Shown here one piece after another: positions 1-64,000 of a stretch of 64,000 nucleotides of DNA. The stretch lies in the NCBI GenBank assembly GCA_037379345.1, contig CM074523.1, forward strand, positions 26,256,995 through 26,320,994, written 5' to 3'. The DNA comes from Perna viridis (Eukaryota). Within the stretch, counting starts at the first letter, position 1. Each line of letters opens with the position of its first letter. The notes beneath the pieces are model-generated. The model had not been told where the DNA came from and did not search any database. It saw nothing but the letters and a program-made list of their open reading frames with translations. A program made the position numbers and the translations under genes.

Positions 1-1170
1 AACATAAACGTCTCAAATTTGGTATCAGACGACAGATAAGATCATTTTCTACATAAATGAACCACGATAAACTAATTTGCAGAAAGGAATTTCAAAAAAT
101 ATTAAAAATATTACCCCTACCCCCAGACTGCTCTCTGTATCAAACATAATTCTCATTCACAGCATACCAACACCGTAAAATTAATATTTGTGGCATTCAT
201 AATTAAGATAATGATGAACGTGTCTGTTCAATTTAGACGCTTAAATTTTCTATTTGGGGTTTCAATTACTAAAAAATCGTAAAAAGGGTAATTTTCAGAA
301 TTTCTTCTTTATCATCCGTTATTGTGTAAAAAGTCTGAGTTTAAACAAGCTTTTGTGTGATACAGTTTAGGTGAAATATTGTCACCACTACCTATGAAAA
401 AATACCTCAACAAGAACCATAATTTAATTTTAAGCTTATCAACGGTGTACAACAGACATGTTTGGTACTATTGATTAAATCATCGATGTATCCAACATAT
501 TTGCTCATTTTAGTCGCGTATTTTTTTTTCAGTTTCAATGTGACAATAGTGTGACTTTCATATGAAGGAGAGTCTTCGGAATTTAATATTTTCTTCCATT
601 TCACCGGTAATTTGCATTTGCTTTTAAATATCGTACTTCAAACAAGCTTTTGTATGTCCAAATACAATTACATAGAGTAGTTTTAATAATATGAAACAAT
701 TGCCACCCCTATTATGAAACAATAGGCTTTCGAAGGGCCTGTATTACTCACCTGCCAAACCATACTTTATTAACTAAATAAAAAGGTATCAAGTTTTTTT
801 TACCATGTTTGACCCACAAATTGCTTAAAAAGAGCATATATTGATGAGTGGTGCATTGATGAAAAGGCATTGCAAAATGTTTGAAATGCCTTCAAAGTGT
901 CTTTAGAACCTCTGGAAAAAAATTTGGCAGGGGTCCCCTTATCCCTGTTATATCACCAGGGGGGTATGAATTCGCTATACGTTTGCTGAAAAAGAACATA
1001 AAATGAAGTTAAATCATGGCTATACAACATTTTCATCATCACCATTTAACGCCATACAATATAAACCAAATATCGATGAAATCAAAGCAAATGTAGGGAA
1101 AATGGCAGGAACCTTGAAAATTGCCGCCCAGAGCAAATTTTTATCATAACCAGTCAACTAGGAATACAAT

Positions 1171-1370
1171 GATTTGTTCAACGTGTCATAGTTTTCCTTT
1201 TCTCTTTCGTCTACTCAGGAAAAGCAAAGGACGCTTACCCTACCGGTCCATGCTCCCAGTTTTTAGTGGAGTCTGAGTTGCTCATTAACTTTTGTTACTT
1301 TGTATGTATTATTTTGGTTATTTTATGTTATTTGATGTGTTTGTCTTTTTTCCATGTCTTATGTGTTACC
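1171..1370 (+). mobile_element. 3' terminal fragment of a Penelope-like retroelement (end of ORF plus terminal module)
   Basis: 1171-1215 (gatttgttcaacgtgtcatagtt) matches the reverse complement of the ORF end of the decayed element near 4950-4972. It continues into the module gaaaagcaaaggacgcttaccctaccgg...gttgctcat that is shared with 4071, 25219 and 63840. Confidence 0.75.
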
Positions 1371-1702
1371 GCACATTTCTTGATACCATTGTAAAGCTGA
1401 GTAATTGGGCTATATGTTGATACCTATATATATCAATTTACTTTTTTCGTGTAGAAAGAAAAAGTTCGAAGAATAAAAAAAAAAGAAAGAAAATGGATTT
1501 TTGCCTCAACGAGGTATAAAAAATAGCCAAAAAATACAAAAATGCTCCAGTTTATGTTTTGGCGACAAAATGATTCGTAAATGGAAGTTATAAGGGTAGC
1601 TGAAAATCATATTTTGGTTGATGATATGGGTTGCGCGGAGGTTATATCAGCCCACTTACTAAAACTTCAAGTTTTGAGAACATTATGTATTTTTTGTTTC
1701 AG

Positions 1703-2154
1703 AATCTACAGATTTCAAATTTGTAAGGCGAGACGACAAAAACCTGATTTTATCCGATAGGGAAGCACACTTAAAAAATCCCTATCCATGTGCCGTTTGC
1801 TTTCTGGACAGTCCCTTACATCTAGGTGAATGCTACAACCTAGAATGCAGCATTAGTGATATAGGCGGTCTAAAGATAGCTTTGTCTATTGAGGATCCAC
1901 GAGTTAACTTTTCTAAACTACAGAAATACTATGATATTTCATTGTTAGAAACCATAATTTCAGAGCAAGAAATTCCTCAAAACTCAGATAGAATAAAACT
2001 CATGCTGTTGGATAATGGCACAGTGCGCATAATCCACGAGGAAAATTCAATAGTAAAAACAAAAACTAAAATTTCTAATGTTTATTGCATATTTGAACCC
2101 TATTTTGCTTATATTAGGTGCGTTTCAAAGGAGAAAATCGATTCCTTACAATAA
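1703..2154 (+). CDS. Terminal coding exon of a convergent gene with an NHR (neuralized homology repeat, SPRY-like) domain
   Basis: Acceptor tttttgtttcag ends at 1702. The frame is open from 1705 into ORF 1882..2154: STDFKFVRRDDKNLILSDREAHLKNPYPCAVCFLDSPLHLGECYNLECSISDIGGLKIALSIEDP...VYCIFEPYFAYIRCV. This fits the NHR pattern (N.ILS...A.....xVF...PL..GE...LRIG.T..DP). AATAAA at 2150-2155 overlaps the stop. Upstream exons were not identified. Confidence 0.65.
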
Positions 2155-2599
2155 AACGCAATGTGAGGTATCACTGAGAAAATAAGATTGCAAATTTTAA
2201 TTAATATTTTTAACATCTTTATTTCTGTTATGGTTTTGTGCGCTTCTTGTATAAATGCTGCTAGATTTGTTTCTTATGGGAGATACCATAATATTTTGTT
2301 AGAGTTGATCTAGTATTTCTTACAGTTCTCACATCGATAATTGACTTTGATTAAAAGTCATTTTTCAATATTTTCAAGATGTTTTATGTAGAAAAATTTG
2401 TTGACTTTAAGTAAATGACGGAAGAACTGAACAATCAGAAGGTTATAGATCAATTTTACGATGGTCAATATATGTTAAGTCTTTTGAAAGAGGTATTTGA
2501 TGATGAAAGAAAAAAATAAGGAATGGGACACAAGGATAATAGGGTCGACAAATTTAGATTGCCACTAAAAATAGGGAGGGATGGTTGGGCAATTTAGCC

Positions 2600-2906
2600 T
2601 CCTGTGGCGGAGCGCAAAGGTTCCTACTCCTATCGAATACCACAGCAAGATTCTTTAACGTTCAAGGAACATGGCGTTTTTCCCAACACGGTGCACCACT
2701 ATGGTTTGCGGTCAGGTTTTCCGTATTATAGCCTGAAAACCCCAGTATGTAACATGCCATTCCACCACCTGGGGCACACATCCCAATTGCTCTGTGGGCA
2801 GAACGCCTAACCCCCGGCTAGGTTTCTGAGCACTATTTAGTCGCCTTCTACAACAAGCTTAACGCTGCTGCAGGCCTATTGGTTTGACACCCGGACCTGC
2901 ACGGGG
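2600..2906 (-). mobile_element. SINE/RTE-derived interspersed repeat with a structured 5' head
   Basis: GC-rich island in AT-rich DNA. The minus-strand head CCCGTGCAGGTCCGGG...GCTTGTTGTAGAAGGCGACTAAA and the internal ACGTTAAAGAATC resemble mollusc SINE head and core sequences as I recall them. Confidence 0.55.
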
Positions 2907-4070
2907 TTATACTTTCAGTCGTAATTATCACCAAGTACATTTTATCACCTTTTTATGATACGAAAATTGAACCAAAATGTTCACATTTTGACTCCATAGT
3001 AACAAAGTCCAAACATCAATTAAATTCAAGTTAAATAAAATTAATATGAACACAGTAGTCATTTTGTCTTAACATATACAACCAACGGAAATAGGGGAAT
3101 TTTAATGTGCTAGCAACATCAGCCATAATGACACCCTGGAGTATAATACGAAAAAGATATGATAAAACTGTTTAAAGGGGTTTGGTATGTTCAGGATATA
3201 CATGTATCAAATTAAGCAATTGAAATACACCCAATGAAAGCAATCTGAATATGCATTATGTTTCGTGAAATGTGTGTAAACATGGGAAAGCGGAGAACAA
3301 AAATTTGGCCAAAGTGCGTAAATTTTGCCAAGTCGAAAAAAAAAACCACGATTTCAATTTTTCGTGTTGCAGGAGATTTCGACCACTCATACTTATTTTG
3401 TATTGATTAGTAGTATAAGGACATTGTCCTCTATAAATTTATTTAAATTTGGAAGAGACCAAATTACACCAAACAAATGTCAATTTGGTACCAAAACAAG
3501 GCCAGTTTTCAAAATTATAAGGTAAGTCAAAAATTATATCAACAAGAATTGTATTTTTACAACAATCTTTATACTTGGAAAATTAGTATCTTTGCCCATC
3601 AGTTTTCGAAAGTTTGTAAACAGCTTCACTCATCCAAATCCGTAAAAATGAATTTGTGACATTGAAAGCAAATTTACAGCATTAATTGTGGTCCTATTAA
3701 GATTCCATGTCAATGTCCGAGTATAGATACCAACACGATGACTTGGTCAATTACACCAGATATATTTTAAAGATTTGTAGGTTCCTTATCTGCATTCTAT
3801 ACACTTTTATTCTGAATGAAAATTTCCATTTTCTTTTGATCTGTGTCTGTTTAAATATATGTTGATCTTAACAAGATACCTTTTATCCTTGGTTACTGCT
3901 TTTTCAATACTTACCAACATAATATTACCCACGATACGACATGATATGTGGTCTACCATTTCAATATATGCGGGTTAATTGATGATTCATCCACTTTACT
4001 TTGTACACGATAAAAGTGATTTTTGATTGATTGTGTACATGTTATAATTGGCATTAACTAATGGGGGGGG

Positions 4071-4270
4071 GGGTTCTAGAAAAACAGATGATGCTTGTCC
4101 TACCGGTTCACCTGGTCCATGCTCCCAGGTATTAGTGGAGTCAAAGTTGTTTTTTTCACTTTTGTTACTTTATATGTATTATTTCGGTTACTTTATGTTC
4201 TTTGTTGTGTTTGTCTGTTTTCCATGTCTGGTATTGTCCCCCCTCCCGCATTGCATTCTCTTGACCATCA
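4071..4270 (+). mobile_element. Penelope-like element terminal module (solo copy)
   Basis: ttctagaaaaacagatgatgcttgtcctaccggttcacctggtccatgctcccagg...ttttgttacttt is similar to the copies at 1219-1370, 25250-25400 and the reverse complement of 63840-64000. Confidence 0.7.
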
Positions 4271-4904
4271 AAAGTACTAGTCTAAATCTCTTTCATACAA
4301 ATTAAAATTCAAACAAAATGTTGATAAATAACCCGAAACGAAGTCGAACAATGTGTGTTATAATATACTGGATGTCATCTTTCTACATCTTTATGTAAAT
4401 GTGCATACTATTAGAAAAAAAACTTAATTTTAATTAATTTAAAAATTGAATTATTGTGGGATTGTCGCAGTTCCTAAGAAAGTGAATGTCAAACTGGGTG
4501 ATAAATCGGGGTAATATATTATAAGTACCAATTGTTTTAGGGGATGGAGCTAGTAAGGAATGGATCAAAATAACACATCATGGTTACCCAATAGGTGCTT
4601 TGTATTAAGTATTATTTAGAGAGATATTTTATTGTAAAAACAGACATTTGATCTGTATAAACATATATTTATTTGTACAGACAGAAATTTTATTTGTACA
4701 TTCTTATATTAAAAATTATATCCTTATATAATTGTAATTTACATTTTATAATCATTTCTTGTGCTAACAATATCTGATTCTCAACACCTGGTCATTTCTT
4801 TTTGAATTGAAACTTTTACCAAAATACATTTTTCGTCAATTAAACTTTGTTGTGCACATTATCTTAATGTGGTTAAGATGTGTGAGCAACACGTCAAATA
4901 ATTC

Positions 4905-6780
4905 CTTGCTAACTAAAAGTAAAGTCCAGGATAGAAGAAAGAGGAAACGAACTATGACACGTTGAACAAATCAGTTTTCATGGTGCAGATGGATACACTG
5001 TAACGATCTGCGAGTTCATGATGACGACCATAAAAATTCTGTAGTGATAACTTCAATCTTGTAACAACATAACCCTGTTCCAGAAGCCTAATTGTAAGAA
5101 GTATATGGGATACAAAAAGTCTGCGTAGTTCTGGAATTGTATACGAGTTATGAGAACTCCATACGCGGGTGCTGAAGGGATGTTGCCATAGATGAAAGGA
5201 AAGTTGACAATACAGAATGAAGTCATCGTGTTTGTCGTATAGTTTATTTTATAGTTTTCCTTGACCATCGATCTCACAGTGTAGGTCAAGATATGAGGTT
5301 GACTTCGCGGTGTCTGTAGTAGCTTTTATCTTAAGTTCTTTGGGGGTAAATGCGATGTATCAGATTCCCGAATCTAGGATTGTTTAACGATAATACGTCA
5401 TCGATATTCCCTACTTGCGGAGCTCGGGAGCTCGGGATACAGCCATATTTTATCCTGTTTTTTTGCAGAGTAACCTCCCGTAAAAGCAGGTATAATTTCG
5501 AAGTCTCTCTAATCGATGTTCGGATTCGGGTGCAGAAAAAAGAGGTAACTCGAATGCAAATGGAATCTCCAGCAGACACAATAGTGTTTCTAAAATTTAC
5601 AGGGTGTTCCATTTTGTTGGTAGGTTACATAAGGATGATTTTCATACGTATCCCGGGTAAAGAAAATTTATGGCAGGGTCAGTAGAACGAGAAATTCACT
5701 TTTGACTTTCGTCGATATCGGATGGAAAACCTTAAGTGTTCCGAATAGACACCTGCTCCAAAGGGTGATAAATGTTGACAAAATGTTGGTCTGCAAGTCG
5801 GAATAGCGGAAACTGAGATTAAAGGATCTAGTAAACGATATTCTTGCTTTCGGATCAGATCAGCTACAAAATTAGTCTCATAAGAGCGAAGGAATAGGTT
5901 AGCAAGTAGAGGAGCACAATTTGTTCCCATTGGAATGCCGGCCGTTTGTTGAAAAACGCGTCCACTACACTGAACAAAGATGTTGTAAAAAAAATTCCAG
6001 CAATTTTAAAACTTCGGAAGATGATTTGAAATTATTTTTACTAAGTATGAGGAATCTCTACCAAGAACTCCGTACTTGTATCTAAGTGTACGTTCCTTTT
6101 TTGGAGTAACAATGATGTAATATGTTTTCGAGTCGAATTTTTTACTGAGTATGGGGAATAGAAGTAGAATGAGTTAAAAAATCATAGGTTTTAATGCTTT
6201 TATATTCTGATAATACATTTTAATTGAGCGTTTTCAGAAGATCTTTCGAATTTTTCAGGATTCACATTGATTAATACAATTACGGTAGTAACAAGTGCTG
6301 GGGTAGGACCGGAGACGCTCTGTGACAGCTACGAGTACAGAAGTTAAAGGTTTTGAAAAATGTGGTATAGCTATATAGTGTTGTTTGTATGGATTCTTGT
6401 GGAGTTTAGAAATCCAGTACATAGACGGTACATCACAATCATCATTGTAGAAAGACCAAAAGAGAATAGCACAGATTTATGGTTTTCCACTATCTCTTCT
6501 TTGGAGAGTGTAGTGGCAGTATAGGTCTTATCACTGCTATTATTTTCTACGTCTTCCTCTAATAACATTGGATGTTTTACGTTTCACAGACAAAAACGAT
6601 GCTGTTTTGGCCTTTGTTTACTGGTACAACAACATATTTGTCATGTAAAGTAGACAATGTTTTTGCAACATCGGGGTCTTTGAATTATACAAATTTAGGT
6701 TCCGGCTTAAAACTGGTATCACTGGATAGATATACTCTACTAACTTCAAATTACATTTACCACCAACGCCTGACTGGAAA
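4905..6780 (-). mobile_element. Decayed Penelope-like retroelement (reverse transcriptase remnant)
   Basis: Fragments across frames: VFNDPDVAKTLSTLHDKYVVVP, TYTATTLSKEEIVENHKSVL, GIPMGTNCAPLLANLFL, FRY/IDDVLSLNN, IYP, IVNFPF..GNIPSAPAYGV, FYGRHH. Many stops and frameshifts. Confidence 0.85.
5407..5803. mobile_element. ~395-bp TIR-bounded insertion inside the RT YIDD motif
   Basis: Ends ttccctacttgc and gcaagtcggaa are imperfect inverted repeats. Removing 5407-5803 restores TTC CGC TAT ATC GAT GAC (FRYIDD) on the minus strand. Confidence 0.7.
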
Positions 6781-7179
6781 GAGCTAATACCCATTCTGGG
6801 CCCTGGTTTTAGAGGGGTTGTTGCTTCTGGTTTTTGGTTTGTGTGAATGTACATTTAGGTCAATTGTGTTACACAAGTATCTTCTTAATGATCACTGATG
6901 TGTTTTGTCCAAGGATTTTCCTAATTCAACATTTTGGTACTTATCTATTCTTCATTTAACTTTACCATGCATCACCTAGGTAGATAGATTCTTCGGCAGA
7001 ATGGCCAAAGAAGAGGTAAAATTTGTTTTCAACATATTTTAACAAGCAATGAACAAAGGATGGTAAGTATTGCATGACAAGATGCCTGAGAACATGCAAC
7101 GCCCTTCTTTCTAAGTCCAATAAAACAAGAGTATTCTTTCCAGAAAACACTTTCCACTAAGAAATTAAATCCATAAAAG

Positions 7180-7561
7180 CAGTTTTTAAGTTATGATACA
7201 ACATGTGAGATAGGGTTTACTCAGTGATTTCTGTCAGTTTTTAAATTATGATACAACATGTGAGATAGGGTTTACTCAGTGATTTCTGTCAGTTTTTAAA
7301 TTATGATACAACATGTGAGATAGGGTTTACTCAGTGATTTCTGTCAGTTTTTAAGTTATGATACATGTAAGATAGGGTTTACTCAGTGATTTATGTCAGT
7401 TTTTAAGTTATGATATAACATGTGAGATAGGGTTTACTCAGTAATTTCTGTCAGTTTTTAAGTTATGATACAACATGTGAGATAGGGTTTACTCAGTGAT
7501 TTCTGTCAGTTTTTAAGTTATGATACAACATGTGAGATAGGGTTTACTCAGTGATTTCTGT
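7180..7561. repeat. 55-bp minisatellite, ~7 copies
   Basis: Unit cagtttttaagttatgatacaacatgtgagatagggtttactcagtgatttctgt, near-identical copies. Confidence 0.95.
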
Positions 7562-7614
7562 AAAGTCTTTTAAAAGATGCACAAATAAAATGAATAAACA
7601 GTTACTCTGTATAT

Positions 7615-7620
7615 TTTATT
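7615..7620 (-). terminator. SETD2: Probable SETD2 polyadenylation signal (implies a 3' UTR of ~2.05 kb)
   Basis: AATAAA on the minus strand, several TGTA elements upstream and a U/GU-rich tract (tgtttattcattttatttgtg) downstream. Confidence 0.6.
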
Positions 7621-8021
7621 GACCTCTCTGTATACACAGATACAAGGTACAATTAAACAAATAAAATACCATAAAAACATCTGTACAAAACTCTCATTTC
7701 TACACAATACATAAGATTTGTAAATTGGTAATTGATGAATGGAAATGTTAATTGTATCAATGACGATCTTGAATTCTAAAATTAATTTATCTAACCAGAG
7801 AAAGACAAATATTCTTTTTCACTTTATACCTGTTGCCCTACTCAATTATAAACATTAAGATCAGGTATATATCTAGGGTGACCTTACTTGAACTTGTTTA
7901 ATCAATAAGAATTATTGATTGCACAATTTTACTTTTTTTTCCATCAGTTGAATCTATAATATATGTTTACAAAAATAGCAGGACAATAGAATATGACTGA
8001 ATGCAAATTTCTGAAATCTAT

Positions 8022-8127
8022 TAAGAAATCTAACCAAATTAAACACACCTTTTATAGAGTAATCATGATAAACTAAGAAATCTAAGCAAATCAAACACAC
8101 CTTTTATAGAGTAATCATGATAAACTA
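8022..8127. repeat. 52-bp tandem duplication in the SETD2 3' UTR
   Basis: taagaaatctaaccaaattaaacacaccttttatagagtaatcatgataaac x2. Confidence 0.85.
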
Positions 8128-9659
8128 CCCAATCAATACAAAAACAATATATACTGTGACTTATTAAGTGATACTATAATGAAAAAGATAAAATTTCAAT
8201 TACAAAACCAAGTGAAAATAACAACAAAAAAAACATATGACACTAAAAAAGTGCAGAATTTCCTTATATGTAAAGCAAAACCTAAGCCTTAAACCCTCGA
8301 ACACTCACAATAAACCATTAATTCATTTCCCAAGGAACAGATACAATTATCAGAATAACAGTGATGTCATTATTAGAGAAAATTAAAAAAAAAACTAAAT
8401 GCCAATTGCATGAAGTTTCATATATATTTTAAAAAAAACCAACTAATTAATATCATCAACTTCTTACTTATTCATCAATCTCACCTTCCTAAACATTCAC
8501 TTCCACTATCAGGACATTGCATTACCTCGAAGCAATTTCACTTTTAAGGCAAGATTGTCTCCCTGCTTTCAAGTTTCAGTTGTTTAATAATGAGTAAATA
8601 CATTGGCTGAATTAATATATGAATTTGTCTTGTATGAATATCTTGATTAATGAACAGGTTTATGTTACGGGTAAGTATATAAGACATTGTATAAAAAAAC
8701 CATGATATTCTAAGAGAAAATGTCCCTATGAATACCAGTATTTAAAGCATAGTATTACTTCAAAATGAACATCACACAAAGATCAATGATATATCAGAGG
8801 AAACGCAAGCATAATTTAGTGTATAATACATTTGTCTCCCTTTTTTGTGTAGTCAAAGTCCTGTAAATCTGAAAAACAAAATATTAAAAAAAAATAAAAA
8901 AAGAAAGAAGAAAGCTTCCTCCTATGATAGTTTTTTTAAACAAAAAAATCCTCGTTGTTTTTGAGTTATTGTATGCCAAGTGGAGGGAGGCAGAAAAACA
9001 GCCATATTGAAAAATTGGTCATGTGGTCGGGATTTCTGTAAAATGTATGACACAAACTTTTTTATAGCACTAATCACAAAAACACAATGAATTATGGGTG
9101 TATACAAATAATATAGTTTGGATGCATGCAAAGGCAATAGTAAAAGAAACAAATCACAAAAAAAAATTTGCTCTAGAAATGAGCATAACATCTACTGAAC
9201 ACTTCTGATACCATGGATACTGAGTATTCAGTTACAAAGAGCAAAAATAATTTTACATGATTAAAAAGGCAAAATATGTTTTACAAGCTCCATATACAAC
9301 TACTCATTAACAATATATAAAATCTAAAATGGCATCTCACAAAGAGTTTTAACAATAACATTCAAGATACACATTCATCCACCAATATACATATAATCAA
9401 CTGCTGAGCAGTCTACCAAAGTATAGGTTTGTCTCTATTGCAAACCATTCATCAACATGATTAAATCTAGCTGCCCTTGGCATAGAGTTTCATCAATATG
9501 AGCTCTAAACTGTGAAGTACTCTACTAATCAGGAAAATACTGACAGTTCTCAAGAGTAATTGTCCTTGGTCTTTATCAGAGTTACTGCCTTCACTCAAGA
9601 TTTATTTCCCTTTACAAAAAAATTCTTCAATTCAGAGTTACTTCCCTTGACAGAACATT

Positions 9660-9818
9660 TCAATCATCAGGTGACGATGACTTTCGATACAAAGTTCCAA
9701 ATTTAGACATGTATTTTTTAACATAGTCCTTAGCCTTAGCTTTCACATTCTCATTCACTTCTAAGTCCTCCACGTGTCGACAATGTTTCAACTCCTTGGC
9801 CATCACATGATGAGTGAG
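9660..9818 (-). CDS. SETD2: SETD2 exon 25 (last; SRI domain C-terminal half)
   Basis: ttttgttcacAG|LTHHVMAKELKHCRHVEDLEVNENVKAKAKDYVKKYMSKFG...*; 159 nt. Confidence 0.95.
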   Translation of the reverse strand, partial: LTHHVMAKELKHCRHVEDLEVNENVKAKAKDYVKKYMSKFGTLYRKSSSPDD

Positions 9819-12800
9819 CTGTGAACAAAAAAAATAGGCATTCTTAAGTAATTTCAATACTCTATAACATTCACTGAGAACAAATATCGATAAAATTTTG
9901 GCTACCACACGATAAAAGAGCTGTAAAAAAAAGACATTGAATTTTTCAGAAATTTTTAAAAAAACTATCACATTACGTTCAGGAGAGTGTAAATGCTTCT
10001 GACACTGTCACTACAGCAACAGCATTAACAATATAATGGTTAGGTGATAAAATTTTTCTTACAATCATGAATTGCACTTTCTTTTGAACTCAATTGATAC
10101 TGATTAAAAATTGAAATCTCAATTGTCTAGCAAGTCTATAATCTGTAACTGTTAATTTTCATCTATGTAAAAAATTCTCCTACATTTACAAAATGGCATC
10201 AACAATGAAAGATCCAAATCAAAATTGATTTGCCAACAAAACTGAATGAAATCAACCCAATAGATGATATCCAAATCGTGCATTTTTTAATGCAAGTAAG
10301 ACCTTCAGCTATTTTTATAACTCTAGCAAGCTAGCATAATTACTTAGGACCTTTTTAAATGAAGATGAAAACAAATCAATTTTATTGTTATTATTATATT
10401 ATATTATATATTATTATTTCATAATACCATACTTAGGGGGACTTACCTTTCTTGCCAAATGTTTGAAGTCATCAGTTGAACAAATTCTCCCAACTTTGCA
10501 GTCAGGTTTTCTAAATGGATTGAGACAGATAACAATATAGGATGACATCTGAAAAACAAAAACGAAAATACTGATCAAATCATTTGAAAATTATGTATTT
10601 TTGATTAAATTGGAAAGTAAACAAAACATTCCACATTGTGCTAAAATTACCTCATTCAACCATTTCTGCAATATCAAGTCACACTATACACAGCAAATTG
10701 ATAAGCAAAGGACCTAAAAAGGGGATACATCCTACAAGTCATCATGCAAAAGCAACATATCAAATACACATGTGTATCTAATCATTCCCTCCAACAGAAG
10801 ATGAGAAATCTGTTACAGAAAAATTGCAGTGGATGACCCGACAAAGACATAACAATAACAAGTCTACAGACTTTAAAAGAGCTGGAACTGCTCATTTGGG
10901 AAAGAAAATCAGAAATCGTGTGGCCATATAGTGCTCTATCAGAATCAGAAATCTTGTGGCCATATAGTGCTCTATCAGAGTAAGAAATCTTGTGGCCATA
11001 TAGTGCTCTATCAGAGTAAGAAATCTTGTGGCCATATAGTGCTCTATCAGAGTAAGAAATCTTGTGGCCATATAGTGCTTTATCAGAATCAGAAATCTTG
11101 TGGCCATATAGTGCTCTATCAGAATCAGAAATCTTGTGGCCATATACTGCTCTATCAGAGTAAGAAATCTTGTGGCCATATAGTGCTCTATCAGAGTAAG
11201 AAATCTTGTGGCCATATAGTGCTCTATCAGAATCAGAAATCTTGTGGCCATATAGTGCTCTATCAGAGTAAGAAATCTTGTGGCCATATAGTGCTCTATC
11301 AGAGTAAGAAATCTTGTGGCCATATAGTGCTCTATCAGAGTAAGAAATCTTGTGGCCATATAGTGCTCTATCAGAATCAGAAATCTTGTGGCCATATAGT
11401 GCTCTATCAGAGTAAGAAATCTTGTGGCCATATAGTGCTCTATCAGAGTAAGAAATCTTGTGGCCATATAGTGCTCTATCAGAGTAAGAAATCTTGTGGC
11501 CATATACTGCTCTATCAGAGTAAGAAATCTTGTGGCCATATACTGCTCTATCAGAATCAGAAATCTTGTGGCCATATACTGCTCTATCAGAATCAGAAAT
11601 CTTGTGGCCATATAGTGCTCTATCAGAGTAAGAAATCTTGTGGCCATATACTGCTCTATCAGAATCAGAAATCTTGTGGCCATATACTGCTCTATCAGGT
11701 AGAACATAAATCTTGACTAATGGCCAATAAATTTACCTAGATTTAGTTCATTACCACACTGTTGTATTGGGCATCAGATACTTAGTACATTACCACACTG
11801 TTGTATTGGGCATCAGATACTTAGTACATTACCACACTGTTGTATTGGACATCAGATACTTAGTACATTACCACACTGTTACTTACTTTCTGTCTGAATT
11901 GATCTTTGATTTTCTTGGCAGTTTCAGTGGACGTGTCAGCAGCAGCAGTAGTTGTCTTCTTTCTTCCAGACTATGCAATATACAGAGGATAAAATCTTCA
12001 ATAAAAAATGCTTTAAAGCCAATTTAGATAATGTCTTGGTTCTCAGATCATCCCTGGTCTATTTTTAAGGTGCTTTATCACCCATTTATGACTCCATATT
12101 GATCAATTTTTTTGATCAGAAAAAAATACATCATCAATTTTTTTTTTGGCATGTATACTGCCAATTATTATCATATCTAAGTTTCAATTTTGAAATGTGT
12201 TGCATTGTCATCATTCCAATCAGGCTTCTTTTAATAAATGTGTTCTACTCTATTTATAGGTAGATTTTGAATTGAAGATACTGCCCTGTAACTTAAGGAG
12301 ATATACGACTGCACTGGTAGTCATGTTCGTAATAAAAATCATTTCATGTATGTCAAACATTTAAGGATGAGAACGTTCATCAACACAACAGACCCCCCTC
12401 AAAACCAAATATGAAAAACATTAGAGTACACAGACAGAAGGCTCCAGTCACCGATGGGAGGAACATTGCCACTGTCACTGTTACTCCTAAATACAATGTT
12501 GGAAATCATTTTTTGCCCAAGGTCGCCTAGTACACAGTTCAATTCATTATTAACTTGTCCAAAAATTAACAAAACTTGACTTGCATCTCTTAAAATTTGT
12601 GGCTAATATGAGCAACTGCTTACAATGCTATATTCTACAAAACTGAAAGGCAGGTACTTCTAATTTTAAACACTTCGTAGAACTTGCCTGAGGGAAGAAT
12701 GTACAACCTACTGCCCATTAGGCTGCCAATTCAGTCAAAGAATTATTCTTAAATCTCGGGAAATGAAGCAAAATATGCACTTAGGTCTCTCTTATGGTAA

Positions 12801-15800
12801 GAGGAACCTCCCTTTTGTGTATGTATGCCAACCGTTTTTATGATAAGTTACCTTATCATCAGGAGGAGTATCAATATCCATGTCATCCATAATAGAGTCT
12901 TCCCACCCTGGTGGACTCCACTGTGTTTGCCTGAAACAAAAAATACACCATTATACATACATATTTTCCCTTTTTTGCACCATGTGATTCCCTGAAGTTC
13001 TGAACAGCCAGCCAAAGTTATATATCTTTCTTCACAAACATCTACATACGATGCCTCACCAGTTTATTAGGTTTCAATCCATCAATTGGTTTTAAAGGAG
13101 TTGCACTTTCAAGATATATGAATAAATGGACAGTTAAGCCTAAGCCTAGGGGCCAGGGGTATAAAAAGTAGATTGTCTGAAATAAGCATAACCTGTGCTT
13201 GATAGAGGTGGAAGTAAAACTTGCCAAACATCAACCCTTCCTTTAGAAAACCGAAATTTTTCACTGTTTTTTTTTTTAAATTAAAAAAAAAAAATTCAAA
13301 ATGACCTATTTTACAACCTACCTGGTTGTAGTATGGTAGTAATAGAGTTTTCCTTCAGCATCCTTGGCAGTTTTCCAGTTGGGAGGTAGTTTAGGAGTCT
13401 TGGACTTGGGAGGTGATGGAGGAGGGGGTACATCCTCATCCTCTGATGCACCCACACCTGTGAGCTGACTCTGCATCTCCATTTGTTGCTGTAATTGTTG
13501 TATCTGGCAAAAAAAAAAAAAAAAAGGTCAAAGGTCAAATCGTACATTTCATTAGCAATAGTAAAAGAAATATCAAAGGATACCTGGCAGAATAAAAATA
13601 TTAACTAGAACTTAAAAAAAAACAAAAAACAATACAGAACAAAGTTTGATACTATTTTTTTAACAACTTCAGAATTAACCCTGAGACAGTTAAAATATAA
13701 TTTTTGTAAAACCTAGGTAACATTTTTGAAAATCTTAAAAAAGTGTCTAGTTTTGTTCCAAAAGTATTTTTAGAAAAAGAAATTGTTTTGCTGCTAATTC
13801 AATGACATAAAGCATAAAATTTCAATAAAACAACGGTGCTAGAAACAAATATTAGAGTTGTAACGGTTTTACCACCCATTCTTTGGTATAATACCATTTT
13901 ATATACATACTGTAAAAGTACTATTGTTTGTGGGGTACCAATTTTCGAGGATTTTGTGGGTAAAGTAAACCATGAAATTTGATTCCCAACAAAAAGGATT
14001 ATTTACTTTAAATTGTACAACAGGATCATCAAAACCAGGAATTCAAGAATCCATGAACTTGTGTTTTTCCCCCTTAACCACGAAAATTGATACCACAAAT
14101 ATAAGAACCTTTCACATGTGCATTAATGTTGTTTTTTTAATTGTACATTTATATACAGTACAAAATATGTGATACACTCAATAAAGACTTGTATTCAGTT
14201 AAATTATATTAAAAAGAATTTGTGCAGTCACAGCACTATCCCCACCCACAAATATCATAAAAACTGCAATATATGTGCATAAATGTTTGCAACAGTTCGA
14301 GGAAAAAAAAATGTAATATAAATTGTAGATATATATATGCATTGGGGCAACCACATTTCAGATCAATGCAAGCAGTGTTGTGTTAAGGGCATACCAATTC
14401 ATATCAAATCTTATCAATTAAGTCCAACAAAAAACTTGGGGTCAGAACTAGCAACAAACTTTATAAATGTAAAACCTTTCTGTAAAATGAGACAAAACCA
14501 GAATTTCGTGAGCAATGGCTCACAAGTGACATCCCTGTTTTCAATCATAATATAAGGAAAATAAACAGAGAAAGTTATTGCCAATTTTTTCCAAAAATGG
14601 ATCCCACAATATAGCATGTCTATATACAGGAAGAAAGATTAAAATTTCAAGCAGCTGTGATGAGTATTTGCCAGTATACTGTGACGGAAAAAATTAGTAG
14701 GGACCCACAGAAACATAGACACTGGTAAAACAGTACCCCCCCCCAAAAAAAACTCCGAAAAGTGCTAGGGACCCATGGAAACACAGACAAAGGTAAAACA
14801 GTACACACACACCACACACTCCAAAAAGTGCAGAACTAACAAATAGATATAAGGTGTTATATCTTACCCAGGAAAAAAAAACTTTTTAAATTCAAAACAT
14901 TCCCTCAACCCAAATGTAACACATGGTATTATAACTATCAACAGGCAGTCTGCCCAATATTGGCTTGATTTTTGGAGCAACAGAGGTTACACAGACATAC
15001 AGACAAATCTAACTTGATTTTGAGCACTACTGGCAGGTATTGAAGCCACTAGTGCAGCAAACTATTTACAAAGGATGGCAGTGTTCTCTGGCTTACGTAA
15101 GTATGTATTGGTAATGTAGTAAGCAAATGAAAAGCCCTACTACCTAAAGTTAAGCTAGGTCTAATTAATATCAAATCTGATCTCAATATTGTATTGTCAG
15201 GGTTTTGACAGGTATTGGATTTAAGCTTATTTTGTAATCTTCAAATTATTTTAGAAAATATTAACTCAGCGGTAATTTACCATTGCAAGTTGCATGGCAC
15301 ATCTCTAATACTGAACAGTGGGAAATTAAACAGGCTTCATAAGAAAAAACAATAAAACAAAGTTATCTAACAAGAACTTATTACAGTTCGACAGTTAATT
15401 TACAGCACATACAATGAGGATGTTCAATGAATAGAGTTCATTTTCCCTTAATCAAATGAATATCACCTGATGAGCTACATTTCTGTACCTTATGTAGTGA
15501 ACTGATTCATTGAAGTGGGAGATTTAGACCTTCTATATCATATTCCATAGATGTTTAAATAAGTTAAATTCTATCTCCTGGACATCATTTTATGCGCTAT
15601 AAAATAACTCTAGATAATGACCCAGGTCAAAATGATGTCTTTAAACCCTGATAATATGATATTGACTTCCTTGCTTGACCATAAGTCCAGTCTCAATGTA
15701 AGATGACTTACAACGTGATACATTTAAACCCTGACAATAAAAAATGAGCTTCTTGTTTGACCTTAATTAGACTAAACAAAGCCCAGTCCGATTGTATGAG

Positions 15801-18800
15801 TGTAACATTAAACTTACAGCTATGAGATGCAAAGAAAAAAAAAAATAAACAAAAATTATTCTTAGAATAAAGGACAAGTTTAAGGATTAACTATTTCAAA
15901 CAGTATATAAATATTAACATTTGGTAACAATGCAAAGAAAACAGTGTAAATTAAGCCATCCATACATTATTTTTTGGCAAATCTGTGATCTTTAGAAAAC
16001 AAACATTTGCATGAAAATATAATTAGAACTTTTTTCCAGACTTAAAAAGAAGGTCATACTTTAAAACATTAGTATTGGGTGTTTACAATGAAAGGAAATT
16101 ATATAGAAGGAATTTTATTATCATTTTTTAAAATGCCAATGGAACAACCTTAAAATGTGTGGCATGAATTATTTTAGAAGTGGCATGAAAAAATTGCAGA
16201 ATTATTTTATCAGTGACCTTGAGCAGTGCACAACAAACATTTTTAAAAATATCTTATGGGCTTAACATTGACCATTATTTGTGATTTATTATTGATATTC
16301 CTGCTGGCAAGTATGTAGATATTAATCTCCCTCAAAATTACTTTTGAGAAAAAATATATGTGTAAAGTATTCCTTTGTACAAAATATACACATACGCAGA
16401 GCTTAACAAAATGCAACATTTAGATATTCAAGAGAAGAATCTCAATCTAATACAATCTATTAAATATTCAATCAGACACTGCATTATTGATCAATCAACA
16501 TCATACTCTACATTCTTTTCTGATGACCTTCTCGATCAGCCATTCAAATTTCAGCTTCCATAACTGTGATAGCACCATTTGAAGGTAAAAACTTGTGGAT
16601 TCTGAAAAGGTCATCTCAACAGAGAGTAGAATGGAGTTGTAAAACCGTGGGTAGAGTAATTAAGAAATTGGTACAATCTGGTGGGTTAATTGTAAAAAAA
16701 AACACAAACATTACCCCCCCCCCCCCCCCACAAAAAGAAGAATTTACAAATCATTTCCAACAAATGCAACTTTACACATTTTTGTTCAAATTTGTTTTAG
16801 AAAAATCATTAAAAAAAAAACAACATGCATTGTACATTTTTAAAAAAAAAATGTGAACTAGCACATTATCTGAGCACAAAATAAAATATATCTGATTAAA
16901 AGTTGATAACTACAAGTATTACAACCCACACCAAAGCTACTAGCAATGCTACATGTAGGTGAATAAAGCTGGTGTACACTCTTACACAGATACATGTGTA
17001 TATTATGGATATTTCTGAATAATTATATTAGGAATACACAAAACTCAAATATTACACTCCACTTTATTCTAAAATTCTATAATTCTTAACTATGTATTAA
17101 CTTTGCGTTCAAATTTACTTAAGTTAAATTTAAATTTCTCGATGTTATTAAATTGAACTAAACATTTAAAACATTTTTGCACCTAAAATAATGTTTTTCA
17201 CACAATAGATAAATTTTAAGTTTTTCTTAATATTTTTTTCAACTTGATATAGCAAGTAAAACAGTATTGAGAAGATACATCTATCCAACAGGAATGGTGG
17301 AATGATTTAAACTTTTTCGTCCATAATCTCTTTAAATCAATCCTACATTTAAACTTTATTTTAACACATCCCATTTTATTCCAGGTTGTTAAAATTAGCT
17401 CACTTAAACCACAATTTACAAGATAAAGAACAAAAACTGACAAAATTGAGCATAAACAAACAACACAATAAAAAATAAAATCATGATCTGAGAAATTCTG
17501 TTTTAAAGCAGATGAAAATCATATCTGCTTATTCTGACAGAAATATCCATTATATATCTAATGAAGAGGTCAATATCTAGGACAAAAATCAGATGATGGC
17601 TTACTCTTTCTGCAATAGAGTCTTTTTGAACTGCTGGTGTTGTAGTTGGCGTCTTCAAAAGATGATTATATTAAATTTAAACTGCATGACTATATACAGT
17701 GTACCATAGTTTGTTTTTTTTTCTCATATAGACATTATAGAACATTCCACAAACAGGAACATTTGTCTTCAAGTTAAAGGTGACTTCGGTAAGGTACAAA
17801 ATACCATGTACAAACTAATGTTTGTGGAGAAAAGATTTGTGGTTCTGTCAAACATGAATATAAATACCTAACAAAGGTAAAATATCTTGTTCAAAAATTT
17901 AAGATCCCACACAAAATCCATAAAATAAAGTCATTTTGAAAGTAGACACAGACAAATAGAAGTACATTAACAGCAACTTATTTAAACAAATGAAAAACAC
18001 AACAGCTAAACGTAATGATCCAATTTCATCAATTAAATGTGGCTACTTTTTACTTGTAATACATTCATATGAACAGTTTACTAAGACTGGTCACAAATTT
18101 ATAACTTTTCAAACTAATAAATTTTTATGATGCCAATTTTTACTTTACTCTGATTTTCTTTTTGAGAAAAAAAGTTCGGAAGTAAACACTTTTGTTCCAT
18201 ACCGAATGCATAACTATGTCCTTTACTGTTTAATTACTTGAGTTAGTAGCATATCTCTTTTAATTGTTGATGCACATCATTTCAAATAAGTGTAACAATA
18301 AACCTTTGTAAAAAATATCCTTTGATTGAGTGAATTTGACCTTTGACCTCAACTGACTTGACCTCAATAATCATTTGAGTTCTACATTAATGAATTAATT
18401 AATGAAGGGTGTTTTAGAGAGTATGTATATAAGTGTAACTGTAACCTTGGCAACTTGATGTTGGGGGTACAATTAAACTCCTAATACCTGTTGTATAAAA
18501 GCTTGTGACTCCCCAGTTTGCTGGACAGTCTGTTGGTAAAGTTCTGTTGATTGTTGCCCAGCCTGCTGGTAGAACTCTGCAGGCTGTTGTCCTGTACCTT
18601 GTTGATAAAGCTCACTAGACTGCTGGTACGCCATTTCCTGGGAAGTCTGGCCATATCCTGCCATGGCCTGTTGAGCCATTAACTGTTCCTGCATCTGATA
18701 AGGGAAAGAACCAGAGTGTTATTAGTTGGAATTGTATCAGCAATTATATTAACATATGCAGATTTAAAGCATAAAATTTTTCAATTATCATTTTTTAGCT

Positions 18801-21800
18801 TTAAAAGGGGCCATATTGCTGTAAACAGGAAGTAGAAGCTTGAAAGACCTGAAATCCCATCTCACAATATGGGACCCAATACTGAAGTGGAGTACCAAAT
18901 ATCTAATACCTGTGATTTTAAGTTGCTGTGAAAAATATGATAAAAATGTTTTCCCCGCCTGTCCAACACCCGCCCTTCTAACAGCAGATTTGCATGATTG
19001 CAAAACTTTGCTGCATTAAATATCCCCTCAAAGCCTGAATTTTTCACTGCAACCTCTCAATACATAACCATTAACACCTACTATTCCCACCTGGTTAACC
19101 AAGTATCTCTTCAGAAAACCAAGAATGGGATTAGATGAACCCTTACAGCATAAGCTCTAGACATAACATACATCTTACCTTAACATGTATTATTGTCTAG
19201 CACTAATTTACAAGTTTACCTGTTGGTTGACAATCTGTTGCTGTAGTGTCTCCTCAGAATAACCAGGTTGAGGTTGTATAAACCCTTGCTGTATCAGATA
19301 GGCCTGGATTATCTCTGGAGGATAAGGCTGTCCTGTGCTAGGGTCAATGAAATACTGCTCCATACCTAGAATACAGAAATGTACATAAAATTCCATGCAT
19401 TTTTATACACTTATACAATTTCATACATTTTTATATATTTTTTAGACTTTATACAAATGAACTTCTATGTTAACATTACAATGATTTGAGGATTTAATTT
19501 AATACACTGGAACAATATGCAAATGAACTCTTCCAAGCCTTTTGAATCCAGTTAAAAGGATTCTAAAAAGTTTCCATTTTCTTAGCATTATAAATAAAGG
19601 AAACTGCTCTGTTGATCACTTATAACCAAAAACTGAATCAAACTTGACAAACATGTTTAATGGTCCACATCACTAAGCTGAAGATTAAAAGATTTAATTG
19701 TGTGGTTCAGAAACAATAGGTCTGATTGACAGACCAGTGAACATGTAAATCACTCTTTCACGTCCAGAGAGTAAAACTGCCAATTAGTGAACTCAGAAAT
19801 TTCAAGAACTGAGACAATCATTGCCTGAAGAAATTTGAAACAATATACATCTAACTTTAACAAAATATATGCATGTATGAGAGCGATTCTAACCTGGAGG
19901 AATTTGGAAGCCTTGATCCTGCTGATAATACATGTAGTTGTTAGGATCTGAGTAGAACTGTTGTAGATATGCCTCTCTCTTCTGTCTTTCTAACTCAGCC
20001 ATTTCTTCCTCAGCCTTGACCTTGGCCTCAAATATCTGTCTTCTCTCTTCCTTACTCATTTTGGGAGGAGTCGGTAGTAATACTTTCCTGTGATGTACAA
20101 TTACAGCATTTTCTACATAAATAATGACTGATAATTATAAACAATAAACCTTCAGATATTATTTTTCTTATAAATTGGCCTTACTACCTTTAAACATGCA
20201 TTCAATGAATTATTGCTAAGTATCCTCATTTTCTATATGTAATGCACTCATCTGCACAATACATCCACCTGTGCTAACTAATTTGTATTTAGACATTGGG
20301 CATGACAGTCTGATATGTAAAATGGATAATGCAAAATGAACTCTTGCAGAATGAAAACTTGCCCATGCAAGCAATAGCTGGAATGTTCAGTCACCTACAA
20401 GATTTACCAAGATAATTTTTACTCTTATCTTCAGGAGGATTGAATCTTGACTAACCTAGGTTTACCAGCATCACTATCACTCTCATCTTCTGGGGGAGGT
20501 GGAGGAGGAGGCCTCTTTTTCTTTTTCCTGGTATCCCATCCAGCAGCTGTAAAGAAGTATTGAACTTGAATATTTCCATGCACTTTGTAAATGTATTAAA
20601 ATACACATTAAAATAAAGAATGTAATTTGCAGATCAAAATAATTTTCTTTAACTTGACAAATTTATATGTATGTGATAACAAGTTCAATTTAAAACAAAT
20701 TTGATGTTCTTCAAAGTAGAACTAAATATATCCTTATTTCCTTGAATATATCTGTAAATGCTTTTGAAGAATTGAGTGAAACATTTATTCCAGAGAATGT
20801 GTTCTCTCTAATAAAGGGCAGGCCTAAAATATCCCACACTCCTTTTTCTTGTCTTTAAATCCTGATAATTCTAAAACAAAACAAAAAAATGAACAAAAAC
20901 AGACCCAGACAATAGGGAGATTCCTTCCAACATTACATTTTTTTTTAATTCTTACAATTGCTTCTTTATCTATGTACACCTCATTGACAGCCCAACGGAC
21001 AGTTCTATATTATCAAAAGAATGATTAAAATACCACATACCCAATTGTTTGAATCTATCTTGGTCTCTCTCCAATTGTTCCATTCTTCTGCTCTTGTCAG
21101 GATTAGAACTATCTGTAAGATAAGAATCCAGTAGATGCAATTACAAATTGATTGCCTGTAGCTGGACACCTAATACTATTTTAAGAACAAACATAGACCT
21201 TTCTTTTTTTTAATGAGGTTTTTAATGTATTACATGTAGTTCAAAGTTAATGCAACAGAAGGCATGTCATTCTGTATATTCTGACTTATGCCCCCATCAG
21301 TGGATAAGCAGGATTTTTTTTTTCTGTTTTTAATTCCTTAGTATGTACATTATATGCTGGGATGTTAATAGAAGCTGTCAACCGGCAAAATTGGATGGCT
21401 ACTTTATTTTCAAAAATGGGTGAACTCTAACAAAGTTTCCATCAGTCTGCCTACTAATTTTCTTTTTATTTCCTGCTACTTTAAATACTACTGACATCCC
21501 TGGTATGTGCAAAAAGGTCAAACTAATAGCTTCACTTTCCAACATGCTCCCACTTGATCACTTACAGACATTTATGGTGTGTAAACATATCTACAAGTAC
21601 ATGTACAAGCAACACAGAATGAATGGCAACACACTCATAACAGTGTACACATAGTGCTACATGTCTACACTGAATCCTATTCTAATAGCAGAAATTTTAC
21701 AATTAACACAGCTCCATATCAATTGAAATTGATTTATAGACATCGAGTTAGGACAGTTTCACTGCATACTCAAATCTGAATCTATCATGCACAATCATTG

Positions 21801-24800
21801 TACCTAATTCTCTTTCTATCCTCTTCCTTTCTTCAACCTGCTGTTTCTTTGGTATCCTAAATAACTCCTGTAAAACATAATAAGTATTATCTATAAAATT
21901 ATCTGTCTTTTATACTACTGGATTCATGAGGAGATTTGAAATCAGTGATATGTTTGTATAATATTCAATTTCACCAAGCCTGTCAAGCTTTCGTTTGAAA
22001 CAGAATGAAATCAGTCCAAGTTATTTTGATGCTTACATGAGATTGATGTAAAATGCTAAATACAACATTTTTATGAGTTGTGTCCCATACCTAAATAACT
22101 CCTGTAAAATATAACAAGAATCATCTATAAAATTGACTTTTTTCCAATGGATTAACCAGGAGATTTATACAAGCCTCTCATTTGTCATTGATTGTGAGTA
22201 GACAACTATATATTACTTGTCTCACTAACAAGTTTTGAACTATATTTTTATTATTCATGTCTGGTCCTAGAATGCTATACATGTATTACAATTCTAGGCT
22301 AGAACAAGTTAATATTTTATCTTACTGGTCCCTCAAACATTTATTTGTGGAGATATTTAAATGAGTTACCTCAATTTCACACACAGAAAATTTAAGTTCA
22401 ACAAACCTTAAGATCACTCCAGTTCAATAAAAGTTCATCAGCCAAAATAGCAACAGCATCCATTGGGTCTGGTCTAGGTTCAATGTACTTTATCTCCTCC
22501 AAAGCAGAAGAGCTATCAGCAGCCACTGTTTCTACCTCTGATGTTGAAGAATCAGCTGGTGACTGAACTGGTTTCTCTGAACTTCCAGCTCCATCACTGG
22601 TTGAGTTGATATCAGCAGACTGGTGCCCTTCAGCAGCCTCTGCTTCTGACACTGGATCAGTCTCACTGACTGGTTTGTTTTCAAAATCAGTGTACAATTC
22701 TTGAGATGTGTATTCACTAATATCATCAGGGAACCTGACACGTTTCTTCCCTTGTCTAGTGTCTTTGCTGGAGGCCAAGATTGATGCTGGCATTTCCTTG
22801 GGAACTGGGGGCGGAGGAATTGATTGACTTGGTTGTAGCTCCTCCCCTTCTTCACGCCCTGCCCACCTTTGTACCAGAGAAAGAATCTTACTGTCTTTAA
22901 TCATATTCTTTGTTGTAATGGGTAAGATCTTCAATGTTCCCAATATCTGAAATAAAATGTTGGAAGTTTTAATCTAACAACAGGTCAATGTTAAAAACCA
23001 ATACAGCTACTTGGTCATTATATATCAGCTACTTGCACAGATCACACTGGGCGTCGCCAATGTCGCAATTTGCAAAATTGACAGCTAGTGATTTTTCTGG
23101 TGACAGAATTTTGGAAGCAGAGCAGCCCCGGTACTGGGTTATTATGTTATTATATATCAAATGAAACTAGTGAAATCTTGTTTGGGTTTCATGAAGTAGA
23201 TCACTAACACAATAACAAAACAATATGAAGATGATTTGAATTTGAAAGATTGAATTATGCAACATTTAATTTAATCATACTACTATTCAGGAGTATTGGT
23301 TTCAATATCTTTTCTTTCAATTCTACTATTTGGCACTTATTTCTTTGAGGTGCAGTTAAACCTAACCCCTCAAAGGGCATTTAACTTATGTCCTTACACA
23401 GACTACTTCATTTACACAGACAAATCAATCTAATCAAAAGTAGACAAATTAAGGTCTCAGTATCGTATTAATTTTCCCATAGACTTCTATAGTGAAGTGC
23501 ATATTTTTAGGATTTTTTAAAAATTATGTAAATTGATTCAATAAAACTTTCACTTATGTAGCATTTCTAAGGACATGTGAAAAAATAATTTCCCACAAAG
23601 AAAATAGGGTGAGTCCACGAAGATTGGACAGAAAAGTAGTCTTGAACTATAAATAGCCATTTTCCCTACTTTCAGTTTCGTTTTGCACTCACCAAACCAA
23701 CCTTTTCAGTGGAACATTTTTATGATATTATGTTAGATTTTCTTTTAAAAAAGTTCTTCATCTTACAGTGTGATGTTTGCTCTATTTTTTAAGTCATTGT
23801 TCATGTCTTTTGACAAAACATTAGTTTGTAGAGAGGCAAAAAGAAAATGCACTATATTTTTATGGCATCCATGTTTTGACGTACACCCGCTCAGGGATAT
23901 GCAATACGATACTGGTACCTTAAACATGCTTCTGTGTGAAATCATACATGTGCTATAACTAATTAAGAATAAACTAGCTTGAGATATGATGATCATACAT
24001 GTGCTATAACTAATTAAGAATAAACTAGCTTGAGATAAGATGATCATATTTCATATGATGATCACATTTCAGCTTACATATGATTAACACATGATTCTCA
24101 TATGGCAACCATGATGATTATCATATGTGAACAGTGAACAAGTTTAACTTTACACATGACAATTAGCATATGTAAATGAATTACATGATTTCCTCATGTT
24201 TATCATTGAACGAAAATGGATATGGTAAATGTGTCAAAGAGAACTCCCACCAGGATGAAAAATGTCAGCTCAAGGCCCCCATATATGGGACTTTTGATTG
24301 AGTATATCTGGAATCCTTTAACACTAACCTTGACCTTGAGGTCTTGCCACTCTTCCTTACTATCAGCCATCCATGTCCACAACAACTCTAACCCATGATA
24401 GTCCAGGAAAAGTCTCAAACAGTTATCTTCAGAACAGTCCTGCAATGAAATAAGTGGTTTTTTTTTCGCAACCACATAAAAAAACCACAAGATACTCGAA
24501 CTACTTCAACAATACAGGTACAACTGAATTAAAAGTCCACTCAATAAATTAAATGACAAGACGCTTTGACAATAATAAAAAAAAAATGTAACAATTCAAA
24601 ATCACCATGGAAGACTAATTGTACTTTTCAATACCAATTCCTATAGCTTCAGAGTACATATGTAAGTTTTTCATCTTGAGGAAAAAGTATGTAGGATGAA
24701 AAAATAAACTCAATGAACAGACTGAGTTAACAAAGAATGGCAGATATTTCATGTATATGTATTGCTGGATGAGATTTTTTTTTATCAAACAAGCTTTTTA

Positions 24801-27800
24801 AGACAGACAAGCAGATTCATATATTTATTGTGCTAGTGCAGTAAGACAACATGCCACACTAAGGCATGTCATCTTACACAAACACATAACAGTAATTTTG
24901 ACTTGAATCCAAGTACCATAGATAAAAATCTGACACTGGAAAATGCCATATCTTACCTCAACAATCTTCAGAATCTGGAAAATGCCATATCTTACCTCAA
25001 CAATCTTCAGAATCTTGATCCTATGGTGAGTTTCCTCAGCTCTAACCATGAGACGACACAGATTCAGGACATCTTTCTTGTTGTGTAAACCTTGTTCTGA
25101 TAACAAATCTAACTCTTCTTCAATCTATTTTAAAAAAAAAAAACAAAACAAATGATATAAAATTAATACATTGCAAAAAAGTCATATTAAAAACATCCAT
25201 GCATGTAATAACTTACAAGACTTGACTTTTTATGAGCAACTCGGCAGGTGTTTCTAGAAAAGCAAAGGACTGCTTACCCTACCGGTGTACCTGGTCAATG
25301 CTCCCAGTTTTTAGTGGAGTCCGAGTTGCTCATTTGCATTTGTTACTTTGTATGTATGATTTTATTACTTTATGTTCTTTGTTGTGTATGTCTGTTGTTC
25401 TGACTTTCAAAACTGACGTTATTCTGTTTATTGGTGACGTCACAGCGGATATCCACATTGTCATTGGAATTTGTGTTAGTTTTCAGTATCACAGCAGTAG
25501 CCTGAATAAAGAAATTATTAAGGAGTAGAAACAATGGAAAATTGATTAAGTTGCCGATAAAAGTAACAATCCTTACATCCTCTTCCTGGAAGAGTTCCTC
25601 TGTTGTTTTCTTGTCACCCTCTTGGTCTGCTGGCTTCTTCTTTGACTTGAGTGGAGTTGTTTTATTTATACCAATGGTACCACGACATTTGTCTGTACCA
25701 CAGAAGCATTTCTGCGCCTCTTTACTATTAAATAAAAGCCATGAATGTATGTAACATGTACAATACTTTGTTGGTGATCATATCAATTATTAATTCATCA
25801 ACAAATAATTACAGAATTAGAAAATTCTTATGATTATGAAGCAACGAAGTTCAAAAGATTTTATCAATTTGCCTACTAAAAGACATAGAATAAGGAGTTT
25901 TTATATTGACATGACCATGGTATACGTAGGGGAGGTTGAAAATTAGGTAAATTGATTTTTTATTAACAAAAAGCATATACACATTCTTCTACGGGCTACA
26001 GAAGTTTTAAATAATACAGCTCATTTAATATCACATTTCATAGAAATATTTCAAGTCAAGCATTTACAATCATGGAAAACTTACCCATAGGTTTCAAACT
26101 GATAATCAAAGGTCAGTTCCGTTCCTGGTGGAATGTCCTTCTTGGTGAAGAACCCAATTCTAAGACAGCCATTTACCGTCCACTGAAAAGAGAAATATGA
26201 CCATCAATAATCCAAAGCAAACAGTTCAATAAAACTGTTCATTATACTACTGAGACTTGCATGGATTTTATGTTCCGTGCAAACTATAAATTTTTGTTCT
26301 ATATCCAGCTGTTATGAACCAGGTACATAGCCTGAAACAAGTATTTACATACCAGTGCTGTAAACAGCAAATTGTGAATAACCATGCAAGAAAAAGAAAG
26401 AAAAATTAAAACAAAAAGTTGAGATATCGTCAGATTTCAGTTAAAAGAAAATGTAGATACAACACATTAGAAAATATAGAATTTAAGCCTTCTTCCAATA
26501 ACTATATGAGAAAATTATTATAGGGATGAAACTTGTTTTTGAAGACTATTTTACTGCATCATTAATTCATACGCAACAACTGTTCATGAAACAATTGATG
26601 AAGACAGTCAGCCAATGAAAATCAACATTACAATTATGGGATTATTACCCAATGAATGAAGAGAAAAATAGTCTTATCATCTCTATGCTTTTTTTATGGT
26701 TCATTTTGATATAAAAGCATACGTTGTTCCTAACACATACCCTAATGAAATGTGTGTTGAAACATAAAGCATTTATTGAATGGTGTGATAAATTGAAGGG
26801 TTTCAATTCCATGGTTGACAAAGTAAAACATTTACTGATGTCATTTTATAAATTTTCACTGCAATTTTAAGATTTATTTGACACTTGATTAAGAAAGGAG
26901 ATAACTATTTAGTGTTTGAGTAATTGCCAGAGTCAATCTATATTAACTGGTTTAAAATAACCATTTATAGATGCCACTGACACGTGACCAGTTAACTTAA
27001 ATTTAGCCTATTAAATCCTTGATTGATATCTCAGAATCTTCAAATATAAAACAACTATTGTTATATCAAACCTTTTTTTTTTAATTGAAGCGAATGATTT
27101 AATTTTGAAGAGAGGATTGCTGTATATTTTTCTAGTTGTCTACAAATTTTATGCCGTAAGGGAAACTGATTCTCTTACAGACATGTCTTGATTACTATCA
27201 TTCTCCACTATGGTAAAATTTGAACACTGAAAGTCTACATGTTACCATTTTGAGCGGAGTAAACATTAAAACCACTCCTATCTGAATCTCAATGAGAACA
27301 TTTCGTAATGTTCTCATTGAGATTTAGTCAAACTAATGATATGACACCAAGGTGCAACAAAGTTTCGATATTAACAGCAAACTTTCAATTGGTGTCCAAA
27401 AAAAATATTTTTATGTACATATATAAAAGAGCATTTATGTCATGCAATATCCATGGGAGTCATAAATTGGAAAATTCACAAGAGCTGTTGACGATATGCT
27501 TGTGCTTATAATTCAGAAGAGAAGAATAAACTATTCTAATTGGTTAAAATGTGGTCATGTGGTATAACCAATGTGCGTTAAAATCATTTGAATATCAGGA
27601 GAGAGTATTATCATGTAACAATGCATGGATCTTATCGTGCGATAATGCCCTCTTCAGGTTCTTTAATGAAAAAAAAAATAACACAATAGTTGCTTATGTA
27701 GAGGGCATTATTGATAAATTGACTACACTTGGGGAGTGATATTGCCCTCGCCTGCCATGGGCATCAAGTTTATCATAATTATTCCCTCTATATAAGCAAT

Positions 27801-30800
27801 ACATTGTATATTATATTTATTACACCATTCAAAGTTTATTTCACAGTTCTCAGACATTTTTTTCGTTATAATCATAGAGGGTGAGAGGCATTTTTAACAT
27901 TATTAAGCAGTGCTGAAGAAGATATTTTTCATTTCTTTTTTCTTTCAAGATGTATTTGAATACTAAGTTAAAATGTCCACATACAGTATTTAAAGTGGCA
28001 TAATGCCTACCCAAAAGTGAAAATAGGATGCATGAACATTTCTAAATAAATCTTGTACTTTTCCACAGGTGTCATGTAGGTTTATAGGTATTTTTTTCTA
28101 TTAAGACTTAACAACTTATATAGTTGCTTTCAAGATATCAACTGTTTGTGAATGAAGATGAGCTCTTTTCTTGTAGAGAATTCTTACCTATTAATTATAA
28201 TGGCTTAAATATTGAATTCAGGTGACAGTCATAAAATATTCGTGTATATATTCAATGTTGTTCTATTTTCAAGGTGAACAAGCTCCAATTTCATTCCTGG
28301 ACCACCTGCCTGGATGACTCATCTTTGACTCTTGGATGCTTGCTTTTCTTGTGCATAGAAGTCTTCCATCACATCCAGCTATTTTTGTATAAGACAATGT
28401 TTGTTCTAAAGCAAATTCTTCCAAAATCTTGACTTCTCTTTCAAACACCTTACAAATCTATCAATTCACAATTCCTCTTCAATATTAAGTCAAATAAACA
28501 TTTATGAACCCAATGATAGCCTTTCCATCCATAATATATAAATCCATTAAGTTTTCTGATGCATCATCTATAATCCAGACTAAGTAATATTGGTACAACT
28601 AGGTTATATTGGGTTTTTGTTCAGCTTGTATAAAAAAATTCGATATTATACTTATTTGTTCAATTGATATCACATTTTTATTTGTTCTTTTGTGTACATA
28701 CAATTACATGAAGTACCATATGTTCAGTACATTTTCAGTTTTTCATTCAAATGTAAAATTCAACCGGATATTTGACTCTCTGTTTTTACTTTCATATGCA
28801 CTGTTGATAGTTTAATTTCAACTTTAAACATGCTCAGCAAAGCTTGCATACTAAAAGTGGATAATTTAACAACCAGTAGTGCTGAAATATTGTGATCAAC
28901 TTGTTTTTGATTGATATTACTACACATCACATGGATCTTCTGACCTTATTGAACAGGAATAACTCGAGGTACTTTACACTTGATTGCTGTGTCCATTTAA
29001 TGCAACACCTATAATGATGCCAATAATTGACCGATAATTCGTTACAAGTTTAATTGGGGTATTCCAGTTCACTAAGATCAGATGATGCAGGATGAAAAAT
29101 TACTTATGTAGTTCATTCAGATAAATGCAACATGTAAACAGCTTTAGATGTTCAAGCATAGTGGACGGTAAACTAAGAAGTTTAGGTGTTCAAGCATAGT
29201 GGACGGTAAACTAAGAAGCAAGGCGATAATTATTTTCTCGTGTATGATGCAAGATTGACGCAGTCTGTTAATTATATTTCTGAAGTTTTTTTTTCCTGTT
29301 ATTTTTTGTGATATTGTTTTAAAATATATTTTTTTGCTATTTATTTCCATAATGAGTACTGTATTTTACCCTTCTAATAATCTGCCATGTTCTTTCTTTC
29401 TTACACTATCTGTGAAAATCCTTGACAGGACAAATAAAACAAATGAAGAAGTCTTTAAATATTGTATAGATAAGGAAATTGCTTCAGCACTTACACAATT
29501 TTAGCTACACAAATTATGCACAAGCTAAAACTTCAGTTCAAACTTTTTCTTTCCTCCAATAAATTAATTACTTTTTTTCATGTACACAGGCAAAATTATT
29601 TCATGTGATTTTCACATGATTTTCACCTGAATTGAGCAAATTAACTAAGTGACAGAGTTCATGTGAAATTCAGGTGAATGGAGCCTTTACATGAAATTCA
29701 CACGAAATGTTCACACGAAATTCGTGTTTAGTGAATTTCTCATGAAAATCATGTTAATTGCATGTGAATTTCACATGAATTTCGTGTGAAGCTCAATTAA
29801 CATGAATTTCACATGAAAAATATTTGCCTGTGTACAACTTGGGATTTGATGAATGTACTTGATCATTTATAAAAATTAATTTGTTTCTGATTGCTGTGAT
29901 GAAATTATCATTCTTATTTCTGAGTTATACAGGTAGTTCACATTCTAGAAATTTTTTAATCCGCTGAACAAGTAAATCTGAATAAATTTATCAATGGATC
30001 AATTCAGAAACCGTATCCCATTCTAAAATTGCTGTTGTTCATGATGTTCCTGTCTGGTAAGGACTTATTTTACGACTATGTTGCAACGGCATAATGTTAT
30101 TCACGAGAACAGATGTTGAATTTCTGATCAGGTTTATTGTCTAAATTTACTACAGAGTCATAAATCAAAACATTACTAGAATATTTGTTAATTTTTTTAT
30201 CAAGTGAAATTCACTTTTACAAATAGCATGCAATTAGTTGACTTTGAAACTGTTTTCTGTAGTTAGATTTTTTAGCATTTAGTTTTATTGATGTAACAGC
30301 CTTTCCTATTTTTGATTGATATTCTTTCATCCCTATAAAGTATGTACCATATATAATCACTCTCTGGGACTTCTGAAGCAAGCCCAGCTCATTGTCGTGA
30401 GTCATCAGCCATTGCTACGTAGCTGTCAAAAACAAACATTCAGAATAACGTAAGAATTGTTTCTCTAACATTGTGAATTTATTTAGGAATGATATAGAAG
30501 TACATGCAGTTCTTTTTTTTTTTTCAAAATTGAGGTTTCTTTTCTGATTTAGTATTCATGTGAGTTTGGTTTTGTTTCATGTAATGCTAATCAGGAAAAA
30601 AATTGATTAAAATATGATGTGATATTTAATATTGGTTCTGACTTGTTCATGGTGTGGTAGGACGGCCTACCTGCATTGTAGTAGATAGTAAGATTTAAAT
30701 AGCCTGTTTATTGACTTGACTAATGGATTAATTCTTTGGCCGAATCAGTTGGTCAATGGCTCGTCAATGAGCGGTTTAGTTTGATCCTCAGTGGCAGAGT

Positions 30801-33800
30801 ATAATTTTGTGAGTGAAATCATGCTCTCCCATTACAATATTATCATATTTAAGGGCATTCAGTTAACAGCTATTTCAAACCCTTTTAACTGCAATAATCC
30901 TGCTGTATTGTATTGTGCTGTGGTTCGTCCATAATCATAATCATGCAGTAGCATCCCATGTGCTTCTTTGAACAAAAAGTTTAATCTAAGATTATTAACT
31001 GTTTCTACTTCTTTCATATTATAAGTGTGCCCGTTCATAAATGTTTACCACTACTGTTTTGAAAACAGAGATGGTACCAGAGAAAAAACACAGCAACCAA
31101 AAAGTATTCAATCCCCGTATATACTGTAAACATTCATGCTGATTGAAAATGAATTCATCTAATATCTAATTTTGATTTTTGACTAGTTCGTATTATCATA
31201 CTGGAGAGCTTCCAGTTAACTGTTATTTCAAACTATTTTAATTTCAATAATCATGTGTATTGTGCTGTGTTGTGGTTAATCCATTTCCATATTAAACATA
31301 GTAAAAAGTATTGAACTATGATTTCTGATATATACAATATTTCAAAATCATTGAGAAATTCACCCCTTGTCTAGCACCAGGATTGAGAGATGATACCCAT
31401 ACACATGCAAAACAATAGATTATGTCAAATTCATGTTAACTGTGATTCACATGTCTTCAAATGAAAATTTCATTAGGCCACATCAAGTTATTTTGCAGAC
31501 TCTCATCCATCAGCAACTAAAAAATGGGGCAGGTGGGAGGATTTTATTTTTTATTTTTCTACGATTTGTAAAAACATAAAAAAATTGGGGGCAGGCCTTT
31601 TTGAGTAGGGGCGGGTGGGGATGAGAACCTACATATTAACTAGATGTGGCCTTGAATCTGTTTAATGTTGTCTGACTAGCAAATCAAGGATTAGTATCTA
31701 ATTCAAAGTAGTCTTTAATACAAAAAAAAAACAGCACTTTTAAATGCTATAATACTAACTGTATCAAGTTTTCCAAACATGTAACGGTGAAATGTAAAAT
31801 CCGACAATATATAAAATAAACAAAAGATAAAAAAAAAAAAAGAACAGTTTTCCAAATTCACTTAACCACTGTAGCAAAAGCTGATCAAAATGGACCAAGG
31901 ATAAAACCAATTTGTCTTGTTGAGTATCAAGAAGTCAGTCCATATTGAAAACTTTTCACAAATAAGCATTAATTGATGATGGATATCTTTGTAATTCTCA
32001 TCAACCTGTCCTTTGCCTAGTCAAATAAGACATATTGGACAGTATTTTTACATTTATTGACAAATTGACAAACCAGTTCAATATGGCAAACTTACTAGTC
32101 AAATATGATATAATGAGCAGTATGTGTATTTGTACAGACTAACCACTTTGATATGGCTAATTGCCTAGTCAGATATGACATATTGGACTGTATTTGTACC
32201 ATTAATGACTTACCAGTTCCATATGGCTACTCGCCTAGTTAAATAAGACATATTGGGCAGTTTTGTAACTATATTGACTAACCAGTTAATATGGCATATT
32301 GCTTAGTCAAATATGACATATTTGTAACTATATTGACCAACCAGTTAAATATGGCTAATTGCCCAGTCAAAAATGACATACTGGAAGGTATTTGTACCTT
32401 TATTGACTAAGCAGTTCAACATGACATATTTGACAGTATTAGTATCTATATTGACTTGCTAGTTCCATATGGCTAATTGCAAAGTCAAATATGACATATT
32501 TGTAACTATATTGACTTACCAGTTCAATATGGTTAATTGCCTAGTCAAATATGACATATTTGTAACTATATTGACTTACCAGTTCAATATGGCTAATTGC
32601 ATAGTCAAATATGACATATTAGATGATGTTTGTACCTTTGTATTTCAATTGTCCAGTTTCCACTTAGAATTAATGTTTAAGCCTGTTTAGTTAAAATACT
32701 TGTGTATCAACTATCGTTTTTTCCCAACATTCACATGTACAAATCAAATTAAGAAGGACTACATTCATACTGCAATTGTACAAGATAACCTTACATTTAA
32801 ATAATCTCCTTTTCAATTTATATTCATTACTTGAAATGTAAAAAACTGCTATAACAACATGCACCTCTCAAAATTCCTCATTTCATCACATCATATAATT
32901 TTTTTTTTAAATAAAATAAAATGCAAAACCCCTGTAAGAATAGGAAATATTGTTAATTCTAAAATTAAATCCGACAGTTTGTTTTCAGTCAGAATGGTAG
33001 CTGTGATGATCATGTCACTTTGCAGAACATTCCCAAATTGTGAGATTTTATTGAAAAATTCAAGAAAATTTCCTTTTTAACAATACATTTTACTTTCCAC
33101 TGGCAGTGCATTAAAAAAATGTGTACAAATTGCAAAAAAAAGATATGAGAAATACTAGTACCAGTATGTTTTATTAAAGTTCAAAGTAAGCTGCTCTAAA
33201 AATAGTGTTTTTTTCTTACCATGTTTCACCCACAGTTTGATTCTTACTGAGACTGGTATTTAATTTCAAAATATGTTGAAAGTTGGGAAAAAAAGCAGGG
33301 AATATAAGTCAGAGAGTAAAGCAATGAAACCCAGTACCACATAAATGAACTCCTGATAGGTTTATCACTTAAGAGCAAAATGAATTTCAGTCAGGACAAA
33401 TTTGGTGTACATCTGCAGAGGTAAAAAATAGGAAACACAAGCTGGTAGACCAGACCATATTTTTGTTTAACATTTTATATATGTACAACTAAATTTTACC
33501 CAAAAGTTTGGAAGCCCAGCTCAAAATCTAGAAGCCATATGCTACTGGGGGACTGCTAATTTTTATCCCTGCATGATCATTACCTGTATGAACGTTAAGG
33601 TCAGTAAAACCTTATTGTAATGTAATTTCCCTTACTGTTTTCAAAAAGTGGCTATTAATTCCTCATGTTACTTTCAATTTAACAACATTATAGGATGAAT
33701 CAATAAAAAATCTAATTCCTTTCATGTCAGATGCATAAACTTCGAAAGTAGAATACTTGTACAAGTTCTACACTGGTTGTCTCAGTAAAATTTTGGTTTT

Positions 33801-36800
33801 TTTTATACACTGAAGATTTGAATTTTGTTTTTTTTATACATTGAAGATTTGAAATCAATTTTAAAAATCCCTTTGATGAAAAAAAAAATCAAATAGTCTT
33901 CTGTAACACACAAGGAGGAATTATTCTGACAAGTCCTTTCTAAACATAACAATCTTCTGATTTAATATGGACAGTCATTTACCATGTAAACAAGATTTTA
34001 AGTCTCACCTTTTGAGTTTCACAATTTGGATCACAGCTATGGTTGATGAAACGTGACACATTTCCCTTGTAAGATGCATCAATGATTTCGTCAGCATTCA
34101 GTGCCATGAAGTAGAAATGGCTCTCTCCAGTCTTGGCGTACTGCTTGGTCCTTGATTTGAATGTTTTGTAGTCCAAAACTTCTCCAACATATTCCATAAC
34201 AAACGTACCACTGGAAATGCAGGCAATGAACATAATTAATCAAGAAAAAAGAGAAAGGATGAGTAAAAATTCATTTATTGGCAGTATACGCTTATTATTT
34301 TGGTACAAACTGAAATACTGAGCTGTCCTTCTGATGTTGTGGTATCTCAACATACATGTACATTTCCCTGTACGTGTGTATAATGTTGTTTTGGGGCCAG
34401 AGCAGCCTGCCCTGTGGTGTGAGTGTTCCTTGTCATTCATTGAAGAGTATTTTTCATCCTGCAGGGGTTGTTGTCCCTTTGACATATTCACTCTCCTTAT
34501 ATGTGTTTTACAATGGAAGAAGTTTCATCCATTTCAAGACAAGAATATCAGACCAATTTAGTGGAGCCTCCATTAATTTGTACAATATAGTCTGACACTA
34601 TAAGCTTGATCTTTGAAATGCAGGAGGACCAAACCAAAATAGCCTGCATAAAGAAAGCATATCACTCCATTACAAATTTGTACTACTAAGTCAAGCTAGT
34701 GGTCTAGTACATTGTACTCTTTGAGAGAGCACCTGCCCAAATTTAGTTGTATTTATGATCGATAACATCACCAATTTCAGGAGGACCTACATGTATTTCA
34801 CAACTGATTAAGTGTACTCAGACATGTTTGTTAAGATTTTACTTGCCATTTTTGCAGAAATATTTGATAGCTGCATTTGATGGAAATAGCGGCATTGTAT
34901 TTATGATTTGTTGTATCAATTTTCGATTCCACTATTGCAAATACATGTAACCATTTAATAGTTAACTCAATTTGTCACCATCAAATCCTGAACAACACTT
35001 ATAAATTATCAATTATCTCCTGCATCTTTGTTACATTTTGGATATGATTCAACCTTTCACAACACTGGATTTGAGCAGTACAACTTGACTACAGGGATGT
35101 CTCTACTGTTTGAACTTACGGTTGGAGTTCTGCATTGGTCTTCAATCCAAAACCTTTCCAATCTGTCCTGAATGGTTCCACATCTGCATACTGTCTCTAT
35201 CAAAATGTAGGAATTAATTAGTACGAGTAACATTTTCCATATTTTAATATTAAGGAGGTAGACCTAAGGTAAGGGATACAACTCTTACAAATCATTGGAA
35301 TGTTTGTATTCAGCATTTGACATCAATCTGATGTAAGTATTAAAGTTACTTGGACTGATTTGATCCTGTTTCAAATGAAACTTGATATGCTTTGGTGAAA
35401 TTGAATACAATACTAACTTCATACTGATTTCAAGAGTAATGTCCCTTACCCTAAGTCTACCTCCTTAAATAGTAAGAAAAACTCCAATTGCTTTCGAAAA
35501 AAATGTAACTTAATCCCATGGTCACCAGTCCTCACTGTGTGACAAATTGTTCTCCCTAAGAAGGACAGTCCTTATGACATCATGTATTTTATTGTAGTTA
35601 CACCTATTAGAAAAAGTAATTCGAGATGAGAATAATTTCACTTCCTCCTCGTCTTACAGCAAAAGGTGCAAAGAAAATGTTTCTAAACATTTGTAGAAAG
35701 AAAATTAAAACTCAATGTTAACAGTGTTACCCATTGTTTCTTTTACAAATGTGTATTTTTATATGAGTTAACTGCATTTAAGTCATATCCTTCATTATCT
35801 ATGTAACCATCTATCCATGTAAATAAATTTGACAAGTTCTATGTTCTAAAAATTGAAATTCTGTTATAAATATATGTCTATGGTGAAAAAATTCTGTTAA
35901 TTTCATTTGTTTTTTTGTTGTTGTTGTTGTTTGTTTTGTCCTGTGTGTGATTATACAGGAAGTTGTTAGAGTACAACCAAACACTGTAGGAATTTCTGTA
36001 GAAGTTAAGATAATACTTCGTAACTATGATTTTTTACATAACAGTTTCAAATTTTCTCAGACGTCAGCAATTTTTCATGTTTTGATGGACTGCAGGCAGA
36101 ATTAAAATCCTACATACCTTCTGGAATCTCCTGTTGGTACAATATTCTCCACATTGGCATCGGCTTCCACTGAAAACAAGGAAGATACATGTAACTTTTT
36201 TTTTTTCATTTTTAGTACATATATTATGCAGAATTTATTTAGAATGAAATTTATTGTCTATGTTTTCTTAAGTAAGTGTTCATGTAAAAATGAAAAAGCT
36301 GATGTTAAGCCTAATATTGTTCATAACATTTTTCTCAAATGCATTCAAAACACCTTAGAATACTCTTCATATAATTAATAACACAAAAAAATCATTGTAA
36401 TGGAAGATCATTGATTGGTTATACAGGAAATAAAAACTGCTAGAAAATTCCCCTATCAAATCTTCTCATTTGACAACAATACTAATATAATCATTTAAGG
36501 AGGTAGACCTAGGGTAAGGGGCATAACTCTTGAAATCAGTGATATGTTTGTATCATATTCAATTTCACCAAAGCCTTTCAAGATTTCCTTTGAAACAGAA
36601 TGAAATTAGTTCAAGTTACTTTGATGCTTATATGAGATTGATGTAAAATGCTGAATACAAACGTTCCAATGATTTGTAAGAGTTGTGTCCCTTACCCTAG
36701 GTCTACCTCCTTAATATAAGTTAGGCACAGCCTACAACCAAGCATCGCACTTACACATTTTCTTATGTTAGACATTGAACAATAGATGATGGCTGATAGG

Positions 36801-39800
36801 GGCTAGATAGGATAGGTAAATGGTTGTCCACTAAATAAAACAAATGTCAGTGTACCAGATACTGTAAATATATCTTATTTACTTTTTCCTGATTTTTGAA
36901 TAGAATATTTTAATTTTGAATCAAATTAAAGGCTACTTTCACTTTGAATTCACTTCCCTGACCCATTTCTGCGGGCCCGTCAGATACTTATTCTGGTTTG
37001 ATTGAACCGCTATCATTAGCCTTGCATAAATGCTTGGTATTGGCTACCTAATCAGAACTTGACTGCTTAAAAAGCTTGCCTCAGTTCTGAAATATTTGTA
37101 ACAGAACACTCACTGACCAATTTTCAGGCCAACAGAAAGCATTGAACTAATTATTGTACAGTGATTAATTTTCCTCAAATGCCTATTTTGGCCTATTTTA
37201 GCAGTCTATCCAAAAAATGCCAAAATAAATTCCATGAAATATTCACTCTTGGCATAAGTAGCTAATGAACCATCAACATCTACAAAAATTAGAAACACCA
37301 AAATATTTATTATTAAACCAAAAATTAAGTTACCATTGCCTAAAAATTGCCTAATTTTACACCTGCCATTTGGTATCAGTTATTGAGCTCCTACTTACCA
37401 TTCTATATATAACATACGATTGAGACAGTCCTCCCCGCAGGCCTCAACACCAAACCTCTTCTCATCATCAGTAATAGAACAGTCACATAACATCCTCTTC
37501 ATCTTTTTACTCAATTTTCTACAACAATTCATTTCAAGTATATACCTTTTAACTACAGTCTTATCAATTGCATTTTAATGTCAATACTAATTTATTTGCT
37601 TTCACCTGCAGCATTCCGATTCACACTTTATCTATGAAAGACCAATGAATTATGACAAGTGTAAATATGCATTACAAGATACACTTTCATTCCAGATCTG
37701 TAAAACTTAAAAAAAATACCATGCCATAATGTTGACCACGTGTTATATATACCAGAAGCAATCATGGACTTTGTGATTTTCCACATTTAATTAATAGATT
37801 TTAATCTGTGATGGATAATTTGCTGTCAAAATTGTATTTATTACAGAGACTTGCCCTTTTTGTTGGTAAAATGTTAATTTTGTGCAAAATTTAGCAAATT
37901 TCAACCTAAAACCCTCCTTTTGAAGATCTCTGAATTTCCACCTGACAAACTACAAAGTTCCCTTACCTTTCACTAAGATATAAGTTTTCCAGTACAGGTT
38001 CAAATTGAGGAGGTTTGCTAGGGTCTTTCTCTTCCTCAGGCTCCTTGACTTTCTCTGCCTCTTTCGGCTTCTCTATTTTAAGTGGAGACTCAGATTCTTT
38101 GGTTTTGTCTTTCTTGTCCCGTTTCTGTGGTGTTGATACCTCCTTCTTTGTAGTTTTTGGTGGTGTTTTCACCACCTCAGGAGTGATTATGAGATCTGAT
38201 GAAGGGTCCCATGCATCATACACCACAGGCTTAGAGTCTGCTGAAGTCAGCTCTTTAAGGGGTGAACCTTCTGAACCAGAAGATGCTGTCACATCAGTAG
38301 CATTACTATCAGGACTCTGGGTGGCTGGAGCTTCAAAGTCACTTAATCGTCGCCATCGAGATTTAACTTTTTCAGGTCTTGGTGAAGCAGAGGGAGGTGG
38401 AGATTGTAGATCAACATCTTTCTTGTCCTGTTTCATGCCAAGTTTGATTGGGAGCCCTGTCTGGGATGATGGAGGAGGGTGTTTAGGCAGCTCCAATTCT
38501 GGTGTTGGTGTTGTATTTCCTGATTCTGCAGGGTCCTCAAGTAATGGGATCTTTTTAGGTTTTTCCTCAGTATCCGACAGAAGAGAACTACTAACCACAT
38601 TTTCGGGAGGCATAACAAGAGACAACCCCTTCTGCTTAATCTTAAACCCTTTAAGGGCCATCAGTGGCTTAGAGAGAGGCTTCTCTGGCAGTAGTCTTCC
38701 TTCATCAATCCTGAAAGTTTCTGGTTGGATGGCTCCTTGGTAGGGCAATTCTGGTAGTTGTAGATCCTGTGAGGAAGAAGTTACTACAACAGGTGACTCA
38801 GTAGCCCTTGATTGACTTGGTGATTGGCCTGCCTCTTGTGGAGAAGCTGTCACAGGTATCTTCTGCTGTGCAAGTGCCATTACTGGAGGCTGAAGTTTCT
38901 GTACAGGGATTTCAGGCTTGGCAACTGCAGGTTTGAATGTTGGAACATTCTGTTGAGTTGGCATTGGGAATGGCAGCCTTGTTCCCTGCAACCCTCCAAC
39001 TTTAGGTGAAGAATCAGTTGGTTTCACAAGAGGTCTCTCTCCAATCAATGGTGATTGTTGAATAGCACCTTGATTATATTCTGGGGGTATCTGGTATTGT
39101 CCCTGGTGCATGGCTTGGTCCTGAGAATATCGTGCCTGTGGAGTTGGTAATAACCCAGCTGATCCATGCTGTGCTTGACCTTGTTGCTGTGCTCCGTATA
39201 CAGTTTGGTCTACTCCATACATTTGACTCTGTGACCCATAACCTTGGCCATAAAGATTCTGATTTGGTTGTTGGTACTGTGGCATTTGGCCTGCACTGGG
39301 TACTTGCTGTGGTGGCATTCCTCCCATCTGTGATTGGGTTGCTTGTATTCCTTGTGCTTGGGGCATACCTGGTGGTACTCCATGACCTGGAACTGATTGT
39401 TGAGGTATTCCTGGTGCCACTTGTTGGGGTGGCATGCCTGGTACCACTTGCTGGGGTGGCATACCTTGCCCAGTTTGATGTGGTGGCATTCCTGGCCCAG
39501 CTTGATGAGGCATTGCTTGACCAACTTGCTGTGGCAGTAGACCTGGTGTTGGGCCAGCTGGTTGTTGACCATATCCTACATCTGCTGCTGGCATTCCCTG
39601 GTATCCTTGGATTGGATAATAATTTCCATATGCATCTTGATAATATCCTGGTGTAGAGGAAGTCTGCTGGACTCCTGTAGCACTTGTAGAACTGCTAGCA
39701 GATTGGGTCTTTGATTTCTTAGGTTTCTCTGTTGCCATTCTGATCCACTCTTCTGTAAGTTTGTCCACTTCACCTTTAGAAGAGTCCAGAAAGGAGTCTT

Positions 39801-42800
39801 TGTCTTGCCTTGACCTTGAAGATGATCTTGAATTGTCACTATCATCACTGCTGTATCTCCTTCGATCTTTTCTACTTCTCTTACTTTTTCTTCCACGCTC
39901 TCGGCTTCTACTGCGTTCACGACTACGTCTCCTGAAAGACTTTTCTCTACTACGGTCTCGACTTCTACTACGACTTTGGTCTCTACTCCTCCTTCTATCT
40001 GGACTTCTGCTTCGACTTCTACTGTAACTTCTATCTCTGCTATCATGGTAACGATCTTTCTTGAACCTTTTTCTATCATATCTGTTACGACTATCATATC
40101 GATCCCGACCTCTGCTTTCATATCGATCTCTGTCTCTGTTGTCATATCTATCCTCATCTCGTCTCTTCCTGTCTCGTCGTTTGTCCGAGCCTCTGTCTCT
40201 GTAATCATCACGGTCTCTATCTCTGGAATAACGATCATCATAATCTTTGTCCCTCGAGTAACGATCTGATTCCTTCTCTTTATACTTATTAGATTCTCGA
40301 TACTTGCTTTCTTCATATCTATCTTTATAAGATTCTCTTTCCCAACCTTCTTTCTTGCTTCTTGGCTTGTCAAGATCCAATGTTTTCAGCTCTTTGTCTA
40401 CACTGCGGAATTTTTCAATCATTTTGATAGCCTCCTCATTCTTTGTATCAATTCCTTTGAACTGCTCCAAAAGTTTAAGTGCCTCTTCTGTCTGCTTTTT
40501 CTTTACTTTCTCTTCAGCATGTTCTGGCTCTGTTGGTTTGTCTTCAGGTTCATCATTTTCAGACTTTGTCTTTGAGGAACCATAGTTAATCATGGCTTTG
40601 CCCCGTGCAGTAATGATACTTTCTATGACCTGACCTTGACCTTCCTCAGCAGATTCAACCTCAGACGAGCTAACTTGTTCAGTCTTTTTACCTTTGCCTG
40701 AGACAACGGTTTGGATTGCCATACCAATATCTTTTCTCTCCTCAACCTCTGACAATATTTCTCCTTCCTCCACTGTAGGAGAGGGTTTGCTAGGATTAAA
40801 TTCTGCTTTAGGTCGTCCCAAGGGTGAAAATTTACCAAATCCTCCATCAATGGCAGGTTTCAATGGTTCTAATGGATGTTTTGTCTCTGATAATGGAAGC
40901 TGCAGTTGTTTGCTGGTGAGCAGACTTGTTCTTGGTTCAGCTTCAGTGATGTTTTCATCAGGAGCTACTTCTATCATGCCACTTGGCTCTGGCTGATTAA
41001 TTGTATCTTCTGAACTTGATACCATGCTTTCTGATTCAGTGCTTTCTTCATCCTTCCTCTGTAGACTTTTATCCTGATTTTTATAACTATCAACTATTTC
41101 TGCTTCCAAATTCTTAGGTTCATTTTTCAACTCCTGAATGTTAACTGCTGAGGTGATATTAGATTCATCTGCCTCTTCTAATAATTCAGGTTTCTTCTTG
41201 CCAACCAGCTTTTCAGCAAAATCTTCATCATCGTCAGCCCATAATTTCCCAGCTTTTTCCGGTTTTCTCAATCCAAATTTGATTGGTTGCCCTTTCTGGA
41301 TGACCTGTATGGAGGTTTTTGGTTTTAGCACTATACCACTTTGTCTTGGAATATTTTCGCCAAGATCTGACAATGAAGGTTCATGTTTTACAGAAGACGA
41401 ATGCGTAGAATCCGCATCCACTTTACTAACAGTTTCTATTTTCTCAAGTGGTTTTGTTTGGGATTTCTTTTTCACAGATGTATCTTCCACCAGATCAGTT
41501 GGCTCCATGGGGTCATTAAGATTTTGGCTACCTGTAGTTGCTTTCTCCCCAGGAAGCGGTATGTTGAGCAAAGGACCTACAGCCAAACCTGAAGTTAGAC
41601 CTGGTAATGGTATTTCATCTGCAGGAACAAGATGTACTTTCTTTTTTTCTGTCGGTGCAGGAGATTTAACATTACTTAGAGTGGATTGACCTGGTAATGG
41701 TATTTCAACAGTAGAAACAGACAGAGTACTTTTTCTGTCTGCTGAAACAGGAGATTGGATATTACTTGGAGCAGCTTGGCCCAGGAAAAGTACTTCAGCA
41801 GCAGGTCCAGACAGTACTTTATGTTTATCCCCAGCACCTGGATGTATAGCACTTACTGTTTCTTTACTTGGTAATGGTATACCAACAGCAGGGATGGGTT
41901 GACTTTGAATTCTCTCATGTTCACCAGCAAGACCAATGGGTACTTTGACGCCACTGGAATGACCCAAGACAGCTGAAACTGGTTCTATTTTTACCTCGAT
42001 TTCAGGAGGAGGTACCATCTGCGGTGCAGAACCGATACTAAGTGAACTAGATATTTTAGTGACCAATTCTGGTTTATCACTTTCAGCCACAGATGGAACT
42101 TGAACGGGCTCATCATCTGTTGGCATCATGGGATCATACAAATCATCTGCAGTCGGTTCTAGAGGGTCGTAAAGGTCAGCTTCAGGTGGCTCATTCTGAC
42201 TAACTTCTTTAACCTGACTGATTTCCATGTTATCCATTTTTGGTATGGCTACAACTTCTGGTACCGGAACAGGGCTTAGACTTTGTTCTTGGTCTTTAAC
42301 AGCAGTTGGCAGAGGAACGTTTGCATGATCTATAAGTGTCTCCCACCTGGACTTTCTGCCTTTTGACATGGTAACTACCCTGTCTGTAGATTCAACTCCA
42401 GCAACTGGCTGAGGAACAGGAGAATTTTCTTCATGCTTTACCCCAGTATCTACACATATTACACCAGCTCCTTGAAATCCCAACTCTGAAGCAGTGATCA
42501 CTGGAGGTATAGCAGGTAGTTCCTTATCATTAATGCTACGGTTTTCATCATTCTTCACCACTGGCTCATTAGAGACATTAAGTCCTCCAACAGCTGTTAG
42601 GTTTCTACTGCTTTGTTGAATGTTAAGTTCAGCATTTTCAATAGCAGCTGGTTCTTTGTCTGATGTCTCAGCTGCAAGCAAGTTTGATTCTTCAGGTGTG
42701 TCCCATCTACTCTTTCCACTTCTTCTGTCTTTCTTAACCTTTCCTCTATCAGTTTTGAGCATTTCTGCGGGTTCATTGTCAGTGGAACTGACATTAGATT

Positions 42801-45800
42801 TGTCATCAGTGCTGTCTCCTCTTACAGTATTTTCAGCTGATGATTTGAAGTTTGATGTAGGAACTACATCAATCATCTTCTTGGGAGATTGTTTTAACCT
42901 CTGCAAACCATCATCATTGCTTGGCTCTTGTTCCAATTCCATTTCTCCACTTGCAACCTCAACTTCAGGGGTTTCTTCTTTTTTACCTGCGAGTTTCTCA
43001 GCAAAATCAAAATCATCTTCATCATCTGTCCATATTTTACCAGTGTTTCCTGTCTTTGGTAGACCAAATTTGATTGGCTGCCTCCTATCATCAGGCAATT
43101 TTCTTGAGCGAAAGGGAAAGGTTGTTCTAGGCAGCATGGACTGTTGTGCTTGAGTTGTCTTCCCTTGAGATCTGATAGGGTATTCCTTTCTTGAAGGTTC
43201 AGCACTTTGAGATTCCATTGAAGCATCTTTGGTTGAAGAAGTCAATGCTAAATTTCCACCTTTTGTATCAGATGGAACAACCTGCTTTTTATGATCATCT
43301 TGGCTAGCATCTGAAATTGAAGATTCTGGTTGGCTAGACACTACAGAAGGCAATTCCCCAGGTAGAACAATGTCTTCTAATCGAACAGAGCAAGTCATTG
43401 TTGATTTTACAGCCAATTTCTGAGCTTTCTTCTTTGGACTTGTAGGACTGACTGCTTCATTGAAGATCTTTATCTTGATGCCTTCACCTGGAAGAGCTAC
43501 ACTTGACAAGTCAACTGAAAGCGAACCAGGCTTGGAATCACTTTCCTTTTCCACATCTTCTCTGTTGGATTTCTTGTGACGTTTTGATAACTGTCTTTCT
43601 ATTGGTACCTCAGGAGTTTTTTGGTCCACAAAACCTTCAGCAGATCTTGATGACCTGGTTCTCCTTCTTGCTGCCTGTCTTTCTTCTCCTACAGAAGAAT
43701 CTGGAGCATCCTCAGATTTCCTTAATTGTTTAATTCTGGCTGGTTTTGGACTAACCTCTTTAACATCTGAGCCTCTAGACCTGAGGGACCACCTGGATGT
43801 GACATTAGATTGAGATTCTTTGACAAAATCTGTTGATTCCGTCTTTTTGGTCTCTCTTTCATCCTGGTAGTTCTCATCATCCATTTGTTTTACACCCTTA
43901 TGAGTTTCATCACCAGAAATTCTGTCCCTTCCAGTCTTCTTCTCTAGACTTTCTCTATCTGCTCTTTCTTGATTTCCACTTTCAAATCTTTCTTCGTCTT
44001 CATCAGTTTTTCTCTCGTCATATTCAGAAGAACTTCTATGCTTCTTCTTCTTTTTCTTGGATTTTTTGCTTTTCTTCTTTCCATGTTCTTTTGTTGATAA
44101 CTGTGCATTGTCATCACTGGTCTGGTAAGATAAGTGCCCACTAACAAGGTCTGACTGAGAATCCAAAGAAACAGCTGGATTTGTTCTCTTTTCTACATAC
44201 TGTTTAAATTCTGCCACGCCAGCCTTAACCATTCCTTTTTCCTTCCCTTCTAGTTGGTCAATACCATCAGTGTCTTTCTCGGATGTCTGACCTTCACTTG
44301 TCATTGTGTCAGTGTCAGTAATCAGACTTTCAGCTTCACTAACAGATGAGTTGATTGCAGCCTGTTGACCATCCTCTATACCACTGATTATCTTTTTTTC
44401 TTGAGGTAAGTTAGTGTCTATTTTCTCTTCTATTTGCCCACCAGATGTTGATCTTTCAGGAGAGATTGATGTCTCTGGTTTATCATCAGTCTCCTTGGAC
44501 TTTACATGAATCCCATACCTTGTTCGCTTGTACTGTAGTTTTATCGCATCATTAGTAGGATCAGATTTTGCTTCATCTTGTTTAGAATCTCCTCTGATAT
44601 TTGAATCTTGCATGTTATCAGCAGTTGCTGTAGACTTCTTCCCCTCAATTTGACTCATCATATTCTGGAATACTTGATCAGCCAGATTCTGACTTGCGTT
44701 CACATCTTGCATTGATTTAGCTTCTTCGGGCATTGATTTAAATTCTCTTGTCTCTGAATCAGTGCTGTGAATTTTTGGTTTAGTCTTGCCTTCCTCTTCA
44801 TCTGACTCTTCAGATGATTCATAATCAGCTATGATACTAAGTTTAGGACCCCGAGTGGATACGATTAGAGGAGTTTCATCCAACTCAGTCTTAGGTTCTG
44901 GAATATCAATATATTTAGTTGATTTCTGTGTTACTTTTAACCCTTGTCCAACTTGTTCTGTCAATTCAATTTCACTATATTTATTGTCATCAGTTTTGTC
45001 ATTCTTAGTGCTACCTGTTTCTGTGGAGGTTTTTCTTTTGTCCTCTAAAGTTTGAACTGATGATTTTTCAATATCACTACTTGAAGAATCAGAGTGAGCA
45101 TCACTTGCACTAGATTTGCTTTGAACAGGTAATCGTTGAAGCTTTGGTCGTCTCCGAGTTGGTTTGTCTTCACTTTCCCCTTTATCGTAAACATAATCTG
45201 TTTCCTTGTTCTTGTCAAATACTGTCTCTTCATGGATATCATCATCTATAGGAGCATTATCCTCTTGACTACGATTTTCATTGTCATGGTCAGAGCCTGG
45301 GGGATCTGCCAGTTCCTTCTTCTTTGTTGGATCTGAATTATAGAAGTCATCTTTCCTCTTTTCTTTGTCATTTTCAGATTTTTCATCATTATCTTGATCA
45401 ACATCATCTACCTTGTGGTTGCCCTTCTCCATTTCAAAGACCTTAGGGAAGTCTTTCTCCATTGAAGCACTTTTGTGTTTTTTGTCAGTGTAATGATGAA
45501 TTTCATCTAGCTTATGATCAGGAGGTCTCCAGTAGCGTTCAGCCCTGGTATTGTAAGGTTGTTCTTCAGGAGAAGATTGTCTCCTGTATCTTGGAGATTG
45601 AGATCTCCTTCTATCTAACTCCTCCATTTCGGGAGACCTGTATGACCTTCTGTACCTCCCATGCTCTTCACTCTCCTCTGATGGGGATCTTTTAGATTTC
45701 TTGGATTTTTTCTTAGACTCTCTGCTGACTGGTGACCTTGACCTATTTTTCTTCTTTTTTTTTGATTTCTTTTCGTAAACTTCATCCTCTTCACTTCCGC

Positions 45801-48800
45801 TATGATTAGGAGAATAATAAGACTGCCTAATATCTGGAGGACTCTGGGACCTTGGATCTGTCTGCCATTTACCATTCTTCTCAGGCTGACCTGTAACATT
45901 TTTCTTTGGGTTCTTGTTGAGATAGTAGTCCAGCTCATCTACTGGGTCAACGTATGATTTTTCAGATGAAGCCTTTGATCCTTGGTAATAACCTTCATAA
46001 CTTTCATATTCACTGGTTTTTGAGGGATCAAGCTTTTCTTTCTTTTTTGGACTTTCTTCATAATCAACAGGCAAGTCAGGCCATTCCCTCTTCCTATCTA
46101 TTTCCTGGTAATCACCTTTACCCCTTGGTTTAGATTCATACTGAGATCTTTTCCTCTCATGTTCTTCTCCTCCCCTATCTGGGAATGCTTCTGCTCCCCG
46201 TTCTACAAAGTCTCCTGATTGTCTCCTATCTCCATATTCACCAGGTCTCCTTTCCCCATATTCCCGTCGCTTTTCATCAATATCATATTCACTAGGTCTT
46301 CTTTCATCAGGATCAACAGGTCTTCTCTCTCCATAATCTCCCTGTCTCCTTTCTCCATACTCTCCTGACCTTCTCTCCTCAGCTGCTCTCCTGTCTCCAT
46401 ACTCTGGTCTCCTACTTTCATATTCAGCAGGCCTTCTCTCCCTATATTCCCTATCCCTTGTTCTTCTATCATCATAATCTTCAGGTCTCTTCATTTCATA
46501 CTCAACTGGTTTCCTGTCATAACCTTCTGGTCTCCTATCCCCATAGTCCTTTTTCGGGCGGACGACAGGCTCTTCTCCATCATCGTAGTCTCTTCTTCTA
46601 TCTCCTTCTCTGCCTCTTCTAGGATCACTTCTACTTGACTTGTACCTTTCTTCATACTCTGGTTCATCAACCGAACTACGATCCGAGTACTTAGCTCTAG
46701 TTTCCCTTTTTCTTTCTGGTTCAGGTTTGATTTTCGTTCTTTCATCATCAGAGCTATCAGGTCTTTCAAACCTTGAATCAGACCTTCTATCTTCTCTTAC
46801 TCTCAAATCTATCTGTTCCCTTGGCAAATCATCATCGAAGTAACTTTTAGATTCTTTTGAGTACCGTCGATCATCATCACTAACCCTCTTACTAGGAACC
46901 CCTCGATTGTCTCCATCGTAATCTGAATCTATTTGTGGATCTTTTGTCCTTGTCCACTTTTCCTCTGTTCTATATGACTGCCCAATTTCTTCCCTCATTC
47001 CTCTCAATGGTTCATCATAGTCATTTCTACGAGACTTATACTCCTTCTGGTACTTCTCAACAGATTTCATGTATCGATCAGGAATTGGTTGTTTCACTTG
47101 ATCATCGTATCCTCTCTCAGTATATTCCGGGATCATTTGTCTAGCCTCATCGTCTTTCCTCTGTCTTTGATCTCGCTTCCTGTATTCCTCAGACTGGGAG
47201 GATTTATAACTCTGTCTGTCCTCTGATTTATAACTCTGTCTGTCCTCAGACCTCTCCCGGTCATCACTTCTTCCAACTTCTTTGCCCTTAGTTTTTTTTT
47301 TCATTGTTCTCTGCTTCTCCAAACTTTCTTCAATGCTTTTGAGTTCCATTAGCAGCTTTTCTCGTTTTTCTTTCTTGATTCTTTCATCTTCAGGAGTGCC
47401 AGCAGATGACCTCTCACTGTCAGATTCATCTGAGGAGCTTGAATCTGAACTTGAGGATGAGGAACTTGAGGAGTCTCTTCTTGATTTAGATCTTTTCTCC
47501 TCTTGGAGATGTTTCTCTTGTTTACGCTCAAGACTTCTCCTTCTGGGCTCTACTTCTCTGGGAGGTGGTGAAATGGCTTTAGATTTCTCCACTGGTCTTG
47601 ATGGATATTTAGCAGATCTTGGGCTTGGTGACATTTCTCTTGTTTTAGACTTAAAATCGGGACTGGAATCCTGCTCTCTTGGTCTAGAAGTTCTGAAGTC
47701 AGATGATCTCCTTTCTGTGGGGTATTGTTGCCGTCTAAAGTCAGTAGGGTCTGGACTAGGAGAATGGTTCCTCTGTTTGGAAGAAAGGTATTCATCTCTT
47801 TTAGGACTTGGTGTTCTTTGCCTTTGCTTGACTGATCTATGATCGGAGAGACCATAATCTCTTCCTCTACCAGATTTAAAGTCTTCTTGTAAAGGAGGTG
47901 ATAAATCATGCCTGTTTCCTGATCTGAAATCAGACTCTCTTGGTATTTCTTGTTGTCTTTGTTTAAAATAAGTCTCTTCTGGAGTCTTTCTGGGCCGTCT
48001 GTCTTCAGGGCTTCTAGAATATTCCTGACCTCGTCCTCTGTATTCATCTGGGCAAGGTGATCTATCCTTAGCCTTCCTGTTTCTGGGACTTTCTGATCTT
48101 TCCTTTTGCTGACCTCTATAATTTCTTGACCTCGGACTTTGGGACCTATCTCTCTGTCTTGATTTATAGTCTGATCTAGGACTTGGAGACCTTTCTTGTC
48201 TACGATTCCTGGATCCCCTACTATAAGGACTACTGCTACGATCACGCCTTCTATAATCAGCTTCTCTGCGGCTGTCACTATATCTTGGGCTTGGAGAACG
48301 ACGAGCCCTCCTCTGTCGATCATCGTAATCTTTTCTCCTCGGACTTGGTGATCTCCTTGTTTTTTTACTGGAGTACTTCTCATATGACCTTGATCTAGAC
48401 CTTCTATCCCTACGATCACGGGAATCTCTATCTCTACGTTCGGGAGACTTGGATTTCTGCCGCTCCTTTGATGACCTATACTGTCTAGATTTTGAACTTT
48501 CAGATTCAGCACTAGGTGATCTTCTAGATTTACTAGACCTGTCATCATCTCTTCTCCTTTCTGGGGACACTGCAGGCTTCTTCTCCTCGATTTCTTTCAC
48601 ATTTTCTTTTTCTTTCATGTCTTCTTTTATTTCATCAGATTTAGACTTTTTCTTTTCTGGTTCAACATCATCATAAAGACCCTTTAATTTTTCTTCAGAA
48701 GATTCAGCAGACTTAGCAGTAGGTATCGCACCGTTAGCTTCAGGATGAACTGCAGTTACTTCACTCTCATCTGAATTATCCTTTTTCAGACTTTCTACAG

Positions 48801-51800
48801 TTTTCTGATGTTGCTGGTATTTCTGCATGATACTTGACAGTGTCTCTTCCCCATCAATTCCGGGTCTATACATTTCTTTCTTACCATCCTTTTTCTTTTT
48901 CTTGTCAGCATCCTCATCTTTGTCTTTTAGAGGACTTTCAGCTGTAACACTCTTTTTGGTTGCTGGCATTGCAAACTGTACCTTACTGCCAGTTAGAGCG
49001 GCAGGATTAAAGAACCTTCTGGTGGACTTCAGTACAGGGTTAGTAGCTGCACCTGTCACTGAGGCCTGAGCAGCCTTAGCTTGCTTCTGTTTGATTCTCT
49101 CCAGTAATTGTTGAGCTGTAGTTTTTGTAGGATAAGAAGGTTTCTCTGCTTCAGGCTCAGGCTCAGGTTGTGGATTATGTTTTATCTCTGTCTCTGGTTC
49201 AGGCTGTGATACTACCTCAACTTTTGGTTGCTCTACAGGTGGTACTGGTACGAAACCTTTTGGCTTAGGTGGCTCCGGCTCAGTTGCTTGCTCAGCTGCT
49301 CTATTCTGGCGAAACACTTGCATCAATTCTTCTGCTGCTTTTTGAGCAGGAGTTTTGTTCTCATCAAATGGTTGAGAAGGTGCAGACTGAATAGGTGTAA
49401 GTTGGGCAACAACTGGAGGAGCTGGAGCAGATTCCTGAGCTAGTGAATGGGCAGAGTACAGCTGAGTAGGGAAAGCCACAGTTGGTGGTGGTGGTGGTGG
49501 CTGCGAGTCTGAAGGTCCTGTTGAAAATTTTGGATTCATGAACTTTGATGTGGGTGCAGGAGCTGCAGAATACACTGTTGGAGGGGCCGATACTGTAGCT
49601 TGAGATGAGAATGTTGTTGGTCCTGCTGCATAAACAATTTTAGTTTCTTCCTCCTGTCCTTGTACCAATGGTGATGATTCAGTTGTCTCTGCAGTGTCTA
49701 TTTCCATGTCATCTGACTTACTTTCCTCTTCTTTAGGAGGAGGTGGTACAGGAATGTTCTCTGGTTTAGGCTCCTCAGGAGGTGGTGGTGGAGGAGGGAA
49801 CGGCATCACCTGTGGAGGTGGCGGCTGTTCATAGTACTGCTGAGGGGGAGGCAATGGTTGTTGCTGCATGTGCATCATTGCAGGATCCATTGGTGGTGGT
49901 GGCGCATGAGGCTGCATCATGGCTGGGTCCACTGGAGGGGGAGGGGCCTGTGGTGGCATCATTGTTTGGTCCATGGGTGGTGGTGGTGGTGGGTACTGCG
50001 GAGGCGGAGGAGGTGCTCCAGCCATTGGAGGTTGTCCCCACTGTTGCTGCTGGTCTCCCATCATCGGTGGTGGTGGGGGATAATATTGTTGATCAGCAGG
50101 TGGCATCATCTCTCCTCCTGGAGGCGGCATGGCCTGCATAGGTGGAGGAGGCATAGGACCAGGATAACCTGGAGGTGGCTGGTATGGTCCTTGCTGAAAT
50201 GGTGGAGGGCCCATATGTGATGGTGGTGGTCCTGGAGGGCCATAGTCTGGAGGTGGAGGTCCAGGAGGGTACTGCTGTTCAGGGGGGCCAGGTGGGGGCC
50301 CAGGGGGAGGGGTTGGCAACAGTCCTCCTCTTGGTCTTGGTGGTGGTGGTCCATGAGATCCTGGTCCAAACCCTGGTGAATCTGGTCGTGGTGGACCACG
50401 GTCTCTATGGTAATGATATCTATCATAGTGCCTTCTGTCATCTTCAAATGGTGGAGGTGGACCATGTCTGTCATACCTGTCATGGTAATCCCTGTAAAAG
50501 AAAGTTTATAAATCACTATTTTTGTAATTGTTTTGTATTTTGTCCAAGGAGAGTTGTATCCAGTCAAGGACAGCCACATTGAGTGGGAGCCTAATATACT
50601 CATTTAAAGGCCAAACATGTCCTGTCAAGGAATAAACGTGTCAACTTGTGCATTCAACAATATTTCAATCATGTTTAATGTGAGTGATTAAAAGTAATAG
50701 GTTTTAATATAGGTAAATACCTGAAAACATTGTACAAATCTACATGTACACTGTATTGAAAACCCCAACTGGACAAGATACATATGTTGAGTACAATTAT
50801 GATATATTGAATAAAATACATGTGTATAAAGTTATCTTAAGATTGCTTCTAATTCACTGATCAAGTGTCTTAAGAATATATATGTATAAACATTCAGATT
50901 TTTTATGCAATTGGTGATGAAATTAGAAAATGATTCCAATTATTGCAAATGTATAGTATACAATGTACCTTTCCACTCTAGTAGTATTTGTGTAGTACTC
51001 AAGTTTACCATTTACAAGGAGCCATATAACATTTTCTCTTTCATATTATCATATAACTAACATATATAGTCATAAAAACTAACAAACAAATTATTTCAAT
51101 CAGATTACTGAATCAAAAGAACCAATGGTTGCCAATAAAAAAGGTGGAGTGAGGTGTTCTAGGATTTTTCAGAAATTGGTTTTCTCGGGAAAAATCCATA
51201 TAAAATCAACTTTCCCACAGTCAATGACTGCTTTCCTAACAAAACAAATCCTTACAGCATATGAAGTTTTCAACTTGCCACGGGAAAGAGTAACTAAGTA
51301 CCTAACTTTCCCTGACCCATATTTCACTTGCCCCGGGTAACCGGAAATAAGAATCCTAGAACACTGGAGTGGTCATAAGCATTTGTGTCCAAAGTGCCTA
51401 TGGTTCATAAAAGACAACCATATTCAATATAAAAGTAGTATATAACCATGATACTGACCCTGGTGGTCCATATCTTCCCCTGTCATAATCATCATATGGA
51501 GGTCTGTCATATGGGGGTCTGTCATAGGGTGGGCCGTCATAAGGAGGTCCATCTCTCCTTGGTCGGTACCGCCAGTCATCTTCAAAGGGAGGAGGGGATC
51601 CCCTGAATCTTCTGCGGTCATATCGATCATCATCATAGGGTGGTCGGTCATCAAATCTGGGACCTCGACCTGAAATATTACAATGATAAATTTGACAATA
51701 CATGCCTAAAAAATCTGAAGATTTTAAATGCAGCAGTCAAATTAAGGCAATAAATGATTAGTTCCAGAATCTCATGCCTCCAATGCCAATGCTATTAAAG

Positions 51801-54800
51801 ATACATCAAAATTAATTAATTAAAAAAAAAAAACATCAATATATATCGATTCCTTTTGCAACCGCCTTGTTTAAAAAATGGAAATCTGAAAATGAAATAT
51901 TTCAAAGAAATACTGTTAGGGAACATTATTTAAGTAGCTGGAGATTCAAGATCTTATCATCTTAATTGCCTCAACAGTCAACATAATTGCCAACCCCCTC
52001 TCCATTTTTATTCTGTACATAGTATTTGGAATTCAGTGACAATGTGCTTTTTACTGCACAAAGAGAGAACATAAATTAATTTCAATTTGAGTTTATAGGG
52101 TTTTAACTAGCATGCTTAGGGTTGATAGTCAATTCTTGTCTCGATCATCACTTCAATCCATTGATGGCACACGTGCTCAATTATCTTTCGATGATAAGCG
52201 TCGTCAGTTTGGATCAAATCGGTTAACACGGTTCAAAAAGATGTAATGTAGATGACTGAAGCTGCTGAAGACAGTTGAATATATGCTGTTAGTGCAACAT
52301 TGTAACAACGATTTGAGTAAATTTTATCAAATACTTTGGTGTATGATCGCAGGGTTTTTCAGTCAAGAGGGCTGGCAATATGTTCACAAAACATCCAAAA
52401 ATATAATGAACATGGGCGCCAAATTTACCTCGTGTACAGCTTGGGCAAATTCAACCTATGATCTTTCCGTGTCCCTCTTGTAGGCCATATACATTTATCT
52501 GGATAAAGCCCTCATAACATAAGCACTATAATATTAGTATTCAATTTGTGAAGAGTGAAAATTCTTGCTGCTTTTTTGGAGTTGTGTACATATTTTTCCA
52601 ATCACACATGTAACTTTTCTGATTTTCTTTCCTGTTTAGAATTCAAGAGCAATGACATGTTGGATAATGTTTCACGGAATTCAAACATTGAGTTTGTACA
52701 GGTACATGTAGTGTAATGCACTATATTATTTTGGACATTGTCGATGTACAATGATGAAAATTCTCTGACAGTTTTAATGTTCCTCTAATATTTCAAATTT
52801 TATCTATTTTAATTGCGACATTACCAATTACCAATTAAGAAGGCAAAAAGTGCAAGATACACCCAACCCCCCTTTTTGGTGCTTCAAACCCAAAACTCTG
52901 AAACAAATAACAAAAACATGAAACAGATCAATAGGAAACTATATTCCTTGAAGACAAACATTCCACCAAGAAATTAATGAAACCCCTCAGTGACTTTGTT
53001 ACACAGAAGGACGTGTATGTAGACAGACAGACATGCGGTACATGTATGTCCATCAGAACAAAAAAAAAGTAGGCACATAGAGGGATATCATCTTAATGTA
53101 TTACCAGACATGATTAACATGTATATGGAACAATAGCAATGTACAAGTACTTATTGCTTAAGTGTAAGTATTCATAAGAATCAGGCAAAATAGGAAAAAA
53201 TCAGATACATGTCAAAAACCCACAGATCTGACAATATAATTTCACTCAAGGATTCTTTCTCTATTTGAAAAGATTATTATTTGATCTTTGCACCAATGCA
53301 TTTGCTCAAAAATTTTTCAATAGAATGTTTGAAAAAATAGAATTTTGACAGAGTCATCTGCCCTTGAAATGTTCACTTTTTGTGCATTTTAATGAAATTT
53401 TAATTCAATCTACCAAAATGATATGGAAAATCTTGTCTTTTTTCCCTGATTCTTATGGTGCAATCAAGTCAAATTAAACGTTCAAAATGGTGGGTTTTTT
53501 CATACCATGTTTCACCCACTGCCTGATTGTTATACAGACCGACACTAAATATCAAAGTACTGGTAATTATTGAGTAAATGCAAGAATGCTAACTTTAAAA
53601 TCCAGATTTGACATAGCGAATGAAAATCAACAGGTCTTTATTTGTTATGCTGGAAGGAAATGACATCAGCCGATATTAAGTTGAAGTAGACACTGATATG
53701 TATTGAACAGGTTAGACAAATTTCATTGAATTTCAAGACGTGCTGAAACATATAACACATTTATTTTAAAGTGTGGTTATTTTTTTCCTGTACAATCTTA
53801 AAAACTAATTTCTCACTGTGAATTTTATTTTAATCATTCAACTTCAGTTACTGCTCATATTATTGATACTTTTTGACATTCATTGGTTTCTTTCGTCAGG
53901 ATCTTTGAATTTGTACAAAGACATGTCTGAGTAAGTGAGTGGAAAGAGAAGATACATATGTTACATGTAGATGAACATACATATAGATAGATAAGAACCA
54001 AATTGTAAAAAAGCCATAAATACTGTAAAGGCAGGAATTATCACATGCAATAATTATTGCAGCAATGACATTTTTGAACAAGAATGCAGATCAAATTTTA
54101 GTAAAATTAAGAAAAATCCTGCTATGCTCAATAATGCTAATTCTAATAACATGTTCTGCATAATCAATTCTGTCACAACTTTGCAATAATCCAAACATTG
54201 CAATAATTTCATTATTTACAGAACTGCGATACTAATTCTAATGTACCTGTGTACATAATATGTACATATAAACTGTGTAATACGTGTAACACAAGTGAAC
54301 ACCATTAATGTTTTGAGACAAGTTTGAAGGCAATTTTTTTTTTTTGAAGACATGAATCACAGTTTTTAATGCCTACCTTAATACAAATATATATTAATTA
54401 TGTTGTACATATGATGTATTCCTAAATATAACTGGCTACTATCATTTTATAAAATATTTTTACACAGCATCTACTAGAGTATTGTTTGCTCATTCAACTT
54501 CAATTTTCTCTGTACTTTCCGTAATTTATCTAATCTTCTCTGCAGACCTATAACCGCTTCCTGATTTACTGCACACATGTACAGGTATAAAAGCTCCGAT
54601 TTAAATGCATAGGACGTGAAAAAAAAATTCACAAGGAATACACATCTATTCTACTGTAGTAATTTGCATAAAGTGGCGTGGTTAAGTACTGTGTGTGTGG
54701 CAGAGGAGTAAAGCTAGAAATAACAAATACATGTAAATTCTGTGCGCAGTAGATATAGTCAGTTTGATACATATACTCTGTATTTCAGATTTTTTTCTCT

Positions 54801-57800
54801 TGTACTTGACATGTAGTCTTTGCCGTTTGATTTCAGAGTAATAAATTTTCTTAAACAACGGATACAGTTTAAGGAAAAGTACATGATAAAATCTCCATAG
54901 CTTATAATACAAATGTAGGCCTGAGGACCATAAACTAGAGAACTTAAAAGACAAAAATATTCTTCAATTCAGTGGTATTCAAAACCAAAAAAAATTCTGA
55001 ATCCACTCAAGTTAAGAATATTCCCTGCCTTTTTCCATGTTAGGTGGTGAAGCGGCTAGTTCACTCTAAATCATTCAAAGCAAAAAAAATACCGTAAGAG
55101 AGTTAATCAAAATTCACAGAGACTCAATCAAGTTCAATGGTTGTTTTGCATCGGTCTAGCCTTTAATCTTGATAATCTAAAATATCCAGATAAATAGCCA
55201 GACTGTGGTAAAATGAAGATTAACCTTGAAACTTTTGTGAAATATTTTCACTCTAATAATATAAAAAATATCAGGCTGTCAGTTGTTGAATGCATTCCTT
55301 ATAATACATGTATTTAATTAAATTGATAGTATTCAGTGAAAATGAAATACTGCAGGACTGACAGACATGTCTGGTGAAAATACCTTCGGAGCTGTAAAAT
55401 AAATATTTTTTCCATTTGCCCAAATAGAAGAAAAGTTCACGATATGAGATTCGGTCTGGTAATCTCTGAATCGATTTCGCATACACTGTAGTGTTCCAGA
55501 TTTATGTGAATGGCCTTGCAGATCTATCTGTTTTACCAAAATAACTATCATTCTGTGTGTTTGGACCACAAATGACAATGCATTATATCAGTCTATAATA
55601 ATTTTGAACTTGGTGATACTCCTCTCATTAAAAGAAATTATCTTTTCAAAATGTATCATTTGCATTTAAAACCATACAAATTACAGAGAATCCTAAACAA
55701 CATCTAATTGTACTTAACTACATAAACAAATAATATTTAATATGTGTAGAATTATGCCCTGCTCTTAGTCTGGACTCTGTTAGATGGTTTTTTTTTCTAT
55801 TGTTAAAATGTTGTTTTCTATGTAATCAAATTGATTGACTTGTATATCTAAGGAGGATCTGTAGTTTTGTTGTCCATTTTTATAGATCAATAGTACAAGC
55901 AGGTTGCACTTTGATCCATGTGGATGAATACATGGTATTTTGTTGTGCTTTTCATAAAACAATTATGTTAAAGAGTTCTTGTATTACAGCATTTTCCCGA
56001 CTTACTTGTTCAATTTTGTACGCCACTCATTTGACAAATGATAATATATCTCTTACTGTATTAAACCATGGTATTCTCTTACTTTTTTAAATATTGTATG
56101 CAAAAGAAAACTGCACACACATACATTGCATTAAAATGACAATCTGTGAAAAGAGCAATTTAAGTATTCATAAGTCTTTCAGTTGTAAAATTAAAATTGG
56201 ATTTACAATCTATCAACATATGTACAGATAATTCATTTTCTCTCACTTTTACAATTATCACTTCAGAGTGTGATCTCCCAGCAACATTTTTTGTTAATGT
56301 TGTCCAACAGACTTCAAATGTAGTGCAAACTGAGAAAATAAGAACATAACTTTATCCAAGTAAAGAATAGTTCAATCATAAGAAATATTGAAAACTCCAA
56401 TAGACCTACCTGGTCGATCTCCATGATCAATTCTTCTAAATGGATTGTCATCAAAACGAGGGAGTGCATCTCTACCAAAATCATCATCTTCATCATCAAA
56501 TCTTCTCCATCCTCTACCACGACCACGTCCACGACCAAATCTATCATCAAACTCCTCCTCAAACCTCTTTTCCTCGTCGCTATCCCCCTCACCATGATGC
56601 CATCTTGGTTTTTCATCTCTTCCCTCCCTATCTTCATACCTTGATGGCAAATCAGCCATTCCTAATTGGTAAGCATTCAATTAACAACTTATTCATACCG
56701 TAAATGTACTAATTTTCGTGGTGTACAAAGTTTTGTTATTTTCACAGTGGATTTTGCATTTTGCATTCGTGGCGTTGTCAAAATCACAGCATATTTCACA
56801 TACAATGTACATTGTACAAATGCAAGTAGTATCCTCAAAATGTGTCTGCATTTTTCATATACACTTTGTTTTCAAAGTGTGCCAGCTATAATATTTAAAA
56901 AGCAATTCTGTCAACATGGGATTTGAAATGGTTTATGAGAAGGTCATTTGTTTTAATTTACTTAGTTCATAGTCTTTTACAGCGAGTATTTACAAAATAA
57001 TACAACAAGTTATTAAACTGAAACTTCAAATTAATTCTTTTTTAAATTCATGAGAACAAAAACATCATCATTTCTAAATCTTTGATATTGTAAAATAAAT
57101 TATCATGCGTGTGACATTTACAGAAATGTATTCTGATATTAAGTAAAACATAAAGATACTTATGAAACACGGGTTCAGAGTTGATGTACATTTGTAGATG
57201 AATTCTTCATTAATACAGTATTTTTTTAAGATGAGAAATACAAATGTAGAATAAATGATTTGTCAGAAAATGAAACCTGTAATAAGATTCTGAAGTTCAC
57301 TAACAGATTATTATGCTTTTCCTTACACAGGGTTGTCCTGCAATCAAAAAGAACCAAGTCCAACCAGATGACTTGATTTTTTTCTACTTTATAATTGCTG
57401 ATTTGATCGATCTCATGTTTTTACAGGTGTTTACATTTCTCCTCTTTAAAACCTGAAAAACCTTCAGTAACTTGACTCATATTAAACCCATACCTTCATG
57501 ATAATAGGTTTGGTCACTTGGTCTTCTAACTTTACCAAATTGAGTGGGGAAGTCAGTCATGGATACATTCCCTTCTTCATCTTTCTCCTGTTCTTCTGAG
57601 GGAGGTTTATCTTGATCCTCATCTGGAGGTTTCTCTGGACCATCACTGGGACCAGTAGGTGGTCCTTCTGATGCAGGAGGTCCTGGAAGGTCTACCTCTG
57701 GGGCAGGGTCCGGCACTGGTGCTTCAGCTGCTGCCCCTCCACCTCCTCCTTCACTGGAAATAAATATAAAATCACTGATTAAACGAGATAAAATAGTTTA

Positions 57801-60800
57801 TATAGCAAGGACTTTAAATATATTTGACTTATTTTACTCTATTCTAACAATAACCAGTACATTTAAGTCATGTATCAATATTTAGTACATAAACAATGTC
57901 TTCATAGAAGTGTTGTAGGGTTTTGCCAAATTTTCAGGTAAGGTGAATTTTGACACTTGATGATTACTGATGTTTGCAGCTGAAACATACCAATGGATTG
58001 ATAAGCAAAGGAAAACACTGCGTAAAACTAGTGCTCACCTGAAACTCACATTTTTCACTTATTAAATATTTGATTTCAGGAATAAAAAAAGTATTTTAGA
58101 AATTGAAAGGTTTTCCCTATCTGCTATGGCTGTTAACATGAAAGCCAAAAACTGAAAATACGGCTACTTCAAAGAAGTTATTTTTGACCATGACCAAGTT
58201 GAATTTACTGTACGGATGAACAATTCATCAATCAATTTTTTATCTTTCATCACACGGGTTGAAAATTTTTTTGGGAAGACCCGAGCCCTGGACTTTTTCA
58301 TCTTTTGTACACTAAGCCCGATGAATGTTGTGTCAAGTCCCAACCAATATAAATGCAATTTTGTTATCTGATATTCTTATGTATAATTCTATGTTTGCAA
58401 GGAAGAAGACACAGTGTCAATTGATTCCGTCTACAGGTCTGATGCCTTGTCATCAGCTTTCCGTTTCTTTAACCTCTAAACCCTGAAATTGTAATTGAGC
58501 AACAATATTTTCCTCAAAAGTTTATGAACTAAATTTGATCTTTATCATTCCAGTGCTTGATTAATAAAATTTGTAGTAAGTCAAAAAATGTGTCTGGTCA
58601 AGCACAGGTGTGATTCAGACTTGAGAATGACTAATCAATAGATCGATCTAGAGAATACCATTCTAAAAATAAGGTTATAACTATTTATAGGTCAGGGAAT
58701 AGATCGAGAAACATGGTCCAAATAATGACAACAAAATCTTTCAAAAAATAGTTTTTTATTTTTTCAGATTTGCCATGCCCGATGGACTTACTTCATTGAA
58801 AAACGGCAAGTCTGAGGTGCAATTTTTTTAGTCCCGGGGGTCGGGCTTGAGGAATTTTCAACCCCTGCATCATCTCAAATAGTTGGCTAAAAGCTATTAA
58901 TAAACATCATTTTTACCTTTCAAGGGCCTAACTCTAACAAGTTAGTGTTTTTGCCTGAAGGCATGCTTATTCAAGTGCCTTCAGGGTACTCAACCGGTAC
59001 AAATGGTTATATAGGGGGCACCCCATCTTGACATGGGGCAGTTTATTTTCTTATACATGTAATACACAGCTTTCACCCTAGCATGATGTTGTAAAATGTC
59101 ATAAATGTGTACAAACACAACAGATGTATACATGTAAGTTTATTTGCAAATCAATTAAAAAACAATTAATATATTCATATTATATGTTGGATTTTGCCAA
59201 GTGGAGGCACATTGTAAAATAATGAGGGCGGCATGGTGCTAGAAGACCAAGGCATGGTGCAGCACCACGCCAAATTGGTCTAAGGAAACCTCTAAAGGTG
59301 TTAACCTACTTTTCCCAAATGGAAACTTCTGTAGGCCTTATCAACTGAAACTCTTATGATTTAAAAGATAGTGGAGAAAAATATCTGCATTGAAGGGAGA
59401 TAACTTACAAGTAGTCATCCTACAACTTACATGTATCTGTAGAGCCAAACTGAGACTAACATCATAAGTATCACTTCATCAATCAATTTTATTTTCTATC
59501 TTGGTTTTCAAGATACATGCTAAGAGCAGCAATCAAAAGATGAAAAAAAAAAACAAGAGGCTCCCAGGAGCCTGAATTGCCCACCTGGTTGAATTTTGCC
59601 TTTCAATGGCAATAAATTTAAAAAGTCCAACAATTTTGACTCAAGAAGTCTTTGGTAGGGCTTATCATAAGGATCATTTCAAAAAATTTCTTTTAATCTA
59701 TCATAGTTTTCAAGATATTGACTGAAAACTGCTAAAAAAAGTCATTTTTCCCCTTTCAAGGCCAATGACTCTTACAAGGAGTCAGGTCTCACTAAACACT
59801 TCCGGGTCAAATGGCCAACCCCCTATTTAGTACCAAAAATACACTGAACCTAGAAATATGCATTGTAAATACATTATTTGTGTGTATTCTGATCAAAAGT
59901 GGTTAAAATAAAGCTGAGAATGTGTACTTTAAAATTATTTTTGTAATTTACTACAAAAGTGAATGAATATTGTTTACATGTGTGAGTGATTTGCCTCCAT
60001 GCTGTCAGTTAGCAGAAAAGGTAAAGATGATGATTTTCAGTTTTTTCTTTTTTATTCAAGTAAATTTTGTGAAGAATTTCTAAGGTCATTGTACCATTAG
60101 AATAATGATTTTGAAAGCCTTCTTTTCCAAGCTTTGCAATGTTATGCAACTTTCAGGTGTCATTTGTCTTGGGAATTCACAGTTAAACATTGAAAATTAC
60201 TTGTTTAACATGTCCAGTATTAGAAACTTTAGAAGTGTTAGTGAGACCTTATCTGACAACTTTTATCCCTGAAGACTTTTGTAGTCCTAATAATAAGGAT
60301 CATTTCAGCTATTGAAAGAATTTGGCTAAACCTAATGGTCTTGGAGATATATGCCAAAAACTACTGTCTGACCCCTACACTGTATGTTCTATTTTAAGTT
60401 ACGGCTGCCATGTTTTTTGACGAATCAAAAATCCCCGCATCAGTTCTACGCACCATGTTTGAATCCAAGTAATCAAGTAATGTCAGAGGAGAAGATTTTT
60501 GATAGAAATAACATTAAAAATAGCAAATATCATCGAAAAAAGGACAACAACTCCAACATGGCTTCATGGATTAAAACCAAAATTTGACCAGAGATAGATC
60601 TTATCATGCTGAACACTTGTGCCCATGTCAGAATTTAGTTTAACATAACAGTTTTGGAGATATACACGTGTGAAAAACTACTGTTTGACCCCTATGTTCT
60701 ATTTTTAGTAAGGGCAGCCATGTTTTCGACGAATCAAAAATCTGCACATCAGCTCTATGCAGGATACCCCAAGGAACATATATATACCAAGTTTTGTTCT

Positions 60801-62801
60801 AATCAGTCAAGTAGTTTCAGAGGAGAAGAGTTTTGTATAATTGTTAATGACAACGATGGACGCCAAGTGATGGCAATAGCTCACAAGGCCTTTGGTATCT
60901 TCATTGTTGAAGTTCCTTAGCTGACCATATTAATATCATGACTGGACATGTGAGTGTTTTATTTATGAATTTCAATGAATTATCATTTTTGGTGTGAAGT
61001 CAAATTTTAATTTGATTGGATAATGAAGGAATTTAAACTGACCAGAAGCCATTCCATCTTTCAAGATGGAAAAATCACTATAATTCAATCTAGAATACCT
61101 TTGAATGCAGAAATCAATATTTAAAATACTCTGGATTATCCATTGTAGAGAGCATTTTAAAGATTTATAATAAAGAAAATAGCTGCAACAGGTTTTAAAT
61201 TTGCTTTCGGGATTCCGCGTTTTCCAAAGGTACATTTTTTGTACCTATGAAGCGTCACCTAGCCCACCTCCTAGACCTCGAGGTGCCTGGATGTTCAGAA
61301 AAGAGAATAATTAAACATTACACATTGTTTCGTCCCTTGGTAATGACTAGCCGGTCAGTTTCAGTAATTAAACCTAAGTATTTTCAAACTGCTGCCTAAT
61401 CTGTTCCAGATTGAAACAAAATTTTTAGCTAAAATTAATACTCTGTTTTCAACAACCATGACAACAGGTTTAGCTACATTTGTATTTGAGGAATTGGTAA
61501 GAATCGCAAAATTAGTTCATTATAGATTTCCAAATCAGAACTGACAAGACGGTGATGCATCTTTTGATCATTACTACCCAAACATCCAATCATGTTAAAT
61601 CCTGGATATATAGCACAATATCAGTAGTGAAATGCATCACATGCTCCTCTGCTGTTAGACATACTGTCCATGGCACGCTGTGTTGTTGGTAAATCATACT
61701 TCACCATAAACCAAAAGATGCTGATAGGTCTGTAAAACTTCAACTTACAGGCCGATGCTTATACATACCACCCATATAAAAAATATTAATAATGTGGTTT
61801 GCGTCTGGGTCTGGATGTGGTATCCTTCATTACAAATAGAGTATGTAAGTCTCGTGTAAGTTTCATGAGAATGGGTCCTCATCTCCCATTCAAATCATAG
61901 AGATTCGTCATTAACATAGCTTTCAATTCAATGTTAAAAGCAAAATATATTTTTGAGAAAAGATACTGATCAAAATGACAAATATCTAATTCTACTGAAT
62001 AAAAATGTTACGAAAAGCATGGAAATAGAAGATTTTGCATAGTGATACTGCGTTTACATTTCCCGGAAGTGAACAATAAAATGCAGACATCTAAAATTCC
62101 AGAAAGAAAACTGAAACTAGAACGAGACTTACAAACCCTACAACAGTAAAAAAAAAGTGGCAAAATAACAGTAAGGGTAACTAAGGAGATCATAATGGTA
62201 AACTAATCTTTGAAAACATGTAAACGTACGTTGATATTTTGAGTACAGTTTGTAAAATCTGTAATTCAGATTTCTATCAGCAGTTTGACAATAAGTTAAA
62301 CTACACTAATGATTCTGACAACTGTACCCCAAAAGACATATATCAGCTGCCAGCACTGAAAAGGGGAGGCAAGATAGAAAAAATGGTGTTCAAGTATATT
62401 AGTGTTTCTTCTTAACATCCAGAGGATCGTGTGAATAAGGAACACAATAAAAAAGGTAAAAAAAGTCCTGATCCTAGAGATGTGATAAAATTCTGTGCCA
62501 TTCTTGATAATGACGATAAAAAACAGTTGCTGAATTTAAGGTCTTATGAATCACGCTAAAACACTGTAACGAAAACAGTATAAAAATAACCTCATATAAC
62601 ACTAACAACAGAGAAAACTGGCATTTAATGGCTTATAGTAAACGGCATCCACACCCTCCTGAGAATATGCTGTGAAGACTGGGCATCTTTCTTCTGCATA
62701 TATATTTGGGTAATAATACAGAGTGGATAAAGGAACACTTAGCACTATGTATCAATGAGTTACACTTACTCAGTAGGAATAGCAGGGTCATAATCATCCA
62801 T
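9660..62801 (-). CDS. SETD2: Histone-lysine N-methyltransferase SETD2 (H3K36me3), 25 coding exons, ~5,378 aa
   Basis: The spliced ORF has AWS (MLCDC...CGEDCLNR...ECGSRCQCGEYCTNRRFQ), SET (KGFGL...FVMEYVGEV...[15 protein letters not shown]...ELTFDY), post-SET (CFCGTDKCRGTIG), WW (LPPNWKTAKDAEGKLYYYHTTTRQTQW) and SRI (DDFKHLARKLTHHVMAKE) in SETD2 order. All introns are GT-AG and phase-compatible. Exon lengths sum to 16,137 nt. Confidence 0.97.
10447..10548 (-). CDS. SETD2: SETD2 exon 24 (SRI)
   Basis: MSSYIVICLNPFRKPDCKVGRICSTDDFKHLARK|GTAAGT; 102 nt, phase 0-0. Confidence 0.95.
10909..11698. repeat. 36-bp intronic minisatellite, ~22 copies
   Basis: Unit agaaatcttgtggccatatagtgctctatcagagta, with variants agaatc/agagta and tagtgc/tactgc. 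Confidence 0.97.
11738..11880. repeat. 39-bp tandem repeat (~3.5 copies) abutting an exon donor
   Basis: cattaccacactgttgtattgggcatcagatacttagta; the last partial unit runs into the donor at 11881-11886. Confidence 0.9.
11887..11970 (-). CDS. SETD2: SETD2 exon 23 (SRI start)
   Basis: SGRKKTTTAAADTSTETAKKIKDQFRQK|GTAAGT; 84 nt. Confidence 0.92.
12852..12930 (-). CDS. SETD2: SETD2 exon 22 (WW C-terminal part)
   Basis: (R)QTQWSPPGWEDSIMDDMDIDTPPDDK; 79 nt, phase 2-0. Confidence 0.92.
13322..13503 (-). CDS. SETD2: SETD2 exon 21 (WW N-terminal part)
   Basis: IQQLQQQ...PPPPSPPKSKTPKLPPNWKTAKDAEGKLYYYHTTT(R); 182 nt, phase 0-2. Confidence 0.92.
13909..14115. mobile_element. MITE (TA-CTGT terminus, Tc1/mariner-like non-autonomous)
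   Basis: ~40-bp imperfect TIR: tgtaaaagtactattgtttgtggggtaccaattttcgagg versus ccacgaaaattgataccacaaatataagaacctttcaca. Confidence 0.65.
14690..14832. repeat. ~68-bp diverged tandem duplication
   Basis: tagggaccca..gaaaca.agaca..ggtaaaacagtac...ctcc.aaaagtgc x2. Confidence 0.7.
17605..17652 (-). CDS. SETD2: Candidate 48-nt cassette exon of SETD2 (TPTTTPAVQKDSIAER)
   Basis: atcttttgaAG acceptor, GTAAGC donor, phase 0-0 in a phase-0 intron, no stop. No homology support. Confidence 0.45.
18488..18694 (-). CDS. SETD2: SETD2 exon 20 (Q-rich)
   Basis: MQEQLMAQQ...AFIQQ|GTATTA; 207 nt, phase 0-0. Confidence 0.85.
19220..19365 (-). CDS. SETD2: SETD2 exon 19
   Basis: (G)MEQYFIDPSTGQPYPP...VNQQ; 146 nt, phase 1-0. 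Confidence 0.87.
19894..20087 (-). CDS. SETD2: SETD2 exon 18
   Basis: KVLLPTPPKMSKEERRQIFEAKVKAEEE (similar to the vertebrate EERRKLFE coiled segment); 194 nt, phase 2-1. Confidence 0.9.
20456..20546 (-). CDS. SETD2: SETD2 exon 17
   Basis: AGWDTRKKKKRPPPPPPPEDESDSDAGKP(R); 91 nt, phase 1-2. Confidence 0.85.
21041..21112 (-). CDS. SETD2: SETD2 exon 16
   Basis: SSNPDKSRRMEQLERDQDRFKQL; 72 nt, phase 1-1. Confidence 0.82.
21804..21867 (-). CDS. SETD2: SETD2 exon 15
   Basis: ELFRIPKKQQVEERKRIEREL, completing the conserved W..LKE.(F/Y)RIPKK block; 64 nt, phase 0-1. Confidence 0.92.
21938..22090 (+). mobile_element. Partial copy of the TTAA-flanked MITE family, between ~80-bp direct repeats
   Basis: gaaatcagtgatatgtttgtat...gagttgtgtccc matches 36532-36691 in the same orientation. 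The flanking repeats 21856-21937 and 22090-22167 include the exon 15 acceptor. Confidence 0.85.
22407..22946 (-). CDS. SETD2: SETD2 exon 14
   Basis: ILGTLKILPITTKNMIKDSKILSLVQRW...LADELLLNWSDLK; 540 nt, phase 0-0. Confidence 0.93.
23941..24047. repeat. 51-bp tandem duplication
   Basis: atcatacatgtgctataactaattaagaataaactagcttgagatatgatg x2. Confidence 0.88.
24329..24439 (-). CDS. SETD2: SETD2 exon 13
   Basis: DCSEDNCLRLFLDYHGLELLWTWMADSKEEWQDLKVK; 111 nt. Confidence 0.93.
24936..25013. repeat. 39-bp tandem duplication spanning the exon 12 donor
   Basis: ctggaaaatgccatatcttacctcaacaatcttcagaat x2, identical. Confidence 0.95.
24996..25124 (-). CDS. SETD2: SETD2 exon 12 (alternative in-frame end at 24957)
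   Basis: IEEELDLLSEQGLHNKKDVLNLCRLMVRAEETHHRIKILKIVE|GTAAGA; 129 nt. Confidence 0.92.
25219..25400 (+). mobile_element. Penelope-like element terminal module (intronic, antisense to SETD2)
   Basis: Most complete copy of the module; a 13-bp perfect inverted repeat at 25232-25244 and 25321-25333. Confidence 0.75.
25577..25724 (-). CDS. SETD2: SETD2 exon 11 (post-SET)
   Basis: KEAQKCFCGTDKCRGTIG...LFQEED|GTAAGG; 148 nt, phase 2-0. Confidence 0.95.
26085..26182 (-). CDS. SETD2: SETD2 exon 10 (SET C-terminal part)
   Basis: [32 protein letters not shown](G); 98 nt. Confidence 0.97.
29143..29218. repeat. 38-bp tandem duplication
   Basis: tttagatgttcaagcatagtggacggtaaactaagaag x2. Confidence 0.85.
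29583..29834. mobile_element. MITE with TA-flanked CACAGGCAAA TIRs and internal TTCACATGA repeats
   Basis: tacacaggcaaa...tttgcctgtgta; the interior is dense in tcatgtgaa/ttcacatga units. Confidence 0.8.
31476..31651. mobile_element. MITE with GGCCACATC TIRs (possibly PIF/Harbinger-type)
   Basis: ggccacatcaagtta ... taactagatgtggcc. Confidence 0.65.
32010..32660. repeat. Diverged 60-70-bp tandem array (~10 units) carrying sense-strand splice-site motifs
   Basis: Unit ccagttcaatatggctaattgcctagtcaaatatgacatatttgtaactatattgactta; the minus strand reads TTTGACTAG-21 nt-GTAAGT. Confidence 0.9.
34009..34210 (-). CDS. SETD2: SETD2 exon 9 (SET core)
   Basis: GTFVMEYVGEVLDY...[43 protein letters not shown]; 202 nt. 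Confidence 0.98.
35120..35196 (-). CDS. SETD2: SETD2 exon 8 (SET start)
   Basis: RQYADVEPFRTDWKGFGLKTNAELQ(P); 77 nt. Confidence 0.96.
35254..35464 (-). mobile_element. TTAA-flanked MITE (GG termini, Kolobok-like), copy 1
   Basis: TTAA|ggaggtagacctaaggtaaggg ... cccttaccctaagtctacctcc|TTAA; the interior is the reverse complement of copy 2. Confidence 0.9.
36118..36169 (-). CDS. SETD2: SETD2 exon 7 (AWS)
   Basis: (C)GSRCQCGEYCTNRRFQK|GTATGT; 52 nt. Confidence 0.96.
36499..36710 (+). mobile_element. TTAA-flanked MITE (GG termini, Kolobok-like), copy 2
   Basis: TTAA|ggaggtagacctagggtaaggg ... cccttaccctaggtctacctcc|TTAA. Confidence 0.9.
37399..37518 (-). CDS. SETD2: SETD2 exon 6 (AWS)
   Basis: KLSKKMKRMLCDCSITDDEKRFGVEACGEDCLNRMLYIE(C); 120 nt. 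Confidence 0.96.
37967..50491 (-). CDS. SETD2: SETD2 exon 5, giant 12,525-nt exon encoding a disordered region
   Basis: ttttacAG acceptor at 50492-50493. The 4118-aa ORF extends in frame to that acceptor and ends PQFEPVLENLYLSE(R)|GTAAGG, the conserved pre-AWS segment. Confidence 0.95.
51152..51366. mobile_element. MITE with CAGTGTTCTAGGAT TIRs (hAT-like)
   Basis: gtgttctaggattt ... gaatcctagaacactg. Confidence 0.65.
51459..51669 (-). CDS. SETD2: SETD2 exon 4 (PPYD repeats)
   Basis: (G)RGPRFDDRPPYDDD...PPYDRPPYDRPPYDD...YGPP(G)|GTCAGT; 211 nt, phase 1-2. Confidence 0.85.
54021..54221. mobile_element. Degraded TA-CTGT-type MITE
   Basis: tactgtaaa...aataattattgc versus gcaataatttcattatttacag (imperfect inverted ends). 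Confidence 0.45.
56410..56661 (-). CDS. SETD2: SETD2 exon 3 (acidic, RGRGRG)
   Basis: (G)MADLPSRYEDREG...RGRGRGRGWRRFDD...HGDRP(G)|GTAGGT; 252 nt, phase 1-1. Confidence 0.8.
57494..57753 (-). CDS. SETD2: SETD2 exon 2 (possible alternative donor at 57536)
   Basis: atttccAG|(D)EGGGGGAAAEAPVPDPAP...YYHE(G)|GTATGG; 260 nt, phase 2-1. Confidence 0.75.
58252..58867. mobile_element. ~615-bp non-autonomous DNA transposon (hAT-like CAGGGGTTGAAAATT ends)
   Basis: gggttgaaaattttttgggaagacccgagccctggact versus agtcccgggggtcgggcttgaggaattttcaacccctg. Confidence 0.6.
59552..60896 (+). mobile_element. Non-autonomous Helitron/Helentron-associated (HINE-like) element
   Basis: Starts aacaagaggctcccaggagcctg...cacctgg after an A-run, has internal ~90-bp direct repeats (60357 and 60673), and ends gacgccaagtgatggcaatagctcac..ggcctttgg. 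This layout is typical of bivalve HINEs. Confidence 0.7.
62770..62801 (-). CDS. SETD2: SETD2 first coding exon (MDDYDPAIPT-D)
   Basis: ACAATGG Kozak context, GTAAGT donor, phase 2 matching exon 2. The peptide resembles the vertebrate SETD2 N-terminal MGDFYDPEHPTPE. Confidence 0.82.
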
Positions 62802-63030
62802 TGTGTTCAAAAATACATATCAACGCGACCGCATGGTCAAGTTTCTTCCTTGTATACCAAATTTTGCGTAAATTATGGCTAAAATCTTTCTTCAATTTAA
62901 GTGTAAGATAGTTTTCTTTGTAATTGTGAAGTTTGCAGAATGCGTTTAGTGGTAAACAATGTGTAAAATCAAAATAAACGTTTTCTAGTTTCGCTTCTTA
63001 TGATGTTGTTTCCCCAGCTTTGAGGCTCTC

Positions 63031-63205
63031 GCATGGCGTGGGGTCGTACCGGAAGTAGCATGTGCCTTTTGTTTTATTTAACTTAAATCAGTTTAACAGC
63101 TTTGAATGCGTAACTTTATTAGAATAAATTTATATCGCAAAATTAATATGATTAAACTTTCATTTATTATCTGTTTTTATTAATGATAAGAGATATATGC
63201 GCATA
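63031..63205 (-). promoter_or_regulatory. Putative TATA-less SETD2 promoter
   Basis: ETS consensus ACCGGAAGT at 63048-63056, YY1-like ATGGCG at 63033-63038 and an NRF1-like palindrome TATGCGCATA at 63196-63205, in a locally CpG-richer patch ~250 nt upstream of the ATG. Confidence 0.5.
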
Positions 63206-63839
63206 AGGGCTAATGCCTTCGCCCTGCAGGAGGCCCCTCGGACTTTGGTTAATCCGGGACTTTTCCCCTTTATTCGCAGTTTTTATATGCTTTTTCAACT
63301 CTGTCTGCTTGCACGCATTAAAGTACGTATATTTATGGTGTAAAGAAAAGACAAAGCGTAAAAATTAGTACTGAAATTTAATTTAAAATCCAACAAATCA
63401 AAAGACACCACATAAGTCGCAAATTTGACTTATGACCAACTTTAAATTCAATAAAGGCAAACCACAACGTACATACTACAATAAATAAATCCACTAGCTG
63501 ACATCTAGACTGTAACCCGAAGTGATGCACCCAATTTAAGAATAAAACGCCTCTATGTAGTTATATATATTTTTTTAAATCAAGGAATTTATGTACCATT
63601 TTTATATTCAATGTTCCATAAGTATATTTTAGCCAACAAATATACAAATTTCAATAGACAGTAAGCTACCGGAATGTTAAAATCAATTTAAGTAAAAAAA
63701 ATATTGATAAATTCGCAGTATATCTCTTTTCTATTTCATTTGTGGTTAATTTTCTCACAAAAAAGAAAAAAAAACGCCGTTTTAATAACGTGAAAGAGTA
63801 ATCAAGGAACCAAGGTCATAGCGGTAATCAAAAGAATGT

Positions 63840-64000
63840 TATCCAGGGACAAAGACCAGACATGGAAAACAGACATGCAGAACAAAGAACATGAAGTATC
63901 TAAAATCATACATACAAAGTAACAAAAGCAAATGAGCAACTCGGACTCCACTGAGAACTGGGAGTATGAACCAGGGTCACCGGTAGGGTAATTAAGCGTC
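63840..64000 (-). mobile_element. Penelope-like element terminal module (truncated by the window edge)
   Basis: Reverse complement of the module at 25260-25400 (aaatgagcaactcggactccact...ccggtagggtaa). Confidence 0.75.

Follow-up and report, generated by a model that had tools for sequence, protein, structure and literature searches.

A 12.5-kb internal coding exon of SETD2 in the bivalve Perna viridis and the conserved short motifs of the arm that it encodes

In the window analysed here (a 64,000-nt stretch of Perna viridis DNA), an open reading frame scan gave a stop-free frame of 4,180 aa on the minus strand (50,505–37,963). Does so long a frame form one exon of an expressed gene, and what might the encoded segment do? 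The original prediction placed it in SETD2 and saw in it a splicing-related scaffold joined to the methyltransferase. We examined the gene model, the RNA joined to the exon, and the conservation and composition of its product.

The giant exon in the SETD2 gene

The open frame corresponds to a single exon of 12,525 nt (37,967–50,491, minus strand), flanked by an AG acceptor at 50,491 and a GT donor at 37,967, with phase 2 at both ends. It is exon 5 of 25 in the SETD2 gene model of the window, which is free of internal stops and encodes 5,378 aa, and it makes up 78% of the coding sequence. Its 4,175 codons and the length of the protein agree with the original prediction (about 4,175 open codons in one exon; about 5,400 aa). 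When the exon was base-shuffled 200 times, the longest frame was 184 aa. Of the read variants listed within it, 16 of 24 were synonymous, compared with 21.6% of possible changes, which points to selection on the frame.

The first coding exon, with the start codon and an N-terminal YDPxxPT motif (62,770–62,801, minus strand, as are all features below), was matched by loose contig ends beyond 57,753. Coding exons 2–4 (57,753–57,494, 56,661–56,410 and 51,669–51,459) were placed by similarity to P0004 and by RNA joints (30, 25 and 13 reads in run X21) that were also present in three contig runs. Exons 6–11 (25,577–37,518) encode AWS, SET and post-SET; RNA joints cover exons 5–9, and exons 10–11 were placed by homology, AG/GT sites and open frame. 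Exons 12–25 (9,660–25,124), placed by homology, gene model and Pfam, with junctions predicted from sequence, contain a TFIIS-like helical region, a SHI-type LLPTP (exon 18), WW (exons 21–22), SRI (exons 23–25) and the stop codon. Pfam detected AWS and SET on the window exons, the catalytic motifs being intact in the model; WW and SRI passed the cut-off on exons 21, 24 and 25.

The order of these modules is identical to that in human SETD2, in which, too, a long N-terminal arm of low complexity runs up to ENxYLxER. KVLLPTP lies at residue 4996 of the model, between SET and WW, and the same motif occurs in vertebrate orthologues. On human SETD2 structures the catalytic stretch of the Mytilus orthologue reached about 302 bits; no other methyltransferase gave it more than 190. 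With a catalytic module nearest to SETD2, WW, SRI and a predicted SHI leucine pair, the gene is, on these features, a SETD2/Set2 orthologue. As predicted, the 3′ end of the giant exon (ENLYLSER) aligns with ENVYLTER of human SETD2, via the Mytilus orthologue. We take human SETD2 to be 2,564 aa, with an exon 3 of about 4.4 kb ending at the equivalent of ENxYLxER. The further proposal that the same ancestral exon has tripled stood in part: the arm has about three times the length of its vertebrate counterpart, and shared ancestry with human exon 3 finds support at the 3′ end only.

Stranded RNA reads covered the giant exon continuously and on one strand, with a depth of 13.7–65 in X21. Its two joints were crossed by 24 and 13 reads, and neighbouring joints by 19–34. 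The exon was contained in one contig in five of six contig runs (X1, X6, X7, X11 and X17; their RNA status was inferred from their missing introns), though contigs are assembled from short reads and such continuity is not equivalent to single full-length molecules. Contigs extended from exon 2 through the giant exon into the AWS/SET exons, so that a separate transcript was rejected and the exon is joined in RNA to the catalytic exons, as originally predicted. RNA joints at both exon ends likewise rejected an unspliced open frame as artefact. Human internal exons longer than 10 kb occur in MUC4, MUC5B, MUC12, MUC16, MUC17 and TTN (PMC3467050). The size class is the same, but those exons encode mucin or titin; here, the 12.5-kb internal exon belongs to a nuclear gene of a bivalve, codes for part of a nuclear enzyme and is spliced as one piece.

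Arm length and conserved short motifs

The arm preceding the catalytic module is 4,427 aa long here, compared with 1,451–1,496 aa in squirrel and crocodile. It measured 2,231–4,486 aa in the 19 lophotrochozoan SETD2 proteins retrieved, with medians of 1,467 aa in deuterostomes and 685 aa in a group of mostly arthropods. A long SETD2 arm is lophotrochozoan-wide, is already present in public gene models and is not unique to Perna viridis; no SETD2 longer than 3,500 aa was found among the best 150 of the 50%-identity representatives searched. The RefSeq Mytilus models LOC127718205 (5,305 aa) and LOC143059261 (5,457 aa), predicted orthologues of like size and layout that were compared as proteins, are named 'uncharacterized protein'. 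It may be noted that SETD2 orthologues of 4,000–5,500 aa often bear wrong names in databases ('uncharacterized', 'futsch-like').

Identity to Mytilus, taken per 250 aa, was 19–74% in the arm (only about 20% in mid-arm) and 65–93% behind it, and 1–4% of 12-aa arm windows were called conserved outside mytilids. Despite this drift, conserved islands keep their order in pteriomorphs. Orthologue comparison placed one, KTTAQQLLERIK, at 49,090–49,125 (pteriomorph bivalves, with a variant in Dreissena), and others, LTEEW (39,745–39,762) and YQDAYGNYYP (39,613–39,645), after the second RS/RD block described below. When the last island region was used in a similarity (atlas) search, a single unnamed match came up, at 0.79, and was uninformative. 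The motif conservation across molluscs that the original prediction looked for was seen, and one of the conserved motifs fits a published ARS2 motif.

A further element, PxKVKSRWRRxS (38,335–38,379), is near-invariant in protostomes and lies upstream of AWS, flanked by the pteriomorph islands LPIKLG (38,428–38,454) and YDAWDP (38,203–38,220). The pattern KxK[ST]RW was present in 17 of 19 lophotrochozoans, 51 of 55 arthropod-type matches and 0 of 109 deuterostomes, counts to be read with the fact that all our motif patterns except EEGEI were written after inspecting the sequences and that related species are not independent samples. Local shuffling, 200 rounds for each of seven proteins, never produced it, and a KVKSRW-type motif was retained even with an arm of about 70 aa (Brevipalpus). 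The motif is not universal: among 105 unnamed representatives with at least 60 aa upstream, only 36 had one. KVKSRWRRxSE is very probably functional; most likely it would dock a protein or the nucleosome, and many protostomes would need it close to the catalytic domain.

EEGEI (40,747–40,773) fits the pattern [ED][ED]GE[ILV], described together with ARS2 binding in a paper whose main text contains SETD2 0 times (PMC9402713). Motif scan and orthologue comparison found the pattern in the arms of all nine bivalve proteins of the set, in an acidic context whose disorder was inferred from composition. It lay 838–981 aa before AWS in eight of the nine, Solemya included, and elsewhere in Dreissena. 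Local shuffles gave it by chance in 2.5–9.5%. None of the 10 non-bivalve lophotrochozoans had it in the arm, and among 109 deuterostomes it occurred in one, a sea urchin. The ARS2-binding EDGEI-motif proteins (Red1, ZFC3H1, FLASH, ZC3H4, ZC3H18, NCBP3 and PRPF4B) have in common with the arm one match to the pattern in an acidic, likely disordered context; the SETD2 motif differs in being limited to bivalves among lophotrochozoans. We give binding of EEGEI to ARS2 on the cap-binding complex a little under an even chance; if it occurs, such direct contact would link the cap complex to chromatin by a new route.

Two further motifs were, like EEGEI, enriched over shuffles. A UHM ligand has a basic run followed by Arg-Trp and an acidic or Ser residue; such basic-SRW motifs gave 1–3 matches in each of 17 lophotrochozoan arms, compared with 0.15–1.05 in shuffles, at positions that are not fixed. 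That they would bind UHM-type splicing factors is doubtful. The N-terminal YDPxxPT motif of SETD2 has internal copies in the arm of the window protein, and we think it rather unlikely that YDPxxPT would imitate the Pol II CTD heptad in acidic form and be bound by CID-type readers. Both motifs occur between the two copies of a PIKFxL...KxW-acidic module (43,003–43,080 and 41,218–41,289; region 41,218–43,080), with basic-SRW at 42,700–42,726 and 42,340–42,363, a tandem YDPxxPT pair at 42,118–42,174, and IPLP repeats. DNA self-comparison showed the module to be duplicated at the DNA level (78% over 76 nt), unlike in the Mytilus models. Compared with human SETD2, the protein thus has, besides a longer arm, KVKSRWRRxSE, EEGEI and internal YDPxxPT copies; an RVxF-like motif behind SET in molluscs is a further difference.

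These observations probably reflect a SETD2 with a giant exon that is spliced in whole, and with a likely disordered arm that drifts in length while a few motifs are conserved as likely docking sites. By analogy with human and yeast work, SRI would let the enzyme ride phosphorylated Pol II, SHI would bind hnRNP L, H3K36me3 would be written, and the long arm would keep SETD2 short-lived; the arm may also add contacts on the nascent transcript, a step drawn from the sequence only. Residues flanking the SHI motif matter for hnRNP L binding (10.1101/2021.05.22.445248). The human arm is a degradation signal (PMC8405934, PMC7542105), and has been reported as not driving phase separation (PMC9167812); the SETD2 arm has been described as without known domains or motifs (PMC8405934). 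What is new here is a layer of candidate motifs, namely KVKSRWRRxSE, the bivalve ARS2-type EEGEI and the internal YDPxxPT copies. Comparison of the longest natural arms leads to a handful of strongly constrained residues and makes the motif content of the SETD2 arm testable, through one protostome-wide motif, one bivalve ARS2-type motif, and YDPxxPT, which is common to vertebrate SETD2.

A bolder proposal would give protostome SETD2 an undescribed regulatory element, KVKSRWRRxSE, lacking in deuterostomes, around which the lophotrochozoan arm of several thousand residues is built; in bivalves the arm would tie the methyltransferase directly, through ARS2, to the cap-binding complex and also to 3′ splice-site proteins and CTD readers, and H3K36me3 would then be steered by the cap and splicing machinery of the nascent RNA in addition to Pol II. 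We regard this as unlikely. About equally unlikely is a passive arm, a nearly neutral expansion serving only as degradation signal and nuclear-import carrier, with islands that are import signals or leftovers. Human SETD2 lacking the arm still makes H3K36me3 (PMC7542105), the arm being dispensable for catalysis, and the human arm contains import signals; KVKSRWRR is basic, more than 95% of windows are not conserved outside mytilids, and arm length ranges from below 100 to 4,486 aa among orthologues, all as a passive arm would have it. However, the Trp and downstream Ser of KVKSRWRRxSE show at least 90% conservation in a set of 46 protostome proteins, which is more than an import signal needs, and EEGEI has held its position all the way from Solemya to the mytilids.

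Composition of the arm and its relation to SR-related proteins

The blocks named in the original prediction were all found by composition. A poly-Pro/Gln block (49,726–50,491; 41% Pro and 9% Gln in exon residues 1–200) contains an extra LLPTP copy at 50,308–50,325. RS/SR-rich stretches at exon residues 601–1000 and 3401–3600 correspond to a first RS/SP-rich block (47,476–48,543) and a second RS/RD block (39,796–40,323), and mixed-charge Arg/Glu/Tyr repeats (46,066–46,908) to residues 1201–1400 (23% Arg, 30% Asp/Glu); the limits of these three blocks are approximate. A Gln/Gly/Pro/Tyr low-complexity block (39,076–39,693), with 23% Gln, 16% Gly, 14% Pro and 7% Tyr in residues 3601–3800, holds a second extra LLPTP copy at 39,139–39,156, and by composition it would fit a prion-like domain. 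The extra LLPTP copies occur in mytilids only. There is little tandem repetition: DNA self-comparison found two short duplications, which indicate arm growth at least partly by local duplication, and masked protein self-comparison found no repeat at E 1e-3.

Is the arm, then, a speckle scaffold of the SR-related/SCAF type, carried by SETD2 like a second protein, and does it link H3K36me3 to splicing and cap factors by means that vertebrate SETD2 lacks? The two RS blocks, with 113 RS/SR dipeptides compared with 77 in shuffles, are an SR-related/SCAF trait, and the enriched EEGEI, basic-SRW and YxPxxPT motifs and the ordered pteriomorph islands would fit. However, peak RS density is 27 per 100 aa, within the 16–40 of five vertebrate SETD2 arms, which already have RS blocks, poly-Pro and an N-terminal YDPxxPT. 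A Pfam search of the giant exon gave no family and no RRM, rejecting SR-protein membership, and full-length oyster SETD2 showed only AWS, SET, WW and SRI. A homologue search among 6,973 candidates of 2,299–7,315 aa gave nine matches, of which seven had SETD2 domains, one was the window protein itself and one was a frame whose end falls at the same SETD2 motif; there was no non-SETD2 homologue and no SCAF-family homology. SCAF1, SCAF11 and PHRF1 likewise combine a long RS-rich disordered region with a C-terminal CTD-binding domain; here that domain is SETD2's own SRI, RRM, RING and PHD are lacking, and no sequence homology was found. That SETD2 is coupled to splicing was known before, via the C-terminal SHI motif, which sits outside the giant exon. 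Growth at least partly by local duplication also speaks against the scaffold reading, which we consider improbable, and the predicted joining of an SR-related/SCAF-type protein to the methyltransferase was overstated.

Read coverage within the giant exon

Depth in the giant exon dipped to about 16 at 41.5–42.8 kb and to 14 at its 5′ end, small piles of read starts (five molecules) and read ends (eight) were seen at 44,360 and 42,912, respectively, one 186-nt 'goes back' joint had eight reads with two starts, and the raw RNA reading covered 19% of one run; that the 5,378-aa protein is rare, most transcripts being cut inside the exon by internal splicing, start or end, is nevertheless very improbable, for the complete joint list has no intron-type joint within the exon, no exon-skipping joint is among those shown in a second list, exon depth is in line with the flanking joints, and the contigs are continuous as given above. 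Single-T insertions were also observed, at three T runs (3–4 reads) and at 47,291 in the X6 contig, and were read as slippage.

The giant exon belongs to the SETD2 gene

An ORF scan of the window revealed 4,180 aa of uninterrupted open frame on the minus strand (50,505–37,963); when the exon was base-shuffled, the longest frame obtained in 200 trials was 184 aa. The splice acceptor (AG, 50,491) and donor (GT, 37,967) delimit an exon of 12,525 nt (4,175 codons), over which the G+C content was 38–50%, compared to ~32% in the flanks. The low-complexity blocks described in the original prediction were all recovered in the composition of the translated exon, and no Pfam family was found in it. The exon is large by the human yardstick, since internal exons exceeding 10 kb in human belong almost exclusively to mucins and titin (PMC3467050).

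Exons on both sides were placed by translated search with the Mytilus SETD2 orthologue P0004, followed by assignment of AG/GT boundaries. The resulting model has 25 coding exons (16,137 nt; 5,378 aa) and no internal stops, and the giant exon, exon 5, makes up 78% of the coding sequence. AWS, SET, WW, and SRI domains exceeded the Pfam cut-offs on exons of the window. Against human SETD2 structures, the catalytic part of the Mytilus orthologue scored ~302 bits; ASH1L, NSD, and fungal entries scored no higher than 190. Through this orthologue, the human ENVYLTER was aligned with the last residues of the giant exon. The C-terminal part of the model was 74–93% identical to Mytilus in most 250-aa bins and 65% in one; two Mytilus species compared with each other showed 89% overall identity, a difference that suggests a mussel genus other than Mytilus.

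Within intron 23 lies a 36-bp tandem array (10911–11698; 21.9 copies, 96% matches), which gives three spurious long frames. A 55-bp array of 7 copies occupies 7180–7561, and downstream of SETD2 there are broken frames (4955–6854, minus strand) that resemble a reverse-transcriptase remnant. High-copy dispersed repeats, with contig depth in the thousands, were seen in introns at 35277–35454, 36495–36714, 51154–51350, and 53150–53530.

The giant exon is included in transcripts

The stretch was present in 20 listed runs from seven studies, none recorded as RNA in the index. Seven of 24 runs were examined: the raw stranded RNA run X21 (19% of the run) and six contig runs. X21 reads fell in every exon bin at a depth of 13.7–65, almost all on one strand. 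The downstream joint of the giant exon was crossed by 24 reads (18 starts) and the upstream joint by 13 (10 starts), neighbouring SETD2 joints having 19–34. No intron within the exon appeared in the complete X21 joint list, and in a second listing, short of 10 joints, none of those shown skipped it. A 186-nt joint that goes back within the exon (38282–38467; 8 reads, 2 starts, no stated splice-type ends) is probably a library artefact.

In five of the six contig runs, the exon was contained in one intron-less contig of 13.0–14.0 kb; in X5 it was split over three contigs. The X1 and X17 contigs were equal in length with no differences, and these runs may be one source. Contigs of X7 and X11 joined exons 2–5 and that of X6 joined exon 4 through exon 8; RNA junction evidence reaches down to exon 9. 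Contigs assembled from short reads are no proof of full-length molecules. Among the best-supported exon variants listed, 16 of 24 were synonymous, compared to 21.6% of possible changes. The exon frame is therefore under purifying selection.

A piece at 52429–53204 (minus strand), a minor exon or an intron piece, was spliced to exon 4 in 3 reads and in the X1 and X17 contigs. If it were a first exon, the N-terminal YDPxxPT motif would be lost. This motif stands alone on the 32-nt first coding exon (62770–62801, minus strand), 5 kb upstream of exon 2.

Length of the pre-catalytic arm in relatives

With the giant exon as query, nine proteins were matched among 6,973 candidates, its own protein included. 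The matches included RefSeq 'uncharacterized' proteins of Mytilus californianus (5,305 aa) and M. galloprovincialis (5,457 aa), oyster-type proteins (4,233–4,308 aa), and a partial Pinctada model (3,535 aa). Mytilus SETD2 proteins of similar size are thus already in public annotation. Another match was an open frame of 3,961 aa from a 62.6-kb contig; it ends just past ENLYLTER, the behaviour expected of a comparable giant exon. Full SETD2 orthologues (P0008, P0003, and P0004) are annotated as 'microtubule-associated protein futsch-like' or 'uncharacterized protein', a misnaming that we attribute to the long arm.

When the catalytic module served as query (candidates of 1,944–6,187 aa), the best 120 of 445 matches included further SETD2 proteins, those of Dreissena (4,800 aa), Solemya (4,051 aa), Liolophura (4,168 aa), Octopus (3,541 aa), Argonauta (3,502 aa), Physella (4,316 aa), Bulinus (4,299 aa), Batillaria (3,369 aa), Owenia (4,126 aa), and Lineus (4,357 aa). 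The arm, that is, the low-complexity region before the AWS–SET module, measured 2,231–4,486 aa in lophotrochozoans (median 3,147; n = 19 retrieved), 932–2,753 aa in deuterostomes (median 1,467; n = 109 retrieved), and at most 1,250 aa in arthropod-type proteins (median 685; n = 55; candidates of 1,175–3,740 aa), in sets that are biased by the candidate length windows, hold many partial models, and contain no scallops, limpets, brachiopods, or flatworms. On the simplest reading, the arm grew in the lophotrochozoan line and then again in mytilids.

In the part of the literature covered (main texts, largely outside subscription journals), neither the long form nor its motifs were seen described; PMC12153100 records no more than the presence of a SETD2 orthologue in annelids. 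The long-exon SETD2 is real, a variant of a known enzyme with a size ordinary for its clade, and its interest lies in conserved motifs, not in size alone.

Motifs conserved in the arm

Compared with Mytilus, the arm was 19–74% identical per 250 aa, with a minimum of ~20% at model aa 2,750–3,500. When 12-aa windows were scanned without preset motifs, 1–4% beat locally shuffled controls outside mytilids. The top two islands, each present in 11 of 17 non-mytilid proteins, were the last residues of the exon and PxKVKSRWRRxS, 127 aa before them. KxK[ST]RW occurred in 17/19 lophotrochozoans (a variant in Lineus, none in Batillaria), 51/55 arthropod-type matches, and 0/109 deuterostomes, and in 0/200 local shuffles for each of seven proteins. 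It is retained even in a mite with an arm of only ~70 aa. In an alignment of 46 proteins, conservation reached at least 90% at both the Trp and the Ser of KVKSRWRRxS. Of 105 unnamed representatives whose upstream sequence was long enough, 36 carried a KVKSRW-type motif, so it is not universal. The string KVKSRW did not occur in the literature searched.

The pattern [ED][ED]GE[ILV], used for ARS2 ligands in PMC9402713 (the motif is also treated in PMC10767929), occurred exactly once in each of nine bivalve arms, 838–981 aa before AWS in eight. Elsewhere it was found in 0/10 other lophotrochozoan, 3/55 arthropod-type, and 1/109 deuterostome arms. Y[DSN]PxxP[TS] stands at the start of the SETD2 of mussels, Solemya, Physella, Lineus, a crinoid, amphioxus, a shark, a frog, and a crocodile. 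Pteriomorph arms contain a further 2–4 copies, except the partial Pinctada model, which has none. In a tentative reading, the register is that of the Pol II CTD heptad, an acidic residue taking the position of Ser2. The basic-SRW and IPLP motifs and several pteriomorph islands follow one another in a shared order, these patterns and Y[DSN]PxxP[TS] having been defined after inspection of the sequences. One arm module was duplicated at the DNA level.

The proposal of an SR-related/SCAF-type protein joined to the methyltransferase is unlikely: the exon contains no RRM and has no non-SETD2 homologue among the 6,973 candidates. Peak RS/SR density was 27 per 100 aa in this arm, compared to 16–40 in five vertebrate SETD2 arms. 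The known link of SETD2 to splicing runs through the leucine pair of its SHI, to which hnRNP L binds (10.1101/2021.05.22.445248). The SHI-matching motif of this SETD2 lies in exon 18, outside the giant exon, and two extra LLPTP copies within the exon are mytilid-only. In human cells, the arm is disordered, lacks recognized motifs, promotes turnover by the proteasome, and is dispensable for H3K36me3 (PMC8405934, PMC7542105); phase separation is reportedly not driven by it (PMC9167812).

From established SETD2 biology, H3K36me3 would be written during elongation in an SRI-dependent manner, with hnRNP L contact and arm-dependent turnover. The sequence patterns suggest that the arm could be a disordered tether that tolerates changes in length, its islands being putative docking sites for factors of RNA processing or elongation, ARS2 being the best-defined candidate partner.

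Behind SET, in exon 14 (22731–22748, minus strand), an RVxF-like KKRVxF motif, which resembles the PP1-docking consensus, may recruit a phosphatase in molluscs. It was present in 15/19 lophotrochozoan, 0/55 arthropod-type, and 0/109 deuterostome SETD2 proteins.

Follow-up and report, generated by a model that had tools for sequence, protein, structure and literature searches.

The SETD2 locus of Perna viridis raises the question of what a seven-residue word, YDPxxPT, does at the very start of this protein and again some 3,000 residues further on. SETD2/Set2 is the H3K36 methyltransferase that marks histones in transcribed genes. The window, i.e. the whole stretch of 64,000 nucleotides that was analysed, carries on its minus strand (to which all coordinates below refer unless stated otherwise) a mollusc-like SETD2 gene with the Pfam domains AWS, SET, WW and SRI in that order. 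The start of AWS lies in an ORF piece at 37398..37574 (PF17907, E 1.2e-4, narrowly missing the curated cut-off) and the SET domain in another at 33982..34239 (Pfam E 2.5e-14; 91% identity to Mytilus galloprovincialis SETD2), and the best PDB matches of the AWS-SET core are SETD2. The WW domain (PF00397, ORF piece at 13321..13527) and the Set2-type SRI domain (PF08236), encoded by a first exon at 10417..10590 and a last exon with the stop codon at 9663..10007, score above the Pfam cut-off. Domain order and sequence mark the host gene as a normal SETD2 ortholog. A 39-nt tandem repeat array (~10880-11720), open in several frames and probably a minisatellite, sits in the intron that precedes the first SRI exon, and a 158-codon stop-to-stop ORF (1678-2154, plus strand) belongs to a neighbouring gene.

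Whereas the arm that precedes AWS comprises ~1,400 residues in human SETD2, it comprises ~4,400 in Perna viridis, where an uninterrupted frame of 4,427 codons leads from the ATG at 62801 across a giant exon. Read joints and frame define exon 2 (57494..57753; acidic, Pro-rich), exon 3 (56410..56661; RG/RD-rich) and exon 4 (51459..51669; RD/PPYD-rich), which are followed by the giant exon (37967..50491; 12,525 nt) with its acceptor placed by reads and its donor by sequence only. This exon is of low complexity, has no Pfam match and stops just short of AWS. The available text of two papers describes the SETD2 N-terminal region as free of known domains or motifs and as acting in turnover through disorder (PMC8405934, PMC9167812), and none of the SETD2 chains located in the PDB exceeds 1,133 residues, the N-terminal arm being absent from them. 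A seven-residue word at the tip of the arm offers a precise handle on the arm's function.

The ATG at 62801 opens MDDYDPAIPT, followed by GA|GTAAGT, so that the coding part of exon 1 amounts to 32 nt (62770..62801; ten codons plus two bases, from sequence and RNA reads) and contains motif copy 1, YDPAIPT (62772..62792; residues 4-10), with DE following across the splice. That this segment joins exon 2, as the sequence-only reading had supposed, is borne out by RNA: the joint from 62770 to 57753, which reads CT..AC on the plus strand and hence GT-AG, is one of four GT-AG joints in all and is spanned by nine raw reads with seven different starts in RNA-seq run X21 as well as by contigs of runs X1, X4 and X6 (these three presumed RNA), reads and contigs having been aligned to positions 44001-64000 of the window. 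The splice adds T|GAA, and the SETD2 N-terminus reads MDDYDPAIPTDE. The unspliced reading, MDDYDPAIPTE followed by a stop, is ruled out by the reads, which show the splice. Transcript contigs start at ~63016-63025, and the transcribed leader contains two tiny upstream ORFs (MRSR-stop and MYF-stop, 62809-62834) directly before the SETD2 ATG.

The motif had also been said to recur at three places in the giant exon. This stands for two full tandem copies, LYDPLEPTADD (42142..42174, 7-mer 42171-42151, Tyr at residue 3026) and LYDPMMPTDDE (42109..42141, 7-mer 42138-42118, Tyr at residue 3037), and needs qualifying for the third, LNDPMEPTD (41494..41520, 7-mer 41517-41497), in which Asn replaces Tyr at residue 3244; as this Tyr is kept by all 13 ortholog copies, we regard the word at 41494 as a decayed or weak copy. 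In all six frames of the 64 kb, YDPxxPT occurs in three words only, namely copies 1, 2 and 3. When the giant ORF was shuffled 20,000 times with its composition preserved, at least one YDPxxPT arose in 102 shuffles and at least two in none, and at least three DPxxPT were seen in 10 of 20,000. The tandem copies follow each other with a period of 33 nt, i.e. 11 residues, and share 8 of 11 residues and 18 of 33 nucleotides; seven of the eight codons for the shared residues differ synonymously, which suggests that the repeat is old and has been maintained as protein sequence. A recent DNA duplication of the pair is ruled out by the 18/33 nt identity, no DNA tandem repeat being detected. The shuffles without a two-copy outcome and the synonymous changes strengthen the proposal that the motif has been multiplied here.

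The internal copies lie outside the read-aligned stretch, and we infer their presence in the mRNA from the length of the X4 contig (13,745 nt), which covers exons 1-4 and then 6,283 letters beyond 44001, the exon ending 6,034 beyond this position, and from the independent assembled product P0123 (4,048 aa), in which both full internal copies are present. When full-length bivalve SETD2 proteins (2,296-7,307 aa) were sought, this near-identical P0123 was the sole match, and the Tegillarca SETD2 model is missing the internal-copy region or the motif. The motif-rich zone is flanked by an old internal duplication of ~40 residues, QPIKFGL...W.DDD.DFAEKL.GKK (42961-43080 and 41170-41289).

Across animals, the SETD2 set comprised 260 proteins from SET-domain searches and cluster look-ups, P0123 alone being dropped. 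Y[DEN]PxxPT occurs in 21 of these 260, among which are many fragments, models without the first exon and non-SETD2 relatives, with 25 instances against 0.35 in shuffles, and 18 of the 25 fall within the first 10 residues. Y[DN]PxxPT opens SETD2 in vertebrates, amphioxus, echinoderms, flatworms and chelicerates (lamprey, hagfish, catshark, lungfish, frog, amphioxus, crinoid, starfish, Schistosoma, Dicrocoelium, tick and scorpion), frog and lungfish SETD2 starting with MGDFYDPEHPTE. In 13 lineage-level rows Y, P3, P6 and T7 are all present, as set by the search pattern; at position 2, 12 rows have D and one has N, positions 4-5 are free (position 5 being Ser in four rows and acidic in one), and D/E stands at -2 in nine. 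Sea urchin SETD2 has five YxPxxPT copies between residues 92 and 155, spaced by 12-26. The expected conservation is hence found from flatworms to frogs, yet it is not universal: in the insect/crustacean clade, which includes named insects and decapods, 0 of 24 SETD2 rows have YxPxxP[TS] before SET, so that a loss of the motif there is likely, the long-branched SETD2 tree having served only to group rows. The motif is also absent from two teleost SETD2 sets and one filarial nematode. Some absences may be missed micro-exons, a SETD2 first exon of 10-12 codons being one that gene models can miss. For starfish, hagfish and catshark, SETD2 isoforms with and without the motif-bearing first segment are annotated, and the starfish isoforms merge right after PT-E, which is the position of the intron in the window if exon structure is read from the protein isoforms.

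According to the accessible part of a recent study, the SRI family consists of SETD2, RECQL5, PHRF1, SCAF1 and SCAF11 (10.64898/2025.12.08.691990). PF23030 loci from a metagenome scan yielded a PHRF1/SCAF11-type set, the best 120 of 449 proteins, mostly arthropod. Within these best 120 of 449, the motif is present in 51 of 59 PHRF1-type proteins of at least 1,000 aa, in 15 of them twice, and shuffles give it in 0.2%; the eight long proteins without it include six named mite/springtail rows. As the arthropod rows are kin, 51/59 shows conservation and not independent events. The 82 instances in the best 120 of 449 have E/D at position 5 in 73 cases and D/E at -2 in 65, and given a single acidic residue at position 5 in the 13 SETD2 rows, a double-phosphomimic look holds for PHRF1 only. 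The same best 120 of 449 contain seven YSPxxPT words, one of them YSPTSPT, in tandem in two weevils, where they lie at about residues 661-782, which is, by position in unaligned proteins, where the upstream YDP copy of other insects sits. Within the PHRF1-type set (P0264-P0383, the best 120 of 449), 35 of the 59 long proteins have a further word that resembles the CTD, SPYSPxSS with DDLFEPP after it. For human SCAF1, the readable part of PMC2994767 gives the peptide DIYDPFHPTDE, which carries the motif, is unphosphorylated within it and is phosphorylated seven residues past its Thr. Taken together with the 51/59 long PHRF1-type SRI proteins (best 120 of 449), this peptide supports the earlier view of a motif common to CTD-binding factors.

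Altogether, the motif is transcribed, spliced, far above chance and conserved in bilaterian SETD2 and arthropod PHRF1; it is common to two families, each with an SRI-type domain at its end, and has been multiplied in separate lineages. On the sequence evidence, the arms of SETD2, PHRF1 and SCAF1, predicted to be disordered, have in common the short conserved motif [D/E]-x-Y-[D/N]-P-x-x-P-T. It behaves as expected of a short linear motif, forming a conserved, above-chance island in a disordered region (low pLDDT, coil in a PHRF1 fragment) and recurring in unrelated contexts, i.e. at the SETD2 N-terminus and inside SETD2, inside PHRF1 and in SCAF1. AlphaFold2 models of the PHRF1 fragment with and without SRI give the motif block as coil with pLDDT 64 and 68 and, as they report no contacts, are uninformative on docking. 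We predict that the motif is very probably a functional docking motif of some kind. Pfam holds no family for it, a PDB sequence search returned no match to the tandem stretch, six chance-level matches to a six-row motif profile and no PHRF1-type SRI structure, the ESM Atlas search gave no usable match, and the scanned viral contigs contained no CID-coding DNA. A complex prediction for the Mytilus SRI domain (P0004, 838-936) with the tandem motif scored 0.02 against a mark of 0.34; made without alignments by a tool unproven on peptides, it speaks neither for nor against binding.

Further short words stand in and around the arm. PEKVKSRWRR (38347-38376) lies just upstream of AWS, and K[VILT][KR][ST]RWR precedes the SET region in 84 of 260 SETD2-set proteins, so that the disordered arm has another conserved word besides YDPxxPT. 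KSRWDT (42700-42714) and KSRWET (42340-42354), close to the tandem YDP copies, resemble what we take to be UHM-ligand motifs of splicing factors, and EEGEIL (40753-40770), also seen in the sea urchin SETD2 arm, presumably resembles the ARS2-recruiting EEGEI motif. Four IPLP[GS] words fall within ~110 residues (41548-41880); [IV]PLP is found in the arm of 24 of 260 SETD2-set proteins and right after the motif in both flatworms. KVQF in the arm (48973-48984) and KKRVRF after a TND-like domain (22731-22748) are, we assume, candidate PP1-docking RVxF words, and YDAWDP (38203-38220), near the end of the giant exon, also stands in Tegillarca SETD2.

We tentatively propose, at somewhat less than an even chance, that the motif is a ready-made mimic of the CTD heptad which docks into a CTD reader, with a CID the most likely candidate; we chose this reading because of the heptad-register positions, the YSPxxPT and YSPTSPT variants and the chemistry of yeast NIMs. 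In this mechanism, Tyr1, Asx2-Pro3 and Pro6 would reproduce the Y1-S2-P3...P6 register, Asx-Pro would supply the beta-turn recognised by CIDs, and nearby acids would replace phosphates, as in the NIMs of Trf4 and Sen1. Weighing against it are the strict Thr7, the rarity of an acid at position 5 in SETD2, acids that stand mostly downstream of the Tyr, the tandem period of 11, flanks out of heptad register and the lineages that lack the motif. Each protein could then grip the phospho-CTD through its SRI domain and show the motif to a second reader of the SCAF4/8, RPRD1/2, PCF11 or CHERP class, which would connect factors of the elongation phase with termination and 3'-end factors. In the ~4,400-residue arm, the two internal copies may add valency, and with copy 1 on its own first exon, alternative promoters could yield SETD2 with or without the motif. 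Background on these partners comes from two sources consulted in part: SCAF4 and SCAF8 come along when SCAF1 is purified, an association that the authors attribute to bridging by Pol II (PMC6579486), and the human CID proteins are listed, with PHRF1 given as a pSer2 binder (PMC10470302). A wider form of this proposal, which we consider doubtful, is that SRI proteins extend the CTD code by a portable pseudo-heptad: SETD2, PHRF1 and SCAF1 would hold phospho-Pol II at one end and their constitutive mimic at the other would recruit or outcompete CID termination and anti-termination factors, and in SETD2 first-exon choice would act as a switch and copy number would tune the effect.

A serious possibility is that the motif docks a single folded partner, common to its carriers and without CTD-reading function, such as a WD40, HEAT or similar elongation or RNA-processing scaffold, the likeness to the heptad being incidental. 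All conservation evidence fits any shared partner. The spacing (11 residues in the window, 12-26 in sea urchin), the free positions 4 and 5 in SETD2 and a strict Thr7 with essentially no Ser favour such a partner: YxPxxP words have T at position 7 in 90 of 120 cases and S in none in the PHRF1 set (best 120 of 449), and T in 30 of 80 and S in three in the SETD2 set, and a Thr in place of the Ser of the CTD suggests a pocket that the canonical heptad does not need. However, YSPxxPT, YSPTSPT and Ser at position 5 occur naturally, Y-Asx-P is the core of the NIM, and both carrier families are CTD-associated SRI proteins.

The pairing of motif and SRI-type domain in both families examined would suit a pseudo-substrate that folds onto its own SRI and dampens binding until Ser2P/Ser5P CTD displaces it, and in PHRF1, D2 and E/D5 occupy the positions of the two phosphates that SRI prefers in the available text of PMC9167812. 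Yet the same text describes SRI as needing two phosphorylated heptads, SETD2 copies mostly lack the acid at position 5, insect/crustacean SETD2 and several mite/springtail PHRF1 rows keep SRI without the motif, and extra copies 3,000 residues into the arm would bring one SRI little, so that we judge self-binding unlikely. It is rather improbable that the word serves an enzyme, as a docking or substrate site for a kinase, phosphatase, prolyl isomerase or ubiquitin ligase, e.g. as a SETD2 degron. Its invariant Tyr and Thr are phosphorylatable, SCAF1 is phosphorylated close by, and the SETD2 N-terminal region drives proteasomal turnover; against this, the motif itself bore no phosphate in the SCAF1 peptide observed, and the accessible part of PMC8405934, the source on turnover, ascribes it to cumulative disorder with no single hypersensitive region. 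Lastly, the N-terminal copy alone might matter and the internal copies be neutral by-products of low-complexity expansion, as the Tegillarca model and the lost Tyr of the third copy would allow. This is very improbable in view of motif residues kept through seven synonymous changes in eight shared codons, of 0/20,000 shuffles with two copies, and of independent multiplication in sea urchin SETD2 and 15 PHRF1 proteins (best 120 of 449).

The literature searched, mostly open-access and with subscription papers and bioRxiv supplements largely outside it, gave no account of the motif and no paper that pairs a CTD mimic with SETD2. In their accessible parts, the SCAF1 study deals with its SRI domain (10.64898/2025.12.08.691990) and the PHRF1 study with its PHD finger (10.1101/2024.11.20.623956). 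The portion of the SLiM atlas PMC13370473 that was covered has no relevant passage and one supplement no YDP match, its data tables, outside this scope, being material that may bear on the partner; PMC2364031 is indexed for YDPF, a word not found in its readable text. If the pseudo-heptad reading is true, the N-terminal arm of the tumour suppressor SETD2 gains a defined binding function for the first time. Should a CID prove to be the partner, CTD mimicry, which has been shown so far for the Nrd1 pathway of budding yeast, reaches animal elongation factors, and the H3K36 methylation machinery is linked to poly(A)-site choice.

Compared with the CTD heptad Y1S2P3T4S5P6S7, as given in the available text of PMC9167812, the motif has the same Tyr1, Pro3 and Pro6 and a hydroxyl at position 7, and natural variants with Ser2 and Ser5 add to the likeness. 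Unlike the heptad, it has Asp or Asn at position 2, free positions 4-5 and a strict Thr7, and unlike the CTD array it occurs in one to five dispersed copies instead of a seven-residue tandem. A true CTD array is ruled out in the window by the period of 11 residues; the flanks do not continue the heptad register. The motif also resembles the yeast NIM: according to the accessible sections of PMC4186968 and PMC7110113, NIMs of Trf4, Sen1 and Mpp6 use acids upstream, a Tyr and an Asn-Pro beta-turn in a disordered setting to bind the CID of Nrd1, and their authors expected more such CTD mimics. Both are short disordered words with acids, a Tyr and an Asx-Pro turn (predicted for the motif) in transcription or RNA-processing factors; in the motif, Y-Asx-P is present, the disordered setting is predicted and an upstream acid at -2 is common, with no long acidic run. 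NIMs, in contrast, carry a long acidic run before the Tyr, do not conserve Pro6-Thr7, occur in budding yeasts only and have the Nrd1 CID as their proven partner as far as these sections go, whereas the motif is bilaterian, sits in SRI proteins, has its acids mostly downstream and has a putative partner. By this analogy the motif is plausibly NIM-like, and a candidate for binding a CTD reader.
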